Shown here: one piece after another, positions 1-64,000 of the stretch
Position numbering within the stretch: the stretch's first letter is position 1
How the letters are laid out: each line of letters starts with the position of its first letter
From: Escherichia coli
GTDB taxonomy: Bacteria; Pseudomonadota; Gammaproteobacteria; Enterobacterales; Enterobacteriaceae
Direction: 5' to 3' (one strand)
Length of the DNA stretch: 64,000 nucleotides
Assembly: GCA_025336685.1 (NCBI GenBank)
Contig: GCA_025336685.1_4717.1
Notes under the pieces: generated by a model
The model's input: the letters and a program-made list of their open reading frames with translations, nothing else
Told to the model about the DNA's origin: nothing
Databases searched by the model: none
Made by a program: the position numbers and the translations under genes

Positions 1-321
1 GACAGGTAATATCTCAGAGACCTTGGTTAGTGTATCTAAGGTTTCGATCTCGATGGGCCAGCGGTGCTGTCCGCCAGGCCAAATACCCAGTTTACCAAGA
101 TCGACGCGGTTATAATAGATGTCGACAGAGTTCACCAGCCCTGAACCCGGTTGGGGATGCACGGTTAACTTGCTGTTACGCTTGTACCCTGTGCTTTCAG
201 AAGCCTCACCGATAACCAGTTTATCCAGCGTTACGCCTCGAGCGTCGAAATCGCTATGCTTTCGAATCAGCCGAAAGAGGATTTCTTTCGATTCTAACCC
301 TAGGATTTCACTGTACTCCAT
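1..321 (-). CDS. hypothetical protein, 5' part only (ORF continues past window start)
   Basis: ATG at 321-319 preceded by GGGGTG SD; open frame with no stop down to position 1 (107 codons translated by hand); not in ORF track because no stop in window. Confidence 0.6.
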   Translation of the reverse strand, partial: MEYSEILGLESKEILFRLIRKHSDFDARGVTLDKLVIGEASESTGYKRNSKLTVHPQPGSGLVNSVDIYYNRVDLGKLGIWPGGQHRWPIEIETLDTLTKVSEILPV

Positions 322-336
322 TTAACACCCCTTAGG

Positions 337-546
337 TTACGGTAGGATTTCTGCGCCCGTCGGGCCTGCCTTACGAGCTTCCAACGCACCAAGGTCGTAT
401 TTCAACGTCAGCGTATCGTTGGTGGTAAATAGGTTGTGGTAAGTCGAAATCAGATCGGTAACCTGTGCGCCTACGATCTCGTTCATGTCGAAGGCAGAAC
501 CTTGACCATCATCAGCACGAACGATTTTGTCGCCAGCAGAGACCAT
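337..546 (-). CDS. small hypothetical protein (69 aa)
   Basis: ORF track; ATG start; stop abuts start of next minus gene; separate from 616-1221 (in-frame stops between them). Confidence 0.4.
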   Translation of the reverse strand: MVSAGDKIVRADDGQGSAFDMNEIVGAQVTDLISTYHNLFTTNDTLTLKYDLGALEARKAGPTGAEILP

Positions 547-615
547 CCCAATTTCAGAAATAACCGCGCAGTACTCTTCAATTACCCGGAGAGTTTAGCC
601 ACATTGAGATATTCG

Positions 616-1221
616 TTAATATCCTGATGGTGTCCAGACCAAAGAGACTCCAGCTATAATCGTAGTACTTCCGGTCGCTACCAGAATTCCTGTTGTTGGA
701 ATATCCGGTCGGGGCGGGTTGAGGTTCTTGTCGGTCGGATGCCATTCGATAGTCTGAGCAACACCATCGATGTACTTGGTATATCGCATGGAGCGGACAA
801 CGTTATCGAAATCGATGCGACGACCGTAATAACAGATGTACTTTTTACCGTTTTCCAGCGTCTCAATACGACGTAACCCAAATCTAGCACGTTCGTCCGT
901 GGTCAAATCGTTACCAACTTCACGCATCACGAAAGGTTTGATTTTCCATGGTGAAAGATCGCTTGCTTCGTGAGCGATCGGCATCGAGGAAGGGATGCCG
1001 TTAGCGTTGCGGATGAATTCGTGACCTTGGTTGCCGATACAGAAGTAACGTACAGCAGGATTACCCTCGGGGTAAATCTTTGATTGAATCTGAAGCTTTT
1101 CGTTCAAGGTGCTGTGTTCTTCCCACGCATGAGGAAGACCGAGCGTAAGGTTCGTTTGTACTTGACCGCCGATAATCGTACGGACGATACGATCGGTAGC
1201 ACGGATTTGTGTAGAAGCCAT
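616..1221 (-). CDS. hypothetical protein (201 aa)
   Basis: ORF track; ATG at 1221; tight spacing with upstream gene. Confidence 0.7.
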   Translation of the reverse strand: MASTQIRATDRIVRTIIGGQVQTNLTLGLPHAWEEHSTLNEKLQIQSKIYPEGNPAVRYFCIGNQGHEFIRNANGIPSSMPIAHEASDLSPWKIKPFVMREVGNDLTTDERARFGLRRIETLENGKKYICYYGRRIDFDNVVRSMRYTKYIDGVAQTIEWHPTDKNLNPPRPDIPTTGILVATGSTTIIAGVSLVWTPSGY

Positions 1222-1237
1222 GTCTTTTCCTATTTAA

Positions 1238-2089
1238 TCAGTTATATTGCATCAACAGGATACCGCCGTAGTTCGTGCAGTAATCTTGGCTAAGCGTAAC
1301 GATAACAGCGTTAGCGAACGCAGGGTTAACAGGATAACCCTGTGCGATAAGTTCTGTTGTTTTACCGGTTGCGAGTACGGTAGCCCCGTAAAGGTTGTTT
1401 TCGTCTTCACGACCGTTATAAACCCATGGGGTTGGCGCAACGTTGTTGAATAAGCTAACCATTGCGCTTAGGTTACCACCAACCTTTAACCCGGCAAGAT
1501 CGGAACGGATTGCTGTGCAGTCTATAGCGTAACTGTAGACCAACGCTTGGATACGATTTGCGGTGTAGTACGGGAAATTGAGACCGGCCATCACCGTGGT
1601 CTTCATCATCCCCGCAATATCGCGCGCGCTATCGAGGAGGTAGAATGTAACACTTCCCGTCCAAGCCAATCCGGTTGTTTTCAATTCTACGACATGAGGG
1701 AATGGGTATTCATTCCCTCGAACAATCGGAGAATCGACGCAGCTATCCCGATCGATAACGATTCCGTACGTCGATTGGATCAGAGGGATAAGATCGTGCG
1801 TTGTTTTAACCCCGGCGTCGATAGCAAGCTTCGGTTCCATTCCCAAGAAGAAGTCTTGGATAGGGATACGATCGTACCACACGTAGCTGCTTTCACGGTA
1901 TTGTGCTGGCGTTACTGTTGCCGAAGGCGATACCTTAGCGCGGGTGTTCCGTTTATACGCATGGTTTCCGTTTTCAGCAGCATCCGTGATCTCAAGCGCA
2001 TCGAAGTTAAAGTCGAAGTCAGGATTGGCAGCCTGAATAAGTTCGGCGACCAGTACTTTAGGACTTTTGTTTAACAATTTCTGACTCAT
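1238..2089 (-). CDS. hypothetical protein, tandem paralog family with LAWTGSV motif (283 aa)
   Basis: ATG with AGGAA SD; shares LAWTGSV and C-terminal Y..G.P.. segments with the adjacent 2100-3035 gene. Confidence 0.8.
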   Translation of the reverse strand: MSQKLLNKSPKVLVAELIQAANPDFDFNFDALEITDAAENGNHAYKRNTRAKVSPSATVTPAQYRESSYVWYDRIPIQDFFLGMEPKLAIDAGVKTTHDLIPLIQSTYGIVIDRDSCVDSPIVRGNEYPFPHVVELKTTGLAWTGSVTFYLLDSARDIAGMMKTTVMAGLNFPYYTANRIQALVYSYAIDCTAIRSDLAGLKVGGNLSAMVSLFNNVAPTPWVYNGREDENNLYGATVLATGKTTELIAQGYPVNPAFANAVIVTLSQDYCTNYGGILLMQYN

Positions 2090-2099
2090 TGTTTATTCC

Positions 2100-3035
2100 T
2101 TAGCCTTGTTCTTCTGGAGAACGACCCTGGAGGCTTGCGGTATGTCCGTCGACGTTGTAATAGAAAATCAATGGACCGCCGACAGCAGTACAGTAGTTTT
2201 CATCCAGACTGATCTCGATACCGTATTGGTAACCTGCTCGTGCTGGAATACGTCCGCCTAACTCGCCGTTGAAAGCCACTTTAGCGTTATACAGGTTATA
2301 CGGTGCGATGTTGTCGTCTAATACCCAACGATCGGCGGTCATTTCAGCCAGAAGATCGGCGACCACCACATCGCTAATGACCGTACCTGTTACCAGCGAA
2401 GCCAGCAACTCACCGTAATCGGAAGTATCACGACTGTAGCTGTAGATTTCACCGCTAGCGCGTACGCCTTGTCCGAAGAACTTAAGACCATCAAGCTCTT
2501 TGATTGCGATAATATCATCAAGATTCGGTACACGCGATTTCATCAAGATACGAACACTTCCCGTCCAAGCCAGGCAATCAGATACGACACGGAGCAATTG
2601 TCCGTTAACGGTATCCCAGTTAAGTTCGTCGTTGACAATTTCTTCTGCGGTAAGGCCGAGACCGAAACGTTCTTTGATGATAGGCCAGATATCACGCATC
2701 TTGGTGGCATCTGGTGCATCGATAAGAATAGGTGCTACGTTACGTAGATACGCACCGATGTTAATACGATCGTAATACAGCGTCGTCGAACCTTCGTAAT
2801 CGTCTAACTCGGTAAGCTTAGCGGTTGCCGTTGCCGTAATCTGGGTATCGCGCTCGTAGGCGCTTTGGTTGGTGGTTGGTGTCCCTAAAACCAATAATTC
2901 AGGGGTTAGAACATGTTCTCCGTTCTGAGGTGGGTTATCGTGGTTGATAAGACCATACACGAGATCGGATGAGGGTAAAGAGACGTCGACCGGGTAAAGT
3001 TCGGTGTCGTCAATAGTTGTTACCGTATCACTCAC
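2100..3035 (-). CDS. hypothetical protein, tandem paralog of 1238-2089 (about 311 aa)
   Basis: ORF track gives GTG at 3047 without SD; second GTG at 3035 is preceded by GGAGG at 5 nt, so start placed there. Confidence 0.75.
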   Translation of the reverse strand: MSDTVTTIDDTELYPVDVSLPSSDLVYGLINHDNPPQNGEHVLTPELLVLGTPTTNQSAYERDTQITATATAKLTELDDYEGSTTLYYDRINIGAYLRNVAPILIDAPDATKMRDIWPIIKERFGLGLTAEEIVNDELNWDTVNGQLLRVVSDCLAWTGSVRILMKSRVPNLDDIIAIKELDGLKFFGQGVRASGEIYSYSRDTSDYGELLASLVTGTVISDVVVADLLAEMTADRWVLDDNIAPYNLYNAKVAFNGELGGRIPARAGYQYGIEISLDENYCTAVGGPLIFYYNVDGHTASLQGRSPEEQG

Positions 3036-3094
3036 GGTGACCTCCACGCCAGGAATTAATTAAAAAAGACTTTACGATTTGCTGCGCTATCACG

Positions 3095-5506
3095 TTAAGC
3101 GTCCTCGATAGGCAAAGGTTTAACAATCAAACGATTGAGCGGATTCGATAGACGCATACTGACAGGCTTATACGCAACATGATTCGTCTCACTTAGAACC
3201 GCTGACCTGAAACGACCATTCACCTGTTTGTAGATTGGATCTATCCAAAGACCTTGAAGGTCGCGCTTACGGAAACGTTGTTCGAACGGTTTGATCGGGT
3301 TTATGGTCAGCCCATGCAGCGACTCCGACAGTAAACGCTCACGAAGGTCGCGTGGTGCCCGACCCGGGAACGGTGCAAGCCACAAACCATCGAGTGGGTT
3401 TTTACGGAAACGTAACGAGATGGGATCACTGATGACTTGTGCCCAATATTGCGTACTGAATCGAACCGTTTGGGTATTCTCGTAACCGCTACAGTCACAC
3501 CAGGTTGGTTTCGGAGGTGCTTCCAAACTTTCAACCACCGATTCGCGCCAGTTCGTCATCGGGTTGTTATCATGTACGAATTTGATAACTTCCGTAGCCT
3601 GGTTATCCGTATCATGAACGTTTGCCTGTGCCCAGTCTTCCCACAGTTCTTCACTACCACTTACTAAACTCGAACCAAGACGAACGGCGATTTTGTTTAG
3701 TGGTTTGATTGGATCACTGTTGATTGTCTGGATAAAATGGATGGTGTAACTACTCAATGTCTTAAGCAGCTGCAGCATTCCGTATTGAATATCCTTAAGA
3801 CTGGTGACATCTTCCAAATCTTGACCGGTGGCCTTTGTGAAGATATCGAGAGCCAGAATTCCCGCCTCTTCTTGACTGATTGCGTCAAGCTCCCAATCCA
3901 TCGCTAAGAACCATTCCTTGTAAAGCTGCCCAATACCGAAGTCGACACCAACATCCATGTAAAAGTTTTCAACGATGGCTTCAGCCATACCTCGAGCTTG
4001 ATAATGCTCTTGGAGCTGGTACATGAACTGATGACGACGCCAGCCCTGGTAGATCTCGGTAACGACGTTGAGAAACTCTTCAGTACTGACGACCGGACGC
4101 AATGTTACTTGCTTATCCAAACACCACCAGATCAGTTTATCGGGAATGATAGCGGGATCGGTAATGCTACGGAGATGGTCGAATGTCGGTAGCGTTAACA
4201 CCCTGACATGGTTAGCATGGATCTTAGGTACTTCAATCAGCGTCATGCCCATCGAATAGTTCAGCAAATACAAGAACAGCTTGTATGCATCTTTCATCGA
4301 CATCGTCATGGTATCACCCGTCACCGGGTTGGTTGTCGTTAACCGTGACTGGTACATGCCTATAGCGCTAAGATGAATCCATTCGTTCAGTAGGAAATCA
4401 TACTTAGGATACAATTCACTGTCTGTAAGGTCTTCCGCTTCACTTTCCAACACCTTGGTCGTTAAGGTGTTGTTGTCATGCATCGACATTTTCTCTATCG
4501 TGCGGTTAAGCTCGGTATAATACTCCGCTTCGTTATCCCGCGCTAAAGGGAACTGTTGCTGCATCACGGTGGTGACCTTACGCCTTACCGTGCCGTTGCC
4601 GACGATCTCTTGAAGGTTAAGTGGTTTACGCTCCATGTAAACGGTAGGTTTTAACGTCTGAGGTATCTCGGAAGCGTCTTGTTTGATCGAGAACGCACCG
4701 ATTGGAATTCCACGTTCGGTTAATACCTTTTGAATGAGCTTATCGTAGTTTTCCGTTCTGCCCATGTTTCTTTCAACGTAAGCAATGTTACGATAAAACC
4801 AGAGCATTTGAGATTCGGTCATGTATCGCTCGAATCGATCAAGACCTTGATGGCTTGCCAGATAACTCCAGATATGGAAGCTATGGGCATAATGGGTATG
4901 ACAGTTTTCCCAACGAATACCTTTTATCATCTCAGGTATTTGTGTGAATAGAATGGCGTATAACGCAGGCCAATGAAGCATATCGACGCTTTCATACGCC
5001 GGGTGTTCCCAACGTCTAAAGTAATCATCGATTTCTTGCTGTAAGCGTGGAATAAGATTGGCCTCGCGCGATTCAACCTCTCGTGTATCGTACCAGAGAA
5101 TCTCATGATTGCGTGCCGCAATTGCTTTCTCGATATCGATGGGGTTAAGGATACCCAAGATCAACATACGTTGTTCTGGATACCGCGCAATTAAACGATT
5201 GAAATAATCTCCGCCGTACGCGTATTCCCTTGCTGTCATGCGATGTCGTAACATGTTTTCCTTGGTGAACTCGATCTCTTCGAGCGTATCCAGGGAATTT
5301 ACGGTCATCATTGTCTGACAAGGATGATACTCGCCAGCGAGATTCATGTAGTATAACCACGTGCGTGGGTCGTCCCCGACGGCCATCTGGTAGACTTCGG
5401 AAACCTTGAGGTTTAACCGTTCTGCCGTGATGTCGCTTTTAATAATCAGGGTGTCCGTTAGACGCTGCACGCTTTCCGAATAAAGCTGATAGTCAGTGTT
5501 GGACAC
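3095..5506 (-). CDS. large hypothetical virion-associated protein with C-terminal tandem peptide repeats (about 803 aa)
   Basis: Long ORF; ORF-track start 5575 is TTG without SD; GTG at 5506 preceded by GGAGGA; C-terminus carries repeats RFRKNPLDGLW / RFRKRDLQGLW. Confidence 0.75.
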   Translation of the reverse strand: MSNTDYQLYSESVQRLTDTLIIKSDITAERLNLKVSEVYQMAVGDDPRTWLYYMNLAGEYHPCQTMMTVNSLDTLEEIEFTKENMLRHRMTAREYAYGGDYFNRLIARYPEQRMLILGILNPIDIEKAIAARNHEILWYDTREVESREANLIPRLQQEIDDYFRRWEHPAYESVDMLHWPALYAILFTQIPEMIKGIRWENCHTHYAHSFHIWSYLASHQGLDRFERYMTESQMLWFYRNIAYVERNMGRTENYDKLIQKVLTERGIPIGAFSIKQDASEIPQTLKPTVYMERKPLNLQEIVGNGTVRRKVTTVMQQQFPLARDNEAEYYTELNRTIEKMSMHDNNTLTTKVLESEAEDLTDSELYPKYDFLLNEWIHLSAIGMYQSRLTTTNPVTGDTMTMSMKDAYKLFLYLLNYSMGMTLIEVPKIHANHVRVLTLPTFDHLRSITDPAIIPDKLIWWCLDKQVTLRPVVSTEEFLNVVTEIYQGWRRHQFMYQLQEHYQARGMAEAIVENFYMDVGVDFGIGQLYKEWFLAMDWELDAISQEEAGILALDIFTKATGQDLEDVTSLKDIQYGMLQLLKTLSSYTIHFIQTINSDPIKPLNKIAVRLGSSLVSGSEELWEDWAQANVHDTDNQATEVIKFVHDNNPMTNWRESVVESLEAPPKPTWCDCSGYENTQTVRFSTQYWAQVISDPISLRFRKNPLDGLWLAPFPGRAPRDLRERLLSESLHGLTINPIKPFEQRFRKRDLQGLWIDPIYKQVNGRFRSAVLSETNHVAYKPVSMRLSNPLNRLIVKPLPIEDA

Positions 5507-5533
5507 GATCGGTCCTCCAAGGAGCCAGTGTAA

Positions 5534-8440
5534 ATGAACGATATAAATAAAGGGCGCGTCGCCCTCGAACGTCAAATGAGCAATAATGACGTTGCGAAGG
5601 CACTCATGAACAAATTTGTCGCTCCTGCTCCGCAGTCACGTCTTTATAATACACGTGATGCGGAAGGAGCGAGCGGTCGTTTCGGGTTAGTTGTTCCCGA
5701 CCAAATGACGATGAACACGGTTACGCGTGCGACCGCGACAAACATCGAGGATAATAAAAACATCCTCGAGTTGTTCCCTGAACTTAAACGCGTGATGCAG
5801 ATCTACGTTGCCGCGTTGACGAACCCTAACGATCTTAAGACGGTCGAGATGTTTATCGATAGCGAAGATTTCCCGGGTAGGGTCGCAGAAATCGTTCAGC
5901 CGATGATCGATACCATCGACACGCATTTTAAGAATATCTATAAAATAAAGACGCTTATCCCTCGTATCATCGAAGACGTCTTCTTTATCAAGGGCAGTTA
6001 TAACTTCGTTGTTCTGCCAGAAAGCACGCTCGACCGCGCTATTAATGGTAACGGTCAACTGAAACTTGAAGAATACGGGTTTAGAGACAACCATTTCGCA
6101 AGTTGGGGGCTTTTAGGTAACGACAGTCGCAAACGTCACGAAAATCAATTACCTTCGACGGTCTCGATGGAAGATTATTTCTCGGGCGTTAATGAAACCA
6201 TACCGTACGATCCCGTTGTCCGTATAGACAGCATTAAGTTTACCAATACCCTGCTTCGTGATAAGGACGGTAAATTCATTGAAGCGAAGATCGATATTCC
6301 GGATATGGTTACGGTTGTCGATAACCCAGATATTCTCCGCATGCCTATTTTGCATCAACGTCGAGCAGCGACAGCGGTGCAACGCGCGTTACGCACGAAC
6401 ACGTTAGGAGGTAGTGGTTTGGTAACACTGTCAGGTGATCCAACCCTAACCGCTAACCGACGTGAGCTGTCGCAAGAACAGGTTAACGAGATTTGGAATA
6501 AACTCAACATCCAACGTCACACCAAGGTATCTCCCGTTTACGCGCTGGCAACCCCAGATACGCTTGATCGTCAAAGCGTTGGCCATCCTGGTGTGATGCA
6601 CGTACCACCTGAGGCATTAGAACCCGTACATGCACCAGGTGATCCGGAGAACCATATCGGGTATTTAGTTCAGTTGGATGAGTTTGGTTATCCGGTGCGT
6701 TTGGTTGAGGATGCTGCGTATTACAAGCAGTTGGAAGGTCGGTTGTCGAAGATCACCGCGGATATCGCGGGTACGTCAAGCAACGGCATGGCGAGCGAGA
6801 TGATCGGTGCGGCCAAGAACATGATCCAAGGTACGTCGTGTAATCAAGTAGACATGTCGGCCTTCGTGTCATCGTACGAATCATTGATGCAACGCTACAT
6901 CGTTGAACGAATCGTCAACGGTTATCTTGGTAGTGCGGTGGAGATCGGTGCGACATCATCGTTTTACCTATCGATGCTTGCTCGCAGTCTCGCCCACAAG
7001 CAGACCCGTGTTTTGTTTATTCCTCGAGAGATGGTGACATACATCGCTTATGAATACAACAAATACGGTATTGGTCGTTCACTGCTTGAAAGTACGAAGA
7101 TGATCTCGTCGCAACGAGCCATGCTCATGGTTCAAGAACTGATGGCGAAAATCAAAAGTTCGTTGAACTATACGACGCTAAGTGTAATGCTTGAAGATAC
7201 CGACAGAAACCCGGTCGATACCGTCGAACAGGCACTACATAGTTTCGCTCGCGTCTACCAGTCTGGTTTCCCGTTGGGTGAAACTAACCCAATGGACATC
7301 ATCAACGCATACGAACGAAGCTCGATTCGATTGAAGGTTGAGGGGAATAACCCACGCTTCCCGAAATTGAATACGGACGTCAGCGTTGAGCAGCGTAACT
7401 ATCAGTCTCCTGATAATGAATTGATGGATCGTTACCGTCGTGACCACTTCATGGGTTTGGGAGTTTCTCCAGAGATTATCGATACTTCCTACCAATCTGA
7501 ATTCGCGGCTTCTGTGATTACCGCTAACGCGATGCAAGAGAAGCAGTTCACGGTTTGTCGTGAGGTTATCACGAACGGATTAACTGATCACATCAAGAAG
7601 TACACGGCTTACAGTCCTGTATTGTTGACGTCGCTACGAAACACGGTTCGTGCGAACATGTCTAAGCTCTCCCAAGCACAATTGAAACAGCTTTTTGGTA
7701 GCGATTTCGAAAACGGCGTTATTCGTAACGTTAATGCTTATCAGGAGATCGACGACCAGTCAGCAACAATGGACCTGGATTATTCTAAACCGGAAGTTCA
7801 GGAAGTTATTGCCGATGCTTATGTATCCATGTTCTTAAACAGTCTGCAGGTGCGTTTACCGAACAGCAATGCTCGCCGCCTTGAAGATCAGGTACGTGAA
7901 TATAATCAGTACAAGGAAGCGATTACAGCGCAACTTGATGATTATTTAACGCCTGATTACGTCATGGGTCTGGGTGGGGTTGATGAAACAACACTGCAGA
8001 TGATCCGTGCATGCATTATTGGTACCGCGATGCGTACATGGGCAAAAGAGAACAACTTCAATCAGGAGCTGGCTGATCTCTTCAGTCTCGACGATAAGAA
8101 GAATGCCGTGCAAGATTGGAAACGTGCATCCATGGAACATATTGAAATCATGGGTAAATGCATGGGTGATTTTGCATTGTATATTCAGAATCTGACGAAG
8201 AAGATTGAAGAGAAGATGGGAGATCAAGCACAGGACGGCAGCGTTTCATCTGATGGTTCTTGGTCGTCTGATTCAAGTAGTGATACCGGTTCTTCTGATG
8301 ACTTTGGCGGTGATGATTTCGGGGATACCGATTTCGATACCGAAACGATGGAGGAAACCTCAACAGAGGAGACAACCACGTCTGAGGATACGACTACCGA
8401 TACAACGTCAGAAGACGAGACTTCAGGTGATATTGTCTAA
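5534..8440 (+). CDS. large hypothetical protein with acidic S/T/D/E-rich C-terminal tail (968 aa)
   Basis: ATG at 5534 with GGAG SD 9 nt upstream; 2.9 kb ORF; last ~70 aa low-complexity acidic. Confidence 0.85.
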   Translation: MNDINKGRVALERQMSNNDVAKALMNKFVAPAPQSRLYNTRDAEGASGRFGLVVPDQMTMNTVTRATATNIEDNKNILELFPELKRVMQIYVAALTNPNDLKTVEMFIDSEDFPGRVAEIVQPMIDTIDTHFKNIYKIKTLIPRIIEDVFFIKGSYNFVVLPESTLDRAINGNGQLKLEEYGFRDNHFASWGLLGNDSRKRHENQLPSTVSMEDYFSGVNETIPYDPVVRIDSIKFTNTLLRDKDGKFIEAKIDIPDMVTVVDNPDILRMPILHQRRAATAVQRALRTNTLGGSGLVTLSGDPTLTANRRELSQEQVNEIWNKLNIQRHTKVSPVYALATPDTLDRQSVGHPGVMHVPPEALEPVHAPGDPENHIGYLVQLDEFGYPVRLVEDAAYYKQLEGRLSKITADIAGTSSNGMASEMIGAAKNMIQGTSCNQVDMSAFVSSYESLMQRYIVERIVNGYLGSAVEIGATSSFYLSMLARSLAHKQTRVLFIPREMVTYIAYEYNKYGIGRSLLESTKMISSQRAMLMVQELMAKIKSSLNYTTLSVMLEDTDRNPVDTVEQALHSFARVYQSGFPLGETNPMDIINAYERSSIRLKVEGNNPRFPKLNTDVSVEQRNYQSPDNELMDRYRRDHFMGLGVSPEIIDTSYQSEFAASVITANAMQEKQFTVCREVITNGLTDHIKKYTAYSPVLLTSLRNTVRANMSKLSQAQLKQLFGSDFENGVIRNVNAYQEIDDQSATMDLDYSKPEVQEVIADAYVSMFLNSLQVRLPNSNARRLEDQVREYNQYKEAITAQLDDYLTPDYVMGLGGVDETTLQMIRACIIGTAMRTWAKENNFNQELADLFSLDDKKNAVQDWKRASMEHIEIMGKCMGDFALYIQNLTKKIEEKMGDQAQDGSVSSDGSWSSDSSSDTGSSDDFGGDDFGDTDFDTETMEETSTEETTTSEDTTTDTTSEDETSGDIV

Positions 8441-8469
8441 ACGGACGTAAAAAAATAACACATAGTTAA

Positions 8470-8505
8470 CCTTCTCCCCAACCCGATGAGGGAAGGGGAG
8501 AAGGG
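8470..8505. terminator. GC-rich hairpin between convergent genes (CCTTCTCCCC...GGGGAGAAGG), member of the junction hairpin family
   Basis: Inverted repeat read directly; lies between stop of 5534-8440 (+) and stop of 8517-8798 (-); followed by CTATG. Confidence 0.5.
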
Positions 8506-8516
8506 CTATGCGCTAT

Positions 8517-8798
8517 TTAATTATTTCGAGAGGTTAACCACGATTCAATTGCGGTGAGGTTGCATTTCAGTTCACGCCAACTAGGGTGTGGTGGGATCAC
8601 AGCACCTTTGTCAATTACGGTTAGCTGAACCTGGTATTTCTGTTGCATACGTGCTACCGTATCGCTTACCGAGAGGAAAAGCTGGTAACGTTCGTACGCT
8701 GTCAGTTCGCGGTCCTGATAAACCGCGTAGGTGGCTAACGTAACTTCGCGTAAGTCCTTTGCGTCCACAGAGACGGTGATGAGTTTATATTGACTCAT
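8517..8798 (-). CDS. small hypothetical protein (93 aa)
   Basis: ATG at 8798 with AAGGAAA SD. Confidence 0.6.
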   Translation of the reverse strand: MSQYKLITVSVDAKDLREVTLATYAVYQDRELTAYERYQLFLSVSDTVARMQQKYQVQLTVIDKGAVIPPHPSWRELKCNLTAIESWLTSRNN

Positions 8799-8817
8799 AC
8801 GGTTTCCTTATCGACTA

Positions 8818-8840
8818 GGGTATTGCAAACTACAATACCC
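8818..8840 (-). promoter_or_regulatory. hairpin GGGTATTG-loop-CAATACCC immediately upstream of the SD of 8517-8798
   Basis: 8-bp inverted repeat between stop of 8861-11419 and start of 8517-8798; no U-tract. Confidence 0.3.
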
Positions 8841-8860
8841 GTCATCGGATGATAACTTAA

Positions 8861-11419
8861 TTACTGCTCTTCACGTTCCAACAGATACTCGGAAGCGGTA
8901 ATACCGTTTACCGTACGTACCGCTTTCAGACGAGTATCGTCACTCAGAATCACGGTAACAGACTGCAGACCTTTTACTTTGGTCTCGAAGGTCTTGAATA
9001 CCTGATCCAGCATACGAGCAATGCTTGGGTTGGTTGCAGCCGATGCGTGAGTGTAACCGTTCTGGTTCAGCTTCAGAATCTTGGCGTTGGTTGGTACACG
9101 AAGAACAACATGCGGACGCATTGCGAACACACTGTGGTTAAACCAGTAAGCATCGTTACTATCTTCGTCAGTGACGATGTCTGGATTAACACGCATGTCT
9201 TCGGTAGCCGCACCCGCCAAACGACGTTCGATTTCGTCAGCATCCAGAGAGCCGTCCTTCTCCAGTTCTGCACGATACTCACTCATGGCAACCAGATGAC
9301 GTTCACGATTCGCTGCAGATTTTTCGTGAGCGGCTTTCAGGTAGTCATGCATGTTGTACAGTTCTGCCATGGAAAGACGAATGTTCCACTGACCTTCGCC
9401 GTCACGATTGCAGTAGAGACACTTCAGCATGTTGACCCAGGTGTAGTAGCAATTGGAGAACTCATCTTCAATGAACTTCTGATCCATTTTAAGATCGTGA
9501 ATCAGCCAACCGGACAGTTCTCCGATATCATCAACGAAGCTAGAAATGGTGGTTTCAGAGAAGTTCTTCGGTACGATACGTTTGATCAGCTTGTTAACGT
9601 CTTTGGTCATGCTATCATTCAGGAAATGCCAGATACGCAGAGGAATGACATCACGATACTGTTGCATGATCTGACGATAAGCTTTGATATCGTCGCTACG
9701 ACCTTTATCAATAGACAACGCGTCCAGGAATTCATGGATAGCATCCAGCTCTTTGTCGGTATAGGTTCCCAGATAGGAATTGACCGTGGCAAGGAATGCT
9801 AATGCGTCGTTTTGGTTGACGTCGGTGTTGGTCTGCTGAATGATCGCTACTGCAGCTTTGGTTTCAGCATCCTCAACGCTTGACGCTGCGATTGCGTCGG
9901 TAACAGTAAACAGTTTCATTTCGCGCTGTTCGCCGACAACGATCGGTTCGCGTTGAACCGGTTTGTTAAGACTAACGCGAACAACTTCTGCTTGCGCGAT
10001 ACGATCCAGTTTTACCATTTCCTGCTCCGCCATACGACGAGCGGTCGGATCTGATTCAAGTTCGATGTATTCCACTTCTTCCTCCGTGAGGGATGTAATG
10101 TCAACAATGGTTTCATGAAGAATTCCGTTTTCGTCGATACGTGCTCGACGAGCGAAGTGTCTGAAGTCATACAACGTTGGCCAGCGACAATTAGGCGCAT
10201 AGTCTTTGGCCTTCAGACGCATCTGCATAAATTCTTCATGTTGAACAACACGACCGTAACGCTTAGCATCTTCGGTCGCATCAATTGGATTAACGGTCTT
10301 TGTTACCGTAGCAGAACGAGCCGTACGAATGGGTTCCGGTTTAGTCTGCACTGGTTCAGGTTGAACGGATTTCTGTTGTCCAGCCTTAACATGCCATTCG
10401 GGTTCTTCGTACCGTTCAGCAAATTGCTCGGCTGCTGCAAAGATATCATTGATACCACCAATATCTCCTTCTGGATTCGTCGAATATATCCGTGGTTGCG
10501 GTGCCTCGTAACGCGGCGCTGAGGTAGCAGATGCGTCGTTAACGACAGGATCGTCATCGCCAACATCATACAAACGGTTGAACGCACAATCCTTCGAATC
10601 GATGTACGATGGAGTTTGTGGTTGGATAACCGTCGGTCGAGGCTGTGCGCCGTATCCCGGCATTGTTGGAGCCATACCACGCATAACTGCTGGGTTAGGT
10701 TGGTATTGTGGTTGTGGGTAGGTTCCGCCATACGTGGGATATGCAGGCTGTTGCGGTTGACCGTACCCACCACCAACCATCGCATTTGCTTGCGGTCCAC
10801 GGTAAGTCATCCCCAGTTGCATCACCTGTTGCTTCAGACCGCGGGACTTCTGCGCTATTTGTGCTAGACTCCCACTTTTATTTAGCTGCGTGTACTTATT
10901 CGCGGCTTCCGGGTTAATGCGCGATAATTCAATCGCACGATAATACTCCGGGTATTGATTGGCTTCAAAGAGCCACGTTACAAGGTGATACAGCGCAACT
11001 GTGCTCACAGCAGCAGAGACGATCTGGTCGTTGGACGCATTCTGCGGCATCGGGTTGATGTAAGAGAATACGTTCCAGCAACAGTCTTCAACAAGCGATT
11101 CCATCATCATGTCGTTATTGGTGTAACGTGAGACGAACTCGGTTTGTATTTTATCCTGTTGGGCGAAGTCTTTCAGGACATTGAAGACAGCTTGACGGAT
11201 TTTGACGATCGTCGCTTCTTGGGTGATGAAGTTATAGTTCTGCTGATATGATGGTTGCTGGTACTGTGGTGGTTGATAGGTGTTATTCGGGTATGCGCTG
11301 TACTGCGGTTGCTGGTACTGTTGTTGGCGAACCTGTTCAGCCGCATAATTAATCGTACTCGCATAAGGGTTTTCGTTGTAGCCCATTTGCTGATACATGT
11401 TGTTACTGCCATTATACAT
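8861..11419 (-). CDS. large hypothetical protein with Q/Y/P/G-rich low-complexity regions (852 aa)
   Basis: ATG at 11419; N-terminal 60 aa and an internal segment are QQPQY/GYGQPQ-type low complexity. Confidence 0.85.
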   Translation of the reverse strand: MYNGSNNMYQQMGYNENPYASTINYAAEQVRQQQYQQPQYSAYPNNTYQPPQYQQPSYQQNYNFITQEATIVKIRQAVFNVLKDFAQQDKIQTEFVSRYTNNDMMMESLVEDCCWNVFSYINPMPQNASNDQIVSAAVSTVALYHLVTWLFEANQYPEYYRAIELSRINPEAANKYTQLNKSGSLAQIAQKSRGLKQQVMQLGMTYRGPQANAMVGGGYGQPQQPAYPTYGGTYPQPQYQPNPAVMRGMAPTMPGYGAQPRPTVIQPQTPSYIDSKDCAFNRLYDVGDDDPVVNDASATSAPRYEAPQPRIYSTNPEGDIGGINDIFAAAEQFAERYEEPEWHVKAGQQKSVQPEPVQTKPEPIRTARSATVTKTVNPIDATEDAKRYGRVVQHEEFMQMRLKAKDYAPNCRWPTLYDFRHFARRARIDENGILHETIVDITSLTEEEVEYIELESDPTARRMAEQEMVKLDRIAQAEVVRVSLNKPVQREPIVVGEQREMKLFTVTDAIAASSVEDAETKAAVAIIQQTNTDVNQNDALAFLATVNSYLGTYTDKELDAIHEFLDALSIDKGRSDDIKAYRQIMQQYRDVIPLRIWHFLNDSMTKDVNKLIKRIVPKNFSETTISSFVDDIGELSGWLIHDLKMDQKFIEDEFSNCYYTWVNMLKCLYCNRDGEGQWNIRLSMAELYNMHDYLKAAHEKSAANRERHLVAMSEYRAELEKDGSLDADEIERRLAGAATEDMRVNPDIVTDEDSNDAYWFNHSVFAMRPHVVLRVPTNAKILKLNQNGYTHASAATNPSIARMLDQVFKTFETKVKGLQSVTVILSDDTRLKAVRTVNGITASEYLLEREEQ

Positions 11420-11454
11420 TTCTTACGATCCTTTTTATTTTATTCGGTTATGTG

Positions 11455-13251
11455 TCAATCGATTATGTCACGATCGTTAATTTCTACAATTTCTTCATCG
11501 AATCGACCGACGTCTTTCTTCAAGCCTGCATTTGTTGCTGCAACGTCATTTGCGATTTGTGGGGTAACGATTAACCGACCACGCTCATCGATAGGTGCGT
11601 ACATACTGAACTTCTGACGTCCGGTTGGTTCGGAGTGTGGAAGATTCAGATAGCTTGCACAGAACGGGATGGAACCACTAACCAAACGACTCTCGTCAGC
11701 CAATGCAGCACCGCCTGCGTTTTGGCTCTGGAGAACAACATGCGTGCTCACTTTGAACAGCATGCAATCACCAGGTGACTGAATCGATGTTGCCACTTTC
11801 TCACGTTTATCACGATTGCTCTGGATATTGAGAATCGCTTCCGTTGCAACTTGATTTCGCAACGCCTTCTGTACATCGCGATTGGTCATCTCTTTACGGT
11901 TGTTCTGTCGTTTACCACGTTCCGTGGTTTTAAGATGGAACCCCAGTTTAAAGATGCTTTTACGCACATCCTCCATGACATATTCCAACACCATCAATTC
12001 CTTACCGAACATCGTCGTGGTATCAACACGACTCATTTCGATAGTAACATTGTCAATCAGATACGCCATAAATTCGTAGAAGTCGTCGCAAGGAATATTT
12101 TCCTGTTTGAACTTCTTCTGTTGAATTTCGTCAACGTAAAGATCGAGACTGTCGATGTGGTGGTTTACATCACGCAACAAACGCGCATCCGCATTGTTGT
12201 TATTAAAGATAATCAAACCGAGTAATGTACGCCAATGGTCTGGCGCATTCGCGAACTCTTCAACCGGATAGTCTTCCGGGAAACGATCGTAATAACGGTC
12301 GATGAGATATAAGAACGCACCGACAAGGCCAAGAACAATACGTTCCGTACCTCCACGTCTTACAGCGATTTGAATATCAGGATGTTTATAACGTACAGCG
12401 TTAGCGCTACGGCTTTTACCGCTTTTGCTGATACTAAAGCCTTTAGGAATAACCCCCATGGTGCGATAGATTACCCATTGGTCGCGCGGAAAATCACGTT
12501 CAGCAAGGTTCCGTCCGGTTACGGCTTCGACACCTGCAAAACGTCGGAAACATTCACCCACCCCATACTTCGCAAAGAGATAATGACCCAGTGTGGTTAC
12601 GCTGGTGTGGTTGATGTTGTCACCGTTCACTTTACTTTGTTTGGTAAGATGATAGATTTGCGACCAGGGTAACGACAGATAATGACGATAATCGATACCC
12701 GTTGGTGTATCATTGCTCAGGAACTGATACGGTGTACGTTTAACCGTGATTTTGTCACGCGGAAGCATGATGAACGCCATGTCTTTCGTGTAACTGATTA
12801 CAGGGTCAGCGAGCACCGCACTGAGAATGAAGTTCGCACCACGTAGACGCATTTTACCACCCTGACCTACTGCGGGCAATAGGAGAGGATGTCGGATAAT
12901 GCAGTAGTCCTTTCCCGGCTCACGGCGGTCACCTGATTCCATCGCACCGTACCAGCGGAATTCTAGCATCACCATAAACACGTCGGAAGGTGCAAGGTCG
13001 AAGGTCAGCTTACCGCTATCCTTCCCTTTGGTTTTCTTTCCTCCGCTTAAGTAGTGGAACTGTTCGCGGGCCATACAACGACGTAGGCCATGATACACCA
13101 GATCCTTAGGTAAACTATCTTTGCTGTTCCGCCAAAGACGATCAACATAGGACTCAACATCTTGCATCTTATCGACGACGATGTTGCGTGCTATCTTCTC
13201 GTTCATCTTCGGTGCAAGCTCAGCGACAGCTTTGCAGAATCTAGGATCCAT
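11455..13251 (-). CDS. hypothetical protein (598 aa)
   Basis: ATG at 13251 with AGGAG SD. Confidence 0.85.
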   Translation of the reverse strand: MDPRFCKAVAELAPKMNEKIARNIVVDKMQDVESYVDRLWRNSKDSLPKDLVYHGLRRCMAREQFHYLSGGKKTKGKDSGKLTFDLAPSDVFMVMLEFRWYGAMESGDRREPGKDYCIIRHPLLLPAVGQGGKMRLRGANFILSAVLADPVISYTKDMAFIMLPRDKITVKRTPYQFLSNDTPTGIDYRHYLSLPWSQIYHLTKQSKVNGDNINHTSVTTLGHYLFAKYGVGECFRRFAGVEAVTGRNLAERDFPRDQWVIYRTMGVIPKGFSISKSGKSRSANAVRYKHPDIQIAVRRGGTERIVLGLVGAFLYLIDRYYDRFPEDYPVEEFANAPDHWRTLLGLIIFNNNNADARLLRDVNHHIDSLDLYVDEIQQKKFKQENIPCDDFYEFMAYLIDNVTIEMSRVDTTTMFGKELMVLEYVMEDVRKSIFKLGFHLKTTERGKRQNNRKEMTNRDVQKALRNQVATEAILNIQSNRDKREKVATSIQSPGDCMLFKVSTHVVLQSQNAGGAALADESRLVSGSIPFCASYLNLPHSEPTGRQKFSMYAPIDERGRLIVTPQIANDVAATNAGLKKDVGRFDEEIVEINDRDIID

Positions 13252-13290
13252 TACTCACTCCTTTCAGAAAGTTGCTTAAGCAGATTAAAG

Positions 13291-14724
13291 TTACTTTTTC
13301 GATGACGCCTTCTCAAGAATCTTGAAAAAGGTCATACCTATACCGACAACAGCCGCGGTTATACTCGCAGCGGCTTTCCAAACATCGACGTTACGTTGAC
13401 GTCGTGCTTCTTCCGCTTCACGTTGTCTTTTTGCCTCTTCATCACGTCGACGTATCTCAGCAGCAAACTCGTCATGCTTACGTTTGGCTTCTTCGTCTCG
13501 ACGACGAAGTTCAGCGACGAATTCTTCATGTTTGCGTTTAGCCTCATCATCACGACGTTTTAAATCAGCTTGATAATCTTCGTGTATTTGTCTACGTAGA
13601 TCATCTTGACGTTTCATTTCGGCTTGGTGTTGTTCCATCCTACGTTTTTGTTCGTCTTTAAGCTGATCGAGTTCGGCTTTATGTTGTTCGTCGCGCAGCT
13701 TTGCGTCGGCGCGATGCGCTTCATGCATCTGTGCGATAACTGCCTTGTGTTCATCCGCCATACGTCGCATTTCAGCCATCACCCCTTTAAGGGTTTCTTC
13801 TGACGACTTACGTTCGTAGCTGCGTTGGTCGAAATCATTTTTGTAGGCTTCTTTTTGGATGGGATCGCGCCAATGCAATGCCGATTCACGCGTCGGAAAA
13901 ACATTGTACTTCCACATCTCTTTTTCCAAATCTTCGACCGGTACGAAGATGGAGTCATTATTCCCGAAGGTAACCAACATACCTGGCGCGCCTGCTCCAT
14001 TCGTTGGTTTTATTTCGAACGCTTTCCCCAGCACGTTAACCCATAGGCTATACGGATTATGAAAGTCGGGTGGCGTCCAGTGGATAGTGAGTTGCGTTCC
14101 GAGAATCCGGAAACCCTCTGTCTTTCCTGTTAAACTACGCGCACATGTTGCGATGTAGGGGTGATCAATCCCTTTCGTAACATGGTCTGCGCTTTTGTAT
14201 TCTCCTTTAACTTTTACGATTGCCACGTTGATTTGCGCGACATAAATAGGTTGATTAAAGTTCAACGTGTTGAGGTCAATTTGACATATCTCGTCCAGCG
14301 TATCGTACCAGTCTTGCTGGTCTAATAGACGCGGTATTTTCTCTGTGTTAACGATGCGACGGATATGCGGTTTCCTTATCGCGTAACCTGTACCATTTTT
14401 AACACGGAGTATATCCCGACGTCTACCCGCGTAGACGAAGTTTCTGAATGCACCATTCGCATTAGATACGTCATGGCTGTCAACTATTACAGGACTACGA
14501 AATTTTGAACGTCGTACGATCCTGAATGTATTACTGTCCTCAACTCTACCAGGAATGTACTGGAACATATTGTCGGAGGTGATAACCAACACGGTATGGC
14601 CGGATTCATTAATACATGCCCACCCTAATTCCAGGTCATACAACGGTTCAGCATAACCGTCAATGCGATATGCGTACCATCCCCACGGTTCGAACGCGGT
14701 ATCACATATTGGCATGGAGGGCAT
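13291..14724 (-). CDS. hypothetical protein with C-terminal charged coiled-coil repeats and a terminal hydrophobic helix (477 aa)
   Basis: ATG at 14724 with GGAGGTGA SD; three RRRDEEAKRKHxEFxAE repeats then WKAAASITAAVVGIGMTFFKIL. Confidence 0.85.
   Translation of the reverse strand: MPSMPICDTAFEPWGWYAYRIDGYAEPLYDLELGWACINESGHTVLVITSDNMFQYIPGRVEDSNTFRIVRRSKFRSPVIVDSHDVSNANGAFRNFVYAGRRRDILRVKNGTGYAIRKPHIRRIVNTEKIPRLLDQQDWYDTLDEICQIDLNTLNFNQPIYVAQINVAIVKVKGEYKSADHVTKGIDHPYIATCARSLTGKTEGFRILGTQLTIHWTPPDFHNPYSLWVNVLGKAFEIKPTNGAGAPGMLVTFGNNDSIFVPVEDLEKEMWKYNVFPTRESALHWRDPIQKEAYKNDFDQRSYERKSSEETLKGVMAEMRRMADEHKAVIAQMHEAHRADAKLRDEQHKAELDQLKDEQKRRMEQHQAEMKRQDDLRRQIHEDYQADLKRRDDEAKRKHEEFVAELRRRDEEAKRKHDEFAAEIRRRDEEAKRQREAEEARRQRNVDVWKAAASITAAVVGIGMTFFKILEKASSKK
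13407..13572 (-). repeat. imperfect tandem DNA repeats (about 45-48 bp unit) encoding the charged peptide repeats of 13291-14724
   Basis: Repeated cgtcgacg...ttcttcatg...gcgttt units visible; coordinates approximate. Confidence 0.4.
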
Positions 14725-14874
14725 CGCTCACCTCCATCAGATTGAAAATTATCATGCATAACGCATTTCCCTTTTCTTGTTCTTATCAAACTGACAGCCG
14801 ACGGTTTCCAGTATCGCCCCCAGCGCGAGAACGACCTTACGTGTTGTCTATGCCTTATTAATCGCAGGCTTCTG

Positions 14875-14894
14875 TCACCTAGGTAATGTAAGCG
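14875..14894 (-). promoter_or_regulatory. conserved motif TCACCTAGGTAATGTAAGCG (minus strand TACATTACCTAGGTGA), putative phage promoter
   Basis: One of 4-5 copies of the GGTAATATAG-type motif; about 150 nt upstream of the 13291-14724 start. Confidence 0.35.
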
Positions 14895-14932
14895 TCAAAT
14901 TTTTTCTATTCGCAACGATAAACGGCATAAAT

Positions 14933-14960
14933 CTCCCCCAACCCTTACGGGCTGAGGGAG
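14933..14960 (-). terminator. imperfect GC-rich hairpin (CTCCC..CCC-TTAC-GGG..GGGAG) flanked by CATA/TATG, downstream of the capsid-candidate gene
   Basis: Inverted repeat read directly; same architecture as the other junction hairpins. Confidence 0.4.
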
Positions 14961-15057
14961 GCTGACTTATGTATCACGGTGCCGGATGAATGTCCGCAAT
15001 GAAACCATCCGCAACGTTGTCGTCAAGAATATCATCCAACGAAGCAGCTACGGTAGT

Positions 15058-17280
15058 TCAGTTAGTCTGAACAGGCAGCTTGATGTTTTCGGTGTAGACC
15101 TTACGCAGGTTCACAACGTTAATCAGACCCAGCAGCGGGCAGTTGTTAACGAAGCGGCAGCGAGGCTGAACCATGGTTTCTTTAGAAACCTGACCGTTAC
15201 GGGTAACCTGAGCAACAGATACCAGTTCCGGTACGTACAGGAACATACCGAAGGTCAGCGGATCCGGAGAACCCTGGATACCACGAGACAGGGTCACGAA
15301 GATCTTATCACGCAGCAGAACGTTCGGGTTATCTACAACCACGAAGTTGAAGCTTACACCAACGGTACGGAAATCACCATCGGTCTGCAGGAACTGCGGG
15401 ATGTAGTTGTCAGTTGCTACCACGCAACGCGGTTTCTCATCAGCGTTGGAAGACAGCAGCTGCAGAGCTGGCTGATAACCAGACTCGGAGTACATGCGAT
15501 ATGCCATCTCACGAATCACGTTCATGATCGCAGCGGACACTTCAGCACGACGTTCTGCAGTGGTGGTGCCCTGAACAGATTTCGCCAGGTCCAGATTGAT
15601 TTCTTCGAACCACGGACGGATCAGGTAACGACCGAAACCTTCGATCTGGATGTCACCGAACTGACGGAAGCGAGAGGTCGCAACCGCTTTCAGTGCATCT
15701 TTGTAGCTGAACAGTTTCTCAACCATCAGGTTGTCGAAACGTGCGTTAGCAGCTTGGATCAGAACGTCCAGGTCAGCAGCGTTTTCTTCCCAATCCAGCG
15801 GACGAGGAATGGAGAACGGAGCCAGCAGGCCGATTGCATAACGCTCTTGCTTCATGTTGAAGTCAAGGTGTTTACCACGTTCACGACGGTTGCTGTTGTT
15901 ACGGCGAATACGCAGTTCGTAACCAACCAGTTTGAAGCTCAGGTCGTCAGCCAGGTCTTTAAATTCTTGGCTCTTACGCGGCTGTTCGATGTTGTCCTGA
16001 TCAACCAGGCGATACAGTTCAGCGTTAGCACCGTTAACACGCAGACCTGCTTTCTCTACGTTGGAAGAACCGTAAACTTCGATAGCCAGCTGAGCAGCAG
16101 ATTTCGCATCGATGATGTCCTGCAGCGCTTCGGCTTTCGCACCTTTAACGTCAACGGTGTTCTCATCAACGAAGATGGAGTGGGTGTCGAACGCCAGGGT
16201 CATTTTGCGGAAGTCGCCTTCCAGGGATTTCTGGAAACCGTTGGTAATCAGACCGGATACGTCGAACGGAACGTAAGAGGTCTTGCTGTGCTTGGCTGAT
16301 TTGATTTCCACCAGGATTTTGGTCAGCGTGATCTGAGCATCCAGCGCATCGGTGTTGTCGCTGTAACCGTTAGCCAGAATGCTATCGTCTTCAGCGATAC
16401 CGATCATGTCGATCAGTTTATCAACAGCCAGGTAAGACGTTTTGTAAGTTACGCCTTTAATCTCGATGTCGCGCGGAGCAACGATAGTTTTGTCAACGAA
16501 GTACTGCGCGTTAGCATCGTCGGCACGATAGATCGGATGCAGATCGGTCACGTCGTTGGACAGAACGTCGTTGTACATGAACGCATCCAGCAGCGGACGA
16601 CGTACCCAATCAGCCGGAGTACCGTCAGCGTTACGACGCAGGTGGTTGAACACCAGCGGACGACGGAAAGATACGTCGTAACCGATCTGGTTCGGAGCCA
16701 GAACGATGGTGTTGTACAGTTCGTTACCCATGCGGCTCAGACGAGAAGCCTTCACGTTGAACACAACGGAGTACGGCATCATGTCACGCAGTTCTTTCTG
16801 GTCGTAGGACAGCTGAACCAGTTCTTCAGATTCGCAACCGCAGGAATCAGCAGCCATCATGACGAAGTTAGAGCTGTCAACTTCACGGCCAGACGGAGTG
16901 GTGCTGATGTTCATGGAACGTGCTTGTTTAGCATATTCTACCGGGTTGCCATGAGCCAGCATGATCAGTGCTGCTGCACGAGCCTGCTGTGCGTTCATGG
17001 TGAACAGCTGTTCTTCAATACGCTGCTTCTCTTCCGGAGTGGTGGTTTCGAAGCCCAGCATGGACAGAACCGGTTCTTCTGCTTTACGGATGTCGCTGCT
17101 GAAGCTCTTAACATCCATATCGTTAACCAGTTTGTCCATGGATTTGAAATCAACCTTAGAAGCAGATTCCATAGACAGGAAGGTGTTCTCCAGACCTTTG
17201 TCTGCTGGTTTGCTACCATTAGCGGTCAGGAACTGGCGAGTGGCCGCGACCTGTTGGCTAAGAAGGGTTTTATCATTCAT
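15058..17280 (-). CDS. candidate major capsid protein (740 aa)
   Basis: ATG with AAGGA SD; codon usage sharply optimised (CTG, CGT, GGT, ACC, AAC) relative to neighbours; size fits jumbo-phage capsid proteins; N-terminus has SME|S-type motifs; function by inference only. Confidence 0.85.
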   Translation of the reverse strand: MNDKTLLSQQVAATRQFLTANGSKPADKGLENTFLSMESASKVDFKSMDKLVNDMDVKSFSSDIRKAEEPVLSMLGFETTTPEEKQRIEEQLFTMNAQQARAAALIMLAHGNPVEYAKQARSMNISTTPSGREVDSSNFVMMAADSCGCESEELVQLSYDQKELRDMMPYSVVFNVKASRLSRMGNELYNTIVLAPNQIGYDVSFRRPLVFNHLRRNADGTPADWVRRPLLDAFMYNDVLSNDVTDLHPIYRADDANAQYFVDKTIVAPRDIEIKGVTYKTSYLAVDKLIDMIGIAEDDSILANGYSDNTDALDAQITLTKILVEIKSAKHSKTSYVPFDVSGLITNGFQKSLEGDFRKMTLAFDTHSIFVDENTVDVKGAKAEALQDIIDAKSAAQLAIEVYGSSNVEKAGLRVNGANAELYRLVDQDNIEQPRKSQEFKDLADDLSFKLVGYELRIRRNNSNRRERGKHLDFNMKQERYAIGLLAPFSIPRPLDWEENAADLDVLIQAANARFDNLMVEKLFSYKDALKAVATSRFRQFGDIQIEGFGRYLIRPWFEEINLDLAKSVQGTTTAERRAEVSAAIMNVIREMAYRMYSESGYQPALQLLSSNADEKPRCVVATDNYIPQFLQTDGDFRTVGVSFNFVVVDNPNVLLRDKIFVTLSRGIQGSPDPLTFGMFLYVPELVSVAQVTRNGQVSKETMVQPRCRFVNNCPLLGLINVVNLRKVYTENIKLPVQTN

Positions 17281-17304
17281 TGAAAGTATCCTTTACAGAA
17301 TTAA

Positions 17305-17314
17305 CTTATATAAG
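17305..17314 (-). promoter_or_regulatory. palindromic CTTATATAAG box about 25 nt upstream of the capsid-candidate start, putative promoter element
   Basis: 10-bp AT-rich palindrome in the 150-nt leader of the most codon-optimised gene. Confidence 0.3.
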
Positions 17315-17429
17315 TCGGTCGATAGACCATAGCGTACACGCGTGCATGCGCCACTATAGTATCAGTAAACACTTACCGTTATTGAGGTCGTGATACAACA
17401 CTAAAAATGCCGCATAACTTTTCCCTACG

Positions 17430-17834
17430 TCACAAACGACGCAGGCGATAATGGATGGAACGATTGGTGCAATATGAACGGAACAGCGGCAATTGCGCAA
17501 CTTCCGCAAGACTCATATTAATTCGCAGGTGTTCAATAACGGCGCTGTAGTTATCAGCAATACGATCGCTCAATAACTCTTCTGCCAATAAAGGAAGACA
17601 ATCGACAACAATCGCGATCACATCCTCATTAACATAACGCACCCGAACACTCAACGGACGTTTGTCTGGGTTGTAAGTTGGATCCGCCAAACGACGTTCA
17701 ATATCACGCGGATAGCTCGTCAGTAAATGGTAATAACCATTGTCATAACGATTGATGTACTCACACAGCACACCAACGTTCTTCTCTGGCGGTAAACCTG
17801 TTTCGTCATAGTGGATACGCAAACATACCACCAA
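17430..17834 (-). CDS. hypothetical protein, C-terminal ORF of a possibly frameshifted gene (134 aa)
   Basis: ORF-track start is TTG; overlaps 17806-18051 in another frame; no in-frame ATG near the 5' end. Confidence 0.45.
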   Translation of the reverse strand: MVVCLRIHYDETGLPPEKNVGVLCEYINRYDNGYYHLLTSYPRDIERRLADPTYNPDKRPLSVRVRYVNEDVIAIVVDCLPLLAEELLSDRIADNYSAVIEHLRINMSLAEVAQLPLFRSYCTNRSIHYRLRRL

Positions 17835-18051
17835 GCAGGTTGTTAAGATGGACCGCAGGGTTCGCTTGTTCGTGTTCTTTCGTGATGAAGAAAGGCACGT
17901 TCTGGGCCGCGAAATAAAAACCTACATCATTGGGCGATAGTATGCCGAAAAGACTTTTAGGATCCAATAACACCTGTAAGTCATCACGCGCATTTCGAAT
18001 AATCGCGTGTTCTACCCAATTCGGAACGACGAGATATCGGAGTTCCTTCAT
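17806..18051 (-). CDS. hypothetical protein, N-terminal ORF of a possibly frameshifted gene (81 aa)
   Basis: ATG start; 3' end overlaps the 5' end of 17430-17834. Confidence 0.45.
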   Translation of the reverse strand: MKELRYLVVPNWVEHAIIRNARDDLQVLLDPKSLFGILSPNDVGFYFAAQNVPFFITKEHEQANPAVHLNNLLGGMFAYPL

Positions 18052-18090
18052 TATGATTACCTCTTTGCAAGTATCGAAAGGATTGAGTCG

Positions 18091-19701
18091 ATGGACCCAA
18101 AACAGATAGCCATTAAGATTATTACGTTACTGTTTCGTAACGCACAATTGAACCATCCCGATCCCAGTACGATCGACCATGTTAAATCCGTCTTAGATAA
18201 AGTCGAACCCCCGAAAAACCATCTCGCTACGGACATAGATAGAGAGGTTTTCAACAACCTGATGAATACCATTCATTGGATGTTGGAACAACCGTTATCG
18301 GAACCTTTCGACAAACAACAGTTGTTACAAAGGATACGTTTAGATTGCCTTGAGCAAAGCAATCTTTACGAGATTCTTGCCGACGGACTGTACGATATCG
18401 AAGACGATGCTCATATCAGTAAGGTCTGTTCGCTTTATTACAACGAATTGCGTAACCTGATTACCCGCCGTCGTGTTTTCGAAACCTTTAGAAACACGTA
18501 CATGGATATCAGTAACGGGCGACTTGGGGATAAAGAATTTTTCGACGCGATGGCGAATTTGAAATTATCGCTTGACAGTATCGAAATGGATACCGAAAAT
18601 CCCGAAGAGATGTCGTGTATGGTTGATGGCTTTATTGCTGACAGCGAAGACGATATCGAGAAAGTCGAACGTATGTTCGTTAAAGCGATGGAACGTAACA
18701 GTCCTGAAGGTGGGTTTGTAACCGGCTGGCAAGGTTTTAATAAAATGTTGGGGTCGGTCGGCGTTTTACGTCGCGGTACCTTAGGACTGATTGGTGCGAT
18801 GCAGCACCGAAATAAATCGGGTGTGTTGTTAAAACTGTTCACGCATCTGGCATTGTACAACAAACCTCATTTCTTTTTTCCGGAGCGAGCAAAGAAAGCG
18901 TTACTGATTCATTTGTCAACAGAAAACGAAGTAGAAGAAAACACGCTTCAGATATACAAGAACATGCGAGAACAGGAAACAGGCGAATATGTCGATATTC
19001 GTAAGATTGACCCTCGCGAGGCATCACGTTATGTGTTGAAGGTGTTCAACGATGCGGGTTTCTCTGTTTGTATGCGTCGTGTTGACGGGATGAGTTACAA
19101 ACAACTCGCTAATCTCATCGACCATTTCGAACGCATGGGTTATGAGGTCATGGCGTTGTTCATTGACTATCTGAAAATGTTCTCATCGGAAGGGCTGGAT
19201 AGAAATGGACCGACCGGCGCATGGCTCCAAGAACTCTTCAACAAAGTTCGTAACCTCTGCAGTGTTAAACGTATTTTAGGTATGACCGTACACCAGCTGT
19301 CATCCGACGCGAAGATGCGTGCACGTGACGGTAACGATGAAGAGTTTGTTGACCAAGTCGCAGGCTTAAGTTACTGGGATGGTTGTAAAGGGATTGACCG
19401 TGAGATCGATCTTGAAGTGATTGTTGATATCGTTAAGGAGCCAGGTAAACGTCAAAGCTGGCAGGTCTTTGCGTTAGGGAAAGACCGTCAACCGGATAAC
19501 GGTTCAACGAAACCTGAGGATAAACATTTCACAATGCCATTCCAAACCATCGGGATGCTTCCTGATGATTACGGTAAGAAAGCAGTATACTGTCGTAAGG
19601 TTGGTGGACAACCAGTCTCCGAGGGAGGTAAAGGTCCGTGGAACAAGTTCGATGAAAACGCAGCACCAAGTAATGAATTACAATTTGATTTAGAATTTTA
19701 A
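18091..19701 (+). CDS. DnaB-like helicase homologue with atypical P-loop (about 536 aa)
   Basis: ATG at 18091 with AGGA upstream; P-loop-like GAMQHRNKSG, Walker-B-like LFIDYLKMF, H3-like GMTVHQLS; assignment by motif only. Confidence 0.75.
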   Translation: MDPKQIAIKIITLLFRNAQLNHPDPSTIDHVKSVLDKVEPPKNHLATDIDREVFNNLMNTIHWMLEQPLSEPFDKQQLLQRIRLDCLEQSNLYEILADGLYDIEDDAHISKVCSLYYNELRNLITRRRVFETFRNTYMDISNGRLGDKEFFDAMANLKLSLDSIEMDTENPEEMSCMVDGFIADSEDDIEKVERMFVKAMERNSPEGGFVTGWQGFNKMLGSVGVLRRGTLGLIGAMQHRNKSGVLLKLFTHLALYNKPHFFFPERAKKALLIHLSTENEVEENTLQIYKNMREQETGEYVDIRKIDPREASRYVLKVFNDAGFSVCMRRVDGMSYKQLANLIDHFERMGYEVMALFIDYLKMFSSEGLDRNGPTGAWLQELFNKVRNLCSVKRILGMTVHQLSSDAKMRARDGNDEEFVDQVAGLSYWDGCKGIDREIDLEVIVDIVKEPGKRQSWQVFALGKDRQPDNGSTKPEDKHFTMPFQTIGMLPDDYGKKAVYCRKVGGQPVSEGGKGPWNKFDENAAPSNELQFDLEF

Positions 19702-19726
19702 ACGCAAAAAAAAAGATTGTACGGTT

Positions 19727-19758
19727 CCCTCCTCCAACCCGTAAGGGAAGGAGGAGGG
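19727..19758. terminator. junction hairpin CCCTCCTCC-AA-CCC-GTAA-GGG-AA-GGAGGAGGG between convergent genes
   Basis: Perfect 9+3 bp stem; A9 run 12 nt upstream gives a U-tract for the minus-strand transcript; followed by TTATG. Confidence 0.55.
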
Positions 19759-19773
19759 TTATGACCGCGGTGG

Positions 19774-20100
19774 TTAACTTATTGTCATAAATTCGCTTGG
19801 TGAGAATTTCCAACCATTCTCATTGAGAAGTGTGTTGAGTTTCGCTGCGACAATAAGCCATGCATGCATAGCCGTTATGTCGTATTGGCGATTCACTCGA
19901 CGTTGGTTTTCGATATTGATTTGCTCCTGTTCAGTGATGTTTGGATAGAGTGAGATAGCGCTGGGCTTACCCAGCGCGCTAGCCATCACCGCAGTACATT
20001 CACTGATAATGTTGTTTAAGTGGTAGTTGTATACCGTTCCGCGCATGACGCGATGACGGCATTCGATAATAGCGTCGTAAATGATTTCTCGAGTAATCAT
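19774..20100 (-). CDS. hypothetical protein (108 aa)
   Basis: ATG at 20100. Confidence 0.6.
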   Translation of the reverse strand: MITREIIYDAIIECRHRVMRGTVYNYHLNNIISECTAVMASALGKPSAISLYPNITEQEQINIENQRRVNRQYDITAMHAWLIVAAKLNTLLNENGWKFSPSEFMTIS

Positions 20101-20106
20101 GATAAC

Positions 20107-20508
20107 TTAAAACATGCGTTCGTTTTTAGCACGGGCAGCCATTACCAGATCGTAGATACCTGCGGTTCGTAAACATTCGTCGTAGTAACGATGTGCGCCT
20201 TCCTCAGCCATCCATGATAACCCACGGCTATCCGCAACGATAACCAATTTGTTATTGTTGAATGCACACACCACACGGTAAGTCGCGTTGTTATTCGGAT
20301 CGCGAGTGATCAGCTCATAGACACCGTTAACAGGTTTACTGAATTCGCCATTTAACGGGACGAGTTCGGTAGTACCTTCAGCAAACGTTACGTTGATCGG
20401 AGACGGATCTTTAGCGATAACAGTATATTCCACATTGTGTTCTTTACTGGTCATAATGCCGAAGTAAGAACTGATAGGGGAACGTGGTACACTAAGAATA
20501 TTAAACAT
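20107..20508 (-). CDS. hypothetical protein (133 aa)
   Basis: ATG at 20508 with AGAGGA SD. Confidence 0.7.
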   Translation of the reverse strand: MFNILSVPRSPISSYFGIMTSKEHNVEYTVIAKDPSPINVTFAEGTTELVPLNGEFSKPVNGVYELITRDPNNNATYRVVCAFNNNKLVIVADSRGLSWMAEEGAHRYYDECLRTAGIYDLVMAARAKNERMF

Positions 20509-20578
20509 GAGAGTTGTCCTCTTAATTGGATTTAGATTGTTGGATATGTAATCGGGAAATGAAAACGCTGTTTCGGTT

Positions 20579-21148
20579 TTAGACGATATGTGACCAGGTG
20601 GTAAGCACGCCGCTTGCGAATTCGAGCTTAAGACGTTTACCGATAAGTTGTTGTTGAATCATCTTTTCAGTGATACGTCGATCATGCTGAACAGCTTTAT
20701 CAAACGCTTCTTTCGCTTCGGCTTGGTAGAAGTTCGTTTCTTCGTTGTCGTCGATATCTTCGAGAGCGTCATCGTCAACATCAGCAAGCTTTACTCGACC
20801 GTTTTCATCAGGTTGTTCTGCAGGTTCGTTGTCATAAGGCGTGTCTTTTGTTGGTGCGACACGATGATGCAACTCGACCTGTGTTAACATGATCTCCATC
20901 TCACCATCGATAGGGATGATTTCATCGGCGCAGCCGTTTTCGGTCAGCTCTCGACTTTCTAGCAATGTCGTGGTAACAGAGAACACCTCTTCAACAGGAA
21001 CCTCATCATCGTCGATAGTGTTAACCGTATTGCTGGTAACTTCGGCAACGACCATCAAATCAAATGCGTGAGGATCGCCTGGCATTTTGATTCCTGGGAG
21101 TTTGTTGAGATACCAAGGATCGAGAATCATGATTTCTGGATTAAACAT
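20579..21148 (-). CDS. hypothetical acidic protein (189 aa)
   Basis: ATG at 21148; D/E-rich. Confidence 0.7.
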   Translation of the reverse strand: MFNPEIMILDPWYLNKLPGIKMPGDPHAFDLMVVAEVTSNTVNTIDDDEVPVEEVFSVTTTLLESRELTENGCADEIIPIDGEMEIMLTQVELHHRVAPTKDTPYDNEPAEQPDENGRVKLADVDDDALEDIDDNEETNFYQAEAKEAFDKAVQHDRRITEKMIQQQLIGKRLKLEFASGVLTTWSHIV

Positions 21149-21215
21149 CGTTTTACCTTTCTATGTTAGGTGGATTGCGGATAGAAGAATCAATGCATAG
21201 ATTGATCGTTCTTTG

Positions 21216-22118
21216 TTAGAAATTATTGCCGAACCGGTTATGGTTGTATGGTTGGTAGTGTCCGTAATTGCCTGGGAAGCCACCATACGTCGTAGGCTCC
21301 GGTTTAGGGACTTCCATAATCGGATTTTTAGAATTGATCGCCATCACGTAAAGGGTTACGGGTGATGCTGCGTGGCCCATTTCGACGACCACACGGCGGA
21401 TATAATCAATGTATGCTGTTATTGCAGGCGTCAGTTTGTCTCCTTCGGTAGTTATAACGGTGCCGTCGGAAAGAATCTCACGAACCGCGCACCATTTACC
21501 AAGATGAACTCCTTGCTGCGGCTTTACTCCAGCAGAGATAGAGAGATAGGTATCGTACGTCGTTTGATGATACGGATGACTATAAATAGATTCCGCTTTG
21601 TTTTCGTCTTTCCCTAAGTACTCGCCTTGCTTAGGAGTATGAGTTGATATCATATCGGTATTTTCCACGAATGTCTTTCCTTCGAGTTGTTTGATTAATC
21701 GTTTAACCGATTCAGTTATGTTGTTGTGTCTAGGGATCAGCTTTAAGTAAACAGTCGGTAACTGGATTGTTGACCCATCACTACTGCGCGGATAAGATAA
21801 TTTGTAAAACTGTTCAAAAATCCGCCGTAACGCTTCGTTGTCTGAAGTTGCCAATTTAACATAGGAGCATCGTCCTTTAGCATTGGGATTGTAGAGAAGG
21901 AGAATAACGTCTTCGTCAGTACGTGTATCCTGAGGATGACAAGCGATGTAGTGAATGGGAATAGCCGTATCTTTTTCGTCTCCCGGTTTGATAGACAATG
22001 AAAAATCATGAGTTTCTTTTAACGTTCGTAACGTGCAGGATGCGTCGTCACTATTAAGTAAGAACACACCGAAACGCACGCTTTCGTATGCTGACGGGTC
22101 GCGTATTAATAAGGTCAT
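21216..22118 (-). CDS. hypothetical protein, tandem paralog family with HP.H.TYD.YL motif (about 300 aa)
   Basis: ORF-track start 22196 is TTG; ATG at 22118 has AGGAG SD at 7 nt; shares HPYHQTTYDTYLSISAGV with 22204-22977. Confidence 0.8.
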   Translation of the reverse strand: MTLLIRDPSAYESVRFGVFLLNSDDASCTLRTLKETHDFSLSIKPGDEKDTAIPIHYIACHPQDTRTDEDVILLLYNPNAKGRCSYVKLATSDNEALRRIFEQFYKLSYPRSSDGSTIQLPTVYLKLIPRHNNITESVKRLIKQLEGKTFVENTDMISTHTPKQGEYLGKDENKAESIYSHPYHQTTYDTYLSISAGVKPQQGVHLGKWCAVREILSDGTVITTEGDKLTPAITAYIDYIRRVVVEMGHAASPVTLYVMAINSKNPIMEVPKPEPTTYGGFPGNYGHYQPYNHNRFGNNF

Positions 22119-22203
22119 GTTCGGCTCCTTGATTACGATAAGGATGATTGCGGTTTTGTGGTGCTGGTAGGGCCCTAAACAAAGGAACCCTACCAATATT
22201 AGG

Positions 22204-22977
22204 TTATTCAGGATCGGCGTAGAAATGGTGAGGATAGCCGGAGTACGATCCTGCGTTACCGGCTATGGATTCTTTCTGGGAATCGACGACGAGCGCATAG
22301 AACTGTCGGGAATTTGTTAGCGTTGAGAAATAAGCGGAAAGGACTTTTTCATTCAACGCATCGCAAGGTAGACAGGTGCGACCGCAAAACGTAACGATAC
22401 GGCCGTCAGGATAGATCTCACGAATCATTCTCCACTCACCGATATCCACTGGTGATGGTGCTGCTACACCACCTGTTATCGTTAAGTAACGATCGTACGT
22501 GGTATGGCATTCAGGATGAATATAGATCGGCTTGTTCGTTTCGACAGGTTCCGAAGTGTCTCGACGACTAAGGAGTTCAACGACTTCAAGATAAATCGTT
22601 GGTAGATCGCGGAGAATACCGGTGTTACGACGTTTCTTTGTGATTCGCGGACGAATCTCGTTAAGAGCGTATTCGAGCTTACGTTCAGCTTCGTACGCAT
22701 CGAGTTTTATTAGGTGGCCCGGTTCATCGGAATGATCCTGAGTTATGTAAACGAAATACGTGTTGTCTTTTGCAGCGCGAAAGATTCGAGCGACCTTAAA
22801 TGTTTCTACAGTGCGATAACCAAGGCGCGATTGATTTTCCACAGGAGAAAATATCCAATGTCGTCCTTCGTCCGCCCCAACAATTTCGTTGAAACTATCC
22901 GTTTGTTCTGGGACCTGGTAGTCAGCCATTAATGTATCAAGAGCGTCATCGGCCAGTTTGGTGTAAATATCTGTCAT
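22204..22977 (-). CDS. hypothetical protein, tandem paralog of 21216-22118 (257 aa)
   Basis: ATG at 22977 with GAGGA SD; HPECHTTYDRYLTITGGV motif. Confidence 0.8.
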   Translation of the reverse strand: MTDIYTKLADDALDTLMADYQVPEQTDSFNEIVGADEGRHWIFSPVENQSRLGYRTVETFKVARIFRAAKDNTYFVYITQDHSDEPGHLIKLDAYEAERKLEYALNEIRPRITKKRRNTGILRDLPTIYLEVVELLSRRDTSEPVETNKPIYIHPECHTTYDRYLTITGGVAAPSPVDIGEWRMIREIYPDGRIVTFCGRTCLPCDALNEKVLSAYFSTLTNSRQFYALVVDSQKESIAGNAGSYSGYPHHFYADPE

Positions 22978-23032
22978 GTTTGTATCCTCGGTTGTTAAGA
23001 GAAATTTACAATGATAACAGTAACCGTTGCTA

Positions 23033-23054
23033 TCACCTAGGTAATATAGTCGCG
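23033..23054 (-). promoter_or_regulatory. conserved motif TCACCTAGGTAATATAGTCGCG (minus strand CTATATTACCTAGGTGA), putative phage early-type promoter
   Basis: Exact TATATTAC on the minus strand about 60 nt upstream of the 22204-22977 start; motif recurs at 14875, 58090, 58255. Confidence 0.4.
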
Positions 23055-23091
23055 AAATAAACTGGAGTAATACGCTTAAGACAGTATAGAA

Positions 23092-23123
23092 CCCTCTCCC
23101 TTCCCTTACGGGTTGGGAGAGGG
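23092..23123 (-). terminator. junction hairpin CCCTCTCCC-TT-CCC-TTAC-GGG-TTG-GGAGAGGG
   Basis: Perfect inverted repeat immediately after the stop of 23128-24495; inverse orientation of the 37018 copy. Confidence 0.5.
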
Positions 23124-23127
23124 AATA

Positions 23128-24495
23128 TTAAACGGTTGGGCGAACGGTATTGTCTTTTTCTGGTGCGATCCATAACGTGACCGTACCATGACATGTCCAT
23201 TGTGGTTCACGTACAGAAGAACCTGCCATCGTCACAGCGCAATCGGTACGCATAATGACCCCGTATGCTTCGCAGAGATTGTTATCCTGCATCCACACAA
23301 CTTTAGCAGGCATGCCGGGATACAACAAGTCCATGTTTGCGTATTCCCACACCAACTGCATCGTTCTACCACGTAATCCGGCAGTATTGCTTAATTCACG
23401 CCATCGGTTATCGGTTACGCGTCCCATCCCTTTCGCCACCTTCACGTTATCGCTACGCTCTTCAGTTACGTACTCGCTAACGTTTACAGTACGGCTGATT
23501 ATTGTATCGCCCCCTTTTGATAATGTCATCCCCTGACTCATCTGACTTGCCGAAACAAAACGCCCACCCGCATTACCTAACAACGAAGCCGCGTTATTGA
23601 CGTCGCTTACCGACGCCCCTCTCGTACATGCAATTTCCACGTATTTGTCACGATTGATCCAGGTCTTGTCCATGCCTGGAAACATATCGGCAGGATAGTT
23701 GTAAAAGATCGCCGTGCGTCGACCGTCAGAGAAACGGGTTTCGTCGTAGAGAGGATAAATATACAGATACGGGGATTGATAATAACAACCGACATCTGCT
23801 GAATAAATACCGACCTGGTTCTGGATTTTATCTACAAGATCCATTGCGTTGGTACCGTGCGGAAGAATAAGCAACTTGAATGGGTTGTCGTTATTCGGTG
23901 CAACAATATCCACACCCTGCATTTTGAATCCGGTGTCAGCTTCAACCGCAGAAAGTATCTTGCTGAATTCAAGGCGCAACACATCCAGCACTTTCGATCC
24001 GGTATAGTTCTCACCGGTTTCCGATTGCATGAAGCTTTCAAGAACAGGATCGAACAGTTGAAATTGAAGGTCGACCATTTGTTCGTAGTCTTTCTTCGAA
24101 GAATCGGTTGCGGTACGTTCGTCGGTAGCAGACATACGACTGTCTACGGTTGTTAAACAGACCGCCCGGTAGACATAAGCCTGTGCGGCATCGTCTACGG
24201 TTTGGCGTTGTCCGCGCATCAGGCTGTACGCCTGCACGATGATGCGCATTTTAAGTTGTTGTTGGTACGGTAGAATGTATTTTCCGTAACTGCCTGGTGG
24301 GAACTTTACAGAGATATAAAGTTCATCCCCTGCGTTACGTTCATAGTCTCGATACGTGTGGACTTGAGTCACTAAAGGAACAGACACCGTCATTGACGGC
24401 GTGATTAGTTCCGCGGTGACTTTATACGCAACAGCAACAGCTTCCTGCGCAAACGTACCGATATACCGTCCTAACGGCGTCTGTTTGTAATCCAT
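23128..24495 (-). CDS. hypothetical protein (455 aa)
   Basis: ATG at 24495; 2-nt gap to upstream gene. Confidence 0.85.
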   Translation of the reverse strand: MDYKQTPLGRYIGTFAQEAVAVAYKVTAELITPSMTVSVPLVTQVHTYRDYERNAGDELYISVKFPPGSYGKYILPYQQQLKMRIIVQAYSLMRGQRQTVDDAAQAYVYRAVCLTTVDSRMSATDERTATDSSKKDYEQMVDLQFQLFDPVLESFMQSETGENYTGSKVLDVLRLEFSKILSAVEADTGFKMQGVDIVAPNNDNPFKLLILPHGTNAMDLVDKIQNQVGIYSADVGCYYQSPYLYIYPLYDETRFSDGRRTAIFYNYPADMFPGMDKTWINRDKYVEIACTRGASVSDVNNAASLLGNAGGRFVSASQMSQGMTLSKGGDTIISRTVNVSEYVTEERSDNVKVAKGMGRVTDNRWRELSNTAGLRGRTMQLVWEYANMDLLYPGMPAKVVWMQDNNLCEAYGVIMRTDCAVTMAGSSVREPQWTCHGTVTLWIAPEKDNTVRPTV

Positions 24496-24497
24496 GT

Positions 24498-25103
24498 TTA
24501 ACGACCCCGTTGCTGTTGTTGAATGATGAATTCTTCGATCTTCGTGCCACGGAATTCGCTGTGACGAACTGCTTGCAGCTGTTCTTCAACGGTTGGACCA
24601 GCGTGGAGACCACCACGACGTGCGCGATTGATGCCAATACGACGACGTTGACCGATTTCACGCAAACGTGAAGATAATCCGCTCATTTCGGTTGGGTCTT
24701 TAATACGACCGCGTGCAACGTTCCACAGACCACCCATGAACTCTTCGAGAATACGGCTGGCTTCGAGAGACGGTACGCGTGCGTTAGGGTCGTTTTCGAG
24801 ATTGTATTTAACGTATTCCGTGTGTTCCAGAAGTAACATGAACATCTTCATGGCGTTCACGTCGGGATTTGCAATACGCATAGGGACACCACGAGAATGT
24901 TTTTCAGCAGCCTGCGGTACCGTGAGTTGTGCGGGCACCTCTTCGTTCATGGTCATATCGTCGATTTCTGCAACCCCTGAAGAGTAGACACCGCTGACCT
25001 CATTGGTGTAGTTATCCACCATGAATTTACGGGGAATCCAGAATTCGAATTTACGTTCAAATAGACGTTTGGTTGGAGTATCTTTAACGTGTTGTAGACT
25101 CAT
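24498..25103 (-). CDS. hypothetical protein (201 aa)
   Basis: ATG at 25103 in ATGA overlap with upstream stop. Confidence 0.8.
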   Translation of the reverse strand: MSLQHVKDTPTKRLFERKFEFWIPRKFMVDNYTNEVSGVYSSGVAEIDDMTMNEEVPAQLTVPQAAEKHSRGVPMRIANPDVNAMKMFMLLLEHTEYVKYNLENDPNARVPSLEASRILEEFMGGLWNVARGRIKDPTEMSGLSSRLREIGQRRRIGINRARRGGLHAGPTVEEQLQAVRHSEFRGTKIEEFIIQQQQRGR

Positions 25104-26416
25104 GGTTCAATAGCTCCTGCTCGTAACAGCATAATAACGAACGGTGTGAAATAATAACGATCTAGCGGAGAAAGCAACGGTAACGCGTCAACCATCTGTT
25201 TCAATGCTGGATGACTGATCGCTTTCTCGTCGACCATATCACGCACCATACTCTCAATGATTGTCATTGGGGCTTGGTTGCGATAGAAAGCCTCTGTGAA
25301 AACGTAGTACGGATCGTCTGCTACCGATGGAAATAGCGGAACGTCATCGTATTCCATCGATGTATGATTGGTCACCAACGGGTTCGTCGGTGGTGTGTTT
25401 TCAGGCACAGCCAACTCTTTACCTACGTCTTCACCGAGCGATGTGGCCGCAGGCCACATACAGAATCGCGCCCCGCTAAAACGAATCCCACCTGCAGCCG
25501 GGTACTGATAGAAACGCTTTGTTGACAACAGTGTGAATTTCACCGTCAGTCGCGCCTCGTCTTCCCGACGTCCGTCCATGACCCATTCAAAGACAGAAAT
25601 CGCATTCGCTTCCTGGCTATCATCTACATTAAGACGTCCGAAGTTCCATGAGGGCTTTCCTTCAAGCGACGACCATAATTTCGTAAACGCGTTAACACAC
25701 CAGGGATCGTAGGTTGCAGCATCCTGACCAGGAACAAGCAGTGTGTTTAATTCACGGCTGTAAAATTCGTGGTAATACGCATGACAAAGTCCCAGCGCAC
25801 GACGGAGATAATCATACTTGCGATTGTATTTCTCCGTTGCCATTACGGGGTGTTTTCCGTGCTTTAACTGGTCTTGGTCGTATAGTGTATCCTCAACGAT
25901 TTTCGCTTCCAGTTCGATAAGCTGTTTTTCGTCAAGAATACGCTGGAAGGAAATGTCGCATTCGTAAGCCGGTGCTAAGCTGATGTTCTTCGGCGTGATT
26001 CTGGTGATAGTGTACACTGCGATACGATGATCGAGACCGGAGATTAACAGCATGTTACCTAAAAGCGGAACGGATACTGCCGGAAGTATACACGTACCCT
26101 CGGATTGAAAACGTGCGGTGCCGCTGTCGTACGAGGGTGTCAATGACGACATTAACTTGATAGGGTAATGTCTGATACGACGATACTGTTGTTCGGCAAT
26201 ATCACGGTTAGCTTGAAAACTACTTTGTTCATCATCACGACCGAGAATCTGTTCGTAATAATCACATTCTACGGAATAACCGGATGCGTAATTCACCAGT
26301 CCGATTTGACTATTATATTGCTCATCCACCACCGCAGAACGATAAACATCGTCGCGAGCCTTCGCGGGCTGTTGGGGGTTGATGATGGGTTTCGCGGGCT
26401 TCTTAGCGAGCGCCAT
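25100..26416 (-). CDS. hypothetical protein (438 aa)
   Basis: ATG at 26416 with AGGAG SD. Confidence 0.85.
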   Translation of the reverse strand: MALAKKPAKPIINPQQPAKARDDVYRSAVVDEQYNSQIGLVNYASGYSVECDYYEQILGRDDEQSSFQANRDIAEQQYRRIRHYPIKLMSSLTPSYDSGTARFQSEGTCILPAVSVPLLGNMLLISGLDHRIAVYTITRITPKNISLAPAYECDISFQRILDEKQLIELEAKIVEDTLYDQDQLKHGKHPVMATEKYNRKYDYLRRALGLCHAYYHEFYSRELNTLLVPGQDAATYDPWCVNAFTKLWSSLEGKPSWNFGRLNVDDSQEANAISVFEWVMDGRREDEARLTVKFTLLSTKRFYQYPAAGGIRFSGARFCMWPAATSLGEDVGKELAVPENTPPTNPLVTNHTSMEYDDVPLFPSVADDPYYVFTEAFYRNQAPMTIIESMVRDMVDEKAISHPALKQMVDALPLLSPLDRYYFTPFVIMLLRAGAIEP

Positions 26417-27968
26417 AGCGTTTCACTCCTACGATGGTACCGACAAGAATTCTCGGTACGAATAAACTACGATGTTTGAACCATGAAGCGGTTGTTGGGA
26501 TACGTTTGATGGCTTCGATAAGCCCGATTAGCGTATAACATCCCCGGCTGTTCTTCTTAGGCCAGTACTTTTTATCTAAACCTAATACTGCAAACAGTTC
26601 ATCCACCAGATTGGGATAACAACACAACGCTTCAAGCGTCTCAACCTGTAACTGACTTAAATCTAACAGTATCGCCAGACGAACGTGGTAATCACTCCGT
26701 AAGTCTAACGGATCTTTCGCTTCAAGATCACCAACATCGGTTAATGTCCATGCGTCTCTTGCGTAGCGGTATTTACCCTTCCAAACCTCAAGGAAAAAAG
26801 GAGATTGGTAATGACATTTTGACCATTCTGGGTACTCGCGGAACCACCGAACAAGATCGGGATGGAATTCACCTTCTTCAGCTAACGCGTCCAACGTCAC
26901 CAACAGGTTAGGTTGTTCAGGATCGATAGCGAGCAGCGCGGTGAAAAGCGTGCTTGATGGAAGCTCGGTCTCCACGCTCGATGGAGGCAGCCATTCATCC
27001 AAATCGGGATACCGATACGCTTGAATCGATGCACCCTGTTCCGGCAAGAACGAATCACGAAGAATGTCCTGATACTGCACCACCATACCACCACGACGTG
27101 CACGGGATTTATCGCGCACCGAGAGGCTCGGTTTGTAAAGGTACTCTTCGGGGAGTATCTGCTGGTGTACTTGAACCGGATACCGCGCTACGATGTGTGT
27201 TGGTGTGTCGTACGTGTAACGGTAAGAGAATGTAGCGTTGTACGAAGAACTGTTCTCATTCTTCTCTGGCTTCGGAGCGTCAGTGAAATCAAATTGACCA
27301 GAGATCTCTTCTTGCATTTCCCTGATAACCAATTTAACGCTCTTACCGTCACCTGCGACTGTCGTCATGGTGGTTGCACGGTTGTCGAACCCGTCTCTAA
27401 GGTATTCGCTGAACTTATCCTTGTAACCCGCTATTGCTTCTCGGTGTGTGTGAATAACTTTTAACAACATGAGAAACTGTGTTGGGATCGCATAGCTGTA
27501 TTCGGCGCTAAGAAAGGCGGCAACATGCTGACTTGTGAGCAACCGTTTCATGTCGTACCACCAACGTTCGGCGGTGACCTGATCCTCGAACCGTTTGGTG
27601 ATCTGCATGGTCGCAACCATCGTACTGTAGACAGGTACTAACGATACGCCAAGGTTACGGTCTTCAAATACTGGAAGACTGTTTCGTTTGTAAACGGTAT
27701 CGTACATGGACGCCTGTTCTTCAGGAACAACGTTAAGCTCAATTTGGATAAACCCGTCAGCAGGCCCCTTTACATCCTGATCAACAACTTGCGGTGGTTG
27801 CTCGTTCGCAGCACTCATTTTAGCGTGAAGAGCTTCCCCTCGAAAAAGAATGTTCTCCCGATTATAATCCCACCCGCAAAGCTCGCTGATCTGCCGTAAC
27901 ACCGCGATTGCAACTGGACGTGTTACCGTCGCGTATACGTCATTGATTTTTCGATCAAGTTTAGGCAT
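26403..27968 (-). CDS. hypothetical protein (about 521 aa)
   Basis: ATG at 27995 has SD too close; ATG at 27968 has GAGGA at 8 nt and reduces overlap with upstream gene. Confidence 0.8.
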   Translation of the reverse strand: MPKLDRKINDVYATVTRPVAIAVLRQISELCGWDYNRENILFRGEALHAKMSAANEQPPQVVDQDVKGPADGFIQIELNVVPEEQASMYDTVYKRNSLPVFEDRNLGVSLVPVYSTMVATMQITKRFEDQVTAERWWYDMKRLLTSQHVAAFLSAEYSYAIPTQFLMLLKVIHTHREAIAGYKDKFSEYLRDGFDNRATTMTTVAGDGKSVKLVIREMQEEISGQFDFTDAPKPEKNENSSSYNATFSYRYTYDTPTHIVARYPVQVHQQILPEEYLYKPSLSVRDKSRARRGGMVVQYQDILRDSFLPEQGASIQAYRYPDLDEWLPPSSVETELPSSTLFTALLAIDPEQPNLLVTLDALAEEGEFHPDLVRWFREYPEWSKCHYQSPFFLEVWKGKYRYARDAWTLTDVGDLEAKDPLDLRSDYHVRLAILLDLSQLQVETLEALCCYPNLVDELFAVLGLDKKYWPKKNSRGCYTLIGLIEAIKRIPTTASWFKHRSLFVPRILVGTIVGVKRYGAR

Positions 27969-28344
27969 CGGTGTCGTCCTCGCTAATTTCACCATATCCT
28001 TGTTGTCGATATCCGGTATAATGAATCAGACTGCTCTGTAGAAGCTCTTTAACGAGCCCTAGACGCGTTTTATCTGCTTCATTGGACGTTTCCATTAATG
28101 TTTCTATTTCGTTGTTTAAAACAGCGTATAGCGCTTCTAACGGCAATCCTTGGATGATTGGTTTGCTGGTGCCTTCTGGCAATGCCGCAACAGGAATCTG
28201 CACGACGGTTTCACGCGCGGTATGCGGGTTAATACGACAAATGTACATACCTGGTACTGAATGTCGCGGACATACCGCTACCAAGCATGTCTGTTGTTGC
28301 GCACCGTTAAGTGCGAGGGGTAGAAATTTTGCTTCACGTGTCAT
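27961..28344 (-). CDS. hypothetical protein (127 aa)
   Basis: ATG at 28344 with AGGAA SD. Confidence 0.7.
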   Translation of the reverse strand: MTREAKFLPLALNGAQQQTCLVAVCPRHSVPGMYICRINPHTARETVVQIPVAALPEGTSKPIIQGLPLEALYAVLNNEIETLMETSNEADKTRLGLVKELLQSSLIHYTGYRQQGYGEISEDDTDA

Positions 28345-28395
28345 CGCAGATTCCTGTTTGAAAGATAAGATATCACATGATGGTCGACAGCATAA

Positions 28396-28417
28396 AGCCC
28401 ACCCCGAAGGGCGGGCT
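28396..28417 (-). terminator. intrinsic-terminator-like hairpin (GCCCACCC-CGAA-GGGCGGGC) followed on the minus strand by UUUAUGCUG
   Basis: Stem-loop directly after stop of 28433-31798; U-rich tract after stem on the coding strand. Confidence 0.55.
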
Positions 28418-28432
28418 GTTTATGCGTACGGG

Positions 28433-31400
28433 TTACTTGTAGGCACCACAATGTGCTTTGATGAGGAAAAGCACCGCTTGCATCGGTTTATTGAACTGTT
28501 GCCATAACGTCAATGCCGGATGGAACAACCAATCTTCCAGGCCAAGAACAATACCGTAGTTAACGACATTATTAACATCGTTCTCAACGTTGAGTTCGCT
28601 ATCCAGGAATTTATCGATTGAACGCAGGGCCTGCATGGCGTTGTCGGCAATAAGCCACGCTTCATGCGCTTCACGAGCCGCACGCAGCAATGCTTCCAGT
28701 TCGCCGGTGCTGGCTACCGGTAACTCCTCACTGGTGAGGTCGTCAGAAACCGTAAACTGACGGTTGATACCAGTGTAGATCCACTGCATCAGTTTCGCTG
28801 CTTCCTCGTTCGGGTTGTTACGCGTTGTCGCATAGGTCGCGCTCATTTTCACGATATGCGTTTCACCAAGATACGCTTTGGACCCAACGCCTTTACGATC
28901 GCTGTCTTTCCACGGTTGTACGGTAGCGACCATGAGCTTATCCCATTTCTGAATAGGAATACGCTTCAGACCAACAACCGATCCGGCGGATGTTTCGGAC
29001 TGGTTGCTCTTCCGCACTTCGCTGAGCTCACGATCGATAGCAACGATTAATTCACGCGTCATGTTACCAAGCATTTTGATTTCACCCAACGCAGCGATGA
29101 GCTTCTTCACATCGGTAATAGGTTCACCACCGATGGTAAGATGACGGATGAAACGTTTCAGAATAATCCGTTCTGCTGCTGGGTTACCACGACGCGCTTT
29201 AGCCAACGCTTGCTGTGTTTCGGCGAACAGCTTATCCCATGGAGCCGTAGCGGCGGTATAGTAACGGTGGTTGGTTTCAATCCAGTTACCGATACGGTTG
29301 ACCGCACTCTTAACGGTATCCATGAACCCTTCCATCGCAATTTCGGTGGCTTCGACGTTACCCTGGAAGTTATCAGGACCGATCTCGCGTGCCGCTACCA
29401 GAATACCTTCCACTGCACTCACCGCGTGACGACCGATAGCCAGATTTCGCTGCGCTTCTTCAGCACGCTCAACGAATTCCACTACCGCAGGATCGTCAAC
29501 GATTTCCGCCTCGGCAACAACACGTGTACCTGCATCGCCTTCCAGTGTCTCGATAGTGACAACCGGATCGTTTTCACCAGCAACATCCTGGTACTCTTCC
29601 TGTTTGAGTTCGCCGTTATCGGCCGCTGCGACAGCGGTGAGTATACGGACGGTAACATCACCGAGTTCTTTCGCAGCGAATCCGTAGACGGTACATGCTG
29701 TTGTCGCAAAGTTCATCAGTGTGCGTGTGCGTTTAACGATGTAGCCAACGCCGTAGTCACTACCGTTCTTATCGATGTCGCGGATTAACCGTTCAGCTGT
29801 CTCCTGAAGTTGTGTAGCTGCTTTCAGAAGGTCTTCGTCAAACAGTTTCGTTGACGCATCGATCAGCATATCGACGCTAACGTTAGACGGTACGGCATCA
29901 TCCTGCTGTTTCATGGCGCTAAGTTCATCACGGAACTTACGAATACCGTCTAAAGCGGCGTCGGCGCTATGTCCGAACGCGGCCACGCCAGACATTGTTG
30001 TTGCTGTCAGCATGTCCGTATCAGCGTTTGGACTTTCGCCTTCTTTAAGATCCTTCAGCTGGTCGAAGAACTTACGGGATGCTTCAGCGATACGTTTGCT
30101 GTCTTTTACCGCGTTTACGATTTTATCAACCGATTTAGCGTCGTTCGCAAGCAGCGTGTCGAGTTTGTTCCATTCGATGTCGACTTTCTTTTCATCCGAA
30201 GTATTACTCGGTGGAGGAAGCAGTTTCATCACTGGTGCTGTGCGTTGTTCTTTGGTGAGCTTACCAGCCTTCTCTTCGATTTTCTTTTTATTAACACCGA
30301 AAAGTTTTCTTAGGCGTGCCACGATTGCTTTTAAGAACTTCACAACCGCTTCGTAAACCGATTTCAGAATCTGTTTAAAGCGACCTGGCTGCTTTTCCCC
30401 GTCTTCCAGATTGAGATCGCTATTTAGTGCGATATCAAGCTGTTTGTACGATTCCATGATGTATTCGTCTTTGATTTCAGGACGAATCTCGAAGCTTTCC
30501 ATCGGACCCTCAGCCGGACGGAATTCCATTTTCAGTTCGCCTTGCAGAGTAGGGTCGACAATGGCGATAGCTTCACCCTGACCATCAGCGTTAAAGCGCT
30601 CAGCGTAACGAGTACGACGAACAATAACACTCTTATCCCCATCAAGACGACGTACCACCATGGTGCCAGGAATGTACGGTTGTTCTGTTTCAATGACGGT
30701 TACATCTGTTTCACCTTCACCGAGAATAACAGAAGTGCGCTGTTCAACAACAGGAACATCTAATACACCGCGGGCTTCCAGCTCTTGATGAATTTCGAAC
30801 GACTCTTGTTTCAGATCTTCATCTTCTTCGTTTTCGTCGTCTTCATCGTCACCTTTGGTGGTTTTGGTGTCGGTAGCATCAGCATCCGTGTCTGCGTTGG
30901 TAGCTTCTTCGGACGCAGGTTCGGTGGTGCCGTCCTCGGTAGGCGTTTCATCAGCGTTATCGACGTCAACATCACCTTGCAGTTCTGTTTCCTGAGCAAC
31001 TGCTTCGGCTTTCTGCTCACCGGTGTTACCGTCATTAGCGTCGACAGCAGGTTGTTCGTCAGCGACGGTATCTTCAACCTTTTCTACTTTCTCCACGACA
31101 CGTTTAATCACGGTGACTTTGATGGGTTCTTCCGTTGTTTTGGTTTCTGGTGTTGCGTCGGCTACCGCAGGTGCTGTTTCAACAACAGGTTCTGCTTTTT
31201 CCGGTTCGACGACACTACCTTTAACACCTTCGGTGGTTTCTGCAGGTTGCGCTGCCTGTTCGATTTGTGCCGGATTGGTCGGATCGATGGCATTAGCCGC
31301 ATCCTGAATCTTGTTCTTCAGGTTGTCACGGTCAGCGCTAACGGTCGGGTCATTGGTCACTTTCGGTGCCGGTGTTTCGGTCGGCGCGTTTGCCGGATAC

Positions 31401-31798
31401 GGGTTCTTCGGCTCTTCACCAGGTGCGGTTGGTACCGCGATCAGAACGAACGGTTGAACATCGTTACCGTCTTCCATGGTCACGCCACCGTTGCTCGGCG
31501 TGAAACGGATTCGCAAGCTACCATCAATAGGACGGGTAACAATAACAGCACGTACGACATCCTCACCGTTTTCATCCGTGCTACGAATCACACGAACGGC
31601 GTCATCAACAGTAGCCCCTTCCTCGAGCGTATCTGATTCGATCGTCGCTTCGATGCTGTCTGGTCGTGCCGCTGTAGGTAATGCGATCACTTGCTCTTCT
31701 TTATCGGTAGAAAGCGTTGCTTTGACTTCGATAGGTGTATCGCCGCTTTCCAGGTTAAGATGCGACTTACGCATCAGATCAGCTAACGATTTTTTCAT
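28433..31798 (-). CDS. very large hypothetical virion-associated protein with internal duplication and acidic T/D/E-rich linker (1121 aa)
   Basis: ATG at 31798 with GAGGAA SD; repeated RxxIVxRxxDG..R(I/M)xFxP segments; contains MESFE/IMESY motifs shared with the head-internal paralogs. Confidence 0.9.
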   Translation of the reverse strand: MKKSLADLMRKSHLNLESGDTPIEVKATLSTDKEEQVIALPTAARPDSIEATIESDTLEEGATVDDAVRVIRSTDENGEDVVRAVIVTRPIDGSLRIRFTPSNGGVTMEDGNDVQPFVLIAVPTAPGEEPKNPYPANAPTETPAPKVTNDPTVSADRDNLKNKIQDAANAIDPTNPAQIEQAAQPAETTEGVKGSVVEPEKAEPVVETAPAVADATPETKTTEEPIKVTVIKRVVEKVEKVEDTVADEQPAVDANDGNTGEQKAEAVAQETELQGDVDVDNADETPTEDGTTEPASEEATNADTDADATDTKTTKGDDEDDENEEDEDLKQESFEIHQELEARGVLDVPVVEQRTSVILGEGETDVTVIETEQPYIPGTMVVRRLDGDKSVIVRRTRYAERFNADGQGEAIAIVDPTLQGELKMEFRPAEGPMESFEIRPEIKDEYIMESYKQLDIALNSDLNLEDGEKQPGRFKQILKSVYEAVVKFLKAIVARLRKLFGVNKKKIEEKAGKLTKEQRTAPVMKLLPPPSNTSDEKKVDIEWNKLDTLLANDAKSVDKIVNAVKDSKRIAEASRKFFDQLKDLKEGESPNADTDMLTATTMSGVAAFGHSADAALDGIRKFRDELSAMKQQDDAVPSNVSVDMLIDASTKLFDEDLLKAATQLQETAERLIRDIDKNGSDYGVGYIVKRTRTLMNFATTACTVYGFAAKELGDVTVRILTAVAAADNGELKQEEYQDVAGENDPVVTIETLEGDAGTRVVAEAEIVDDPAVVEFVERAEEAQRNLAIGRHAVSAVEGILVAAREIGPDNFQGNVEATEIAMEGFMDTVKSAVNRIGNWIETNHRYYTAATAPWDKLFAETQQALAKARRGNPAAERIILKRFIRHLTIGGEPITDVKKLIAALGEIKMLGNMTRELIVAIDRELSEVRKSNQSETSAGSVVGLKRIPIQKWDKLMVATVQPWKDSDRKGVGSKAYLGETHIVKMSATYATTRNNPNEEAAKLMQWIYTGINRQFTVSDDLTSEELPVASTGELEALLRAAREAHEAWLIADNAMQALRSIDKFLDSELNVENDVNNVVNYGIVLGLEDWLFHPALTLWQQFNKPMQAVLFLIKAHCGAYK

Positions 31799-31813
31799 AA
31801 AGCGTTATTCCTC

Positions 31814-32920
31814 TTAAAAGTAATATTTCAGCGCCTCGCGAGAGACATCAAGCATAGCCGCCGTTGAATTCGTAAAGAACTCGGCATAGCCCACAAGCGG
31901 CACCTTGATCCACGCGGTATACGCTGTAAGGTATCGAGAAAGGGCTACCATAGCATCATCAGAAGCAGTAGTAACTGACAACTGACCTTGTTGACGATAA
32001 ACGTCGTTAAGTTTCGCTTGTAGATTCCCTGCAATTTCGAGTAACTCGTTGGCGTACTTTTTACGATGGTAACTAACCAGCAAATCAACGCCCGTATTCA
32101 CAGACTCGAGCAACACACCAACTTGTTCTAATGTTGGCATTGTAACCACCATATCCCGTTCAATGGACGGCACATCCTGGACTTCAAACCGTGCGGATTG
32201 AATAGCGAGGGATTGTTGAATTGAACCAGAACCTGAGGTGGTAACCTGATCGAGTCGTAGCGTACGGTTGCCCAGTAACGTTACGTTGACAAGTCTCGAT
32301 TCGTTCAGCGTACTGTAGACTTTATGCAATAACGTATACGCATCACGATTAATCACATCGATTAATGCGGTATCCGTCTGTTTTAAGATAATGTCGAGTG
32401 CTCTATCTAACGTATTAGCGAACTGCTTGAAATCATCACGGAATGACGAAGACAAGAGATATTCGGCGATTGCCAAATTCTGTTTGTATAGCGTATTCCC
32501 GGTTGTGAAATCGAACCCAAAACTGTTCCCATACCGTAGGTGCGGAGCCAACGTCGACGTAGCTTCGAAGCTTTGCGCGATAGGTTTACGACCAACGGCT
32601 TTTGTGTAGTGACGGCGGATGTTACTGAGTTCGAGTTGTAGTGCGCGACTACGATCGATAAACCGTGCGATAAACGCAGTAATGTTCCGCAACGTTGTCC
32701 AGATTGCATCGATGATAGCTTTGATGATTTTCATCGCAAGCTGATTGTACGATTCCATCGTGAGGAGATCAGCACTTTCTGTGGTATAACCGGTCGTCGG
32801 AATACCGCCCGCTTGCTGATAAATAAGCTGATGAATTTGTCGTTGCGTTGCTGTCTCTGGCACAGGTAATGTCTTTAACAAGCTTAACGCTTGAATCTGT
32901 CCGTCATAGGTCTGCGGCAT
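31814..32920 (-). CDS. hypothetical protein with LTMESY motif (about 368 aa)
   Basis: ORF-track start 32971 overlaps upstream gene by 68 nt; ATG at 32920 has GAGGAA SD at 8 nt. Confidence 0.8.
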   Translation of the reverse strand: MPQTYDGQIQALSLLKTLPVPETATQRQIHQLIYQQAGGIPTTGYTTESADLLTMESYNQLAMKIIKAIIDAIWTTLRNITAFIARFIDRSRALQLELSNIRRHYTKAVGRKPIAQSFEATSTLAPHLRYGNSFGFDFTTGNTLYKQNLAIAEYLLSSSFRDDFKQFANTLDRALDIILKQTDTALIDVINRDAYTLLHKVYSTLNESRLVNVTLLGNRTLRLDQVTTSGSGSIQQSLAIQSARFEVQDVPSIERDMVVTMPTLEQVGVLLESVNTGVDLLVSYHRKKYANELLEIAGNLQAKLNDVYRQQGQLSVTTASDDAMVALSRYLTAYTAWIKVPLVGYAEFFTNSTAAMLDVSREALKYYF

Positions 32921-34205
32921 TGCTGGTTTCCTCAAGTTCGAGATGCGCATCAAGATAATCATTAAGACCATCGATGACGTCGCAGACAGTTAACAGGAAT
33001 CGGGCAAAAGCGACCGCCTGGAAGCCGACGACGTTACGCGCGATACCTACACGTTGAACGATAGCGGATGATGCGGTATCGTTGTTATCCATCTGTTGTA
33101 GTAAACGCTCGTAAGGTTGAATCCATTCGTCCTGGTCGGCAAGGCTTGCTTCAAGACAACGTTTAAATTCCAACTGTCGTAGCGTAGACCATAATGTACT
33201 TAATGCGTTGATGATCGCGTTGGTTCCGTCGATAACATCGTTTAACGGTAAGAAACGGAATCCGTCTTTTGCTGATTGGAAAGGTACAGCTTCCCACACA
33301 ACGCTGAACTGCGTTCCTGATGTGTCTTCGATGTTGTGTAATTTAAGGTAGGAAGCACCAACAGGAACGTCAACGACCAGATCGTCTGTTCCGGTAGGTG
33401 TTAACGGCTTCTCGCATAACGCATCGTTGATGACCTCGAGAATATTCTCCCAACAGGCTTCGTTTTCTGCAGCGATACCTTCTTTGTTATCCACTGATGG
33501 TGCTTTTAGTAGCTGCATTAATAACGGATCGAGTTGACGATGCCATGTTGCGAGTATCCCTGTGTTCGTTACGATGTTTTCTGCGGTTTGTTGTAAATCA
33601 GCAATACTGCTTACCGCACCGCCTTTCGGATGAAGATATCGCCAATTGTAAGGAAAGTTCTCCCAGAATGCGTTATCTTCATTAACATCGTATTCAGAAA
33701 TAGTTTTCAACGCAGCCGCTTTCTTTAATAACGGCTTCACCTGACGAACGAATCGACGATAACAGCGATTGCAGATATCGATCGCGTAGCGGTATAACTC
33801 GTTCATGTAAAGCCATAATGCACGGGTTGCTTCTTTTGCGGTCTTGTCAAAACTTTCCATGTTCAAGCTCATCCCGCTGGAAGTTTCCTCTTCCATACCT
33901 TCGATGATGTGGTTTGGATCCATCCCCATCCCGGCTGCTGCGGTCGATGCGATATGTTTGATCGTGCTGATATCGCGTTCTTCAGCCTCAGTCATATCTG
34001 GGATAATATCCAACCTGAGTTTATTTAATGTTTGAAGGTGTTGTTCACCTTCTTTCATCACCATGTTTGTTTCGTCGATTGAGTGAAACTGGTTCTCAAT
34101 ATTACTGGCATCGAGAATATTGCCAGCGATACCGAACGATTCTACAGGTTCATCATCAATCCCTTGAAACAACGATGTCATGGGTTGTTGCAACACGTTT
34201 TCCAT
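32904..34205 (-). CDS. head-internal (inner-body-like) protein paralog (433 aa)
   Basis: ATG with AGGAG SD; acidic N-terminus, conserved ISTIKHIASTAAAGMG and NMESFDK segments shared with the three genes upstream. Confidence 0.85.
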   Translation of the reverse strand: MENVLQQPMTSLFQGIDDEPVESFGIAGNILDASNIENQFHSIDETNMVMKEGEQHLQTLNKLRLDIIPDMTEAEERDISTIKHIASTAAAGMGMDPNHIIEGMEEETSSGMSLNMESFDKTAKEATRALWLYMNELYRYAIDICNRCYRRFVRQVKPLLKKAAALKTISEYDVNEDNAFWENFPYNWRYLHPKGGAVSSIADLQQTAENIVTNTGILATWHRQLDPLLMQLLKAPSVDNKEGIAAENEACWENILEVINDALCEKPLTPTGTDDLVVDVPVGASYLKLHNIEDTSGTQFSVVWEAVPFQSAKDGFRFLPLNDVIDGTNAIINALSTLWSTLRQLEFKRCLEASLADQDEWIQPYERLLQQMDNNDTASSAIVQRVGIARNVVGFQAVAFARFLLTVCDVIDGLNDYLDAHLELEETSNAADL

Positions 34206-34311
34206 TTGGGACTCCTACGTAGGGAAATCTTGGCGGGTGATCATGTCCGCCATTTACCTTCTGAACCGTTGATTCAGAAGTCAAAAGATAACCGGATACC
34301 GGCGTCATAAA

Positions 34312-34343
34312 CCTTCCTCCTTCCCTTACGGGTTGGAGGAAGG
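34312..34343 (-). terminator. junction hairpin CCTTCCTCC-TT-CCC-TTAC-GGG-TTG-GGAGGAAGG
   Basis: Perfect inverted repeat after the stop of 34354-35643; flanked by CATAAA and TTATG. Confidence 0.5.
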
Positions 34344-34353
34344 GATAGGGTGA

Positions 34354-35643
34354 TTATGCTTTTTCGGTCGCTGCGTTGAAGTATTTCGCAGCAGCAAATA
34401 CAGCATCCGCATACTGACGTACAGAGGCACGGAGGATCTTAGTTCCTAATACAGAGCTTAAACGAGCCATTTCTGTTACAGCTGTGATATAAGGACGTAC
34501 GGTTTCACGATCAGCCTCAGGTAACTTGTCGAGCATTTCGCCCCACTTCGTTTTGATCTGCATTCCGTTGAGTTTAGCGTCTCGTCCTACAGAGCGCGCC
34601 AAACTTTCAACTTTATGCAAATACGTCGGTTCCACCATACGGAATGCCTTCAGATATGCAGTCAATGCGCTTTTCAGCTCATTCCCATCGTGGAAAATAT
34701 TCGCATTTTCGATTTTATCTGTTACGGTGTCAACAACTTCAATATGAACATCCTTCACCAAAGCACATGCTTTAACGACATCCTTCTCTTTTTCTAGCGC
34801 ATCCAACCCTTTAACGACATATTGTTTTCCACCACTTTCTGGAAGTCTGAACGCCCTCAGTGCGGCTTTAGTGGCCTGAAGATACTCGTCTAGGACACGA
34901 TCAAGCGTTGTTAAATCAGTTAGGACATTAATGTCGTAGTTGATATCGCCGATCTTAGTAAATAAGAAATCTGATATCGTCGCACTTGCAGCCAGTTGTT
35001 CGATATGTTTGCTAACGGATGCCGCATCAACAGATTTTGCGTTCGGGAACATATTAACCATATTCCCGGTAGGCTTCTCTAGTTGTTTGATCTGACGTTC
35101 CCCTTTATTGACTTCGGATGCAATTTTGGTGATCTCAGCATAAGCCAGAACGAGATTCTTGAACAACATCTGGAACAGTTTGAACAGTTGCTCAGCAATA
35201 TTTGCAATGATTACCCAAACTGCGTATAACGCTTGTGCTGCGCGTTCTTTAAAGCCTTCCAGTACGATAGCCTGTCCTTCCACTAATTTATCATTAGCCT
35301 GGAACATGTCTTCATCAGACATCCCCAGGTTTGCTGCTGATGTCGAAGCGATCTGACGGATAAGTGCGACGTCGCTCACACGTGCTTCCGAGATCGTTGG
35401 TGCGATCATGTACGCTGTATCTTCCAGCGTTGCTGAGGTACGCACTGCAATTTCAGCCAGTTCGCTGGATTCATCGATTGTCTCGTCGGTATGTCGAATC
35501 ACCAACTCAACTTCACCCTCTTCAATTTCTGCGTTAGGATCGTGTTGCTCCGTCGGAATCGTCGCGAGAAGATCTTCGGCGCTGAGCAATGCGAGTTCGA
35601 ATGCGTTTTTATTGACGTTGTCAAAAAGAGAAATACGTGCCAT
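34354..35643 (-). CDS. head-internal (inner-body-like) protein paralog (429 aa)
   Basis: ATG with AGGAA SD; VSDVALIRQIASTSAANLG and IVLEGFK segments. Confidence 0.85.
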   Translation of the reverse strand: MARISLFDNVNKNAFELALLSAEDLLATIPTEQHDPNAEIEEGEVELVIRHTDETIDESSELAEIAVRTSATLEDTAYMIAPTISEARVSDVALIRQIASTSAANLGMSDEDMFQANDKLVEGQAIVLEGFKERAAQALYAVWVIIANIAEQLFKLFQMLFKNLVLAYAEITKIASEVNKGERQIKQLEKPTGNMVNMFPNAKSVDAASVSKHIEQLAASATISDFLFTKIGDINYDINVLTDLTTLDRVLDEYLQATKAALRAFRLPESGGKQYVVKGLDALEKEKDVVKACALVKDVHIEVVDTVTDKIENANIFHDGNELKSALTAYLKAFRMVEPTYLHKVESLARSVGRDAKLNGMQIKTKWGEMLDKLPEADRETVRPYITAVTEMARLSSVLGTKILRASVRQYADAVFAAAKYFNAATEKA

Positions 35644-35652
35644 GTTAGTTCC

Positions 35653-36969
35653 TTAACCTTTGGTATAGGCTTTAACGAGAGTGTTGATAAATGAAGTCAG
35701 TGCGCGAAGATACTGGTACGCGAACTGGTTTTCAATACGGTTCTCTTTACCGCAAAGCAGAATCGCGCGCTTAACGAGCTTAGGATAGATCTCGATGTAC
35801 GGTTGGTAGCTTGCATCAAAATTCTGCTCGTTGAAGCGTTTCATGGTGATTTCCTGGATACGCTCCATGGTGCGAATTTTATTGCGAGAGAATATCTCAG
35901 AGAAAGCACGTCCGCGTTTTGTTACCATCAACAGATCTTTCGCGAACGTCAGTTGTCGAACGCTACGCAAATCGTCAGGTGTTGGTAGGACGTACGTTTC
36001 TGGATCGTTATCCCATTCAACATCTTCAACGACAATATCCAAGTCGAGGTAACGTTTAACAGCATCGATGATATTGTCTTTTGACGCATCGAATTCTTTC
36101 AAGAAGACTGCGCCGTTGATGTAGCGGATACGTTTTCCGGAAACCGTTGGGGTGATAACGTCAGCACCTTCCACAGAACCACGATTTTCCAGCGTCGATT
36201 TGACAGCGTTCAAGAAAGTCAGATAATCAACGGGAAGTTTTTCAACCTTATCTAAATGGAAGTCGATGATGTTTAATCCTAACCCATCAATAACTGAATA
36301 ACCGTCCGATTTAAGGAACATCTGATTGAAGGTATCGATGTTGCTTTTCAGCGTGTCTACACCACCAACGTTGTTACGGTTAGGGAAAAGTGTTCGCCAC
36401 TCTGCTTTAAACGCGACCTCTTTATTTTCCGTGTATTTGCCTTTGGGCATTTGTTCGAGGGCTGCAATAGCTTTCTGAAAATTGCGTGTCTCGTCATAAA
36501 CAAGATGGGTAAGCTTCTCGAAGGCTGCTGCCAGAGTCAGGGCAATATCAACGATGATATCCCAGATCTTTTTCATGGCTTTTACAACGGTGTCTTTAAA
36601 CCCTTCAACAACCAAAGCTTCTCCAATCTCAACACGGTCGGTTGGAGTCAGCAATGCTTCGGAGGGCAAGCCCAAAGCAATCGATGCGGATTCTTGAATG
36701 TTACGAACCAACGCAACATCACTGTAGTTAGCCGATTCGATAGTCGGGGCAACATCAAAACTGATTTCCCGCAGTGCTTCAACAGCAGGGAAAGCACGAT
36801 CAAGTGCATCTTCATGTTCGTCGATTGTCGCCAAACGTAACTCAACACCATCAGCATCGATGACTTCAGCGGTAGGCTCCACAGCAAGCGCTTCAGCAAC
36901 AATAGGATCTTTTTCAAACGCTTCGAGGCTGATATCGCCTTGGGTCGCAAATAGCGGTATGTGTACCAT
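35653..36969 (-). CDS. head-internal (inner-body-like) protein paralog (about 438 aa)
   Basis: ORF-track start 36993 is TTG; ATG at 36969 has GGAGA SD at 7 nt; YSDVALVRNIQESASIALG and LVVEGFK segments. Confidence 0.85.
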   Translation of the reverse strand: MVHIPLFATQGDISLEAFEKDPIVAEALAVEPTAEVIDADGVELRLATIDEHEDALDRAFPAVEALREISFDVAPTIESANYSDVALVRNIQESASIALGLPSEALLTPTDRVEIGEALVVEGFKDTVVKAMKKIWDIIVDIALTLAAAFEKLTHLVYDETRNFQKAIAALEQMPKGKYTENKEVAFKAEWRTLFPNRNNVGGVDTLKSNIDTFNQMFLKSDGYSVIDGLGLNIIDFHLDKVEKLPVDYLTFLNAVKSTLENRGSVEGADVITPTVSGKRIRYINGAVFLKEFDASKDNIIDAVKRYLDLDIVVEDVEWDNDPETYVLPTPDDLRSVRQLTFAKDLLMVTKRGRAFSEIFSRNKIRTMERIQEITMKRFNEQNFDASYQPYIEIYPKLVKRAILLCGKENRIENQFAYQYLRALTSFINTLVKAYTKG

Positions 36970-37017
36970 GTGTTGTCTCCAGTAATGATTCAAAAGATAA
37001 ACCTGAGCGGCATAGAA

Positions 37018-37049
37018 CCCTCTCCCAACCCGTAAGGGAAGGGAGAGGG
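37018..37049 (-). terminator. junction hairpin CCCTCTCCC-AA-CCC-GTAA-GGG-AA-GGGAGAGGG
   Basis: Perfect inverted repeat after the stop of the codon-optimised 441-aa gene; flanked by CATAGAA and AATATG. Confidence 0.55.
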
Positions 37050-37071
37050 AATATGTCAGTTTATTAACTGA

Positions 37072-38397
37072 TTACTGCTGTGCTGCGTCAGCCGGTTTCT
37101 CGGCCGCCTGGCCGCCGTACTCTTTCAGCATTTTAGCAGCGCCATCCAGGACAGCGTTACCTGCCTGAACACCGTATTTCATCAGACCAGTCTGTGGGTT
37201 CACGTAGCAGGAACGTGCGTCTTTCAGTGCAGACAGTACAGCTTGAACACGCTGTTTTTCCTGAGCGGAAACTTCGCCTTTCTTAGACAGATCAGCTTCC
37301 ATTGCGTCGCCGAATTTAACAGCGTCTTTGAAGCCCTGGGATTTCTTACCGATGTTGCCTTTCAGCGCCAGCAGTTTGTCAGCCAGTACTTCAACACCGC
37401 TAACCGCAGCGGCCAGCTGATTCAGGGACAGGACGGTAGCTTCAACTTCTTTTGCTTCACCGGAGCGTTCCCAGGTTACTTTACCATCGTTGGCTTTGAA
37501 ACCCCAGCCCGCAGGACCAGCAACGTCAGCAATCGCCGGAGCGTTCAGTTTATCGGCGTACTCGGTGTGAGATTTAGCAACAACAGTGTTGACGAATTTA
37601 TCAGCACGATCGTCAGCAGCCTTCATTGCTTTCTCGAAGGTGTCGGCGATTTTGGTCGCACCGGTAACCAGATCGTCGCCACCGATGTAACCTGAAATGC
37701 CACTACCCAGGGTAACTTTGGCATTTTTAGCAGCGCCTTTACGCTTGGCGATCATTTCTTTCAGTTTAGCAGCGCGTGCTTTCAGTTTGGTCGCGCCGTC
37801 GAAGATGCGATCCATGAACTTCACGAAGGTTTCCCAGGAAGTTTTCAGGAAGTTCTTGATGGTTGCCCACAGTTTCTGCCACCATTTTTGTTCTTCCAGG
37901 AAGATCATGTTGGTTGCATCGTAACGGGAAGCAGAACCACCGAAGCTTTCGAAGGACGGCATGGTTTCCGGCAGTTTGAAACCGATAGTACCACACAGGC
38001 GTTTCAGGTTACGCATGTGTTCCTGAGCGGTTTGTGCAGACATACCACCGTCTTTCAGGTAGCTTTCGGTTGCAACAACGGTTTCCGTCAGTTCATCCAT
38101 GGCTTCATCCATGGCTTCTGCGGTTTCGTCGTCTTTTGCAATTTCGATAACAACAGCGTCAACCTGCTCGATATCGCCACGAACTTCGATAGCCAGTTCG
38201 GTTTCAGCTGCAGTATCTTCAGCGATTTCAGCGCGTTCGGTCAGTTCAGCTACAACGGTTTCATCTGCTGCTGCTGCGGCATCAGCTGCCGGTTCTGCTT
38301 CAACGGTTGCCGCTGCATCCGGATCGATCTCAGCAGCCAGTTGAACCAGCTGTGCGTTAGATGGATTTGCGACAAGACGATCAAAAATAGAAGGCAT
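37072..38397 (-). CDS. abundant head-internal protein paralog, codon-optimised (441 aa)
   Basis: ATG at 38397 with AAAGGAAA SD; strongly optimised codon usage like the capsid candidate; Ala/Glu-rich acidic N-terminus; SFESFGG motif. Confidence 0.9.
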   Translation of the reverse strand: MPSIFDRLVANPSNAQLVQLAAEIDPDAAATVEAEPAADAAAAADETVVAELTERAEIAEDTAAETELAIEVRGDIEQVDAVVIEIAKDDETAEAMDEAMDELTETVVATESYLKDGGMSAQTAQEHMRNLKRLCGTIGFKLPETMPSFESFGGSASRYDATNMIFLEEQKWWQKLWATIKNFLKTSWETFVKFMDRIFDGATKLKARAAKLKEMIAKRKGAAKNAKVTLGSGISGYIGGDDLVTGATKIADTFEKAMKAADDRADKFVNTVVAKSHTEYADKLNAPAIADVAGPAGWGFKANDGKVTWERSGEAKEVEATVLSLNQLAAAVSGVEVLADKLLALKGNIGKKSQGFKDAVKFGDAMEADLSKKGEVSAQEKQRVQAVLSALKDARSCYVNPQTGLMKYGVQAGNAVLDGAAKMLKEYGGQAAEKPADAAQQ

Positions 38398-38422
38398 AAT
38401 TTGTTTCCTTTACAATAAATTG

Positions 38423-38438
38423 CACATTAGCTAATGTG
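38423..38438. promoter_or_regulatory. perfect 16-bp palindrome CACATTAGCTAATGTG about 25 nt upstream of the 441-aa gene start
   Basis: Exact palindrome read directly; adjacent second imperfect inverted repeat (TTAAGTG...CACTTAA). Confidence 0.35.
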
Positions 38439-38461
38439 GCTTAAGTGAGCCATTAGCCCAC

Positions 38462-38992
38462 TTAAAAGCCCTTAAAACCCGGTGCCATAGGTTGCCCAAA
38501 CACCGCATTCAAAGTACATATGATGTCCTGGATGCCATTGTCCCAATGGAGCCAAGTACGCACCATCTCTTCGTCTGACAACGTGATATAACTCATAAGT
38601 TTACCGCTGCTTTCCAGACGTTGGTGCGAACTTAGCGACTGACGATCTGACCAGTTATCAATCAGTTGACCAGCGATCTGAACGTTCGTGTCTCGTCTAC
38701 CTGTGTGAATGAACCGCAGTGTATCACGGATAAACTCCAGACTGGTGAAGTTCAGATTTGGGTTATGGCTGTTCATTTCCACCCAGTCGGTAATGGGGTA
38801 CATCAAACGATAAAGGGTAGAAAGAACCTGACGCTCGTATTTCCAGTCATCGAGAGGAGTACCGTCGACCAGACGCTGATACAAACTAACAACGTCGCGA
38901 TCGTAGTTCTCCTGACGTTTTACGCCGTTAACCGGAAATCCGAAGAATCCGGTACCGTATAACGTTAAAGGGACGTCACGAAGTGCACTCAT
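38462..38992 (-). CDS. hypothetical protein (about 176 aa)
   Basis: ORF-track start 39124 overlaps upstream ORF by 135 nt; internal ATG at 38992 forms an ATGA overlap with the upstream stop. Confidence 0.7.
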   Translation of the reverse strand: MSALRDVPLTLYGTGFFGFPVNGVKRQENYDRDVVSLYQRLVDGTPLDDWKYERQVLSTLYRLMYPITDWVEMNSHNPNLNFTSLEFIRDTLRFIHTGRRDTNVQIAGQLIDNWSDRQSLSSHQRLESSGKLMSYITLSDEEMVRTWLHWDNGIQDIICTLNAVFGQPMAPGFKGF

Positions 38993-39465
38993 ACAGCCGC
39001 CTCTTCTTTTCGTTTGATGTCGTAACGAAGTTTCTTCAGTCGCTCTTCGTGATATTCGATCTGCTGCTGGATTTTTGGATCGTTGCCCGCATTCTGTTGC
39101 TTTTGCTTCAGTGACAAAATCCAATACTCCAACGCTTGGGCTTCTTCTTTGGCTGCTTGTAACGACGCTTCTTCACGTTCGCTGCGCCAGATGCGATAAC
39201 GGTAAATAAGCGTGTTGGTCATTTGAGTGTCGGACCATGAACCCATGCGCATCGGGTCAGTATTACCCGCGTTGTACAACCCATTACCAACACCGTCTTC
39301 ATCAGAAACCACAACATCCGGGATTTTATCCAACCCAGCAAGGATCTGTTGTTTCTGTCCACACAGCACCTCGGTGGCAATGGCGAAACCGTACATGTTG
39401 GCGGTCAGGTAAGCAATCTCGTTTTTGGTGAAGAACTCACCAAGTGCTTTATCACCACCTGGCAT
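38989..39465 (-). CDS. hypothetical coiled-coil protein, intact 3' ORF of a frame-disrupted gene (158 aa)
   Basis: First ATG at 39465; frame stays open without a start for 66 further codons upstream to 39663; codon usage optimised. Confidence 0.6.
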   Translation of the reverse strand: MPGGDKALGEFFTKNEIAYLTANMYGFAIATEVLCGQKQQILAGLDKIPDVVVSDEDGVGNGLYNAGNTDPMRMGSWSDTQMTNTLIYRYRIWRSEREEASLQAAKEEAQALEYWILSLKQKQQNAGNDPKIQQQIEYHEERLKKLRYDIKRKEEAAV

Positions 39466-40121
39466 GCTTTCGCAGATGACTGTCGCACGAAGCAGCGTAC
39501 GAGCGTAGCTAACGTAGAAGCCCAGGGACTCAACAAGACGTACCAGAGCGGCTTCTTTGAAACTCAGACCGTCGGCAGCAACATCGATTTCCAGGTTTTT
39601 GTTAACACGTTTAACAATTTCTGGAATCAGATCAACAGCATTACGTAGCGCTATGAACGTTTTCTACCCAGCTTCCAGAGCGAACGCGGGTTAAACGCTG
39701 ATGCAGATCCTTGTCAGCGAGTTTCCATAAGGCGCTTTCCCTTTTGGAGAAGCGGAGCGGATGTCTCGTAGGCGGAATCGCGGTGTTGTTGATTTCGTCA
39801 CGGATCGATTCAAGTGCGTCAGCAACACCGGCAGGTTTAAAAGCGGCTTCAAACTGCGAATGAATTCTTTAAAATCAATTGCCATGAGTGAGCAATTCCG
39901 CGCTATTTCGAACAGGTTACGTGTGTTAACGAATCTGTGGGACGTTTCCGGTACGGAGGCCTGGAGGATCGTCAGAAGATCAACCCGAGGTTGACGAACT
40001 GTTGATTTTTCCAGCTGTTTGAAGCTTACTGTGGTCCCTTGATCCAAGCTGTGGAAATAGAAGGTCACCATCTCTTCAGCTTGTCGATGATGATCAACTG
40101 CATTGCAAGGGCTTCAGCCAT
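39466..40121 (-). pseudogene. frame-disrupted 5' region of the gene ending at 38989 (at least two frame changes)
   Basis: Three minus-strand frames each carry protein-like open stretches (40121-40065, 40071-39691, about 39880-39664) separated by frame switches; ATG at 40121 lies 13 nt after the upstream stop. Confidence 0.4.
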
Positions 40122-40133
40122 GACTTTCACGTG

Positions 40134-41021
40134 TTATAGCCGACAAACGACGTCCGATTCATGCCTGATGGCTTCCTGGTTAGCCTTAGAGATGATATAG
40201 GTGGAGGCGATTGCTCCAGAAGAAGGGATCTTTGTGCTCGCTGCAGCTTTTGCGGCATTGATGCGCGCAGCATTAACAGCCTTGCGGATACCCTCTTTAT
40301 CCATACGTGAGATTCGTTTGTGTTCACGAACCAGGTCACTAAGCAGGATCATGTCGCTCCAGAAAGACAGCTCACCCGCCATCATGCGATGCCAACGTGC
40401 TCGCCAGGTGTTCTGTGGGCCGCCGATCGCTAAAATCGACGCAAGCACTTCCGCTGGTGAACTTGCAATACGCATGCTGATGTTCAATGGCATTTTCATC
40501 GTTGCCTGACCATCGGTCAGCGTCACGGTTAAGAACTTGCCGGTGACCGCGTTTGCATCTTTGTTCAGCAATTCGATCGCTGCGTCGCTGGCCCCAACAT
40601 CGAGGCTATTTTTTTGTTTCCCCAGCAGGTTGAATCCTTTGTCATCAAGGAAAACAAGGCTTTTGCTATCCGCACTTTCCAGTGCTAATTTAACAGCCTT
40701 ATCCATCATGTTAGCGTTACGGTTTGGATTCACACGACCCAGCGTTTTATCGACACTGATATTACCCACCTGCATGATGGTGTTCAACGCCAGTAAATAG
40801 AACCCGGTATACATATTTTCAGCGGTGCGCATGCAGTTGCCTAACGCATTGCGTGCGTCGCTATAATACAACTCACGTTCAAAGATCAACGGCGCGATAA
40901 CGCGTGAAGGTTGTGAGAGTTCAACCAGCGAACCTGGCTGGATAAGTTTATTAACTTCGTAGACTTTAGCGATACCGGACGCAACAACGTTAACAGCGTC
41001 GGCAATTTCTGATGCTACCAT
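40134..41021 (-). CDS. hypothetical protein (295 aa)
   Basis: ATG at 41021 with AAGGA SD. Confidence 0.8.
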   Translation of the reverse strand: MVASEIADAVNVVASGIAKVYEVNKLIQPGSLVELSQPSRVIAPLIFERELYYSDARNALGNCMRTAENMYTGFYLLALNTIMQVGNISVDKTLGRVNPNRNANMMDKAVKLALESADSKSLVFLDDKGFNLLGKQKNSLDVGASDAAIELLNKDANAVTGKFLTVTLTDGQATMKMPLNISMRIASSPAEVLASILAIGGPQNTWRARWHRMMAGELSFWSDMILLSDLVREHKRISRMDKEGIRKAVNAARINAAKAAASTKIPSSGAIASTYIISKANQEAIRHESDVVCRL

Positions 41022-41055
41022 ATTGAAATCCTTATTTACAAATAAAGGAAAGAAA

Positions 41056-41265
41056 ATGTCTAATTACTACGACCAAGCTATTCAAACCATTCAGGAAGAT
41101 AATGCGTCGTTAACACCCGAAGCTGTGGAGGCAGCGGGCAATGCGGTGTTATTCACTGATTCAGATTGGGCAATGGCGCGGAAGAATATTCGTACCAGTG
41201 TCGGTCAAGGGACATACGGACAGTATCGCCAGACGGTATCGGAATGTGTCACCTATTCCGGGTAA
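41056..41265 (+). CDS. small ORF (69 aa), possibly the 5' part of the downstream gene joined by a +1 frameshift
   Basis: ATG with AAAGGAAAG SD only 34 nt from the divergent start at 41021; overlaps 41141-42259 by 125 nt in another frame. Confidence 0.35.
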   Translation: MSNYYDQAIQTIQEDNASLTPEAVEAAGNAVLFTDSDWAMARKNIRTSVGQGTYGQYRQTVSECVTYSG

Positions 41266-42259
41266 CAGTCCGATTCCGATTAACCGCGATCATGCCGGTA
41301 TTACCTTCTTCACACGACCTAATTTACATCTTACCGACGCGAACTTAAAACGAGATCGACGTTTGTGGTCGTTACGTACGGATAACCCTAACAGTATTCA
41401 GGCTGTTGTCCGTGACTACTTGGACCCTGTGGGTGCCAGAAAGCGGAACCATCGAGGACGTGCCATCGTCGATGAGCGCAATCCATTCATAAGTATACTG
41501 ACGGACAACCTGACGGATATCAGCGGTTTCAATGACATGGAAATGCAGGTCTATCAGGGTAAACCGGGATTACGCCAAGAAACCGTTGTGATGGCTGACG
41601 GTTCAGTGGATATGTTTCAACCCTATAACCTGAACGCGACGTTCAAGAACATCATGGGTAACCCCATCATGTTCCTTCATTATATTTGGTTGATTTACAT
41701 CGCTGGTGTGCATAATGGTGAACTGACGCCAAGCCCTCAGGCCATCATCGACAATGAAATGGATTACTGGACAAGATGTTATCGTATCATCCTGGATCCG
41801 ACTGGGATGTATGTTCGTTATATCTTCGCACCGACCGCGATGTTTCCTGTCGGGTTACCGACTGGTAATATGGCTAACTACAGCATCGATAAACCCTTCA
41901 CGCAAGATAACGAACGTATCACTATTCCATACCAAGCGGTTGGTAACAACGCATTCGATGAAATTCTGAAGGATGAATTCAATCGACTTGTCCTGATGTT
42001 CTATTACGGTGAGAACGATACCCGTACGTTCCTTGAAGATGAGGAGTTGGTACCTATTTCACCCTACGAGCGTCGAATCATGTCGTATCGTGTCGATATG
42101 TATCCATTTATTCATCCGTTGACCTCAGAGCTTCTTTGGTTCGTACCCGCTGATGCTTACAACGAATTCTATCTGGATCTTGAGCCATCGGCGTTACCAC
42201 CGGATACGTTCAGTCGCGATCTTGTCCGTACCACCATTCCGCAAAATTACGAGGGATAA
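41141..42259 (+). CDS. hypothetical protein (372 aa)
   Basis: ATG at 41141 with GGAGG 9 nt upstream; first gene of a plus-strand cluster. Confidence 0.7.
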   Translation: MRCYSLIQIGQWRGRIFVPVSVKGHTDSIARRYRNVSPIPGNSPIPINRDHAGITFFTRPNLHLTDANLKRDRRLWSLRTDNPNSIQAVVRDYLDPVGARKRNHRGRAIVDERNPFISILTDNLTDISGFNDMEMQVYQGKPGLRQETVVMADGSVDMFQPYNLNATFKNIMGNPIMFLHYIWLIYIAGVHNGELTPSPQAIIDNEMDYWTRCYRIILDPTGMYVRYIFAPTAMFPVGLPTGNMANYSIDKPFTQDNERITIPYQAVGNNAFDEILKDEFNRLVLMFYYGENDTRTFLEDEELVPISPYERRIMSYRVDMYPFIHPLTSELLWFVPADAYNEFYLDLEPSALPPDTFSRDLVRTTIPQNYEG

Positions 42260-42262
42260 TAA

Positions 42263-43378
42263 ATGAGCGTAACCAACAAAGATCTTGCTGAACAGCTCAA
42301 TCGCTATATGCTTTCACCCATTGAAATGCAGGCTGTTGCAAGCGATATGATCCGTTTGGCTTCCGATGGTGAGTTAACCCTGGTTGACCCCAGCTGTCCG
42401 TTTGTTTATCTGCTGGAGGTTGCAACGGCGACGGCTGCGAACCAGAACGCGCGGGATGAATCCCGTGTTCGCGAACTGTATCCGAAACTTGCAACCAACT
42501 GGAGCCAGCTCTATCGTTGGATGTATGACGAGTCGTACGTCGGACGTTTCGCAATGCCGGGTAAAACGGAAATCATTTATTCGTTAGGGTATCAGGAAAT
42601 CCTCGATCGTGCTGTAGAGATTCCAAACACCGCCGCATCCGATGATTTAAGCCGTTCTTACAGCCGTAAGTTAGTGATACCACGTACGACGGTGTTTACG
42701 GTAGCCGGAATGGATTTCGGGCTGCATTATCCCATCGAAATCCAAGTGCAGGCGCACGACCAGATACGCGTTGTTTATAACACTGATAACATCAGCCCGC
42801 TGCAAACCTTGGAGAGTAACCAAGTTGAGTATGGTGTTGTTCGTGTAAAAGCGGGTAAAGTGTTGGTGATGCGTATCCCACTGTTCCAGTTTAAAACGCT
42901 GGTAAAAGATGTGCCGTTTAACAGCGTTCACGGGATGAACAGCAGCATTACCTTCGAAGATCAGTTTTACCATTGTCGTGCGTACATGTCGTCGGATAAC
43001 GATACCTGGACGGAGATAGCGACAACCCACAGCCAGCAGATCTACGATCCGTTAACACCGACCATCGCGTTACAAGTAGAAGGGAACAAACTTAACTGGC
43101 GTGTTCCTGAAATTTATTTGTCTCAAGGTACGATGGATAAAAGCACCATTCGACTCGAGGTGTTGACGACGAAAGGGAAAATCAGCGTCGACCCGTCTGA
43201 TTACGACGTGACTGATTGGAAAGATAATTACATCGATCTGTCACCAAAAGCCGAACAGAAATACAGTGCGCCGCTAAGTGCGTTCAACATTAAAGGGATT
43301 TATAGTGAAGGGGCGTTGTCGGGTGGACGATCTGCGTTAACATTCGAGGAACAACGTGAACGCGTTATGGCGAAGTGA
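42263..43378 (+). CDS. hypothetical protein (371 aa)
   Basis: ATG with GAGGGA SD; 3-nt gap to upstream gene. Confidence 0.85.
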   Translation: MSVTNKDLAEQLNRYMLSPIEMQAVASDMIRLASDGELTLVDPSCPFVYLLEVATATAANQNARDESRVRELYPKLATNWSQLYRWMYDESYVGRFAMPGKTEIIYSLGYQEILDRAVEIPNTAASDDLSRSYSRKLVIPRTTVFTVAGMDFGLHYPIEIQVQAHDQIRVVYNTDNISPLQTLESNQVEYGVVRVKAGKVLVMRIPLFQFKTLVKDVPFNSVHGMNSSITFEDQFYHCRAYMSSDNDTWTEIATTHSQQIYDPLTPTIALQVEGNKLNWRVPEIYLSQGTMDKSTIRLEVLTTKGKISVDPSDYDVTDWKDNYIDLSPKAEQKYSAPLSAFNIKGIYSEGALSGGRSALTFEEQRERVMAK

Positions 43379-44712
43379 ACAAAACCGGAGTACCGATCAC
43401 GGGAACACAGGTAGAGCTGGTGCTTCAAGATGCGGGTTATGGGATGGTAACCACTATCGACAACGTAACCAATCGTTCGTTCCTGGCAACCCGAGATTTA
43501 CCGCAATTGAGCGACAGCGTGCCGCAAGCCGGTTCGTTGATGGGGTCTTTCTATACTTCAGCCGCAGCGTTGGTGAAAAGTAAGTTTGTCGCCGATAACG
43601 GCGATCGTATCACGATTAAACCGGACTGTCTGTATCGCGACAGTAACGGAAGTATCGCACTGTTGTCGGACGATGAAATTGACCGTATTAATGCAGGTAA
43701 CTCTGATGCGAAGTTGAACGCGGTAAACAACGCCATGTTGTTTTACAGCCCGTTTCATTACGTGTTGGATGCGACAAGCGATTTCGACATTCATGCTTAT
43801 TACCTGGATGCTCCTAAGATCGGCACACAAGCATTCCTCGACGCGAACGAGACAATCCCGTTAACCGCTATGGTGACCGGATACCGTCTGGATCGTATCG
43901 CTGAAGGATATCGTCTAAGCCTCATTGTAGAAGGTAACGACGCATGGAAGGCGCTCGACGATAAAAACGTGCACGTGCAGCTGGGGTTCAATCCGCGGGG
44001 TGAGGGTGATTATGCGACGATGTTAGCATCACCGACAACCGATGAACAAGGTCGTCGTTTGTTCACCTTCGATATCACCACGAATTATGATTTCACGCGA
44101 ATCCTGGCCGATGATTCCACGGCGTATGAACCATATATCGCATTGACCTCTTTCTCGATGTATGAATCGACACCGCGGGATTACTGGGCATCACTGCAGC
44201 AGTATTTGGAAATCTTCCATGTGGTGACGGATTATGCGCCGGAAGATGTCGACGGTATTTTACACAGTGCTTCCGATAATTACCTGGTTAAGAAACTTAC
44301 GCTTCAAAATGGGTATTGTTTCTACCGTGAACGTCTCACCGCAACCTTTGGTTATGATCTGGATGGTCTTTGGATGCGCTCTCGTACGGTAGCCTCGGAG
44401 ATTACGTATAAACGTTACACCGAGAACATTCCGTGGGTGTATGAAGAAGATATTCCAGCGACGGATGAGACCGGTTCGGTTATCATTGAACAAGGTGATG
44501 ACGGTACGCTGTCAGTTAAATACCTGCATCGTAAAGGTGACCCGAAATTAAACAGTGATGGAAGCCAAGCCTATCGTTATCTGAAAGGCGACATCATGAA
44601 AGATAATTACGGTAATCCGATCCTGTCGATGAACGTGAAGTTCTGCGTAGCCTGGACATGTTCTTTATTGATGCGTCGTATCTGCTTTAGCGAACGATAC
44701 GGACGTGATTGA
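43375..44712 (+). CDS. hypothetical protein (445 aa)
   Basis: GTG start overlapping upstream stop (GTGA); start uncertain. Confidence 0.8.
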   Translation: MNKTGVPITGTQVELVLQDAGYGMVTTIDNVTNRSFLATRDLPQLSDSVPQAGSLMGSFYTSAAALVKSKFVADNGDRITIKPDCLYRDSNGSIALLSDDEIDRINAGNSDAKLNAVNNAMLFYSPFHYVLDATSDFDIHAYYLDAPKIGTQAFLDANETIPLTAMVTGYRLDRIAEGYRLSLIVEGNDAWKALDDKNVHVQLGFNPRGEGDYATMLASPTTDEQGRRLFTFDITTNYDFTRILADDSTAYEPYIALTSFSMYESTPRDYWASLQQYLEIFHVVTDYAPEDVDGILHSASDNYLVKKLTLQNGYCFYRERLTATFGYDLDGLWMRSRTVASEITYKRYTENIPWVYEEDIPATDETGSVIIEQGDDGTLSVKYLHRKGDPKLNSDGSQAYRYLKGDIMKDNYGNPILSMNVKFCVAWTCSLLMRRICFSERYGRD

Positions 44713-45257
44713 GTATCGTAACACGATTCCTACGCAGCTTATCGGAGTGGATCAAGAACGATATCATCACATTCAGGAATTTCTGTTATGAGGAAACAGA
44801 GATTTCACTGTATCCTAAACAATCGTTGGGGTATGTGGATGTTATTGTCGAAAACGGATTGGAAACAACGCTTCCTGCCGCTCTATCGTTCAACGTGACG
44901 CTTTACTTACCAGCTAAGCAATACGCGGATTTGGATCTCCGTCAAGTCCTTCAAGCGATGGTATCGAAAGTCATCAACGAATGCTTAACGTCCCGTACGG
45001 TGGCTAAAGCAGAAATGATCGCGATGATTCGTGAGGAGGGTGGTGACGACATCCTTAACGTTGAAATCGATGATTTTGGACCAGGTAAGAACCTCAGTGT
45101 TTATACTGCGAAGAACGATGGTGTTCGCTGCGCGGTGAAGAAAGAGCTTTATGTGAAAGCGGATGGTATCTTGTCCGTACGTGAAGCGATCGATGTAAGT
45201 TTTGTGAAACATGCACAAAGCAACAGTTCGGCATTAGCGCAAGGCCTTCGTGTCTAA
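44709..45257 (+). CDS. hypothetical protein (182 aa)
   Basis: TTG start overlapping upstream stop (TTGA); no in-frame ATG until aa 88; start uncertain. Confidence 0.65.
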   Translation: MSIVTRFLRSLSEWIKNDIITFRNFCYEETEISLYPKQSLGYVDVIVENGLETTLPAALSFNVTLYLPAKQYADLDLRQVLQAMVSKVINECLTSRTVAKAEMIAMIREEGGDDILNVEIDDFGPGKNLSVYTAKNDGVRCAVKKELYVKADGILSVREAIDVSFVKHAQSNSSALAQGLRV

Positions 45258-45278
45258 AACAAAATAGCATGAGCATAA

Positions 45279-45310
45279 CCCTCCTCCAACCCGTAAGGGA
45301 AGGAGGAGGG
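45279..45310. terminator. junction hairpin CCCTCCTCC-AA-CCC-GTAA-GGG-AA-GGAGGAGGG between convergent genes
   Basis: Identical to the 19727 copy; flanked by CATAA and AATATG. Confidence 0.55.
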
Positions 45311-45319
45311 AATATGTTG

Positions 45320-48112
45320 TTATCTTACGTTGCTGCTATTCTGCTGTTCGCTGAACCAACAGTACACCTTGAGATCGGTACCGTATTTCAATGCGATATA
45401 CGCATTCAGTGCGGCACAGAACAAAGACGCGAATGCCCATATCAGTGAAGGATCAACATCTTCCGTTACCACCCGGGGAGTATTATCCGGTTCCCATGAT
45501 GGAGAACTGTCCATGAACGTCGTGTACCATTCCCGCCGTTGTTCTTCAGTGGTAAAGTCACTATGAGGCTCCAGCGCTTCTTTTGCCAGACGTCGATATT
45601 CGAACACATACGTTGCGAAAGCCGATGAGTTACCAGATTCGCCTTCATAGTTCGGATCCACCGCACAACAGAGTTCTGTGGAATTTAACAAAGCAATCGC
45701 TTGTATGATGCTGTCGGCAGTGCCTGCACTATAGAGCTCGATAGACCGCGAAAGCTTTTCACAGAACGTATTTAACGCGGTAGGATTGGACACCTGAAGG
45801 TCGAGGCCTAATGTCCACGGATAGTTACTGAACACACCCGTAAACCGCGGCATAACACCCAACAGATGTTGTCCGATTACGGCACGGTTATAAACAGCCC
45901 GGTTATAGACTTGAAACGCAGCCTCCAAGGCTTGGTTATAATGACGACGAAGTTCATCACGCGAGTTGCGGAATCTGTTTGCCGCAAGACTTGTGGCTGC
46001 GACGCTACAAACATCGTAATCGGTGGACGAGAGCACGGTTTCGTTAAGATCGAACGCTTCCTGTTTCAATGTTCCGCTAACCGCTGTCGCTTCGCTGTTT
46101 GCTTTATCGACAACAGTACTCAAAGCGTTGATGTAACGTTTAGCTCGGACCTCCAACCATTGTGCGATGCCGAGAATATCCACCGCAGCTTTAGCAAGAT
46201 CGCGGGCGTTCACGATTTCGTTCTTCAACGCACCTAAACCTTTATTCTCAGGCGAAGAGGCTTGTTGACGAATCATGCTGTTCAACATGGTAAGCAGATT
46301 ATCCAACTCATGCCCACTGACCTTGTTACGCGCATCGGTAACTGGTCCTTGCAGGAATTTACGGCAACCGTCGTTGTATCGAATCAGTTTATCCACATCG
46401 ATAGATTCGTTCGTGGATTCCTTGAACTGATCCTTCAATTCTTCACGGTAGTCATGGATTTCACTTGCGAGATTATCGATAGTGATGCCGTTATGTCCAA
46501 GAAGAACTTTATTGAAGTTACCTTTCTCGAATGCAAGAGCAAGACCTTCACGAATCTTAGCGAGTTTATCCTGATCGAGTTCGCGACCGTTCGATAGCTC
46601 TTTCACTTCCGAGCTGATTAGTGCCGCAACGTTACCCAGATTGTCGGTAACCCCTTTGAACGCTCCCGACCAGATCGTTCCTGCTCCAGCGTATTTCGCA
46701 ATGGTCTGAATACCGACGGTGTGCAACGACGCTAAACGTTTCTTTGTGCCTTCGGTAAGCAGAGCGTCTTTAGCTCGCGTAAGTTGACTGTTATTCGCTT
46801 CCGCCTGCTGAATCGCTGCTTTCGCACTTCCATTACGCCAGCTCTTAACCAGCCAATCAACCAAACGTTTTAGGATATTGACGGTGTATTCCATTGTCCG
46901 CCGTAACGTTTCCCACGCGCTTTCTGCGGTATAGATGCCGTACCCTTCCATCTTCGTTGGGTCAAAGAAACCTTCCTGCACGAGATCAGTACGTGTGTAG
47001 CCATCAGCAGCTTCTACTTCCGCCTGGGTTTTATCCCAGAAGTCGTCGCTCTTTGCAGCAACCGCTGTATCTTTAACGTCCAGGATGATCTGACCAACCG
47101 TTTGTGCAAACAGCAAGGCCGCACGTACCGATTGTGCGAACATCCGCTGATATTTGATTCGAACGCATTGCATCTGGGTTAGCAGATTCAGTTGTGCGAT
47201 CCCATCCAAGGTGCTATCCTGAGCAAGCCCTTCGGCTTTAGCGATAACCTGTTTTACACGTTCAGCGACATCACCGTACTGCTGGCAAACATCCCGCAGA
47301 ATACGTGCCGCGAAGACCCCGGTACCGATATAGTTCAATAGGTCTTTTAACGACCATTCGGTCGGGCAATCGGTCGGCGCAATAGGGAGTAAGCAACCAT
47401 CACCGTCCATGAATCTCTCTAATGCGCTAATATCCTGATTTTCTACGCTCATGGGGATATCGACATCAGCCGCTTGCGGATCCAGCATCTGTTGTAGGAT
47501 GTTGGTATCGGCTTGTACAAGCGTCACAAGCGCTTGGCTGTGTGCGATTATTGGTAACGCAGGTGACCATACTGCAGCAAGCTTGTCGGCGTGACGTTGA
47601 ATGGCGTACCCCATATCCTCGATCACATCGGGATGCTCGATAACCCCCTGAAGCGTTTGATGTAGCTCACTGAGTTGCTGAGACAGATCGACCATCATGG
47701 TGTTGAAGGTTTCGCCATCCTCTTTATGGTTGTCCAGACGCTCGAGTTCATGTCGAAGCAATGTGACGAGCTGTCCGCTGCCTTCTTGCTTCAGCTTGCT
47801 TTCCATTAACGTAATGGCTTTATCGACGATCCGACACGCTTCATGAAAACCGGTTGTGGAAGGAAGCTCTGTCCATAACGCCAGCGGTTTACCGTCAAGG
47901 GCTTCCGACATCGATAACGAAAGCATAGACAGTTGTTGACGTGATACTTGCTGTTCACGGTGTAATGTTTCTTTTAACGCCAGGAGATCGTCAAGAAACG
48001 CGCCGTTAAGGGTGGTCGTACGTGGTGTTGAATTAATACCGTCAGTTAACGATTCAAGCACCAGGAGACCGTTATCAGCTGAAGAGAGTCCCGCGGCAAG
48101 ATATTTGTTCAT
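45320..48112 (-). CDS. large hypothetical virion-associated protein (about 930 aa)
   Basis: ORF-track start 48169 is GTG inside the hairpin region; ATG at 48112 has GGAG SD; N-terminal LLVLES motif. Confidence 0.85.
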   Translation of the reverse strand: MNKYLAAGLSSADNGLLVLESLTDGINSTPRTTTLNGAFLDDLLALKETLHREQQVSRQQLSMLSLSMSEALDGKPLALWTELPSTTGFHEACRIVDKAITLMESKLKQEGSGQLVTLLRHELERLDNHKEDGETFNTMMVDLSQQLSELHQTLQGVIEHPDVIEDMGYAIQRHADKLAAVWSPALPIIAHSQALVTLVQADTNILQQMLDPQAADVDIPMSVENQDISALERFMDGDGCLLPIAPTDCPTEWSLKDLLNYIGTGVFAARILRDVCQQYGDVAERVKQVIAKAEGLAQDSTLDGIAQLNLLTQMQCVRIKYQRMFAQSVRAALLFAQTVGQIILDVKDTAVAAKSDDFWDKTQAEVEAADGYTRTDLVQEGFFDPTKMEGYGIYTAESAWETLRRTMEYTVNILKRLVDWLVKSWRNGSAKAAIQQAEANNSQLTRAKDALLTEGTKKRLASLHTVGIQTIAKYAGAGTIWSGAFKGVTDNLGNVAALISSEVKELSNGRELDQDKLAKIREGLALAFEKGNFNKVLLGHNGITIDNLASEIHDYREELKDQFKESTNESIDVDKLIRYNDGCRKFLQGPVTDARNKVSGHELDNLLTMLNSMIRQQASSPENKGLGALKNEIVNARDLAKAAVDILGIAQWLEVRAKRYINALSTVVDKANSEATAVSGTLKQEAFDLNETVLSSTDYDVCSVAATSLAANRFRNSRDELRRHYNQALEAAFQVYNRAVYNRAVIGQHLLGVMPRFTGVFSNYPWTLGLDLQVSNPTALNTFCEKLSRSIELYSAGTADSIIQAIALLNSTELCCAVDPNYEGESGNSSAFATYVFEYRRLAKEALEPHSDFTTEEQRREWYTTFMDSSPSWEPDNTPRVVTEDVDPSLIWAFASLFCAALNAYIALKYGTDLKVYCWFSEQQNSSNVR

Positions 48113-48127
48113 AAAACACTCCGTTGG

Positions 48128-48158
48128 CCTAGGGGAAGGCTGAAAACCTTCCCCTAGG
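48128..48158 (-). terminator. hairpin with perfect 12-bp stem CCTAGGGGAAGG / CCTTCCCCTAGG
   Basis: Between stop of 48172-50967 and start of 45320-48112; divergent member of the hairpin family. Confidence 0.45.
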
Positions 48159-48171
48159 GTTATAAACACAA

Positions 48172-50967
48172 TTAAGCTAATTTACCGAAACCGGCTTTCT
48201 GCAGTTTCTCGTTGATGATTTTCGCTTCAGCGAAGACGTAATCACGATACGCAGTGACTAACCCATCCACCCGTGAACGCAAGGCTTCTTCGAAGCTATA
48301 CCACGCAGCGATTTCACGAATCTGTGCGTTGATATAATCAACGGTTGAGCGAAGCTCGGTTGCATTTTCTTGCGGAATGGCTTTCACCTGGCGAGCAACG
48401 TCATTTAAACGACGGAACTGTGTTTCGATTTCTTTAAACTTACTGTCGGCAAGTTTGCTGAATTCGTCACCGGAACGGGTGAATAACAGATAGCTGTTGC
48501 CGTCAAGCGCTGTCGCTAACTGCTGAAGAACGTTGGTATCCGGATACACAGGAGTACCGCTTTGCAGTACTTTCTCACCGAATTCCGCGAAGTCCTTCGG
48601 CGGTAAGTGCGCAGACGTTGTTAACTCGTTGAAACGGAAAGTCAGCGAATTATCATACAGCATCCGGTACGCTTCCATACCCTGTTGCATGGTACCGGCC
48701 AGGTTAGCCAGACGCGGAGCAATCTCACCCTCTTTAGCGCGTTTCTGGTCTTCTAACGCCCCTTCGAGTTCTTTACACTGGTCGTTCAGATACACGATAC
48801 GATCGGGACGCAGACGACGCATCTCACGAAGAATAGTATCCAGCTTACCTTCCTGGAAATAACCCAACGTTAAAGACGTACACGCTTGCTGAAGACGATC
48901 GAACACCGGCAAGGTCACCATCTCTTTACGGATACCATCAACAATCGCAGAAACAGCCGAAAGTTTCTGTTCGGTGGTTAATGGGGCGTCAGAGACCGAC
49001 TTGCTGGGCGCGCCAACAACGTTACGCATTGCGTCGGTATCCTCGGTTTTATCAACCTCTTTACGAACATTCTCATCAGGAACATAAACGTTCGCGTTAC
49101 GTTTCGCCTGCTTGATGGCGTCGTTGGCTGCTTTTTCGGTGGCCGCTACGCTATCGGCACGTTTCTTCAAGAGTTCGATAATCCAGAGCAACAGACGACG
49201 AATCGCGGTATAGGCCGTCGTGATGATGACACCGATAACAGCCATCTTCATGATACCGAACGATTCCATGGTCGGCTCTAACGCCTGGTCTGGCATATAC
49301 CGTTCACGCAGTTCCAGATAGATCTGCTCATCTGGTTTGCTGATCTCACCACGATGCGAAGTCCGATAGATGGCTTCGTCAATCTCAACAAGATCTTTGC
49401 GTGCCTGACGGTCTGTTTCGGTCAGATAAGCGCAGCCGGATACATCGTCTTCAAAACTTTCGAACTTGAAAAAGTCATTGACATCGATCTTGATCTTCTT
49501 CGCTTCATTATCGACATCAATAAAATCTTTTTTCTGTGCTTGATATTCCGCTTTGATGTCGTTCACCGGCTTCAACGCACGTTCTTTTAATGCCTGTACG
49601 ATCTGTTTCCAGTCAGCGTCGCGCTCAAGAACAAGGAAGTAATTCTTGAGTTCAAAAGCACGGTAACGCGCAACGAGTTGTTCTACCTGAACATGAGCGA
49701 GTTGCACGTCCATCAGCCAACGCGACATTGCCGAGATCAAACGACTATAAGCAAGTAATGTTTGATACGTCAGCTTCATGTGCTTTTCGTACAGCTCAAT
49801 ATCGCCGTCTTGAATATCAGCCGTCGGGTTCATTTCCTTCGTTGCTTTGAAGATTTGTTCGGCTTCATTTAAAGTCTGTTCGAATTTGACTTCATTAAAC
49901 GCGTCGAACGGCTCAGCCAACACCGCCATTCGATCGCGAAGTTCACGAACCCAGGCGTCTTTATTGTTGCGAATAGCTGCGTCATCGTGAAGTTCGGTTT
50001 GATGTTTCTGTACCCATTCTTCGACGATATCAGCGGCGGCAACAATTCCGGTACCATCGGAAACTAACGGAACAACTCCAGCAAGTACGCCTACACATGC
50101 CGGAGTTTTCCAGTAATCGTTCAAAGCGTTTCTGAATTCAACGATGGATTGTACGTTTGGTACCATATCCAAAAACGTACTGCCGTTACGGCTCATTGTC
50201 GTTACGATATCAGCGAATTCCTTCTGCTTGGCGGTAACAAAAGGAACCAGGACCATAAGCCATTCAGCAACCGATTTCGCTTTTTCTTTCAGGTTCTTGT
50301 CTGCGATTTCTTTAAGACTAATCGCACCACCATAACCTGCAAGCTCTTTATATACGTCGCTAAGTGTCATCTGTTTATCCAACATTTCTTTGAAACGTGG
50401 ATAATCAGCACCTAACGCATCGATAATATCGTTGATTACGTCGTCGGTTGTCGCGATAAACTTCTTCGTATCGACGTTTGAATATTTCCAGACGTACCGT
50501 ACGGCTTTCTTGATTCCTGCAAAGATAAACGCCCAAATACGCTTGATGAGTTCCCAGACTTTCTTCGCGCCATCGACAAACAGTTTAGAGACCTTGGCAA
50601 CGAATCCTTCCTGTACCAACTCAACGCCGTTACGTGATGGGATTTCGGTGAAGAAAGCATCCGGTAGTTGTTTCGGGAACGCGTCGCCAAGACGCATACG
50701 CAGTTCGGGTACATCAGCACGAGAAATACCCCGTGTTACTAACTGTTCGTGAAGACGAACGTTTTCTTCGCCAGAGGTCACGAATTGGTTAACATCGAAG
50801 GAAACCATCGCTTCCTGATCTTCGGTGGTGACGACGCTTGAACCATCGCTGGTTTGGATGTCTTCGTCAGGGAACGCCATGAGCATACCGTGACGCATTT
50901 CAACCACTCCGTAATCGGTTGCTAAACCGAATTCGTTGTGGTCAGGGGTAATAACTGGGATACTCAT
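48172..50967 (-). CDS. large hypothetical virion-associated protein (931 aa)
   Basis: ATG at 50967 in ATGA overlap; N-terminal VELVQEGFVAK...KKVWELIKRIW segment resembles the head-internal paralog motif. Confidence 0.9.
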   Translation of the reverse strand: MSIPVITPDHNEFGLATDYGVVEMRHGMLMAFPDEDIQTSDGSSVVTTEDQEAMVSFDVNQFVTSGEENVRLHEQLVTRGISRADVPELRMRLGDAFPKQLPDAFFTEIPSRNGVELVQEGFVAKVSKLFVDGAKKVWELIKRIWAFIFAGIKKAVRYVWKYSNVDTKKFIATTDDVINDIIDALGADYPRFKEMLDKQMTLSDVYKELAGYGGAISLKEIADKNLKEKAKSVAEWLMVLVPFVTAKQKEFADIVTTMSRNGSTFLDMVPNVQSIVEFRNALNDYWKTPACVGVLAGVVPLVSDGTGIVAAADIVEEWVQKHQTELHDDAAIRNNKDAWVRELRDRMAVLAEPFDAFNEVKFEQTLNEAEQIFKATKEMNPTADIQDGDIELYEKHMKLTYQTLLAYSRLISAMSRWLMDVQLAHVQVEQLVARYRAFELKNYFLVLERDADWKQIVQALKERALKPVNDIKAEYQAQKKDFIDVDNEAKKIKIDVNDFFKFESFEDDVSGCAYLTETDRQARKDLVEIDEAIYRTSHRGEISKPDEQIYLELRERYMPDQALEPTMESFGIMKMAVIGVIITTAYTAIRRLLLWIIELLKKRADSVAATEKAANDAIKQAKRNANVYVPDENVRKEVDKTEDTDAMRNVVGAPSKSVSDAPLTTEQKLSAVSAIVDGIRKEMVTLPVFDRLQQACTSLTLGYFQEGKLDTILREMRRLRPDRIVYLNDQCKELEGALEDQKRAKEGEIAPRLANLAGTMQQGMEAYRMLYDNSLTFRFNELTTSAHLPPKDFAEFGEKVLQSGTPVYPDTNVLQQLATALDGNSYLLFTRSGDEFSKLADSKFKEIETQFRRLNDVARQVKAIPQENATELRSTVDYINAQIREIAAWYSFEEALRSRVDGLVTAYRDYVFAEAKIINEKLQKAGFGKLA

Positions 50968-51404
50968 GCATTCTCTCCTTGCAGTGCGTTAGCGAAAGCT
51001 GTTGCAAGTTGCGCAACCAGTTTCGGATCAACGCCTTCGATAACGTCAGGAAGCCCTGCGGTTTCTTGGTCACGAACAGCGGAGGCTAATAACAACATAG
51101 TTTCGGGTGCGGTCGGCTCATGTACCATGCGGTAACGCAGACACCAGAAGTAGCGAGCAACGTCTAACGCATCAGCCAGCCCAATAACCAGTACCTTGTT
51201 CAGCTTATCCAACCCTTCACGGATTTTAGGGAGATGTTCACGAACGAAAATGCTGTCTGCAGTCAGATCTTCTTTTTCAGCGAATACTGGCATGCTGTAA
51301 CCAGCAATGTAACCTGCGGCAATACTTAATGCACGGGTCTGTTGTTCGGCCGGGAAATCACGAACCAGGTCTTTCAGCTGAACGGCGAAATCAGAAATAT
51401 TCAT
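50964..51404 (-). CDS. hypothetical protein (146 aa)
   Basis: ATG with AGGAA SD. Confidence 0.75.
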   Translation of the reverse strand: MNISDFAVQLKDLVRDFPAEQQTRALSIAAGYIAGYSMPVFAEKEDLTADSIFVREHLPKIREGLDKLNKVLVIGLADALDVARYFWCLRYRMVHEPTAPETMLLLASAVRDQETAGLPDVIEGVDPKLVAQLATAFANALQGENA

Positions 51405-51436
51405 GTTAAATTCCTTTACAGTAAAAATAGAAGAGA

Positions 51437-52747
51437 TTAGGCGATAATGGAATCAAGAGTCGCTGCTGTTTTGAACAGATCGCTGTTCATTGTAGAAGAA
51501 AGGACTTGCTGAATTTCTTCCTGTTTAACTGCTTTACGAACCCCTGGACGAAGGATAAGCGTAACCATCTGTGAAAAGGTACGATTATTGTTCATCACAC
51601 TCAGCGTTTCATCGATTGTTTTGATGGTATCCAACGTCATGGAACGAACATCGCTTGGAACATCACGATCTTTCAGACGTATGATTAAATCTTGTTTGAT
51701 TTTACGGAATCGTTCCATGTCGTTATCGTAAATGCTGTATGTCGGATCCAACCAAACAGAAAGCGCGGTTACAGCGATAACAACCAACACGCCGATAGCA
51801 CCAACAGAAGCTAAACCTAACGCCATCATAGAAGCTATAGTAGCATCCATGATGAAGGAGAGCCAGAACATCGTTTTGGACTTCATGGAATTGGTGCCAT
51901 AAAGCCGATACATTTTAGCAAGCCCGCTAACGAGATACTCCCCACTACCGTGACGCGTAGCGAACTGATCAGCCATGAATTCGGAAGCAACGTCGGTATA
52001 TCGTCCAGCGTTGTTTACATTTCGTAATTGCATCGCTTTGTTAGACACGTAAACCGTGTACCAGACACTACCATCGTCCGAATCGCCGATTTTGTTTACG
52101 TCGACGTTAGTATCCAGCGTTTTGTTTAACGCTTTAGCCAGTTCGATACGTTTTACCTTATCGGTTGTCCCCAACAGTTCGCGCTGCACGGTCATGATTG
52201 AGGCTTCGACACGAACCGTTTCCGACAATGTTTCAAGGAAAGTAAATGCATGACCGATTTCATGCAGCATTATGGCTGCTTTTTCTTCCGGAAGAAAGGG
52301 TTCTGTCGCTGTTAGCAGTTCATACGTGATGGCAGAACGAATCTTCAACTCCTCAAAGATACCGTAAGCGCGACCTTTTTCTAAATCGACGTAACCGACA
52401 GGTGCATCTTTAATCTTCTTAAGAAGTGCGACACCATCGACACCACGCATCCATAACCGATGATAGTCTGCCAGGATCGTGTTGTTTGTCGAAATATCCG
52501 GCGGGTACACGTAGGCATTCATCTGGCCCATTTTCACGTCGACCGAGAATTCGATGTTCAACCCAGTATAGCGTTTAACCATCTCGGTTAAATGACCGTC
52601 CTTGAAAACGTTTAAAACATCTTTTTTATCCAGTCCCTGTTTGCTTCTGAAGAACTCGGTCATTTCCTTGAACAAGGAACCATCCTGAAACTTGATGGCC
52701 TCCATCGTTAATTCGTCATGACCATACACGCGTTGTAGTAATGACAT
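51437..52747 (-). CDS. putative membrane-associated zinc metallopeptidase with HExxH motif (436 aa)
   Basis: AAIMLHEIGHAFTF (HExxH) about aa 160; two hydrophobic helices near aa 290-330; family not assignable by eye. Confidence 0.8.
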   Translation of the reverse strand: MSLLQRVYGHDELTMEAIKFQDGSLFKEMTEFFRSKQGLDKKDVLNVFKDGHLTEMVKRYTGLNIEFSVDVKMGQMNAYVYPPDISTNNTILADYHRLWMRGVDGVALLKKIKDAPVGYVDLEKGRAYGIFEELKIRSAITYELLTATEPFLPEEKAAIMLHEIGHAFTFLETLSETVRVEASIMTVQRELLGTTDKVKRIELAKALNKTLDTNVDVNKIGDSDDGSVWYTVYVSNKAMQLRNVNNAGRYTDVASEFMADQFATRHGSGEYLVSGLAKMYRLYGTNSMKSKTMFWLSFIMDATIASMMALGLASVGAIGVLVVIAVTALSVWLDPTYSIYDNDMERFRKIKQDLIIRLKDRDVPSDVRSMTLDTIKTIDETLSVMNNNRTFSQMVTLILRPGVRKAVKQEEIQQVLSSTMNSDLFKTAATLDSIIA

Positions 52748-52759
52748 TATACACTCTCT

Positions 52760-52775
52760 AAATTTACGTAAATTT
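52760..52775. promoter_or_regulatory. perfect 16-bp palindrome AAATTTACGTAAATTT just upstream of the metallopeptidase RBS
   Basis: Exact palindrome within the 220-nt divergent intergenic region; operator-like. Confidence 0.35.
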
Positions 52776-52968
52776 AAGGGCTAATGGATCGGCTGGCCGC
52801 ACCAATCACAATGTGTTCGTTGCTATGCAACGGCATTCATAGAAATACCTTTTGAGTGTAGCATTACCATTCACACCCCAAGCAATAAGAGCGGTCGGTT
52901 AAAAACAACAGAACGTGAGGATGATATAGAAAATCACCTTTTAACACTTATTACGAGTTTATCAAGCC

Positions 52969-54138
52969 ATGAGCGAACAAGAACGAAAACCTAAGAAGAA
53001 ACTGCTCGGTATTCAATGTCGACACATCAGCTATAACGAAGCGAACGATGGTAGTAAGAACGACCTCATGATCGCAAAAGAGATCATGTTCTTCGATGAT
53101 AATACGCAAGCGACGAACCTTCGCTTCTTTGAGAATTACAAACGTCCGTTTTGGGTGACGGTAGAGAGTAAACGTAAGAACAAATATAAAAAGGAAAGCG
53201 AGAAGCTCTCGCATGTGCGTCGCTACGATGTCCGCCAAAGCGAACTGGTTGAAAAGATCAGCTCGGTACTTTATAAAAGACGTGCTGACGATAACACCCG
53301 TTTACAGCAGCTCGCACGGAGTCCCTACCTCTATGGCACGGACGTTAGCGCCAGCTGTTATTTAAAAACCCAATATAATACAAAATGGCCGGAATACGTC
53401 GATAAATTACCCGCTTCTATCGCCTGTTTCGATATCGAAACCGACGTTGTCCATGGACACGGTAAGATCGTCTGTATGTCTATTACAATGGGATACAATG
53501 CGATACTTTGCTATACCAAGGACTTCGTTGGTCATATTCCGAATGCGATTGAGAAAACCCATGAGAAGATCCGATATTACCTGGCCGAACGTCTGAACAC
53601 CAAAGAAGATCCTCACGCGTTCGAAAAATATCAGTACGATGTTCGAATCGTAGAAAGTCCGGCGCAAGCGGTCATCCAATGCATGCAGAAGGTTCACGAA
53701 TGGCAACCGGATTATCTCCTTGGCTGGAATATCGCGTTCGATATTCCGCGCATGCTCCAGGCACTGAACGAGGAAGGGTATCGTCCCGAGGATGTTTTCT
53801 CCGATCCTCGCGTACCCCCTAAGTATCGTATTGCTCGCTGGGTACCACCGAAAACCGACAAGGTATCTGCTTCGGGTCGTAAAACCAACCTTACCCTCGA
53901 GCAGACCTGGCCGATGTTTTATACGATGGCTACGTATCAGGTTATGGATGCGATGTGTGGTTATAAGTTCGTTCGTTTAGGAAGACCGGATGAGGGACGT
54001 TACTCACTCGATGCGGTATTAGAGCGAAATAAATGCCATACGAAATTAAAAGCAATTCCTGGTACAGAAGGGTTCACAGAGCTCGCCTGGCACGAAAGAG
54101 ATGCAAACGAACCATCAAATCGACTACGGCGTATATAA
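52969..54138 (+). CDS. family-B DNA polymerase fragment: N-terminal 3'-5' exonuclease domain (389 aa)
   Basis: Exo I CFDIETD, Exo II YLLGWNIAFD, Exo III-like YQVMDA; weak SD. Confidence 0.8.
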   Translation: MSEQERKPKKKLLGIQCRHISYNEANDGSKNDLMIAKEIMFFDDNTQATNLRFFENYKRPFWVTVESKRKNKYKKESEKLSHVRRYDVRQSELVEKISSVLYKRRADDNTRLQQLARSPYLYGTDVSASCYLKTQYNTKWPEYVDKLPASIACFDIETDVVHGHGKIVCMSITMGYNAILCYTKDFVGHIPNAIEKTHEKIRYYLAERLNTKEDPHAFEKYQYDVRIVESPAQAVIQCMQKVHEWQPDYLLGWNIAFDIPRMLQALNEEGYRPEDVFSDPRVPPKYRIARWVPPKTDKVSASGRKTNLTLEQTWPMFYTMATYQVMDAMCGYKFVRLGRPDEGRYSLDAVLERNKCHTKLKAIPGTEGFTELAWHERDANEPSNRLRRI

Positions 54139-54292
54139 CCTTTGGGATAACCAGGGTATCGAGGCGTTGGACCAGAAAACGAACTATTCTGACATCCCTA
54201 TTCGTTTGGCGGCGTCAGTTTGAAGATTTCAGTTCTAACCCTAAACGTATCTGCGACAAACTTTCTTCGTTTATCTTAACCGTGGGGAAGTC

Positions 54293-54712
54293 ATGGGATG
54301 CACTGCCGACGACATGACCCAGGAAGAAGATAAGTGGGTTATCTCACGAACCGGACATATCGTCACATTACCGTGCGATCTCATGGCAGACAACGGCATT
54401 CATCTCTTCTGGGATATGCCTAATCTGAGAAGTTATATCCGTCTATTCGTTGCAGACCTCGACATAAGCAGTTCATATCCAAATGGGCAGATCCTGCTCA
54501 ATCTATCCAGAGCCTGTGTTTTCCGTGAGCTATCACGCATTGAGGGCGTCTCTGACTATCAATTCAGGAAGTTAGGTATCAACTTTATTACCGGAGGTAA
54601 AACGAACGCTGTAGACTTCTGTAGAATCGTTTATAAAGCACCATCGATGTTTGAACTCTTAGAGCATTTCGATGCGACGCGTCCGAAAGAGGAAGCGCGG
54701 ACCATCGAATGA
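54293..54712 (+). CDS. family-B DNA polymerase fragment carrying motif A (139 aa), separated from the exonuclease ORF by frame changes
   Basis: VADLDISSSYPNG matches pol B motif A (DxxSLYPS); no motif B or C before the stop at 54712. Confidence 0.55.
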   Translation: MGCTADDMTQEEDKWVISRTGHIVTLPCDLMADNGIHLFWDMPNLRSYIRLFVADLDISSSYPNGQILLNLSRACVFRELSRIEGVSDYQFRKLGINFITGGKTNAVDFCRIVYKAPSMFELLEHFDATRPKEEARTIE

Positions 54713-54777
54713 TTCAAGTGATACGATAAGGGTCATCCCGTTGATCCTCGCCTAACAAAAAGAAAACGCATGCGAAG

Positions 54778-54809
54778 CCCCTCCCCCTGGCGGAAGCCGG
54801 AGGGAGGGG
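54778..54809. terminator. GC-rich hairpin with GGAA loop followed by TTTTATGTGTTTTTAATT; bidirectional terminator
   Basis: Between stop of the polymerase fragment and stop of 54828-55277; T-rich tracts on both sides. Confidence 0.55.
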
Positions 54810-54827
54810 TGGAGGTTTTATGTGTTT

Positions 54828-55277
54828 TTAATTATTGTTGATGGGGTTATCGTCCGGCTTATATTCGATGCCGTAGGCGACGTAACGGTCTGTCGTATGG
54901 ACGACAAGCGAGATGGGGAAATCATAATGCGTGGTTTTGTCTCGGACGAGCTGAGTAAAGAGATCCATATAACGTATTAAGTCTTCACTGGTGTAATCAG
55001 AAGGGAAGAAGACGTCGATGGTTATTGAATCTTCATAGAGGCGTATAACCAACTTATCCAGAAGGTCGGCATATTGGTTAGCCGGGGTGACGTCCAGCTC
55101 ACAGATATCACGATCTCCTTCGTCTCGTGATACCCACATCATGGTATCCTGTAATGAGGTTTCAAGGATCTCGAAAATGCATTTTGCTGTAAGTTTTAGT
55201 TTATTTGTTACGTCATGGTTAGGTGAATAATGGTCACGGATGTTTTTCACTGCGTCTTTGATAGAGAAAGTCATCAT
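54828..55277 (-). CDS. small hypothetical protein, paralog of 55288-55797 (149 aa)
   Basis: ATG with AGGAG SD; shares ILETSLQD / LLESSLQD segment with next gene. Confidence 0.75.
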   Translation of the reverse strand: MMTFSIKDAVKNIRDHYSPNHDVTNKLKLTAKCIFEILETSLQDTMMWVSRDEGDRDICELDVTPANQYADLLDKLVIRLYEDSITIDVFFPSDYTSEDLIRYMDLFTQLVRDKTTHYDFPISLVVHTTDRYVAYGIEYKPDDNPINNN

Positions 55278-55287
55278 TGATGCTCCT

Positions 55288-55797
55288 TCAAATGAAATTA
55301 ATACGTGCGGCTGTCGAAACGAGTTCGCTTGTAAAGCAATGCTTACCGTCGGTATTTACCGTGTGAGTAAGTTTACAAGCCTTAGTGGTTGGGTTAGCGC
55401 CAATGACCAGGACGGTCGTCATATCGAACAGTTCCACACGTTGGAGAAATGCCGTATCGGCTACCTTCTGTAAACCGGTTGCTTCAAAATCGATGTGGTC
55501 GTTAAGCGATACCAATTGGATTTCAATACGTTCTTTGAAAAGTTTAAACGTTACTGAAAACCGATGAGGTTCGGTATTAAACCATAAAGGTCCGCGTTGG
55601 AAGTGCTGATATGCTTCATTCGTGTTGTTCTCGAAAACCCAGTAGTCGTGGACAAGAGAAGCGTCTTGTAACGAGGATTCCAGGAGATCAAACGTCTTAT
55701 TTATTGCTTTCTCAAGCATAGGTGCTAGTGAACCCGGGTATCCAGCAAATGCTGTTTCGGCAATCGATTTTATTGATACGATGTTATTCTGGTTCAT
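55288..55797 (-). CDS. small hypothetical protein, paralog of 54828-55277 (about 169 aa)
   Basis: ORF-track start is TTG; ATG at 55797 has AAGGAA SD at 8 nt. Confidence 0.75.
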   Translation of the reverse strand: MNQNNIVSIKSIAETAFAGYPGSLAPMLEKAINKTFDLLESSLQDASLVHDYWVFENNTNEAYQHFQRGPLWFNTEPHRFSVTFKLFKERIEIQLVSLNDHIDFEATGLQKVADTAFLQRVELFDMTTVLVIGANPTTKACKLTHTVNTDGKHCFTSELVSTAARINFI

Positions 55798-55801
55798 TTC
55801 T

Positions 55802-56281
55802 TTATTCCTTGTTGGATTCTTCAATGTGCTTGGTGTCGTAGGACAGATGCTGAATTAATTTTCGAGGTTCGATGAATATACGACATGTGATAAACACATC
55901 AGGATCGTATTGTTCCACGCAACGTCCGAAGGCTCGTTTTGCGGACTGACGCATCAAGGCTAATTCCTGATCGTTCATCTCATCATCAAATTCGATGTGT
56001 ATCGTGATTTTATCGGGAAATAAATAGATAGAGTAATCGCTACCGATATCACCGTCGTCAAAACGATAATCGTTGTGGTAATGGTGGAGTTTACCTTCGT
56101 GTATCGTCTGGTACCACCCGACGACACTATCAAGACCCATACCCAGGCGTCCGAATGCTTGGTTAATAATATCCTCGACGACGGATGCGGGCGTGGGACC
56201 ATGGAATAAACGATCTAAGCGCTTTTTCATTGATTTGTCGGTTTTCACATTCATTGTTTCTTTTCCTGTTATAATCGGCAT
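55802..56281 (-). CDS. small hypothetical protein (159 aa)
   Basis: ATG at 56281 lies 4 nt after the hairpin whose 3' arm (GGGGAAGGG) would be its SD; alternative ATG 27 nt downstream. Confidence 0.7.
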   Translation of the reverse strand: MPIITGKETMNVKTDKSMKKRLDRLFHGPTPASVVEDIINQAFGRLGMGLDSVVGWYQTIHEGKLHHYHNDYRFDDGDIGSDYSIYLFPDKITIHIEFDDEMNDQELALMRQSAKRAFGRCVEQYDPDVFITCRIFIEPRKLIQHLSYDTKHIEESNKE

Positions 56282-56284
56282 ATA

Positions 56285-56317
56285 GCCCTTCCCCGGCCTT
56301 GATGGCTAGGGAAGGGT
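56285..56317 (-). terminator. junction hairpin (CCCTTCCCC...GGGGAAGGG) abutting the start of 55802-56281
   Basis: Inverted repeat; flanked by CATATAG and GTATG; may occlude the RBS of the downstream gene. Confidence 0.4.
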
Positions 56318-56474
56318 ATGTTTACGTGTAATTACTCTGACGTAAGCGTCTTTATGCGTGTCGAAAAGTCTGTTGACGTTAGATTTGAATGAGTATTCTG
56401 CCGTCATTATTCTACCTTAATGGTTTAACCGACACGTGTCCCCACTTAACAAGGGACACGATATCGTTGATTAA

Positions 56475-56969
56475 TTATTCTTCTGTGTTTTCATTGTCAG
56501 GATCGTAGTGGAATTCGAACAACCCTGAACCGTCATGTCCGTTGATTGTGAGTATAACAGGCATATCGAATCCTCGGACGCGAGAATGAAAACACTGGGC
56601 TAATTTTAGTTTGGCATATGCCGCTATTTCATTGACGGCAATACACGACTCACCTGTTATACTGAGTATAACGTCGATACTAACAATGTTGTCGTGCAAC
56701 GCAAAACGCCAACGATCGATACGAGTATTATCTTTAGCGGGTGTCTCGTTGACGAGATAGACTTTATCGTCAACTGACAAAGCAGGGCTCCAGCAACGTT
56801 CGTTTATTAAATTCGCCTGGAGTTTTAGTACCGTCTGATCGATAATATCCCAACACGCAACCAGTGTGGTGTCGGGCACTGAACAGAGAAGGGCGAGCAC
56901 TTTATCCTTTATTTTAAGTGCTTCCGCTGAGCGTCCGCAAATACCATGCATTTCAACCTTCTTATCCAT
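56475..56969 (-). CDS. small hypothetical protein (about 164 aa)
   Basis: ORF-track start is GTG; ATG at 56969 preceded by AGAGGTGA. Confidence 0.75.
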   Translation of the reverse strand: MDKKVEMHGICGRSAEALKIKDKVLALLCSVPDTTLVACWDIIDQTVLKLQANLINERCWSPALSVDDKVYLVNETPAKDNTRIDRWRFALHDNIVSIDVILSITGESCIAVNEIAAYAKLKLAQCFHSRVRGFDMPVILTINGHDGSGLFEFHYDPDNENTEE

Positions 56970-57012
56970 ATTCACCTCTTTCTTAATCTAAATGTTAGTT
57001 GGGGTGGGATGC

Positions 57013-57615
57013 TTACATGCTTTCTAGCATATTGACGATCATGGAACCCATACCGAAACTCGGTCTCTCGCCAATGTACTCAGCAAGCTGACGATGAACG
57101 TCTTTTGGATTCCCTTCTTCACCGTCGGCGTCGATGTAAACCGAAAAAGAAAATGACTCGCAATCCACGCTGATAACCAGACGACGCTCATTGCGTTCCT
57201 TGAGTGTGTCGACAATAGCTGCTTTCAGTACTGCGATCGCGTTCATCGCGTGCAAGATATCCCCATCGGGTTTCGGCAGATCGATCTTTTCTTTCAGATC
57301 GATATTGATGTTGGTTACAATTGGATTGAGGTCGACCTTGACATAATCGTTAGGGTACATGCGAATAATCGCACGATCGATATCTGAACCGTAAAAGTCA
57401 ACACGTGGCTTTAACACTTCTTTGTTTGGATCCATGTTTTCATCCATACCCGCCTGTAGAAAGCGTTCTACGTTATCCAATTCACGATAGATTGCTGCTT
57501 CGATTTCTTTCAGATAGTTGGCTGCGGTTTCATGTTCTTTACGCAGCTCGTCTTTAAGGAGCTGTACGGTGGTTTCACTGGAACGAATACTGTTTGCGAA
57601 TTGGGTAATTGACAT
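57013..57615 (-). CDS. hypothetical protein (about 200 aa)
   Basis: ORF-track start is TTG; ATG at 57615 has AAGGAA SD at 7 nt. Confidence 0.75.
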   Translation of the reverse strand: MSITQFANSIRSSETTVQLLKDELRKEHETAANYLKEIEAAIYRELDNVERFLQAGMDENMDPNKEVLKPRVDFYGSDIDRAIIRMYPNDYVKVDLNPIVTNINIDLKEKIDLPKPDGDILHAMNAIAVLKAAIVDTLKERNERRLVISVDCESFSFSVYIDADGEEGNPKDVHRQLAEYIGERPSFGMGSMIVNMLESM

Positions 57616-57668
57616 ATCGAATTCCTTAAATTCTCTTGAGTTCAATTAATGATGAAAAGCTGTAAAAA

Positions 57669-57686
57669 GGTGGGGCGAACCCCACC
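57669..57686 (-). terminator. rho-independent terminator: GGTGGGG-CGAA-CCCCACC followed by U5 on the minus strand
   Basis: Perfect 7-bp GC stem with tetraloop, flanked by A5 on the plus strand; sits 25 nt after the stop of 57712-58134. Confidence 0.7.
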
Positions 57687-57711
57687 AAAACGTCAGACAC
57701 ACGCAGGAAAA

Positions 57712-58134
57712 TTAATTCAGTGACGTGTACAACGCATAACGACTGTAGATCTCAACCGCCGGTCCGTTATGCGTTAACAGACCATCTCGGTTGTAGTATT
57801 GGAAAAATGAATAACGTTTGTCGAAGTGATAAACGAAAGCAATGTCTTTGTCAAGACCTGTGATGCGCGGTCTGTTTTTATCTAGCAATGCTTTGACTTT
57901 TAACAGTGTTGCCGCACGTGCTTTAACATTAGGGATTAATCCATCACAGTCGATATAAACCGTGTAACCTGTTTCAGATGTTGCGACGGTTGTATTGCGA
58001 TTGACGCGGAAGATTTTTGTTTTGTATGTATCATCTTCAAGAATTGGGTTTTGTTTTTCGTATTTTCGTTTACGCAGAAATTCTACAACGGTAATATAGT
58101 TAGCGGTGATATGTCCGGTTATAGCTTGTAACAT
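57712..58134 (-). CDS. small hypothetical protein (140 aa)
   Basis: ATG with AGAGGA SD; no internal Met; contains a coding-embedded copy of the GGTAATATAG motif at 58090-58105. Confidence 0.75.
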   Translation of the reverse strand: MLQAITGHITANYITVVEFLRKRKYEKQNPILEDDTYKTKIFRVNRNTTVATSETGYTVYIDCDGLIPNVKARAATLLKVKALLDKNRPRITGLDKDIAFVYHFDKRYSFFQYYNRDGLLTHNGPAVEIYSRYALYTSLN

Positions 58135-58201
58135 CTTGACATCCTCTTATATTGGATTGATTGCAGTTATCTTAAATAGGCGATAAGATATCTTGCTCTT
58201 A

Positions 58202-58274
58202 TCACCTAGGTTGCGTTTTGTTAATAACAAAACGCATCGCCTTAGTGACCTATGTCACTAAGGTAATATAGCCG
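58202..58274 (-). promoter_or_regulatory. composite regulatory region: TCACCTAGGT half-motif, perfect 25-bp palindrome, 10-bp hairpin, then full GTCACTAAGGTAATATAGCCG motif
   Basis: Palindrome TGCGTTTTGTTAA-T-AACAAAACGCA at 58212-58236 and inverted repeat CCTTAGTGAC/GTCACTAAGG at 58240-58263, both read directly; TATATTAC on the minus strand. Confidence 0.4.
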
Positions 58275-58314
58275 TGAAATAGACTGCGTTAACAAGAAAT
58301 AAAACAGCATAAAA

Positions 58315-58358
58315 CCTCCTCCCCCATCCTACAAGAGGACGGTGGGAAGAGGGAGAGA
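58315..58358 (-). terminator. imperfect GC-rich junction hairpin after the stop of 58361-58762
   Basis: CCTCCTCCCCC...GGTGGGAAGAGGGAG with mismatches; flanked by CATAAAA; weakest family member. Confidence 0.3.
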
Positions 58359-58360
58359 GA

Positions 58361-58762
58361 TTAAATGTCGTGGACGGCATTGCCGTTTAACCAGCAATAC
58401 AGCTTAACGCGACACGGATACCGCTTCGTTGCAGCAGCCATTTCACCGCGTAAACGCTGGTAGATTTCATCCTGGTGTTCACGTTCGATGGGGTAATCAG
58501 CCCAGCATTCGATCATGACGTCACCATTAGTCAGAATCGTCGTACGCATCCTGTCCTGGACTCGACGATCTTTCCCAGCATTAGGGAAATACATCCCTTC
58601 AGTACGAATAAGGTCACCACAGGGCATGACTAACCATTCGTTCGTTTTGCCGGTATTCTTATAATCCGTTACAGCTTGCATTGCGGTGTCAACGCTAAAA
58701 GAAACATAATTCCAAACGGGGGTCCAACGATAGATTGCGGGTTGTTCAAGTGTTTCGTTCAT
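58361..58762 (-). CDS. small hypothetical protein (133 aa)
   Basis: ATG at 58762. Confidence 0.75.
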   Translation of the reverse strand: MNETLEQPAIYRWTPVWNYVSFSVDTAMQAVTDYKNTGKTNEWLVMPCGDLIRTEGMYFPNAGKDRRVQDRMRTTILTNGDVMIECWADYPIEREHQDEIYQRLRGEMAAATKRYPCRVKLYCWLNGNAVHDI

Positions 58763-58816
58763 GAGGTGCTTTTCCTATTTTTTATTTTCTGCACAGGATA
58801 AATTCAACGGCATAAA

Positions 58817-58848
58817 GCCCTTCCCTGCCCTTATATGGGGCGGGAAGA
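58817..58848 (-). terminator. junction hairpin (CCCTTCCCTGCCC-TTATAT-GGGGCGGGAAG) flanked by CATAAAG and TTTATG
   Basis: Imperfect inverted repeat; same flank pattern as the 28396 and 56285 copies. Confidence 0.45.
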
Positions 58849-58977
58849 GTTTATGACCGTAATGAGAATCTCTCACGACAAGCTCACGACGATTATCGCA
58901 TCACCCCGCGAGTGAGGGAGATCAGGATCACCTCCTACGTCGTAACGACAGTAATCCCGTTAACGCCACCTTAGGCA

Positions 58978-59616
58978 TTATGCAAAGCGACGCATGTAAC
59001 CCGCCAGATAGTTACGCGTATCGAAGTAGGCGATTTCAGGAATTGCGATATTAAGGTCGATAGCGCGGATTTCAACTTGGCGACGGCTTTCATCATAGAT
59101 CGCATCCATCAGACGCAGTACTGTCAGGAAAGCCATGCGGGTATGGTAGTCCAGCGGCATGTTATCGATACCGCGATACAGATAACGGTTTGCGTTGAAC
59201 GCCCCTTCGCGGTTATCTTTCCAGATCTTCAGAATATCAGCAAAGGCGGTGCGGAAAACCTCAGGATTATCCACATCCAGTAACGCACGGAAAGCAGACA
59301 TTAAAGATCGCTGATGACGGATCAAGGACTGCGGCGTTTGCGGCATGGTCGGACCCATTTCTTCCGCATATTTCTGGAACGGGGCAACCAGGGTTGCGGC
59401 ACGAGAAGCAACGATAGTGTTAGCCGGGGATTCACTCACCGCTGGTTTTGCAGGCTTTTCTTCAACGGTGGTTTCCTTCTTCTCAACAGCAACCGTTTCC
59501 GGTTGTGCTACAACGTTGTTGATTGGAGCAGCAGCCACACCATTTTCCGCGGTGGTCTCTACTGCTGTAATCTTTTCTTCCATTTGTGCGGAACGTTGGT
59601 CTTTATTCTTGCTCAT
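58978..59616 (-). CDS. hypothetical protein (212 aa)
   Basis: ATG with AGGAAA SD. Confidence 0.8.
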   Translation of the reverse strand: MSKNKDQRSAQMEEKITAVETTAENGVAAAPINNVVAQPETVAVEKKETTVEEKPAKPAVSESPANTIVASRAATLVAPFQKYAEEMGPTMPQTPQSLIRHQRSLMSAFRALLDVDNPEVFRTAFADILKIWKDNREGAFNANRYLYRGIDNMPLDYHTRMAFLTVLRLMDAIYDESRRQVEIRAIDLNIAIPEIAYFDTRNYLAGYMRRFA

Positions 59617-59641
59617 GTCTATTTCCTTTCATTTAACAAGG

Positions 59642-60943
59642 TTAACTAATGTAAAGTTCAGGATCGTAAGGCGCTAACGATACACTGGCGTTATGCATTG
59701 CTTTCATCATAGTGTTCATGAAAACGTTGTTTACACCAGTGATCTCTGCCCCGATCGCGTCTGGGGTTGGAGCCATCGCGTTACCGCAACAGGTAGCACA
59801 GTATTCCAACGGACCCGCCTTACAGCGTTGAGGATCGCGTAACTTGATGGTTTGTCCTTCCAAGGAAGCGAATAATTCAGCATCAATAAGTTTAAGCGCT
59901 GCGCCGTCGATCATGTAACGGCCGACAAGTAGCTTATCTTTGATGTGGTCGCGGTTTACCGTGAACAGAATATGTTCTTGGGTGCCGCAGTCGTCCATCG
60001 TGATTTTAAGGTTCTGTGTTGCACGTTGCGATTCTTTAGCCGTTTGTCCAGCTAAAGCGGTCAACGCACCACGTGAGAACGAACCAGCACGTGCACTGTT
60101 GTTGTACTCCGCCCAATGGTCGACGCGCATCCCTTCGGCCAGGCTGTGTGTGATAACGTTACGTTTACCAGGGTCAACGAAGTCGGCTTCAACCCCCATC
60201 ATGATGTGCGTTTTCTTTCGAGTATTACCGAAACTCTTACCTGGGTTAATATAGAACCCTTCCGATTCATCACCCTTAAAGGATTCCTTATCCATTTTGG
60301 TTAGCGTGGCTTCGAGTTTAATCAGTTCTTCAGGGGTGAACTTACCTTCCTCTTGTAAGCGTGCCAACTCTTTATCACGATAGGCAATAATATCATCATC
60401 AACCGTTAACGCTTTATCGCTCATCGATGGCACAATCAAACGGTTGATAGCGGTTAATGCGCTGATATTGTTGGTGAATTTCTTCACTTCGCTTGCGTAC
60501 AGCGGACCAATCGGACGCTCGTTAGGATCGGGTATTCCCTCTTCAGGGTCGTCTGCTACGCGTGGCGCAATCAGCGATTCTAGTGTGCCGCTGGTTAACC
60601 GTCCTGCCTGATATTCAATCTGAATACCGAAAGCGTCATAAAGGACGTACATATTGAACAACGCTTCACCGAAGGTTGTGGTGGTTGTGTTCTTAACCGA
60701 CGGTAGATCACCAGGTGCAAGCTCCAGCGGCTCCCAGAAATTCAACAAGGGTTTTGTTGGTTCTGTTTCCCATTGGTGTTCTTCACCGTCGATGGTAACC
60801 GTAACGATGTTACCTTGACGACGTAATTTAGGCTGATATTTCTCAGCGCCGCCTTCCGTAAAAGCAAATGCGTCGTTAATCCACTCAAGATAACGGTAGT
60901 GCCCTTCACGCAACGCGTAAAGGAAATAATCACGAGGTGTCAT
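59642..60943 (-). CDS. hypothetical protein (433 aa)
   Basis: ATG with AGGAG SD; C-terminal CATCCG...AIGAEITG...NTMMKAMH segment. Confidence 0.85.
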   Translation of the reverse strand: MTPRDYFLYALREGHYRYLEWINDAFAFTEGGAEKYQPKLRRQGNIVTVTIDGEEHQWETEPTKPLLNFWEPLELAPGDLPSVKNTTTTTFGEALFNMYVLYDAFGIQIEYQAGRLTSGTLESLIAPRVADDPEEGIPDPNERPIGPLYASEVKKFTNNISALTAINRLIVPSMSDKALTVDDDIIAYRDKELARLQEEGKFTPEELIKLEATLTKMDKESFKGDESEGFYINPGKSFGNTRKKTHIMMGVEADFVDPGKRNVITHSLAEGMRVDHWAEYNNSARAGSFSRGALTALAGQTAKESQRATQNLKITMDDCGTQEHILFTVNRDHIKDKLLVGRYMIDGAALKLIDAELFASLEGQTIKLRDPQRCKAGPLEYCATCCGNAMAPTPDAIGAEITGVNNVFMNTMMKAMHNASVSLAPYDPELYIS

Positions 60944-60956
60944 GTAACAACTCCTT

Positions 60957-61829
60957 TTAAACGTGGGTCAGGTCACCGTGACGTGAAACGAACTCTGATA
61001 ACGCTCGGGTTGCTTCTTTGGATTCTTCAGCCATCGGGAAGTTTGTGGTAACAAGCTCTCGTAGGACAGGAATGATTTCATTATCTTCGAGATCGGAAGC
61101 TAACGCGAATGCGATCAGTTCTTGGGCGTACGCATACGGCTGCTGACGTAATGCGGTAAGCTGATTCCGACACTGCGACATGAGCAGGTCCAGTGGAACC
61201 GCTATTGTACCCCCTTCATCAATATACTGACCGAATACCGGTGGGAACGCATCGCTGATTACACGAATTCGTCGACGGATGCGATCAGGAACCTGGACGT
61301 TTTCTTCGTCGGCGATATTTTCGCTGTCTTTCTCCAGCTTCTTGGTTAACACCTGCTGGATACGTGGGAGCAAGCTTGAATGCACGAAACTGATTAATGA
61401 TGCTACGTCCACAGCATCGACACCGTAAATATAATGCGCGCATTCCGCTAGCGCTTCAGCTGCGGTGTAGTCTTCATCTTCAACGATGGCGAGTAGAAAA
61501 GCGGTATCGTCATGTGTTTCCAGGTCTAATAACGTAGACGCCAGTGCATGAAGATATTTCAGACTATTCAGAGATAGTTGCCCTTCGTTAATTCGGATCC
61601 CGAAGGCGAGCAATTGTTGTTTATAAAGTTCGATACATCCGTTTGTTAAGATAGTATCTAATTCGTTTAAATCGTATTGTTCCCCAGCACCTGACAACAT
61701 CGTACTACAAAACGTTTCCAGTTGCTCGCATTTAAAATCTTGGTATAAACGATACATGCAGTGCTGTAACAGCGTACGCCTTGTTTCAGGGATCTTACCT
61801 TCTAACAAAGCCAAGACGGAATCAATCAT
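60957..61829 (-). CDS. hypothetical protein (about 290 aa)
   Basis: ORF-track start is GTG; ATG at 61829 has GGAG SD at 6 nt. Confidence 0.8.
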   Translation of the reverse strand: MIDSVLALLEGKIPETRRTLLQHCMYRLYQDFKCEQLETFCSTMLSGAGEQYDLNELDTILTNGCIELYKQQLLAFGIRINEGQLSLNSLKYLHALASTLLDLETHDDTAFLLAIVEDEDYTAAEALAECAHYIYGVDAVDVASLISFVHSSLLPRIQQVLTKKLEKDSENIADEENVQVPDRIRRRIRVISDAFPPVFGQYIDEGGTIAVPLDLLMSQCRNQLTALRQQPYAYAQELIAFALASDLEDNEIIPVLRELVTTNFPMAEESKEATRALSEFVSRHGDLTHV

Positions 61830-61925
61830 ATCCACTCCGATGCGGTAAATGTCTACTAGCTCTCATAATCTATTGAAGAAACTACCAGCTTACGCCAACT
61901 TAGATTAATCAGGAGTAACCATCCC

Positions 61926-62399
61926 ATGCCAGTTTCATCCAAACCAAGAAAAAAATCAGTAGGAAAACCTAAAGCTCAGGAAACAACAGCAATTCGTTGG
62001 GACGAGTTACGTGAACCTATCGAAAACTGCGAATTGTTATTAGGCACCCTGGGTGCGGCTATTTACCAGGCAACACAACCTTGCCGTTTACGATTAACCC
62101 AAAACAAGCGTGATGAGTTCGTTGCGTTATCAACAAGTACGAATAAAGATCTGACCGAACTTCAAACCGAGTTGACGACGATCAAGAACTCCATTACGCC
62201 GATGTATGGTAAAGAAGTCGATGAACAAAGTATTCTGTTACAGTACAACTACGGGATGTCGTTAATGAATATCCTGGAACGTGCATCCGATATTCTGCGT
62301 CCTGACGTTGCACGCCTGAGCCAACTGCGTGTTGAAGGGATGGAGAACCAGATCCGATTCGCTAACAGTGTTAAATCTCAAGGAGCCACCGAAGCATGA
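61926..62399 (+). CDS. hypothetical protein (157 aa)
   Basis: ATG with AGGAG SD; divergent from 60957-61829. Confidence 0.75.
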   Translation: MPVSSKPRKKSVGKPKAQETTAIRWDELREPIENCELLLGTLGAAIYQATQPCRLRLTQNKRDEFVALSTSTNKDLTELQTELTTIKNSITPMYGKEVDEQSILLQYNYGMSLMNILERASDILRPDVARLSQLRVEGMENQIRFANSVKSQGATEA

Positions 62400-64000
62400 G
62401 CGAACAAGAAAAAGAAGTCGTGACGAATCAGGAAGCCACCGAGCGTTCAGAGCCGTCCGTTGAAACTACGATTCCGGCAAGTGAGGGTAAAGACGAAGCC
62501 GTCGCTACCGAAGGGGATGTAGCGGCTCCAGAAGCAACCCATGAAGAAGAACCATCACATCCGCCGCTGGTCGATTTCTCGAAGGCGACGATACGTTTCC
62601 AATGCGAAGACATTCGTCCTAAGAGTCCGAAGAAAACAAAACGTCAACCGTTGGTGTTACCGCTGTATTCTCCGCGTGTACAGACAGCGTATTACAAGGA
62701 ATACATCAACGAAGCAATGGATACCGTGCAAGCCATTGTCGCTCAACGCGGTAAACCTTCGGACGAGCAATTTGATAAATTCAGTAAAGCGGTAGTGCAA
62801 TCGGTTGCTGATGGGCAATACCAACCGCGCGGGCCAGCTCATGATCGTGCGTTGGAGCGTAAGGGCAGTCAGTGGACTAACGTACCTGTAGACTCATCGG
62901 GTGTTGGTCGCGTTATTCCCGGCATCCCACAACCGAACCATATTCCTGATGATGTCGAAGCGCCGCTGACAGGAACCGACGCAATCTATTTTGCAATCCG
63001 CAATACGAAATCGGGCGCACCTGCGGTAATGCCGTTATGGCATAGCGGTATTAAGCTGCAGTTCAATCCACCGTCAAATGAACGTGTCGCAATTATGCAT
63101 GAACGTATAGCACGCGATAAAATCCTGGGTGGGCGTGATAGTACCGGTTTCCTGTTTTCGGCAACCTCGATTATCACCATGAAGCACGCAATCGAATTAG
63201 CGTTAGAATGCTGTTACATGGCCAACGTACCGAACCTGGATATCCAGCGTTTGAAAGACATTATCCCGGTTACCGATGTTCCGGCACTGTTGTTGAACGT
63301 GCTGGTAACCATGTACCCGTACGGGTATCCTTACGTGCAGACCTGCTATCAGAATCCAGAAACCTGCGACTATCGTGTTGAAGATACCGTAAGCTTTGCG
63401 AAGCTCTATCAAGTTGACAACAGCGCAATTACCAAACGTATGCGACAGATCATGACCGAAGGTCCGGTCATGACCGATGAACTTTTGCGTGAGTATGCGA
63501 ACGAGCTGGGCGAAACAAACTCCCGTACGCTGGATCTGTCCGACAACGGTTCTGTTATCATTGAGCTTGAAGTACCGAAGATTTCACGTCAGATCGCCAT
63601 GGGCGAACGCTGGTTAAGCGATACGCTGGAAGATCTGCGTGATATTCTATCGCGTCCGTCAATGACCGAAGAAGAGCGTGATCGTGTTATTCGTGAGCGT
63701 CAGTTCTATAGCTGGATGCGTCAGTATGATGCATGGATCAAATCGATGCATGTGTCGGTAAACGGCACCATGCGTCGTGTAAGCGATGCAGATACGGCAA
63801 CGGTATTAGCACAGCTGTCTCGTGACAGCGACCTTCGTGAACGCTATATCGATGGGTTGATGCAATTCATCGGCGATTCGACGATTGCGCTCGCAGCGAT
63901 GCCTGCCTGGAAATGTCCGAAATGTAATACCGATATTGCTGACAATCTGCGTGACCAGAAATACTACGATCTGATTGCTTTGGATGTACCCCAGCTTTTT
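62396..64000 (+). CDS. hypothetical protein, 3'-partial (more than 535 aa; continues past window end)
   Basis: ATG at 62396 in ATGA overlap with upstream stop; frame checked by hand open to the window end; optimised codon usage; absent from ORF track because no stop in window. Confidence 0.85.
   Translation, partial: MSEQEKEVVTNQEATERSEPSVETTIPASEGKDEAVATEGDVAAPEATHEEEPSHPPLVDFSKATIRFQCEDIRPKSPKKTKRQPLVLPLYSPRVQTAYYKEYINEAMDTVQAIVAQRGKPSDEQFDKFSKAVVQSVADGQYQPRGPAHDRALERKGSQWTNVPVDSSGVGRVIPGIPQPNHIPDDVEAPLTGTDAIYFAIRNTKSGAPAVMPLWHSGIKLQFNPPSNERVAIMHERIARDKILGGRDSTGFLFSATSIITMKHAIELALECCYMANVPNLDIQRLKDIIPVTDVPALLLNVLVTMYPYGYPYVQTCYQNPETCDYRVEDTVSFAKLYQVDNSAITKRMRQIMTEGPVMTDELLREYANELGETNSRTLDLSDNGSVIIELEVPKISRQIAMGERWLSDTLEDLRDILSRPSMTEEERDRVIRERQFYSWMRQYDAWIKSMHVSVNGTMRRVSDADTATVLAQLSRDSDLRERYIDGLMQFIGDSTIALAAMPAWKCPKCNTDIADNLRDQKYYDLIALDVPQLF

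What the first reader, a model, noticed from the sequence alone, without database searches (positions are those of the whole stretch)
18091..19701. DnaB-like helicase homologue with a non-canonical P-loop inside the virion gene block
Motifs resembling DnaB-family Walker B (FIDYLKMF) and H3 (GMTVHQLS) are present, but the Walker A position reads GAMQHRNKSG rather than GxxxxGK(S/T). It may be an unusual helicase or a non-catalytic derivative, and it forms a single-gene plus-strand island.
Basis: partly seen in the sequence, partly recalled or inferred. Interest (0 to 1): 0.5.

Follow-up and report, generated by a model that had tools for sequence, protein, structure and literature searches.

The report
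Jumbo-phage divergent DnaB replicative helicase
This gene encodes the DnaB-type DNA-unwinding motor shared by the nucleus-forming jumbo phages; its odd ATP-binding loop is real, but it is a family-wide trait of an already catalogued protein family, so the finding is correct but ordinary.

Summary
The window comes from a close relative of Escherichia phage Goslar (Chimalliviridae). The ORF 18091-19701 (+), 536 aa, is the orthologue of Goslar gp043, annotated in RefSeq as a DnaB-like replicative helicase. Orthologues include phiKZ gp118, 201phi2-1 gp197 and RAY gp315. It matches Pfam PF20307 'divDNAB, Divergent DnaB-like ATPase' at E=2e-120. Its AlphaFold model matches full-length bacterial DnaB, T4 gp41 and G40P.

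The P-loop has normal length but reads A-M-Q-H-R-N-K-S. The glycine before the catalytic lysine is Asn here and Tyr/Phe/Trp in 84% of 171 family representatives. Only 4 of 171 keep Gly, so this is not a sequence error.

The other catalytic residues are invariant or nearly so: P-loop Lys and Ser/Thr, the H1a Glu, the Walker B Asp, the H3 Gln and the Lys/Arg finger. dN/dS against Goslar is 0.028. The protein is therefore most likely an active hexameric replicative helicase, not a dead derivative.

Its divergent orientation beside the capsid gene is conserved across the family and published as core block 5. The family, its divergence and its nuclear localisation are already in the literature. Novelty: already known. 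Interest is low. What remains open is the biochemistry of the Gly-less P-loop.

The parts
18091..19701 (+). CDS of the divergent DnaB-like replicative helicase (536 aa + stop); orthologue of Goslar gp043
   Evidence: ORF. 98.9% aa identity to Goslar gp043. PF20307 at E=2.2e-120. dN/dS vs Goslar 0.028.
18079..18082 (+). Shine-Dalgarno-like AGGA, 8 nt before the ATG
   Evidence: Read directly from the sequence.
18091..18591 (+). N-terminal all-helical region (aa 1-167): a globular helical domain (aa 1-99) plus a long helical hairpin (helices 106-141 and 147-167), as in the DnaB N-terminal collar
   Evidence: AlphaFold secondary structure. Foldseek alignments to full-length DnaB span about 500 columns. 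Conserved TLL (12-14), L57 and LQ (79-80) in the family.
18646..18696 (+). Linker helix (aa 186-202) between the N-terminal region and the RecA-like domain
   Evidence: AlphaFold model. Its position corresponds to the DnaB linker helix in the profile alignments. Its role in docking on the neighbouring subunit is inferred.
18703..19629 (+). RecA-like ATPase domain (about aa 205-513)
   Evidence: PF20307 covers aa 151-513. hhalign to E. coli DnaB residues 174-444 gives 87.7% probability, E=3.4e-6. The family profile hits DnaB 4nmn at E=6.4e-5.
18793..18822 (+). Modified Walker A / H1 P-loop G235-A-M-Q-H-R-N241-K242-S243-G244. It has the same length as DnaB A-R-P-x-M-G-K-T, but the Gly before the Lys is Asn.
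   Evidence: for the register. K 171/171, S/T 171/171; the pre-Lys residue is Y69, F67, W7, N17, H4, G4.
18913..18927 (+). H1a motif L-S-T-E278-N, equivalent to DnaB SLEM (catalytic Glu)
   Evidence: Aligned to FSLEM of Aquifex and E. coli DnaB. E278 is 171/171.
19159..19182 (+). Walker B / H2 motif F-I-D359-Y-L-K-M-F
   Evidence: Aligned to (V/I)DYLQL(L/M) of DnaB. D359 is 171/171 and Y360 is 170/171.
19279..19302 (+). H3 motif G-M-T-V-H-Q402-L-S (gamma-phosphate sensor Gln)
   Evidence: Aligned to ALAQLSR / ALSQLNR of DnaB. Q402 is 166 of 167 aligned.
19477..19488 (+). G-K464-D-R466, equivalent to DnaB GKQRNG (Lys/Arg finger acting in trans)
   Evidence: hhalign to E. coli DnaB 'igkqrng'. 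K464 is 165/167 and R466 is 165/167.
19630..19698 (+). Flexible Gly-rich, net-acidic C-terminal tail ending ...WNKFDENAAPSNELQFDLEF; candidate docking motif
   Evidence: pLDDT below 50 for aa 516-536. An aromatic residue lies in the last 8 residues in 157 of 165 full-length family members, against 52% expected, and the mean net charge of the last 15 residues is -2.4. The function is inferred only.
19722..19767 (.). GC-rich hairpin in the 72-bp convergent gap after the stop codon; terminator-like for both converging transcription units (an A9/T9 run lies at 19706-19714)
   Evidence: Inverted repeat 19727-19740/19745-19758. Folding energy is -30.5 kcal/mol (z=-3.35) on + and -30.8 kcal/mol (z=-4.40) on -.
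15058..17280 (-). Context: phiKZ-type major capsid protein gene, the conserved neighbour
   Evidence: phrog_3231 at E=6.5e-165. PF25620 PhiKZ_MCP in related contigs.
17430..18051 (-). Context: homologue of Goslar gp042, divergently transcribed from the helicase gene; split here by a 1-bp insertion
   Evidence: It is an intact 206-aa ORF in Goslar and in four other relatives.

Best explanation
The gene encodes the replicative DnaB-family helicase of a Goslar-like nucleus-forming jumbo phage (Chimalliviridae). It belongs to the catalogued 'divergent DnaB' family, Pfam PF20307. By homology (inferred), it assembles into a hexameric ring with an N-terminal helical collar and a RecA-like motor tier. 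Nucleotide would bind at subunit interfaces between the P-loop Lys242/Ser243, Glu278, Asp359 and Gln402 of one subunit and Lys464/Arg466 of the next. The ring would translocate 5'->3' on the lagging-strand template inside the phage nucleus, unwinding DNA ahead of the phage's split family-B DNA polymerase. Its P-loop has normal length, but the Gly before the Lys is replaced by Asn (Tyr/Phe in most relatives). This is an ancient, selected, family-wide change that most likely still permits NTP hydrolysis. The flexible acidic/aromatic C-terminal tail probably docks a replisome partner (speculative). The gene sits on the opposite strand from the neighbouring capsid genes and is closed off by a strong hairpin. 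This fits a separate transcription unit, possibly timed differently from the structural genes; expression timing was not tested.
For: Shown here. (1) Family membership: PF20307 at 402 bits against a cut-off of 26, and phrog_3213 'DnaB-like replicative helicase' at E=6.7e-123. (2) Homology to canonical DnaB: the family profile hits DnaB of Aquifex, Geobacillus and Bacillus at E=6e-5 to 1e-4; hhalign to E. coli DnaB gives E=3.4e-6; 7 of 24 relatives also hit Pfam DnaB_C. (3) Fold: the AlphaFold model has mean pLDDT 80.8, and the best 50 Foldseek PDB hits listed are all DnaB, T4 gp41 or G40P, at E=1e-14 to 7e-11 over about 500 columns including the N-terminal domain. (4) Catalytic residues are invariant or nearly so across 171 representatives of clusters at 50% identity or less: K242, S/T243, E278 and D359 at 171/171, Q402 at 166/167, K464 and R466 at 165/167. 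(5) Purifying selection: dN/dS=0.028 against Goslar, with 57 synonymous and 7 non-synonymous changes. (6) The family is large, with 1510 representatives at E<=1e-3. From the literature: Iyer et al. 2021 describe a divergent DnaB in group-1 (PhiKZ-like) jumbo phages and judge it catalytically active (PMC7824862). Prichard et al. 2023 use it as a core 'replicative helicase', place it in core block 5 with the capsid gene, and show that RAY gp315-GFP localises in the phage nucleus (PMC10299810). A 2026 preprint abstract states that chimalliviruses have a DnaB-like replicative helicase and no identified primase or clamp (PMC13648687).
Against: No enzymatic or structural data for any member of this family were found in the searched library. 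From general knowledge, not tested here: the Gly before the P-loop Lys is normally intolerant of substitution (for example Ras G15A loses nucleotide binding), so retained activity is an inference from conservation. The window protein itself does not reach significance against Pfam DnaB_C or against any single PDB sequence; the link to DnaB needs profiles or structure. Hexamer formation, polarity, partner binding and expression timing are all inferred.
Confidence: 0.85

Rival explanations
1. It is a catalytically inactive DnaB derivative (pseudo-helicase) that serves only as a scaffold, loader or DNA-binding ring. Unwinding would be done by another enzyme, for example one of the phage's SF2 helicases or a host helicase.
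For: The consensus Gly of GK[ST] is missing here and in 167 of 171 relatives. From general knowledge, substitutions at this Gly commonly abolish nucleotide binding. Chimalliviruses do encode other helicases (SWI/SNF/SF2; PMC10299810).
Against: A dead ATPase would not be expected to keep the P-loop Lys and Ser/Thr, the catalytic Glu, the Walker B Asp, the sensor Gln and the trans-acting Lys/Arg all invariant or nearly so across sequences as low as 22% identical. The substituted position is itself constrained (Tyr/Phe/Trp/Asn, with conserved Gln-His just upstream), which points to a remodelled pocket rather than a decayed one. Four members carry Gly in an otherwise identical motif, so the motif is the same functional element. 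Iyer et al. also conclude it is active.
Confidence: 0.07
2. It is an active ring helicase whose remodelled P-loop (aromatic or Asn in place of Gly, plus conserved Gln-His) changes the chemistry in a functionally important way. Possible changes are a different nucleotide preference (as T7 gp4 prefers dTTP), altered coupling, or resistance to factors that target canonical DnaB.
For: The replacement is ancient, nearly universal and biased to large aromatic residues (143 of 171), with a co-conserved Q238-H239. That looks like gain of new contacts rather than drift. The replisome partners are themselves highly divergent.
Against: There is no direct evidence. Nothing in the sequence identifies a base-specific contact. 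The four members with Gly show that the canonical residue is tolerated in this scaffold. The predicted model could not be inspected at atomic level with these tools.
Confidence: 0.07
3. The unusual Walker A is an artefact, either a sequencing or assembly error or a pseudogene.
For: The neighbouring gene does carry a window-specific 1-bp frameshift, so this assembly, or this isolate, is not error-free.
Against: The reading frame is intact over 536 codons. The exact protein sequence is on record in 47 blocks of the assembly collection, including independent assemblies of about 236-240 kb. The P-loop is identical in Goslar, and the same motif type occurs throughout the family.
Confidence: 0.01

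Closest known systems
Chimalliviridae 'divergent DnaB' helicases (Pfam PF20307): Goslar gp043, phiKZ gp118, 201phi2-1 gp197, EL gp76, Erwinia phage RAY gp315
   Same: Orthologous: 98.9% identity to Goslar gp043 and about 31-33% to RAY and 201phi2-1 over the full length. They share the P-loop type, the domain order and the position next to the capsid gene in divergent orientation.
   Different: Nothing of substance. There are six conservative substitutions relative to Goslar, none in a motif. The Goslar clade has Asn before the P-loop Lys where most of the family has Tyr or Phe, and it has a longer C-terminal tail.
Bacterial DnaB (E. coli, Geobacillus/Bacillus, Aquifex, Vibrio cholerae) and phage DnaB-like helicases T4 gp41 and SPP1 G40P
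   Same: Same overall architecture: helical N-terminal domain with hairpin, linker helix, and RecA-like C-terminal domain. Motifs H1a (SLEM Glu), H2 (IDYL), H3 (QLS) and the KxR finger are conserved in register.
   Different: Sequence identity is only about 12-16% in structural alignments. The window protein does not pass Pfam DnaB_C or DnaB N-terminal models. The P-loop reads AMQHRNKS instead of ARPxMGKT. It has an extra Gly-rich acidic/aromatic C-terminal tail. The loader and primase partners are unknown.
T7 gp4 helicase-primase (C-terminal tail); resemblance recalled from memory, not tested
   Same: Both are RecA-fold ring helicases of the DnaB superfamily. T7 gp4 has an acidic C-terminal tail ending in an aromatic residue that contacts the phage DNA polymerase. 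The window protein ends ...NELQFDLEF.
   Different: There is no primase domain here and no detectable sequence homology of the tails. The analogy is functional speculation.
MCM2-7 / archaeal MCM Walker A (GDPxx[AS]KS); recalled from memory, not tested
   Same: A precedent for an active replicative ring helicase in which the Gly before the P-loop Lys is replaced.
   Different: MCM is an AAA+ protein, not a RecA-fold protein. Its replacement is a small residue (Ala/Ser), not Asn or an aromatic. The two are unrelated by descent.

Membership tests
Pfam PF20307 divDNAB (Divergent DnaB-like ATPase) | Score above the curated gathering threshold of the family HMM | tested here: met
   402.1 bits against a cut-off of 26, E=2.2e-120, covering aa 151-513 on model positions 3-355 of 356. 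All 24 aligned relatives also match.
Pfam PF20307 divDNAB (Divergent DnaB-like ATPase) | Family-typical modified P-loop [GA]-[LM]-Q-H-x-[YFWN]-K-[ST]-G | tested here: met
   The window has A-M-Q-H-R-N-K-S-G. Column counts over 171 sequences are.
Chimalliviridae core replicative helicase (core block 5 of Prichard et al. 2023) | Orthology to RAY gp315 / phiKZ gp118 and conserved position beside the phiKZ-type capsid gene | tested here: met
   tblastn hits 282 phage records, nearly all jumbo phages. The order MCP(-), small ORF(-), helicase(+) is seen in Goslar, RAY and 201phi2-1. Block 5 is described in PMC10299810.
DnaB family of replicative helicases | Canonical Walker A [AG]xxxxGK[ST] | tested here: not met
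   The loop has the same length and keeps K242-S243, but the Gly is Asn241. The same holds in 167 of 171 relatives.
DnaB family of replicative helicases | H1a catalytic Glu (SLEM), Walker B Asp (IDYL), H3 Gln (QLS) and the trans Lys/Arg finger (KxR) | tested here: met
   E278, D359, Q402, K464 and R466 align to the E. coli and Aquifex DnaB motifs and are invariant or nearly so.
DnaB family of replicative helicases | Two-tier architecture: helical N-terminal domain with hairpin, linker helix, RecA-like C-terminal domain | tested here: met
   AlphaFold secondary-structure layout. Foldseek full-length matches to DnaB, gp41 and G40P at E down to 1e-14, about 500 aligned columns, TM 0.42-0.55. The modest TM reflects differences in domain orientation.
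DnaB family of replicative helicases | Significant match to the Pfam DnaB_C (PF03796) and DnaB N-terminal (PF00772) models | tested here: not met
   The window protein gives no hit to either model at E<=1. Seven of 24 relatives hit DnaB_C, best E=2.9e-7. No relative hit PF00772.
DnaB family of replicative helicases | Hexameric ring, NTP-dependent 5'->3' unwinding, and a role at the replication fork | not testable with these tools
   This needs biochemistry, cryo-EM or genetics. The only indirect support is nuclear localisation of the RAY orthologue (PMC10299810).

The most novel reading that the evidence does not exclude
The near-universal replacement of the P-loop glycine by an aromatic residue or Asn, together with the co-conserved Gln-His, could create a nucleotide pocket with different fuel specificity or regulation from all characterised DnaB helicases. 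Examples would be dNTP or GTP use, or insensitivity to host or rival-phage factors that target canonical DnaB. This would be adapted to replication inside the closed phage nucleus with a primase-less, clamp-less replisome, and the acidic/aromatic C-terminal tail would tether the helicase to the split DNA polymerase.
Probability: 0.12. Interest if true: 0.55.

Novelty: already known. Interest (0 to 1): 0.15.

Why it matters
As a discovery it matters little. The gene is already annotated in the RefSeq Goslar record, and the family has its own Pfam entry. It has been described as a divergent DnaB (Iyer et al. 2021) and used as a core marker of nucleus-forming phages, with nuclear localisation shown for one orthologue (Prichard et al. 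2023). What remains open is mechanistic: how a RecA-fold motor works with a bulky residue where the P-loop glycine should be, how this helicase is loaded, and what primes synthesis in a replisome with no recognised primase or clamp. The residue-level map given here offers concrete mutagenesis targets for anyone reconstituting the chimallivirus replisome. It covers the pre-Lys position (84% aromatic, 10% Asn, 2% Gly), the other catalytic residues (invariant or nearly so) and the conserved aromatic C-terminal tail.

Tried and rejected
- **Single-sequence PDB searches.** Searches with the window protein and with relative P0004 found nothing meaningful. Only the family profile reached DnaB.
- **Alternative GTG start at 18007.** Rejected: it overlaps the divergent neighbour, and no homologue has the extension.
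- **Sigma-70 promoter scan of 17300-20200.** It found fewer sites than the shuffled controls, and the simple terminator scan missed the convergent hairpin. These phages use their own RNA polymerases, so this scan is uninformative. No promoter is claimed.
- **Rfam scan of 17000-21000.** No match at E<=0.1. The antisense ORFs inside the gene (18057-18272, 18438-18863, 18839-19027, 19529-19813) have no support and are taken as chance.
- **Possible inteins.** Family members with two matched stretches or extra length (P0147, P0159, P0041) were checked for inteins, which are classic in DnaB. Their insertions of 108 and 45 aa show no Hint or intein domain and lie in variable loops.
- **Literature on phiKZ gp118.** No biochemical, structural or knock-down data were found. 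gp118 is not in the main-text hit table of the phiKZ antisense screen, and I draw no conclusion from that.
- **Homology of the small ORF between the capsid and helicase genes.** Goslar gp042 against RAY gp316 is weak (E=8e-6 over 61 aa). Against 201phi2-1 gp198 it is undetectable by BLASTP. Only the position is shown to be conserved, not homology to the phiKZ gp119-type virion protein.

Full report
**What is there.** The window is a close relative of Escherichia phage vB_EcoM_Goslar, a nucleus-forming jumbo phage. Megablast of 15000-23000 finds only Goslar, at 95.9% identity. A longer version from GTG 18007 exists mechanically. However, homologues all begin at the equivalent of 18091, Goslar gp043 is annotated from that ATG, and an AGGA lies 8 nt upstream. 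The protein is 98.9% identical to Goslar gp043, which RefSeq names 'DnaB-like replicative helicase'. Exactly this protein sequence is on record in 47 blocks of public assemblies, including contigs of 236-240 kb.

Their assignment is not just a resemblance.
- A profile of 24 family members aligns them to AARPGMGKT, VDYLQLL and ALAQLSR of Aquifex DnaB, at E=6.4e-5 against the PDB sequence set.
- hhalign of the same profile against E. coli DnaB gives the same register (87.7% probability, E=3.4e-6).
- That alignment adds LSTEN (E278) against FSLEM, EIDLE (D440) against EQDADL, and GKDR (K464, R466) against GKQRNG.

The P-loop therefore has the DnaB length and keeps Lys242 and Ser243. The single deviation from [AG]xxxxGK[ST] is Asn241 in place of the Gly.

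**Identity of the protein.**
- Pfam assigns it to PF20307 'divDNAB, Divergent DnaB-like ATPase' at 402 bits, against a cut-off of 26.
- PHROGs assigns it to phrog_3213 'DnaB-like replicative helicase' at E=6.7e-123.
- It does not reach Pfam's canonical DnaB_C or DnaB N-terminal models, although 7 of 24 relatives hit DnaB_C.
- An AlphaFold2 model built on the family alignment has mean pLDDT 80.8. It shows a helical N-terminal domain, a long helical hairpin (106-141 and 147-167), a linker helix (186-202), an alpha/beta domain with the P-loop between strand 231-236 and helix 242-256, and a disordered tail (516-536).
- The best 50 Foldseek hits listed against the PDB are all DnaB (Vibrio, E. coli, Bacillus, Aquifex, Thermus), T4 gp41 or SPP1 G40P. 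E-values run from 1e-14 to 7e-11 over about 500 aligned columns, which includes the N-terminal tier.

**Error, decay or family trait?** tblastn finds the protein in 282 phage records, nearly all jumbo phages of Pseudomonas, Erwinia, Salmonella, Vibrio, Serratia, Aeromonas, Klebsiella and Ralstonia. An exhaustive profile search of 1.84 billion cluster representatives finds 1510 at E<=1e-3 and 654 at E<=1e-30. I aligned the window protein, the 150 best representatives and the earlier hits (171 sequences) to the family HMM.

| Position | Count |
|---|---|
| Residue before the P-loop Lys | Tyr 69, Phe 67, Trp 7, Asn 17, His 4, Gly 4, other 3 |
| Two positions upstream of the preceding residue | Gln 117/171, His 148/171 |
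| K242 | 171/171 |
| Ser/Thr243 | 171/171 |
| E278 | 171/171 |
| D359 | 171/171 |
| Q402 | 166 of 167 aligned |
| K464 and R466 | 165 of 167 each |

Between the window and Goslar the gene has 57 synonymous and 7 non-synonymous differences, giving dN/dS=0.028, and none lies in a motif. The odd P-loop is therefore neither a sequence error nor a sign of decay. It is an old, constrained, family-wide remodelling of one position in an otherwise complete DnaB catalytic apparatus. The four members with Gly in the same motif show that the element is homologous to a normal Walker A.

**Most likely mechanism.** By homology with DnaB (inferred, not shown), the protein forms a hexameric ring. The N-terminal helical tier forms a collar, and the linker helix packs on the neighbouring subunit. 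NTP binds between K242, S243, E278, D359 and Q402 of one subunit and K464/R466 of the next. Sequential hydrolysis then drives 5'->3' translocation on the lagging-strand template. The literature supports the biological role:
- Iyer et al. [quoted passage not shown]
- Prichard et al. 2023 treat it as the core 'replicative helicase' and show that the RAY orthologue gp315 localises inside the phage nucleus (PMC10299810).
- A 2026 preprint abstract notes that chimalliviruses have this DnaB-like helicase and a split family-B polymerase, but no identified primase or clamp (PMC13648687).

One small correction to the record. [quoted passage not shown] In my alignments Walker B (IDYL) is canonical, and it is Walker A that is modified, so that sentence is probably a slip.

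**Genomic placement.** That is correct: the capsid gene lies at 15058-17280(-), a small ORF at 17430-18051(-), the helicase on (+), then three small (-) ORFs. It is not peculiar to this genome. The same order and divergent orientation occur in Goslar, RAY (gp317, gp316, gp315) and 201phi2-1 (gp200, gp198, gp197, annotated as similar to phiKZ gp120, gp119, gp118). Prichard et al. describe a conserved core block 5 containing the capsid gene, structural genes, one helicase and an RNAP subunit. The 5' gap to the divergent neighbour is only 39 bp. The 72-bp convergent 3' gap holds a strong hairpin at 19722-19767, at about -30.5 kcal/mol with z=-3.4 on + and z=-4.4 on -, next to an A9/T9 run. The gene is thus an insulated one-gene transcription unit. 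Earlier expression than its capsid neighbours would be plausible for a replication gene, but I did not test timing and found no promoter.

**An extra feature of the family.** The last ~20-25 residues are predicted disordered, Gly-rich, then acidic with aromatic residues; here they read ...GGKGPWNKFDENAAPSNELQFDLEF. An aromatic residue lies within the last 8 positions in 157 of 165 full-length family members, against 52% expected from composition. The last 15 residues carry a mean net charge of -2.4. The sequences are related, so the binomial p-value overstates independence. From memory, T7 gp4 uses an acidic tail with a terminal Phe to hold its DNA polymerase. A similar docking role here is a reasonable guess only.

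**Rivals.**
- A catalytically dead scaffold is hard to reconcile with the conservation of the other catalytic residues (confidence 0.07).
- A sequencing artefact is excluded (0.01).
- A variant of the main explanation remains open: the remodelled pocket might alter fuel choice or regulation (0.07 as a rival, 0.12 as the novel case). This is the only part of the finding with research value.

**Verdict.** The object is an already known and catalogued protein family, so interest is low (0.15).

Noticed in passing
window 17430-18051 (-), insertion at about 17813: Relative to Goslar, the window has one extra G (AGTGGATAC against AGT-GATAC). This splits the gp042 homologue into two ORFs, 17806-18051 (81 aa) and 17430-17834 (134 aa). 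Goslar and four other assemblies that encode the identical helicase all have an intact 206-aa ORF. The frameshift is therefore specific to this sequence: an assembly error, a real inactivating mutation, or a slippage site.
   Followed up: partly
window 21216-22977 (-): Two tandem, distantly paralogous ORFs (326 aa as listed, probably 300 aa, and 257 aa; 28% identity, E=8e-12) share a motif IYxHPxxxTTYDxYLxIxxGV...G(K/E)WxxxREI. They occupy about 1.7 kb that Goslar lacks at this position; Goslar has only a 62-aa gp047 there. The pair is present in three of the four other relatives examined (L007-L009). There is no PHROG function.
   Followed up: partly
window 19706-19767: The convergent gap after the helicase gene holds an A9 run and a strong GC-rich hairpin (CCCTCCTCC...GGAGGAGGG; about -30.5 kcal/mol; z=-3.4 on + and -4.4 on -). 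On the - strand a T9 run follows it 8 nt after the extended stem. It probably acts as a terminator for the converging - strand genes and as an RNA 3' end for the helicase transcript. The simple terminator scan missed it.
   Followed up: partly
window 20579-21148 (-): The Goslar gp046 homologue is 189 aa in the window, in Goslar and in one relative (L008). It is called as 168 aa in three other relatives that encode the identical helicase (L006, L007, L009). This suggests an indel or start-site variation in this acidic small protein.
   Followed up: no
family PF20307 (proteins P0083, P0114, P0116, P0157): Four of 171 family representatives carry the canonical Gly before the P-loop Lys (for example ALEHQGKST, AISHHGKSG) while keeping the family-specific His upstream. 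Whether they are basal or reversions was not determined.
   Followed up: no
literature (PMC7824862, section 3.4.1): Iyer et al. [quoted passage not shown] The alignments made here show that Walker B (IDYL) is canonical and Walker A is the modified motif, so the published wording appears to be a slip.
   Followed up: yes
proteins P0147 (634 aa) and P0159 (562 aa): Some family members carry insertions of 108 aa and 45 aa in loops of the RecA-like domain. These are not inteins; no Hint or intein Pfam domain is present.
   Followed up: yes

Follow-up and report, generated by a model that had tools for sequence, protein, structure and literature searches.

Large lytic phages have hyperplastic accessory regions, for example the variable clusters of internal-protein and early genes in T4-like phages. 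In nucleus-forming phages, the DNA is protected from most nucleases, and the remaining limits on infection are expected in the cytoplasm very early, or at the level of RNA and protein. The early promoter core of the jumbo phage phiKZ probably reads TATATTAC. An AT-rich motif of ~10 nt upstream of early operons, detectable bioinformatically, marks the early promoters of the virion RNA polymerase (vRNAP) in jumbo phages that encode RNA polymerases (PMC7598289). Goslarvirus genomes are concealed in Enterobacteriaceae assemblies; the genus has grown from 1 to 237 genomes, which now come from E. coli, Salmonella and Shigella (PMC12768965).

Here, we analyzed two adjacent genes, A and B, in a stretch of 64,000 nucleotides from an E. 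coli assembly (hereafter, the window). Positions 20000-24500 are 94% identical at the nucleotide level to Escherichia phage vB_EcoM_Goslar, matched over only 63% of the region, and the window belongs to a Goslar-like nucleus-forming jumbo phage (Goslarvirus, Chimalliviridae). The origin of the A and B entries in a contig of ~241 kb of an E. coli assembly agrees with Goslarviruses being hidden in Enterobacteriaceae assemblies (PMC12768965). The features of the locus are as follows.

19774..21148, minus strand: three small co-oriented genes downstream (189, 133 and 108 aa), homologs of Goslar gp46, gp45 and gp44
21216..22118, minus strand: gene A, 300 aa (MTLLIRDPS...GNNF), a paralog of B with a longer helical linker (predicted), no Cys cluster and a Tyr/Asn/Gly/Pro-rich tail
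21525..21578, minus strand: family motif of A, HPYHQTTYDTYLSISAGV, residues 181-198
22114..22134, no strand assigned: copy of a 21-nt direct repeat over the ribosome-binding site (RBS) and ATG of A; its partner is 859 nt away
22164..22196, minus strand: hairpin in the B-A spacer, -22.3 kcal/mol, z -2.0, without a U-tract
22204..22977, minus strand: gene B, 257 aa (MTDIYTKL...ADPE), promoter-proximal in the array of the window, with a variable N-terminal and a conserved C-terminal domain
22363..22386, minus strand: Cys cluster CGRTCLPC of B, residues 198-205, within the string FCGRTCLPC of the preliminary description
22465..22518, minus strand: family motif of B, HPECHTTYDRYLTITGGV, residues 154-171, including H154 and C157
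22973..22993, no strand assigned: copy of the direct repeat (21 nt) spanning the RBS and ATG of B; its partner is at 22114..22134
23039..23059, minus strand: early-type promoter motif TATTTCGCGACTATATTACCT, with the core TATATTAC at 23041-23048
23092..23123, no strand assigned: strong hairpin CCCTCTCCC-N14-GGGAGAGGG, -27.7 kcal/mol, z -3.6, closing the upstream late structural operon

A and B belong to a small two-domain family that is apparently restricted to Goslar-like jumbo phages and heads an accessory operon as a copy-number-variable array. We assign a probability of about 45% to the reading that they would be dispensable early cytoplasmic host-interaction factors, acting in takeover or counter-defence, with an exchangeable N-terminal specificity module and a conserved C-terminal core.

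Both open reading frames are present on the minus strand, and their coordinates agree exactly with those of the preliminary description. The product of B is identical to NCBI MCT7382375.1, labelled “hypothetical protein” [E. coli], and that of A to MCT7382374.1, labelled “hypothetical protein”; the start of A is the ATG common to all homologs, rather than an upstream TTG. A and B are real genes, because both have a low dN/dS (see below) and are preceded by Shine-Dalgarno sequences. In the window, neither the Rfam nor the tRNA scan found anything, and scans for sigma-70 promoters and intrinsic terminators gave counts at or under background.

The preliminary description had presented A and B as tandem paralogs of an unrecognised family, and both statements were borne out. 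BLASTP of A against B aligned ~125 residues with E=5e-12, the homology is collinear in the multiple alignment from the initiator Met-Thr through the C-terminal region, and three more subfamilies link A to B end to end; as judged by these alignments, the two are shown to be true paralogs, and their similarity is not due to chance. The motifs quoted at that time are all found in A and B, and the segment that follows the family motif reads GKWCAVREI in A and GEWRMIREI in B. Over 29 sequences, with ~20-30% identity between subtypes, 20 columns are invariant: M1, T2, the P of LPT, Y-x-H-P, D, Y-L, G, V, G-x-W, R-E, D-G, T, G and P.

Profile searches of Pfam, PHROGs, NCBIfam, PADLOC and PDB sequences gave no significant match for the family; the best sub-threshold matches, none of which reach any cut-off, were phrog_26610 (E=0.006, unknown function), P8_CR (E=0.049) and YEATS. 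The last of these, the only match of the profile against PDB sequences, was rejected at E=0.35, and the PADLOC match RTasSLATT (E=0.019, P0026 alone) was dismissed as noise. In a profile scan of 1.84e9 cluster representatives, only four clusters fell below 1e-10, namely B, A and two further subtypes, and a word-indexed search of 5.8e9 clusters returned close relatives only, all unnamed or “hypothetical” and most of them on contigs of 235-250 kb. The remaining matches of the exhaustive scan, P0027-P0033, are NHL-type repeat proteins hitting one short beta-hairpin motif and were set aside. The sole tblastn match of A in INPHARED, MT835987 (E=1e-3), is a high-GC bacterial contig (human-gut) and was treated as a false positive; its matching gene presumably encodes a SpoIVA-like protein, as far as can be read by eye. 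A second family copy is present neither in the window nor in the Goslar genome, and every member traced to DNA lies at one locus, between the spike-cap gene and the gp46 homolog of Goslar-like contigs. Because there are only four clusters and every traced member sits at the same locus, the family appears to be confined to one locus in one genus. Homology to a routine structural protein, which the preliminary description had named as the contrary result, was looked for and not found. The family is an orphan without any detectable relative or fold, tandem lineage-specific paralogs themselves being common in large phages. The window alone carries three sets of such paralogs.

Both proteins are hydrophilic (GRAVY -0.47 for A and -0.48 for B), without a membrane segment; B is mildly acidic (pI 5.25) and A near neutral (pI 6.60). 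AlphaFold2 yielded a mean pLDDT of 43.5 for B with 19 sequences and 47.9 for A with 29 sequences, and at this low confidence both models are unusable. Foldseek, suggested earlier as a check, was run with the low-confidence A model against BFVD and PDB and gave no fold match, only noise (best E 0.04 and 0.43, respectively; TM <0.2). Secondary structure agrees between the two low-confidence models, in which we distinguish the following three predicted parts: (i) an N-terminal alpha/beta domain (approximately residues 1-135 of B) that would end in an LPT(I/V)YL strand, the same strand being the final element of a standalone 134-aa N-terminal-domain protein; (ii) a variable linker, predicted to be helical and ~45 residues longer in A; (iii) a C-terminal domain with five predicted strands, one helix and one strand, followed by a low-complexity tail with many Tyr, Asn, Gly, Pro and His residues. 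A 2H phosphoesterase (Acb1-like anti-CBASS) was considered for the H-x-T-like strings. Such enzymes need two conserved H-h-(T/S)-h motifs, whereas in this family the H of the HP motif is the only invariant one, the histidine of HTT/HQTT varies within B (H, R or C), and there is no second motif; this candidate was rejected.

B has exactly four cysteines, C157 (in HPEC), C198, C202 and C205, with the spacing C198-x3-C202-x2-C205. Because these only four cysteines are all invariant, among 13 aligned B sequences, they represent a candidate zinc site, and the simplest reading suggested by the alignment is a putative structural Zn(Cys)4 site gained by the B lineage. In the other subtypes, the positions of C198, C202 and C205 are occupied by E/D/N, L and A/T, respectively, and the Cys cluster is absent. 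The Cys-containing C-terminal region, previously ascribed to the pair, is present in B; it is a feature of the B subtype, not of the family, and is missing from A, C, D and E.

The preliminary description also placed a promoter-like site upstream of the pair. The core TATATTAC at 23041-23048 on the minus strand lies 63 nt upstream of the ATG of B. By itself, the 8-mer shows no enrichment in the window (3 found versus 1.9 expected), but the 21-mer TATTTC(G/A)CG(A/G)CTATATTACCT occurs twice versus 0 expected (0 in shuffles). In Goslar, 8 of the 10 occurrences of TATATTAC have the extended consensus TTTCACGGCTATATTACYTaGGTGA. A weight matrix (PWM) was built from these extended Goslar sites, and five shuffled genomes served as the control. 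The scan found 12 Goslar sites and 3 sites in the window, compared to zero across the five shuffled genomes; five of the sites, carrying TACATTAC, lay outside the training set, and all sites are intergenic, 30-160 nt upstream of a co-oriented gene. For example, the Goslar site at 172971-172978 (minus strand) is 73 nt upstream of gp189, that is, ChmA, the chimallin nuclear shell protein (PMC9891218). All 7 of 7 related loci have a conserved copy of the motif ahead of their first family gene. The promoter-like site was therefore confirmed as a recurrent intergenic motif, found also before chmA, and in the window it would serve the five-gene unit B-A-gp46-gp45-gp44, beyond the pair itself. A literature search on the string TATATTAC returned nothing relevant.

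An AT-rich motif that recurs before presumed early operons and precedes the shell gene chmA has the features of the early promoter class, and we infer that it is a vRNAP promoter of this class. The earlier expectation of early expression is well founded but indirect, as it would follow from the class of the motif. It should be noted that “early” discriminates only weakly in this phage, because 175 of 249 Goslar genes are already detectable at 5 min post infection (PMC10541120).

The promoter position, which suggests early expression, is also what would be expected of early nucleic-acid-binding regulators of the phage's own programme. Such a role would draw on the putative zinc site and the basic RPRITKKRR patch of B, and the invariant Cys4 set and the conserved basic stretch at residues 109-116 of B are in its favor; against it, the Cys cluster and the basic patch are both absent from A, C, D and E, profile searches detected no DNA-binding domain, and dispensable, highly variable genes would be unusual for a core regulator. 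We consider this role rather unlikely.

The genomic surroundings of the array are structural. The flanking genes encode the spike cap, the stopper and the tail terminator, the 455-aa flanking gene being Goslar gp48, the baseplate spike cap (bioRxiv 10.64898/2026.04.21.720040). On the other side of the array lies the gp46 homolog (189 or 168 aa, depending on the contig; the 189-aa form is very acidic, with pI 4.2), and the major capsid protein gene is ~4 kb away on the side opposite the spike cap. The homologs of gp46, gp45 and gp44 obtained no family assignment and probably complete the A/B operon; a literature search found no paper mentioning Goslar gp44-47. The hairpin at 23092..23123 insulates the array from the upstream late operon. 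The element TATGC(C/T)GT follows this hairpin in most relatives, as it does 8 of the 18 annotated terminators of Goslar, whereas the window reads TATAC (within TTCTATAC) where most relatives read TATGC. The TATGC of the relatives resembles the late TATG start element of phiKZ (PMC7598289). The hairpin in the B-A spacer is possibly an attenuator or a processing site.

These surroundings raise the question of whether A and B are packaged in the virion and ejected with the DNA, like T4 internal proteins or inner-body paralogs of the phiKZ type, with the N-terminus MT(D/T/K)(I/V)Y.(K/R)L serving as a packaging signal. The locus is indeed among structural genes, and the N-terminal octapeptide is kept while the rest of the N-terminal domain diverges, but the A subtype lacks the MTDIY N-terminus. 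Inner-body proteins typically occur as tandem paralogs, and one such set is found in the window beside the inner-body gene gp58 (PMC10541120); this inner-body-like cluster (32904-36969, beside the gp58 homolog) is, however, separate and dissimilar to A and B, which resemble neither the gp55-58 homologs nor any PHROG. The TATGC after the upstream hairpin in most relatives, which is like the late TATG of phiKZ (PMC7598289), makes late expression possible besides early expression; in the window, TATG is mutated to TATA, and the array has its own early-class promoter, with the hairpin separating the late operon. Finally, Goslar, which lacks both genes, still makes fully infective virions. Packaging is thus quite unlikely, and host-interaction factors made early remain our preferred reading.

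Among relatives, five subtypes were distinguished: B (254-271 aa), A (291-300 aa), C (277 aa), D (295-300 aa) and E (286 aa). Their arrays are composed as follows.

Window: B + A
L012, L013 and L002: B + D
L003, L004 and L015: B + E + A
L014 and L017: B + E + N-terminally truncated A
L005 and L006: standalone N-terminal-domain gene (134 aa) + B + C
Goslar: none (remnant only)

The arrays contain 0 to 3 full copies, B being first in most relatives and followed by one or two of the four other subtypes, and B subtypes and partner subtypes combine freely. An extra 236-aa gene in L005 was considered as an R-S-E ADP-ribosyltransferase, an assignment that neither Pfam nor PDB supports. Goslar gp47 is a relic in which the 5' region of B is joined at the ATG to codons 1-15 of A, and these in-frame to the last 10 codons of A; the 25-codon remnant reads MTLLIRDPSEYENTR followed by YNHNQFGNNF. 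The junction of the B deletion in Goslar coincides with the 21-nt RBS/ATG direct repeat. The repeated truncation and deletion, including that in Goslar, a viable laboratory phage that keeps the remnant only, show that the A and B genes are dispensable. Goslar, the sole studied member of the genus, lacks both of them.

Selection was assessed by pairwise Nei-Gojobori dN/dS, calculated for the halves of A and B. The dN/dS was 0.09-0.27 in the C-terminal and 0.18-0.72 in the N-terminal halves; omega was <1 throughout, with no sign of positive selection in the pairwise estimates. Compared to an omega of 0.01-0.05 for the spike-cap gene, that of A and B was 0.1-0.6, and dN was as high as 0.9 in the N-terminal and 0.03-0.28 in the C-terminal domain, versus 0.002-0.023 for the spike-cap gene. 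Both genes are thus under purifying selection, yet their protein evolution is ~10-100x faster than that of the adjacent spike-cap gene. The dS of B ranged from 0.28 to saturation, usually above that of the flanks (0.13-0.27 in most pairs), which points to replacement of alleles or domains from an older pool and not to mutation in place. The N-terminal domain of B is of two types, 33% identical, whereas the C-terminal domains are 63-98% identical; for example, the B proteins of the window and of L002 are 33% identical in the N-terminal and 86% identical in the C-terminal domain. The N-terminal domain of B swaps independently of the C-terminal domain, and subtypes and domains are shuffled between phages. 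The same B allele (at least 90% identity) was recovered from phage contigs of both E. coli and several Salmonella serovars, so that no simple host-specific pattern backs a role in specificity.

Early, dispensable and variable genes fit a role in phage-phage competition, that is, exclusion of superinfecting or rival phages rather than action against the host, as well as they fit counter-defence, and exclusion could be relevant in bacterial isolates, in which Goslarviruses persist (PMC12768965). Exclusion is nevertheless highly unlikely in our assessment, given that A and B are hydrophilic proteins with no membrane segment and have no PADLOC match. Decaying, functionless or purely selfish reading frames in a recombination hotspot would account for the repeated truncation and deletion, but this explanation is extremely improbable and largely refuted by the selection data, considering the dN/dS of 0.1-0.3 in the C-terminal domains, the 20 columns invariant across such divergent subtypes and the reading frames that are intact in most loci.

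Under the preferred reading of A and B as host-interaction factors, the virion RNA polymerase would transcribe the array from the early motif, and synthesis of both proteins would take place in the host cytoplasm, minutes after injection and earlier than or together with formation of the nucleus. There they would act on the host, in takeover or in counter-defence. The fast-evolving, swappable N-terminal domain may provide target specificity, and the conserved, predicted beta-rich C-terminal domain (Y-x-H-P, D, Y-L, G-x-W, R-E, D-G) a common activity or scaffold, stabilised in B by the putative Cys4 zinc site. No similarity of A or B to known anti-defence or takeover proteins was found in the databases searched (Pfam, PHROGs, NCBIfam, PADLOC and PDB sequences). 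A more far-reaching proposal, which we regard as speculative and doubtful, is that the family represents a novel type of early cytoplasmic effector in nucleus-forming jumbo phages. Such effectors would have a fold not seen before, in which an exchangeable N-terminal domain for specificity is joined to a conserved C-terminal domain and a tail rich in Tyr, Asn and Gly. Goslarviruses would use them against polymorphic host defences or factors that operate ahead of, or outside, the phage nucleus, the cassettes helping to set which Enterobacteriaceae strains can be exploited.

The locus differs between otherwise near-identical Goslarviruses, is dispensable and has an early-type promoter, and hence is a testable candidate for host range or counter-defence. 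Goslar is a natural deletion mutant, which makes complementation straightforward. In addition, the extended promoter motif can be used to map putative early operons across Goslar-like phages.

Like the early promoters of phiKZ (PMC7598289), the motif has a conserved AT-rich core that precedes several operons, including that of the shell gene, with all sites co-oriented. It differs in being longer, TTTCACGGCTA(T/C)ATTACYTaGGTGA. A resemblance to NHL, or six-bladed beta-propeller, proteins lies in the motif (I/V)RE(I/V)xPDGx(I/V)xT of A and B, which is similar to a blade signature and led to the weak multi-stretch NHL matches of the exhaustive search. These matches (P0027-P0033) are limited to ~17-35 residues and repeatedly cover only 17-63 query positions, in the repeats of the matched proteins themselves. 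Homology to the NHL propeller was rejected as a coincidence of motif, since the motif occurs once per protein and there are no tandem blades of ~40 residues. The inner-body families of phiKZ and Goslar (the gp55-58 region in the latter) are likewise tandem paralogs within the structural part of the genome, but they have no sequence similarity to A and B, which are absent from Goslar, and the inner-body set is preceded by hairpin and TATG elements, compared to the early motif before A and B. With the hyperplastic regions of T4-like phages, the locus shares lineage-specific genes of unknown fold in a fixed slot between conserved genes, copy number and alleles that vary among close relatives, recombination at short conserved junctions and dispensability in the laboratory. 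Unlike those regions, to which it has no sequence relationship, its cassettes are all paralogs of one two-domain family and stand behind a promoter of the apparent jumbo-phage virion-RNAP type in a nucleus-forming phage.

The motif TTTCACGGCTA(T/C)ATTACYTaGGTGA, which lies upstream of the first gene of the A/B family, represents a set of putative early promoters that is spread across the genome; all of these sites lie on the minus strand. The related phage Goslar carries 12 such sites, located upstream of gp4, gp21, gp40, the gp47 remnant of the A/B locus, gp75, gp105, gp159, gp175, gp182, gp189 (the shell protein ChmA), gp221 and gp236. Two further sites were found in the window:
14883-14890 (-), putative early promoter
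58263-58270 (-), putative early promoter

The annotated gene Goslar_00047 (62 aa; Goslar record 49584-49772, corresponding to 7204-7392 of Goslar locus L001) includes the early-promoter motif as well as the 5' UTR, and the true remnant ORF is likely to comprise its final 25 codons. The same gene call of 62 aa was found again in several Goslar-like contigs.

In some relatives, an extra gene of 236-243 aa separates the spike-cap gene from the early promoter (3738-4448 in L005, 1547-2278 in L017, and also in L006). Strings noticed by eye (YRG...SFTDT...QREY) were considered as those of an R-S-E ADP-ribosyltransferase, an assignment that Pfam and PDB did not support: the best match across both was TusA, at E=0.003, below the cut-off. 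The next gene of the operon in the window is the following:
20579-21148 (-), gp46 homolog, 189 aa
This protein is strongly acidic (pI 4.2; 42 Asp+Glu vs 15 Lys+Arg), no family match was found for it, and some relatives have a 168-aa variant in its place. In L006, the divDNAB-domain gene (8240-9142) is called as 300 aa, compared to 536 aa in other loci; an uncalled gap of ~900 nt follows. The locus may therefore have been disrupted or have received an insertion.

Two other tandem paralog sets are present in the window:
32904-34205, 34354-35643 and 35653-36969, counterparts of Goslar gp55-57
1238-2089 and 2100-2699, second set
The former adjoins the homolog of the inner-body protein gp58 and is probably an inner-body paralog family.

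A terminator hairpin, CCCTCTCCC-N14-GGGAGAGGG, is located upstream of gene B and occurs twice in the window:
23092-23123, terminator hairpin
37018-37049, terminator hairpin
The 14-nt centres of these two copies are oppositely oriented. Upstream of gene B, the orientation of the centre also differs among phages, being the same in the window and L014, and the other way in Goslar, L002, L003, L012 and L013. The flipped centre looks like an inversion across the palindromic stem.

In Goslar (L007-L011), TATG follows 8 of the 18 annotated terminators within ~20 nt, compared to a background rate of 6%, and it usually takes the form of a T-run with TATGC(C/T)GT. The terminator/TATG element is also found in the window, at four positions:
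upstream of 27961-28344
upstream of 32904-34205
upstream of 35653-36969
upstream of 58361-58762
The element may be either an unusual terminator tail or a composite of a terminator with a late start element, similar to the TATG of phiKZ.

What the first reader, a model, noticed from the sequence alone, without database searches (positions are those of the whole stretch)
28433..50967. Proteins sharing an acidic N-terminal segment and a hydrophobic-x-E|(S/G)(F/Y) motif: candidate prohead-protease substrates
Four tandem paralogs (32904-34205, 34354-35643, 35653-36969, 37072-38397) share acidic N-termini, a conserved (V/I)S(D/T)(V/I)..IR.I..S.(S/A)..(L/M)G segment and then NMESFDK / IVLEGFK / LVVEGFK / SFESFGG followed by an amphipathic helix. 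The same motif-plus-helix appears near the N-termini of 31814-32920 (LTMESYNQ), 48172-50967 (LVQEGFVAK), 45320-48112 (LVLES) and twice in 28433-31798. Prohead proteases of T4 and phiKZ-like phages cleave after Glu in short (L/I/S/A/G)-x-E motifs, so these look like processed head-internal proteins. No protease gene was recognised in this window.
Basis: partly seen in the sequence, partly recalled or inferred. Interest (0 to 1): 0.6.

Follow-up and report, generated by a model that had tools for sequence, protein, structure and literature searches.

The report
Protease-processed internal head proteins, Goslar-like phage
These genes encode the packaged internal head proteins of a Goslar-like jumbo phage, and the shared Glu-(Ser/Gly)-(Phe/Tyr) motif marks where the phage's head-maturation protease most likely trims them, a known kind of processing whose cut sites had not been mapped in this lineage.

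Summary
The window is about 91% identical to Escherichia phage Goslar, a nucleus-forming jumbo phage. The eight ORFs are Goslar gp53-gp58, gp64 and gp65. E[SG][FY] occurs 17 times in them against 2.4 expected; other window proteins show no enrichment.

gp53-gp58 belong to the phiKZ internal-head-protein family (Pfam PF12699). They sit beside homologs of phiKZ gp87-gp91. A 2026 preprint finds all of them, plus gp64 and gp65, in Goslar virions.

A profile search found 52 diverged relatives with two near-invariant glutamates. One is the gp55/56/57 motif. The other is 'ESFGG', which is the gp58 motif. Both align with cuts verified by mass spectrometry in Salmonella phage SPN3US gp53 and gp54.

The preprint's partly stored peptide table shows N-terminal peptides depleted or absent in gp56-58, gp64 and gp65. 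It also holds a gp64 peptide ending exactly at ...LKQE before AF. Some gp53 copies lie inside intact peptides.

The protease is encoded outside the window. The Goslar protease carries the same motif (TME|GF) at the position expected for self-cleavage.

Verdict: correct interpretation, and a new member of a known kind. The cut sites here lack the small third residue before the Glu that phiKZ-type sites have.

The parts
37072..38397 (-). gp58 homolog (441 aa). This is the dominant PF12699 internal head / ejection protein, at ~2150 copies per Goslar virion.
   Evidence: Pfam PF12699 at 71.1 bits against a cutoff of 27. 96% identical to Goslar gp58. Copy number from the preprint. The AF2 model is helical, mean pLDDT 78.
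37936..37959 (-). gp58 'site 1': PSFE150|SFGG, the family-wide ESFGG motif. It lies in a loop between the propeptide helices and the long first helix of the domain.
   Evidence: Glu is present in 46 of 52 family representatives, followed by S33 F36 G27 G24. It aligns with SPN3US gp54 AQE124|SY, a verified cut. It is in the loop 139-154 of the AF2 model. It is conserved in the 44%-identical relative L006.
37888..37905 (-). gp58 'site 2': IFLE168|EQ. This is the column that aligns with the motif of gp55, gp56 and gp57.
   Evidence: The Glu is invariant in the four-paralog alignment and present in 50 of 52 representatives. It aligns with SPN3US gp53 E125|GW and gp54 E137|SL, both verified maturation cuts.
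35653..36969 (-). gp57 homolog (438 aa), a PF12699 paralog. Site 2 is VVE122|GF at nt 36598-36612. The leader site is ISLE16|AF at nt 36916-36933.
   Evidence: Pfam 27.8 bits against a cutoff of 27. BLASTP to gp56 gives E 2e-17. Three upstream tryptic peptides are absent from the stored peptide table while a downstream one is present.
34354..35643 (-). gp56 homolog (429 aa), a paralog. Site 2 is VLE129|GF at nt 35251-35265.
   Evidence: BLASTP to gp57 and gp55. The site is conserved as LVLE|GFQEK in L006 at 25% identity. The upstream peptide is absent and a downstream one has area 31,600.
32904..34205 (-). gp55 homolog (433 aa), a paralog. Site 2 is NME117|SF at nt 33849-33863. The leader site is PVE22|SF at nt 34134-34148.
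   Evidence: BLASTP to gp56 and gp57 gives E 1e-8. L006 has LNME|GF at the same place.
31814..32920 (-). gp54 homolog (368 aa), a short PF12699-like protein. TME56|SY is at nt 32747-32761, followed by an amphipathic helix.
   Evidence: Pfam 17.1 bits, below the cutoff. The junction profile scores 14.4 bits, E 9e-5 among 56 window proteins. The site is not conserved in L006.
28433..31798 (-). gp53 homolog (1121 aa), a large PF12699-type protein. It has a leader NLE17|SG and four motif copies: KQE332|SF, PME434|SF, IME449|SY, AME823|GF.
   Evidence: PHROG 'internal head protein' matches residues 818-928. The junction profile scores 22.5 bits, with matches at 475-516 and 815-862. N-terminal peptides are abundant in virions. 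Intact peptides span IME|SY and AME|GF.
45320..48112 (-). gp64 homolog (930 aa), a virion protein (~110 copies in Goslar) that the Goslar preprint's text does not discuss. Candidate cuts are VQE380|GF, KME389|GY and LKQE685|AF (nt 46052-46069). The leader is VLE20|SL.
   Evidence: Copy number from Table S4. The semi-tryptic peptide ANSEAAAVSGTLKQE has area 14,100 against 5,460 for the tryptic form. Peptides from residues 99-347 are absent, while one starting at 432 has area 224,000.
48172..50967 (-). gp65 homolog (931 aa), a vertex-binding-complex protein (phiKZ gp86 homolog). Motif copies are VQE120|GF, KFE503|SF and TME568|SF. The last is followed by a hydrophobic, membrane-helix-like segment.
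   Evidence: The role and the phiKZ gp86 homology come from the cryoEM preprint. Peptide areas are 451 (residues 83-91), 2,280 (462-472) and 105,000 (736-746). The syntenic SPN3US gp47 has ALE111|SW followed by a transmembrane helix.
15058..17280 (-). Major capsid protein (gp41 homolog), a reference substrate of the same protease. Its propeptide is ~150-157 residues, and candidate cuts are GCE150|S, ESE152|E and SEE153|L.
   Evidence: CryoEM shows no density for the first 157 residues. Sequence. Propeptide peptides have areas 0-1,260 against 84,400-570,000 for mature peptides.

Best explanation
The region is the internal-head-protein module of a Goslar-like chimallivirus.

What the proteins are. 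gp53-gp58 are phiKZ_IP (PF12699) proteins. gp65, and probably gp64, are capsid-interior proteins of related helical architecture.

How each precursor is built.
- A short N-terminal leader ending in a Glu.
- An acidic propeptide of roughly 100-150 residues.
- A conserved short helix.
- One or two Glu sites at the start of the long amphipathic first helix of the mature domain.

Proposed mechanism. After the precursors are co-assembled into the prohead, the phage's S80-family serine prohead protease cuts C-terminal to these glutamates. In Goslar this protease is the phiKZ gp175 homolog Goslar_00223, encoded outside the window. The propeptides are released or partly retained. The mature helical domains stay in the head and are later ejected with the DNA, or, for gp65, stay bound under the vertices.

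What is shown.
- Family membership and synteny.
- Motif enrichment.
- Conservation of the Glu sites.
- Their alignment with verified SPN3US cuts.
- Virion presence of the orthologs.
- N-terminal peptide depletion.

What is inferred.
- That each listed Glu is actually cut in this phage.
- That the propeptide serves as a targeting or scaffolding element.
- That the Goslar enzyme reads P4 Leu/Ile, P2 Met/Gln/Val/Leu, P1 Glu, P1' Ser/Gly/Ala and P2' Phe/Tyr, rather than a small P3.
For: - Identity. The window is 91% identical in DNA to Goslar, and every ORF maps to gp53-58, gp64 or gp65.
- Family. Pfam PF12699 hits gp58 (71 bits) and gp57 (27.8). PHROG 'internal head protein' hits gp58, gp53 and gp54.
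- Synteny. The gene order is the same as phiKZ gp84-gp97 and SPN3US gp45-gp54.
- Virion presence. All eight Goslar orthologs are detected, and gp58 is reported to be injected into the host.
- Motif enrichment. 17 observed against 2.4 expected, with negative controls flat.
- Conserved sites. 52 representatives at 50% identity or less were found. Site 2 Glu is present in 50 of 52, with P1' G21/S18. Site 1 Glu is present in 46 of 52, followed by SFGG.
- Verified counterparts. Site 2 aligns with SPN3US gp53 AQE125|GWKETLKDLFER and gp54 ARE137|SLWDDIK. Site 1 aligns with gp54 AQE124|SY. All three were verified by semi-tryptic or chymotryptic peptides.
- Leader site. It matches phiKZ gp93 SLE13|S and gp162 E17|R, both verified.
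- Divergent relative. In L006, at 25-44% identity, the sites persist in the gp58-, gp56-, gp55- and gp53-like proteins.
- Peptide table. Depletion in gp58, gp57, gp56, gp64 and gp65 is comparable to the capsid-protein propeptide. One gp64 peptide ends at LKQE685.
- Protease. Goslar_00223 matches phiKZ gp175 at E 4e-23 and keeps His77/Ser153/Asp178. Its only motif copy, SPTME197|GF, aligns with phiKZ SPALE|NY just after the catalytic domain. SPN3US gp245 self-cleaves nearby, at AQE203.
- Structure. The AF2 model puts site 1 in an exposed loop and site 2 near the N-terminal end of the long helix.
Against: - P3 is Ser/Ala/Gly in only 3 of 16 motif copies. The phiKZ (S/A/G-x-E) and SPN3US (A-x-E) enzymes require a small P3.
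- The capsid-protein cut region (GCE|SE.., residues 150-153) has no aromatic at P2', so the motif is not a general requirement.
- gp53 is not simply trimmed. N-terminal peptides are abundant (79,000 and 11,000). EIRPEIKDEYIMESYK spans IME|SY intact (17,600). EIGPDNFQGNVEATEIAMEGFMDTVK spans AME|GF, and no peptide ending at that Glu was found.
- The peptide complementary to the gp64 cut (AFDLNE...) was not found. The dataset also contains other non-specific semi-tryptic peptides.
- Only peptides sorting alphabetically from A to 'ELK' were readable. None of the diagnostic peptides starting with S or G could be checked.
- The virion sample still holds traces of propeptides and many host proteins.
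- The gp54 site is not conserved in L006.
- gp64 and gp65 match the junction profile only weakly (9.4 and 3.8 bits).
Confidence: 0.8

Rival explanations
1. The Glu-(Ser/Gly)-(Phe/Tyr) motif is kept for structural reasons, for example to start and cap the long amphipathic helix of the fold. Under this reading, most copies in the Goslar lineage are no longer protease sites. Processing, if any, would occur elsewhere in the N-terminal region at small-x-Glu sites.
For: - P3 is not small in 13 of 16 copies.
- Site 2 lies inside a predicted helix in the AF2 model.
- Intact peptides span two gp53 copies.
- The capsid-protein cut region lacks the motif.
Against: - The homologous positions are physically cut in SPN3US.
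- The motif recurs in proteins with no detectable sequence similarity to PF12699 (gp64, gp65), and in the protease itself at the position expected for self-cleavage.
- A gp64 peptide ends exactly at a motif-like Glu.
- Depletion boundaries in gp58, gp64 and gp65 bracket motif copies.
Confidence: 0.1
2. The motif plus amphipathic helix is mainly a functional element of the ejected proteins. It might bind membrane or lipid when the early infection vesicle forms, or mediate self-assembly of the inner body. Its nearness to processing sites would then be incidental.
For: - Strongly amphipathic or hydrophobic segments follow many copies. The one after gp65 TME568|SF looks like a transmembrane helix.
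- phiKZ PF12699 proteins co-localise with membrane-derived early vesicles.
- The role of these proteins is called unknown in the Goslar preprint.
Against: - This does not explain the invariant Glu, nor the match to verified cut sites.
- The idea is compatible with the main explanation rather than an alternative to it.
Confidence: 0.07
3. The recurrence is a chance or compositional effect in Glu-rich proteins.
Against: - 0 of 500 shuffles reach the observed count.
- Asp-, reversed- and aliphatic-P2' controls are flat.
- The sites are conserved at 25-44% identity and across 52 representatives.
Confidence: 0.01

Closest known systems
SPN3US gp53 and gp54 ('paralog family A', PF12699), the major ejection proteins processed by prohead protease gp245
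   Same: - Same Pfam family and same place in the head gene block.
- Acidic N-terminal propeptides of about 125-137 residues.
- Verified cuts at E|GW, E|SL and E|SY that align with site 1 and site 2 here.
- An amphipathic helix follows the cut.
   Different: - SPN3US sites are strictly Ala-x-Glu. Here P3 is Val, Asn, Lys, Thr or Pro.
- Goslar-like phages have six family members with one dominant (gp58). SPN3US has two, about equally abundant.
- Sequence identity is too low for BLASTP.
phiKZ inner-body proteins gp92-gp97, gp162 and gp163, processed by gp175 (MEROPS family S80)
   Same: - Syntenic operon, PF12699 domain and multiple tandem paralogs.
- A leader cut (gp93 SLE13|S, gp162 E17|R).
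- Proteolysis separates the N-terminal region from the helix-rich domain.
- The proteins are ejected into the host.
   Different: - The phiKZ motif is S/A/G-x-E.
- phiKZ gp93 has ALE|NY and SLE|DL where Goslar has SFE|SF and FLE|EQ.
- The phiKZ gp93 N-terminal fragment is a visible capsid cement. No such role has been shown for Goslar.
- No ordered inner body was seen in Goslar.
phiKZ gp86 / SPN3US gp47, a processed vertex-binding or head protein (counterpart of gp65)
   Same: - Same syntenic position next to the gp85 and gp84 homologs.
- phiKZ gp86 is processed, and its sequence contains STE|GF and SQE|AV before a Trp-containing helix.
- SPN3US gp47 has ALE111|SW followed by a transmembrane helix, like gp65 TME568|SF.
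   Different: - gp65 is more than twice as long and has an extra domain.
- BLASTP similarity is not significant (E 0.6).
T4 internal proteins IPI-III and Alt, with a capsid-targeting sequence removed by gp21
   Same: Works alike: an N-terminal targeting peptide is removed after Glu by a related prohead protease, and the cargo is later ejected.
   Different: - T4 targeting sequences are 10-20 residues. Here the propeptides exceed 100 residues.
- There is no sequence or fold relationship.
- The T4 motif is Leu/Ile-x-Glu.

Membership tests
Pfam PF12699 (phiKZ_IP, internal head proteins) | Match to the Pfam model above the gathering score (27 bits) | tested here: met
   gp58 scores 71.1 bits over the full length and gp57 scores 27.8 bits. 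Near-identical gp57 homologs carry a precomputed PF12699 hit.
Pfam PF12699 (phiKZ_IP, internal head proteins) | The same match for gp53, gp54, gp55 and gp56 | tested here: not met
   gp54 scores 17.1 bits, below the cutoff. gp53, gp55 and gp56 give no hit at E 0.01. They join indirectly: by BLASTP to gp57, by PHROG 'internal head protein' for gp53 and gp54, and by the junction profile. The preprint reports the shared predicted fold.
Pfam PF12699 (phiKZ_IP, internal head proteins) | Position in the head gene block, downstream of the gp89, gp90 and gp91 homologs | tested here: met
   The gene order matches phiKZ gp87-97 and SPN3US gp48-54. L006 has a PhiKZ_gp91 domain gene just upstream.
Pfam PF12699 (phiKZ_IP, internal head proteins) | Helix-rich fold of the mature domain | tested here: met
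   The AF2 model of gp58 has mean pLDDT 78 and pTM 0.70, with long helices and a small beta element. Only gp58 was modelled here.
Pfam PF12699 (phiKZ_IP, internal head proteins) | Packaged inside the head and ejected into the host | not testable with these tools
   This rests on published virion mass spectrometry and microscopy for the roughly 96%-identical Goslar orthologs.
Substrates of the S80 prohead protease (phiKZ gp175 / SPN3US gp245) | Glu at P1, at positions homologous to verified cuts | tested here: met
   Glu is present in 50 of 52 representatives at site 2 and 46 of 52 at site 1. Both align with SPN3US gp53 E125 and gp54 E124 and E137.
Substrates of the S80 prohead protease (phiKZ gp175 / SPN3US gp245) | Small residue (Ser/Ala/Gly) at P3 | tested here: not met
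   Only 3 of 16 motif copies have one. Among those is gp58 S-F-E150.
Substrates of the S80 prohead protease (phiKZ gp175 / SPN3US gp245) | Physical evidence of cleavage: loss of the propeptide and semi-specific peptides | tested here: inconclusive
   N-terminal peptides are depleted or absent in gp56-58, gp64 and gp65. One gp64 peptide ends at LKQE685. Peptides starting with S or G were not in the stored part of the table, and gp53 copies are seen intact.
Substrates of the S80 prohead protease (phiKZ gp175 / SPN3US gp245) | A cognate protease encoded by the phage | tested here: met
   None is in the window. In Goslar it is Goslar_00223, which matches phiKZ gp175 at E 4e-23 and keeps the catalytic His, Ser and Asp. 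The rest of this phage's own genome is not available.
phiKZ gp86-type vertex-binding-complex protein (gp65) | Sequence or structural homology to phiKZ gp86 | tested here: inconclusive
   BLASTP gives E 0.61 over 80 residues, and the synteny fits. The assignment rests on the cryoEM preprint.
T4-type capsid-targeting-sequence proteins | A 10-20 residue N-terminal targeting peptide ending in Leu/Ile-x-Glu | tested here: not met
   The inferred propeptides are 117-168 residues in gp55-58. Short leader sites exist at Glu16-24, but they are followed by the long acidic region.

The most novel reading that the evidence does not exclude
In the Goslar lineage the prohead protease may have shifted its recognition. 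Instead of a small P3 residue it would read P4 Leu/Ile, P2 Met/Gln and a primed-side Ser/Gly/Ala followed by Phe/Tyr. The same 'cut site plus amphipathic helix' cassette would then mark the propeptide boundary in three classes of head protein: PF12699 proteins, the vertex-binding protein gp65 with its neighbour gp64, and the protease itself. That would give a sequence rule to predict the whole processing map of these heads, and a tag for loading foreign cargo.
Probability: 0.35. Interest if true: 0.45.

Novelty: new member of a known kind. Interest (0 to 1): 0.3.

Why it matters
- The internal proteins of nucleus-forming jumbo phages enter the host with the DNA, and their roles are still called an open question.
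- Knowing where the precursors are cut defines the mature species that are packaged, and which parts act only during assembly.
- No processing map was found for Goslar, which is an E. coli model for this phage family.
- The predicted sites can be checked directly against proteomics data that already exist.
- A departure of the protease's specificity from phiKZ and SPN3US would bear on how these enzymes and their many substrates co-evolve.
- The general phenomenon is already well established, so the gain is incremental.

Tried and rejected
- tblastn of gp58 against the phage collection found only Goslar and one weak Pseudomonas phage hit, so it gave no diversity.
- The word-indexed homolog search with gp57 listed only relatives at 94% identity or above, which is useless for conservation.
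With P0125 it found nothing in viral contigs.
- The original phiKZ proteolysis paper is not held under the id I guessed for it (PMC3323674). phiKZ sites were therefore taken second-hand.
- The diagnostic peptides that start after the Glu (SFGGSASR, GFKER, GFKDTVVK, SFDK, SYDQLAMK, GFVAK) were searched for and not found. The stored peptide sheet stops at 'ELK...' with 7,976 rows missing, so this is not evidence of absence.
- phmmer with phiKZ gp175 found nothing in the window. It also found nothing in Goslar 39.6-85 kb or 135-185 kb, before the hit at 203 kb.
- The phiKZ-type pattern [SAG]-x-E is too common to be informative: 90 observed against 89 expected.
- Widening the motif to E|A[FYW] adds sites that are clearly not cut, for example gp53 AHE|AW, which is seen intact at area 71,400.
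Full report
WHAT THE WINDOW IS

Bases 32904-38397 are 91.1% identical to Escherichia phage vB_EcoM_Goslar, the only phage in the collection that matches. Goslar is a nucleus-forming jumbo phage. The Goslar annotation maps the eight ORFs one to one:

| Window coordinates (minus strand) | Goslar gene |
|---|---|
| 28433-31798 | gp53 |
| 31814-32920 | gp54 |
| 32904-34205 | gp55 |
| 34354-35643 | gp56 |
| 35653-36969 | gp57 |
| 37072-38397 | gp58 |
| 45320-48112 | gp64 |
| 48172-50967 | gp65 |

All are 'hypothetical protein' in GenBank. The genes between them are annotated as weakly similar to phiKZ ORF087, 088 and 089.

CHECK OF THE OBSERVATION

- Motif count. E[SG][FY] occurs 17 times in 5,118 residues of the eight proteins, against 2.4 +/- 1.6 expected. 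No shuffle of 500 reaches that. The other window proteins have 11 against 8.2 expected.
- Controls. D[SG][FY], E[SG][LIVM], the reversed pattern and the phiKZ-type [SAG]-x-E are all flat.
- Acidity. The regions upstream of the motif in gp55-58 carry net charge -18 to -27.
- Helix. Eight of the 16 copies are followed by a segment whose helical hydrophobic moment exceeds the 90th percentile of the same proteins, and a ninth lies just under it.
- Paralogy. gp55, gp56 and gp57 are significantly similar over their N-terminal ~110-200 residues. gp58 is not detectable by BLASTP.
- Alignment. In the four-way alignment of the N-terminal parts, the invariant residues are an Asp-Glu pair, one Glu and a Trp 14 residues after it.
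- That invariant Glu is the motif Glu of gp55 (NME117|SF), gp56 (VLE129|GF) and gp57 (VVE122|GF).

WHAT THE PROTEINS ARE

- Pfam PF12699 ('phiKZ-like phage internal head proteins') hits gp58 at 71 bits, gp57 at 27.8 bits (cutoff 27) and gp54 at 17 bits.
- PHROG families called 'internal head protein' hit gp58, gp53 (residues 818-928) and gp54.
- The gene order matches phiKZ gp84-gp97 and SPN3US gp45-gp54.
- A preprint of April 2026 on the Goslar virion (bioRxiv 10.64898/2026.04.21.720040) states that gp53-gp58 share the PF12699 fold. It finds all of them in virions: gp58 ~2150 copies, gp53 ~330, gp54-57 ~50-70.
- It reports that the capsid protein lacks density for its first 157 residues.
- gp64 appears only in its table, at ~110 copies.
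- The preprint does not analyse cleavage sites.

THE MOTIF IN THE WIDER FAMILY

A profile of the four N-terminal regions, searched against 1.84 billion representatives, found 52 proteins. Aligned to the profile, they show two near-invariant glutamates.

- Site 2 is the gp55/56/57 column. Glu is present in 50 of 52. P1' is Gly 21 / Ser 18. P3 is Ala 21 / Ser 13 / Val 10. P4 is Ile, Leu or Val. It is followed by K-(D/E) and, further on, a Trp-containing helix.
- Site 1 lies 24 columns upstream. Glu is present in 46 of 52, followed by Ser 33, Phe 36, Gly 27, Gly 24. This is 'ESFGG', the gp58 motif. gp55-57 lack it.
- A third site sits in the first ~25 residues. [SAG][LIVMF]E is found there in 36 of 52 proteins, against 14% of control windows. 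In the window it appears as gp53 NLE17|SG, gp57 ISLE16|AF, gp58 LAAE23|ID and gp64 VLE20|SL.

LINK TO EXPERIMENT

The family profile aligns site 2 with SPN3US gp53 AQE125|GWKETLKDLFER and gp54 ARE137|SLWDDIK. It aligns site 1 with gp54 AQE124|SY. These are maturation cuts of prohead protease gp245, found by semi-tryptic or chymotryptic peptides. The propeptides are 125 and 137 residues (PMC10052503, PMC5694885).

The leader site corresponds to phiKZ gp93 Glu13|Ser14 and gp162 Glu17|Arg18, both used to validate the phiKZ capsid model (PMC11297242). The phiKZ paralogs are described as proteolysed during packaging.

A DIVERGENT RELATIVE

A metagenomic contig (L006) carries the same array at 25-44% protein identity. 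The motif persists there:

| L006 protein | Sites kept |
|---|---|
| gp58-like | TTE\|SY and PSFE\|SFGG |
| gp56-like | LVLE\|GF |
| gp55-like | LNME\|GF |
| gp53-like | ELKQE\|SY, DLKQE\|SF, LAKE\|GF, LKTE\|GF, and LVME\|GM at the position of AME823\|GF |

The gp54 site is not kept.

DIRECT EVIDENCE FROM PUBLISHED GOSLAR PROTEOMICS

The preprint's peptide sheet is stored only for peptides sorting from A to 'ELK'. I could therefore test only peptides that start with A to E. Numbers below are peak areas.

| Protein | Upstream / N-terminal peptides | Downstream / C-terminal peptides |
|---|---|---|
| Capsid protein gp41 (calibration) | 102-118: 1,260 and 514; 67-85: 0 | 570,000 and 84,400 |
| gp58 (protein total 10.8 million) | 55-72: 4,880; 115-128: 9,180 plus minor forms | only missed-cleavage forms stored: 7,850, 7,920, 168 |
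| gp57 | three peptides: 0 | 33,300 |
| gp56 | 0 | 31,600 |
| gp55 | 52-62: 1,130 | 129-139: 217 |
| gp64 | three peptides in 99-347: 0 | 432-446: 224,000 |
| gp65 | 83-91: 451; 462-472: 2,280 | 736-746: 105,000 |

- For gp64, the semi-tryptic peptide ANSEAAAVSGTLKQE (14,100) exceeds its tryptic form (5,460). That places a C-terminus at LKQE685, before Ala-Phe.
- gp53 behaves differently. N-terminal peptides are abundant (79,000 and 11,000). Intact peptides span IME|SY (17,600) and AME|GF (541).
- The peptide complementary to the gp64 cut was not found. Other non-specific semi-tryptic peptides exist in the data.
- Overall this supports processing of gp56-58, gp64 and gp65. It argues that not every motif copy is cut. 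It does not fix the exact sites.

THE PROTEASE

- No relative of phiKZ gp175 is in the window.
- In Goslar it is Goslar_00223, at 203 kb (phmmer E 4e-23). The catalytic His77, Ser153 and Asp178 are conserved.
- Its only copy of the motif, SPTME197|GF, aligns with phiKZ SPALE|NY just after the catalytic domain.
- SPN3US gp245 removes its own C-terminus nearby, at AQE203. The same paper reports C-terminal self-cleavage for phiKZ gp175.
- This ties the motif class to the enzyme itself, by inference.

STRUCTURE

An AF2 model of gp58 has mean pLDDT 78.

- Residues 1-56 are disordered and acidic.
- Propeptide helices span 52-138.
- Site 1 lies in the loop 139-154.
- Site 2 lies 13 residues into the long helix 155-218.

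| Protein | Score (bits) |
|---|---|
| gp53 | 22.5 |
| gp54 | 14.4 |
| gp64 | 9.4 |
| gp65 | 3.8 |
| Best non-target | 2.4 |

So gp53 and gp54 share the module. For gp64 and gp65 the resemblance is suggestive only.

HOW THIS LINEAGE DIFFERS

Across the 16 copies:

- P3 is Ser, Ala or Gly only 3 times.
- P2 is Met 7 times, against a background of 2.3%.
- P4 is Leu or Ile 8 times.

phiKZ uses S/A/G-x-E and SPN3US uses A-x-E. The capsid-protein cut region (GCE|SEE, residues 150-153) has a small P3 and no aromatic P2'. The enzyme may therefore accept both kinds of site.

VERDICT

The proteins are members of a known family. Their processing is a known phenomenon in related phages, and their presence in Goslar virions was published in 2026. 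What is new is modest:

- a site-level prediction for the Goslar lineage;
- the recognition that two different conserved sites were merged;
- partial proteomic support;
- a likely departure from the small-P3 rule.

Noticed in passing
window 39654-40167, 41218, 43375, 44625-44747: There are clusters of 1-2 base insertions and deletions relative to Goslar. They break the reading frames of the gp60, gp61 and gp63 homologs. gp63 is one 2994-base gene in Goslar but three ORFs here (42263-43378, 43375-44712, 44709-45257). In Goslar these are virion proteins, so the indels look like assembly or sequencing errors rather than true pseudogenes.
   Followed up: partly
window 51437-52747 (-): The gp67 homolog (436 aa) carries an HEIGH zinc-metalloprotease-like motif and a hydrophobic C-terminal stretch. 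It matches only a PHROG of unknown function. Its Goslar ortholog is in virions at about 48 copies. It sits where phiKZ gp84 and SPN3US gp45 sit, and SPN3US gp45 is itself a processed head protein.
   Followed up: no
Goslar MK327938 203033-203839 (L009:15726-16532, -): This is the Goslar prohead protease (S80 family). Its only E[SGA][FYW] site is SPTME197|GF, at the position expected for C-terminal self-cleavage.
   Followed up: partly
[not shown]
   Followed up: no
proteins P0001-P0120 (homologs of window 35653-36969): 133 hits were found, and all 120 listed are 94-98% identical. They include contigs of about 237-248 kb in assemblies labelled Salmonella, Shigella, E. coli and Enterobacter. Goslar-like phages are common in sequencing data from enterobacterial isolates.
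   Followed up: no
L006 (ENA ERZ27271673 k141_32367) 128-13315: This divergent relative has three rather than four mid-size paralogs and a 1666-residue gp53 homolog. LKQE|S(F/Y) occurs twice in it, at 299 and 586. That matches gp53 DLKQE|SF and gp64 TLKQE|AF in the window.
   Followed up: partly
window 11455-13251 (-), 15058-17280 (-): The gp39 homolog has QDVE33|SY near its N-terminus, followed by VDRLWRN. It may be a further substrate. The capsid protein has LSME39|SA early in its propeptide.
   Followed up: no
Goslar gp53 residues 444-459 (window gp53 about 437-452): The semi-tryptic peptide EIRPEIKDEYIMESYK starts after ...PMESF, two residues beyond the motif Glu. This could reflect trimming after a cut at PME|SF, or a chymotrypsin-like side cut. 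It is unresolved.
   Followed up: no
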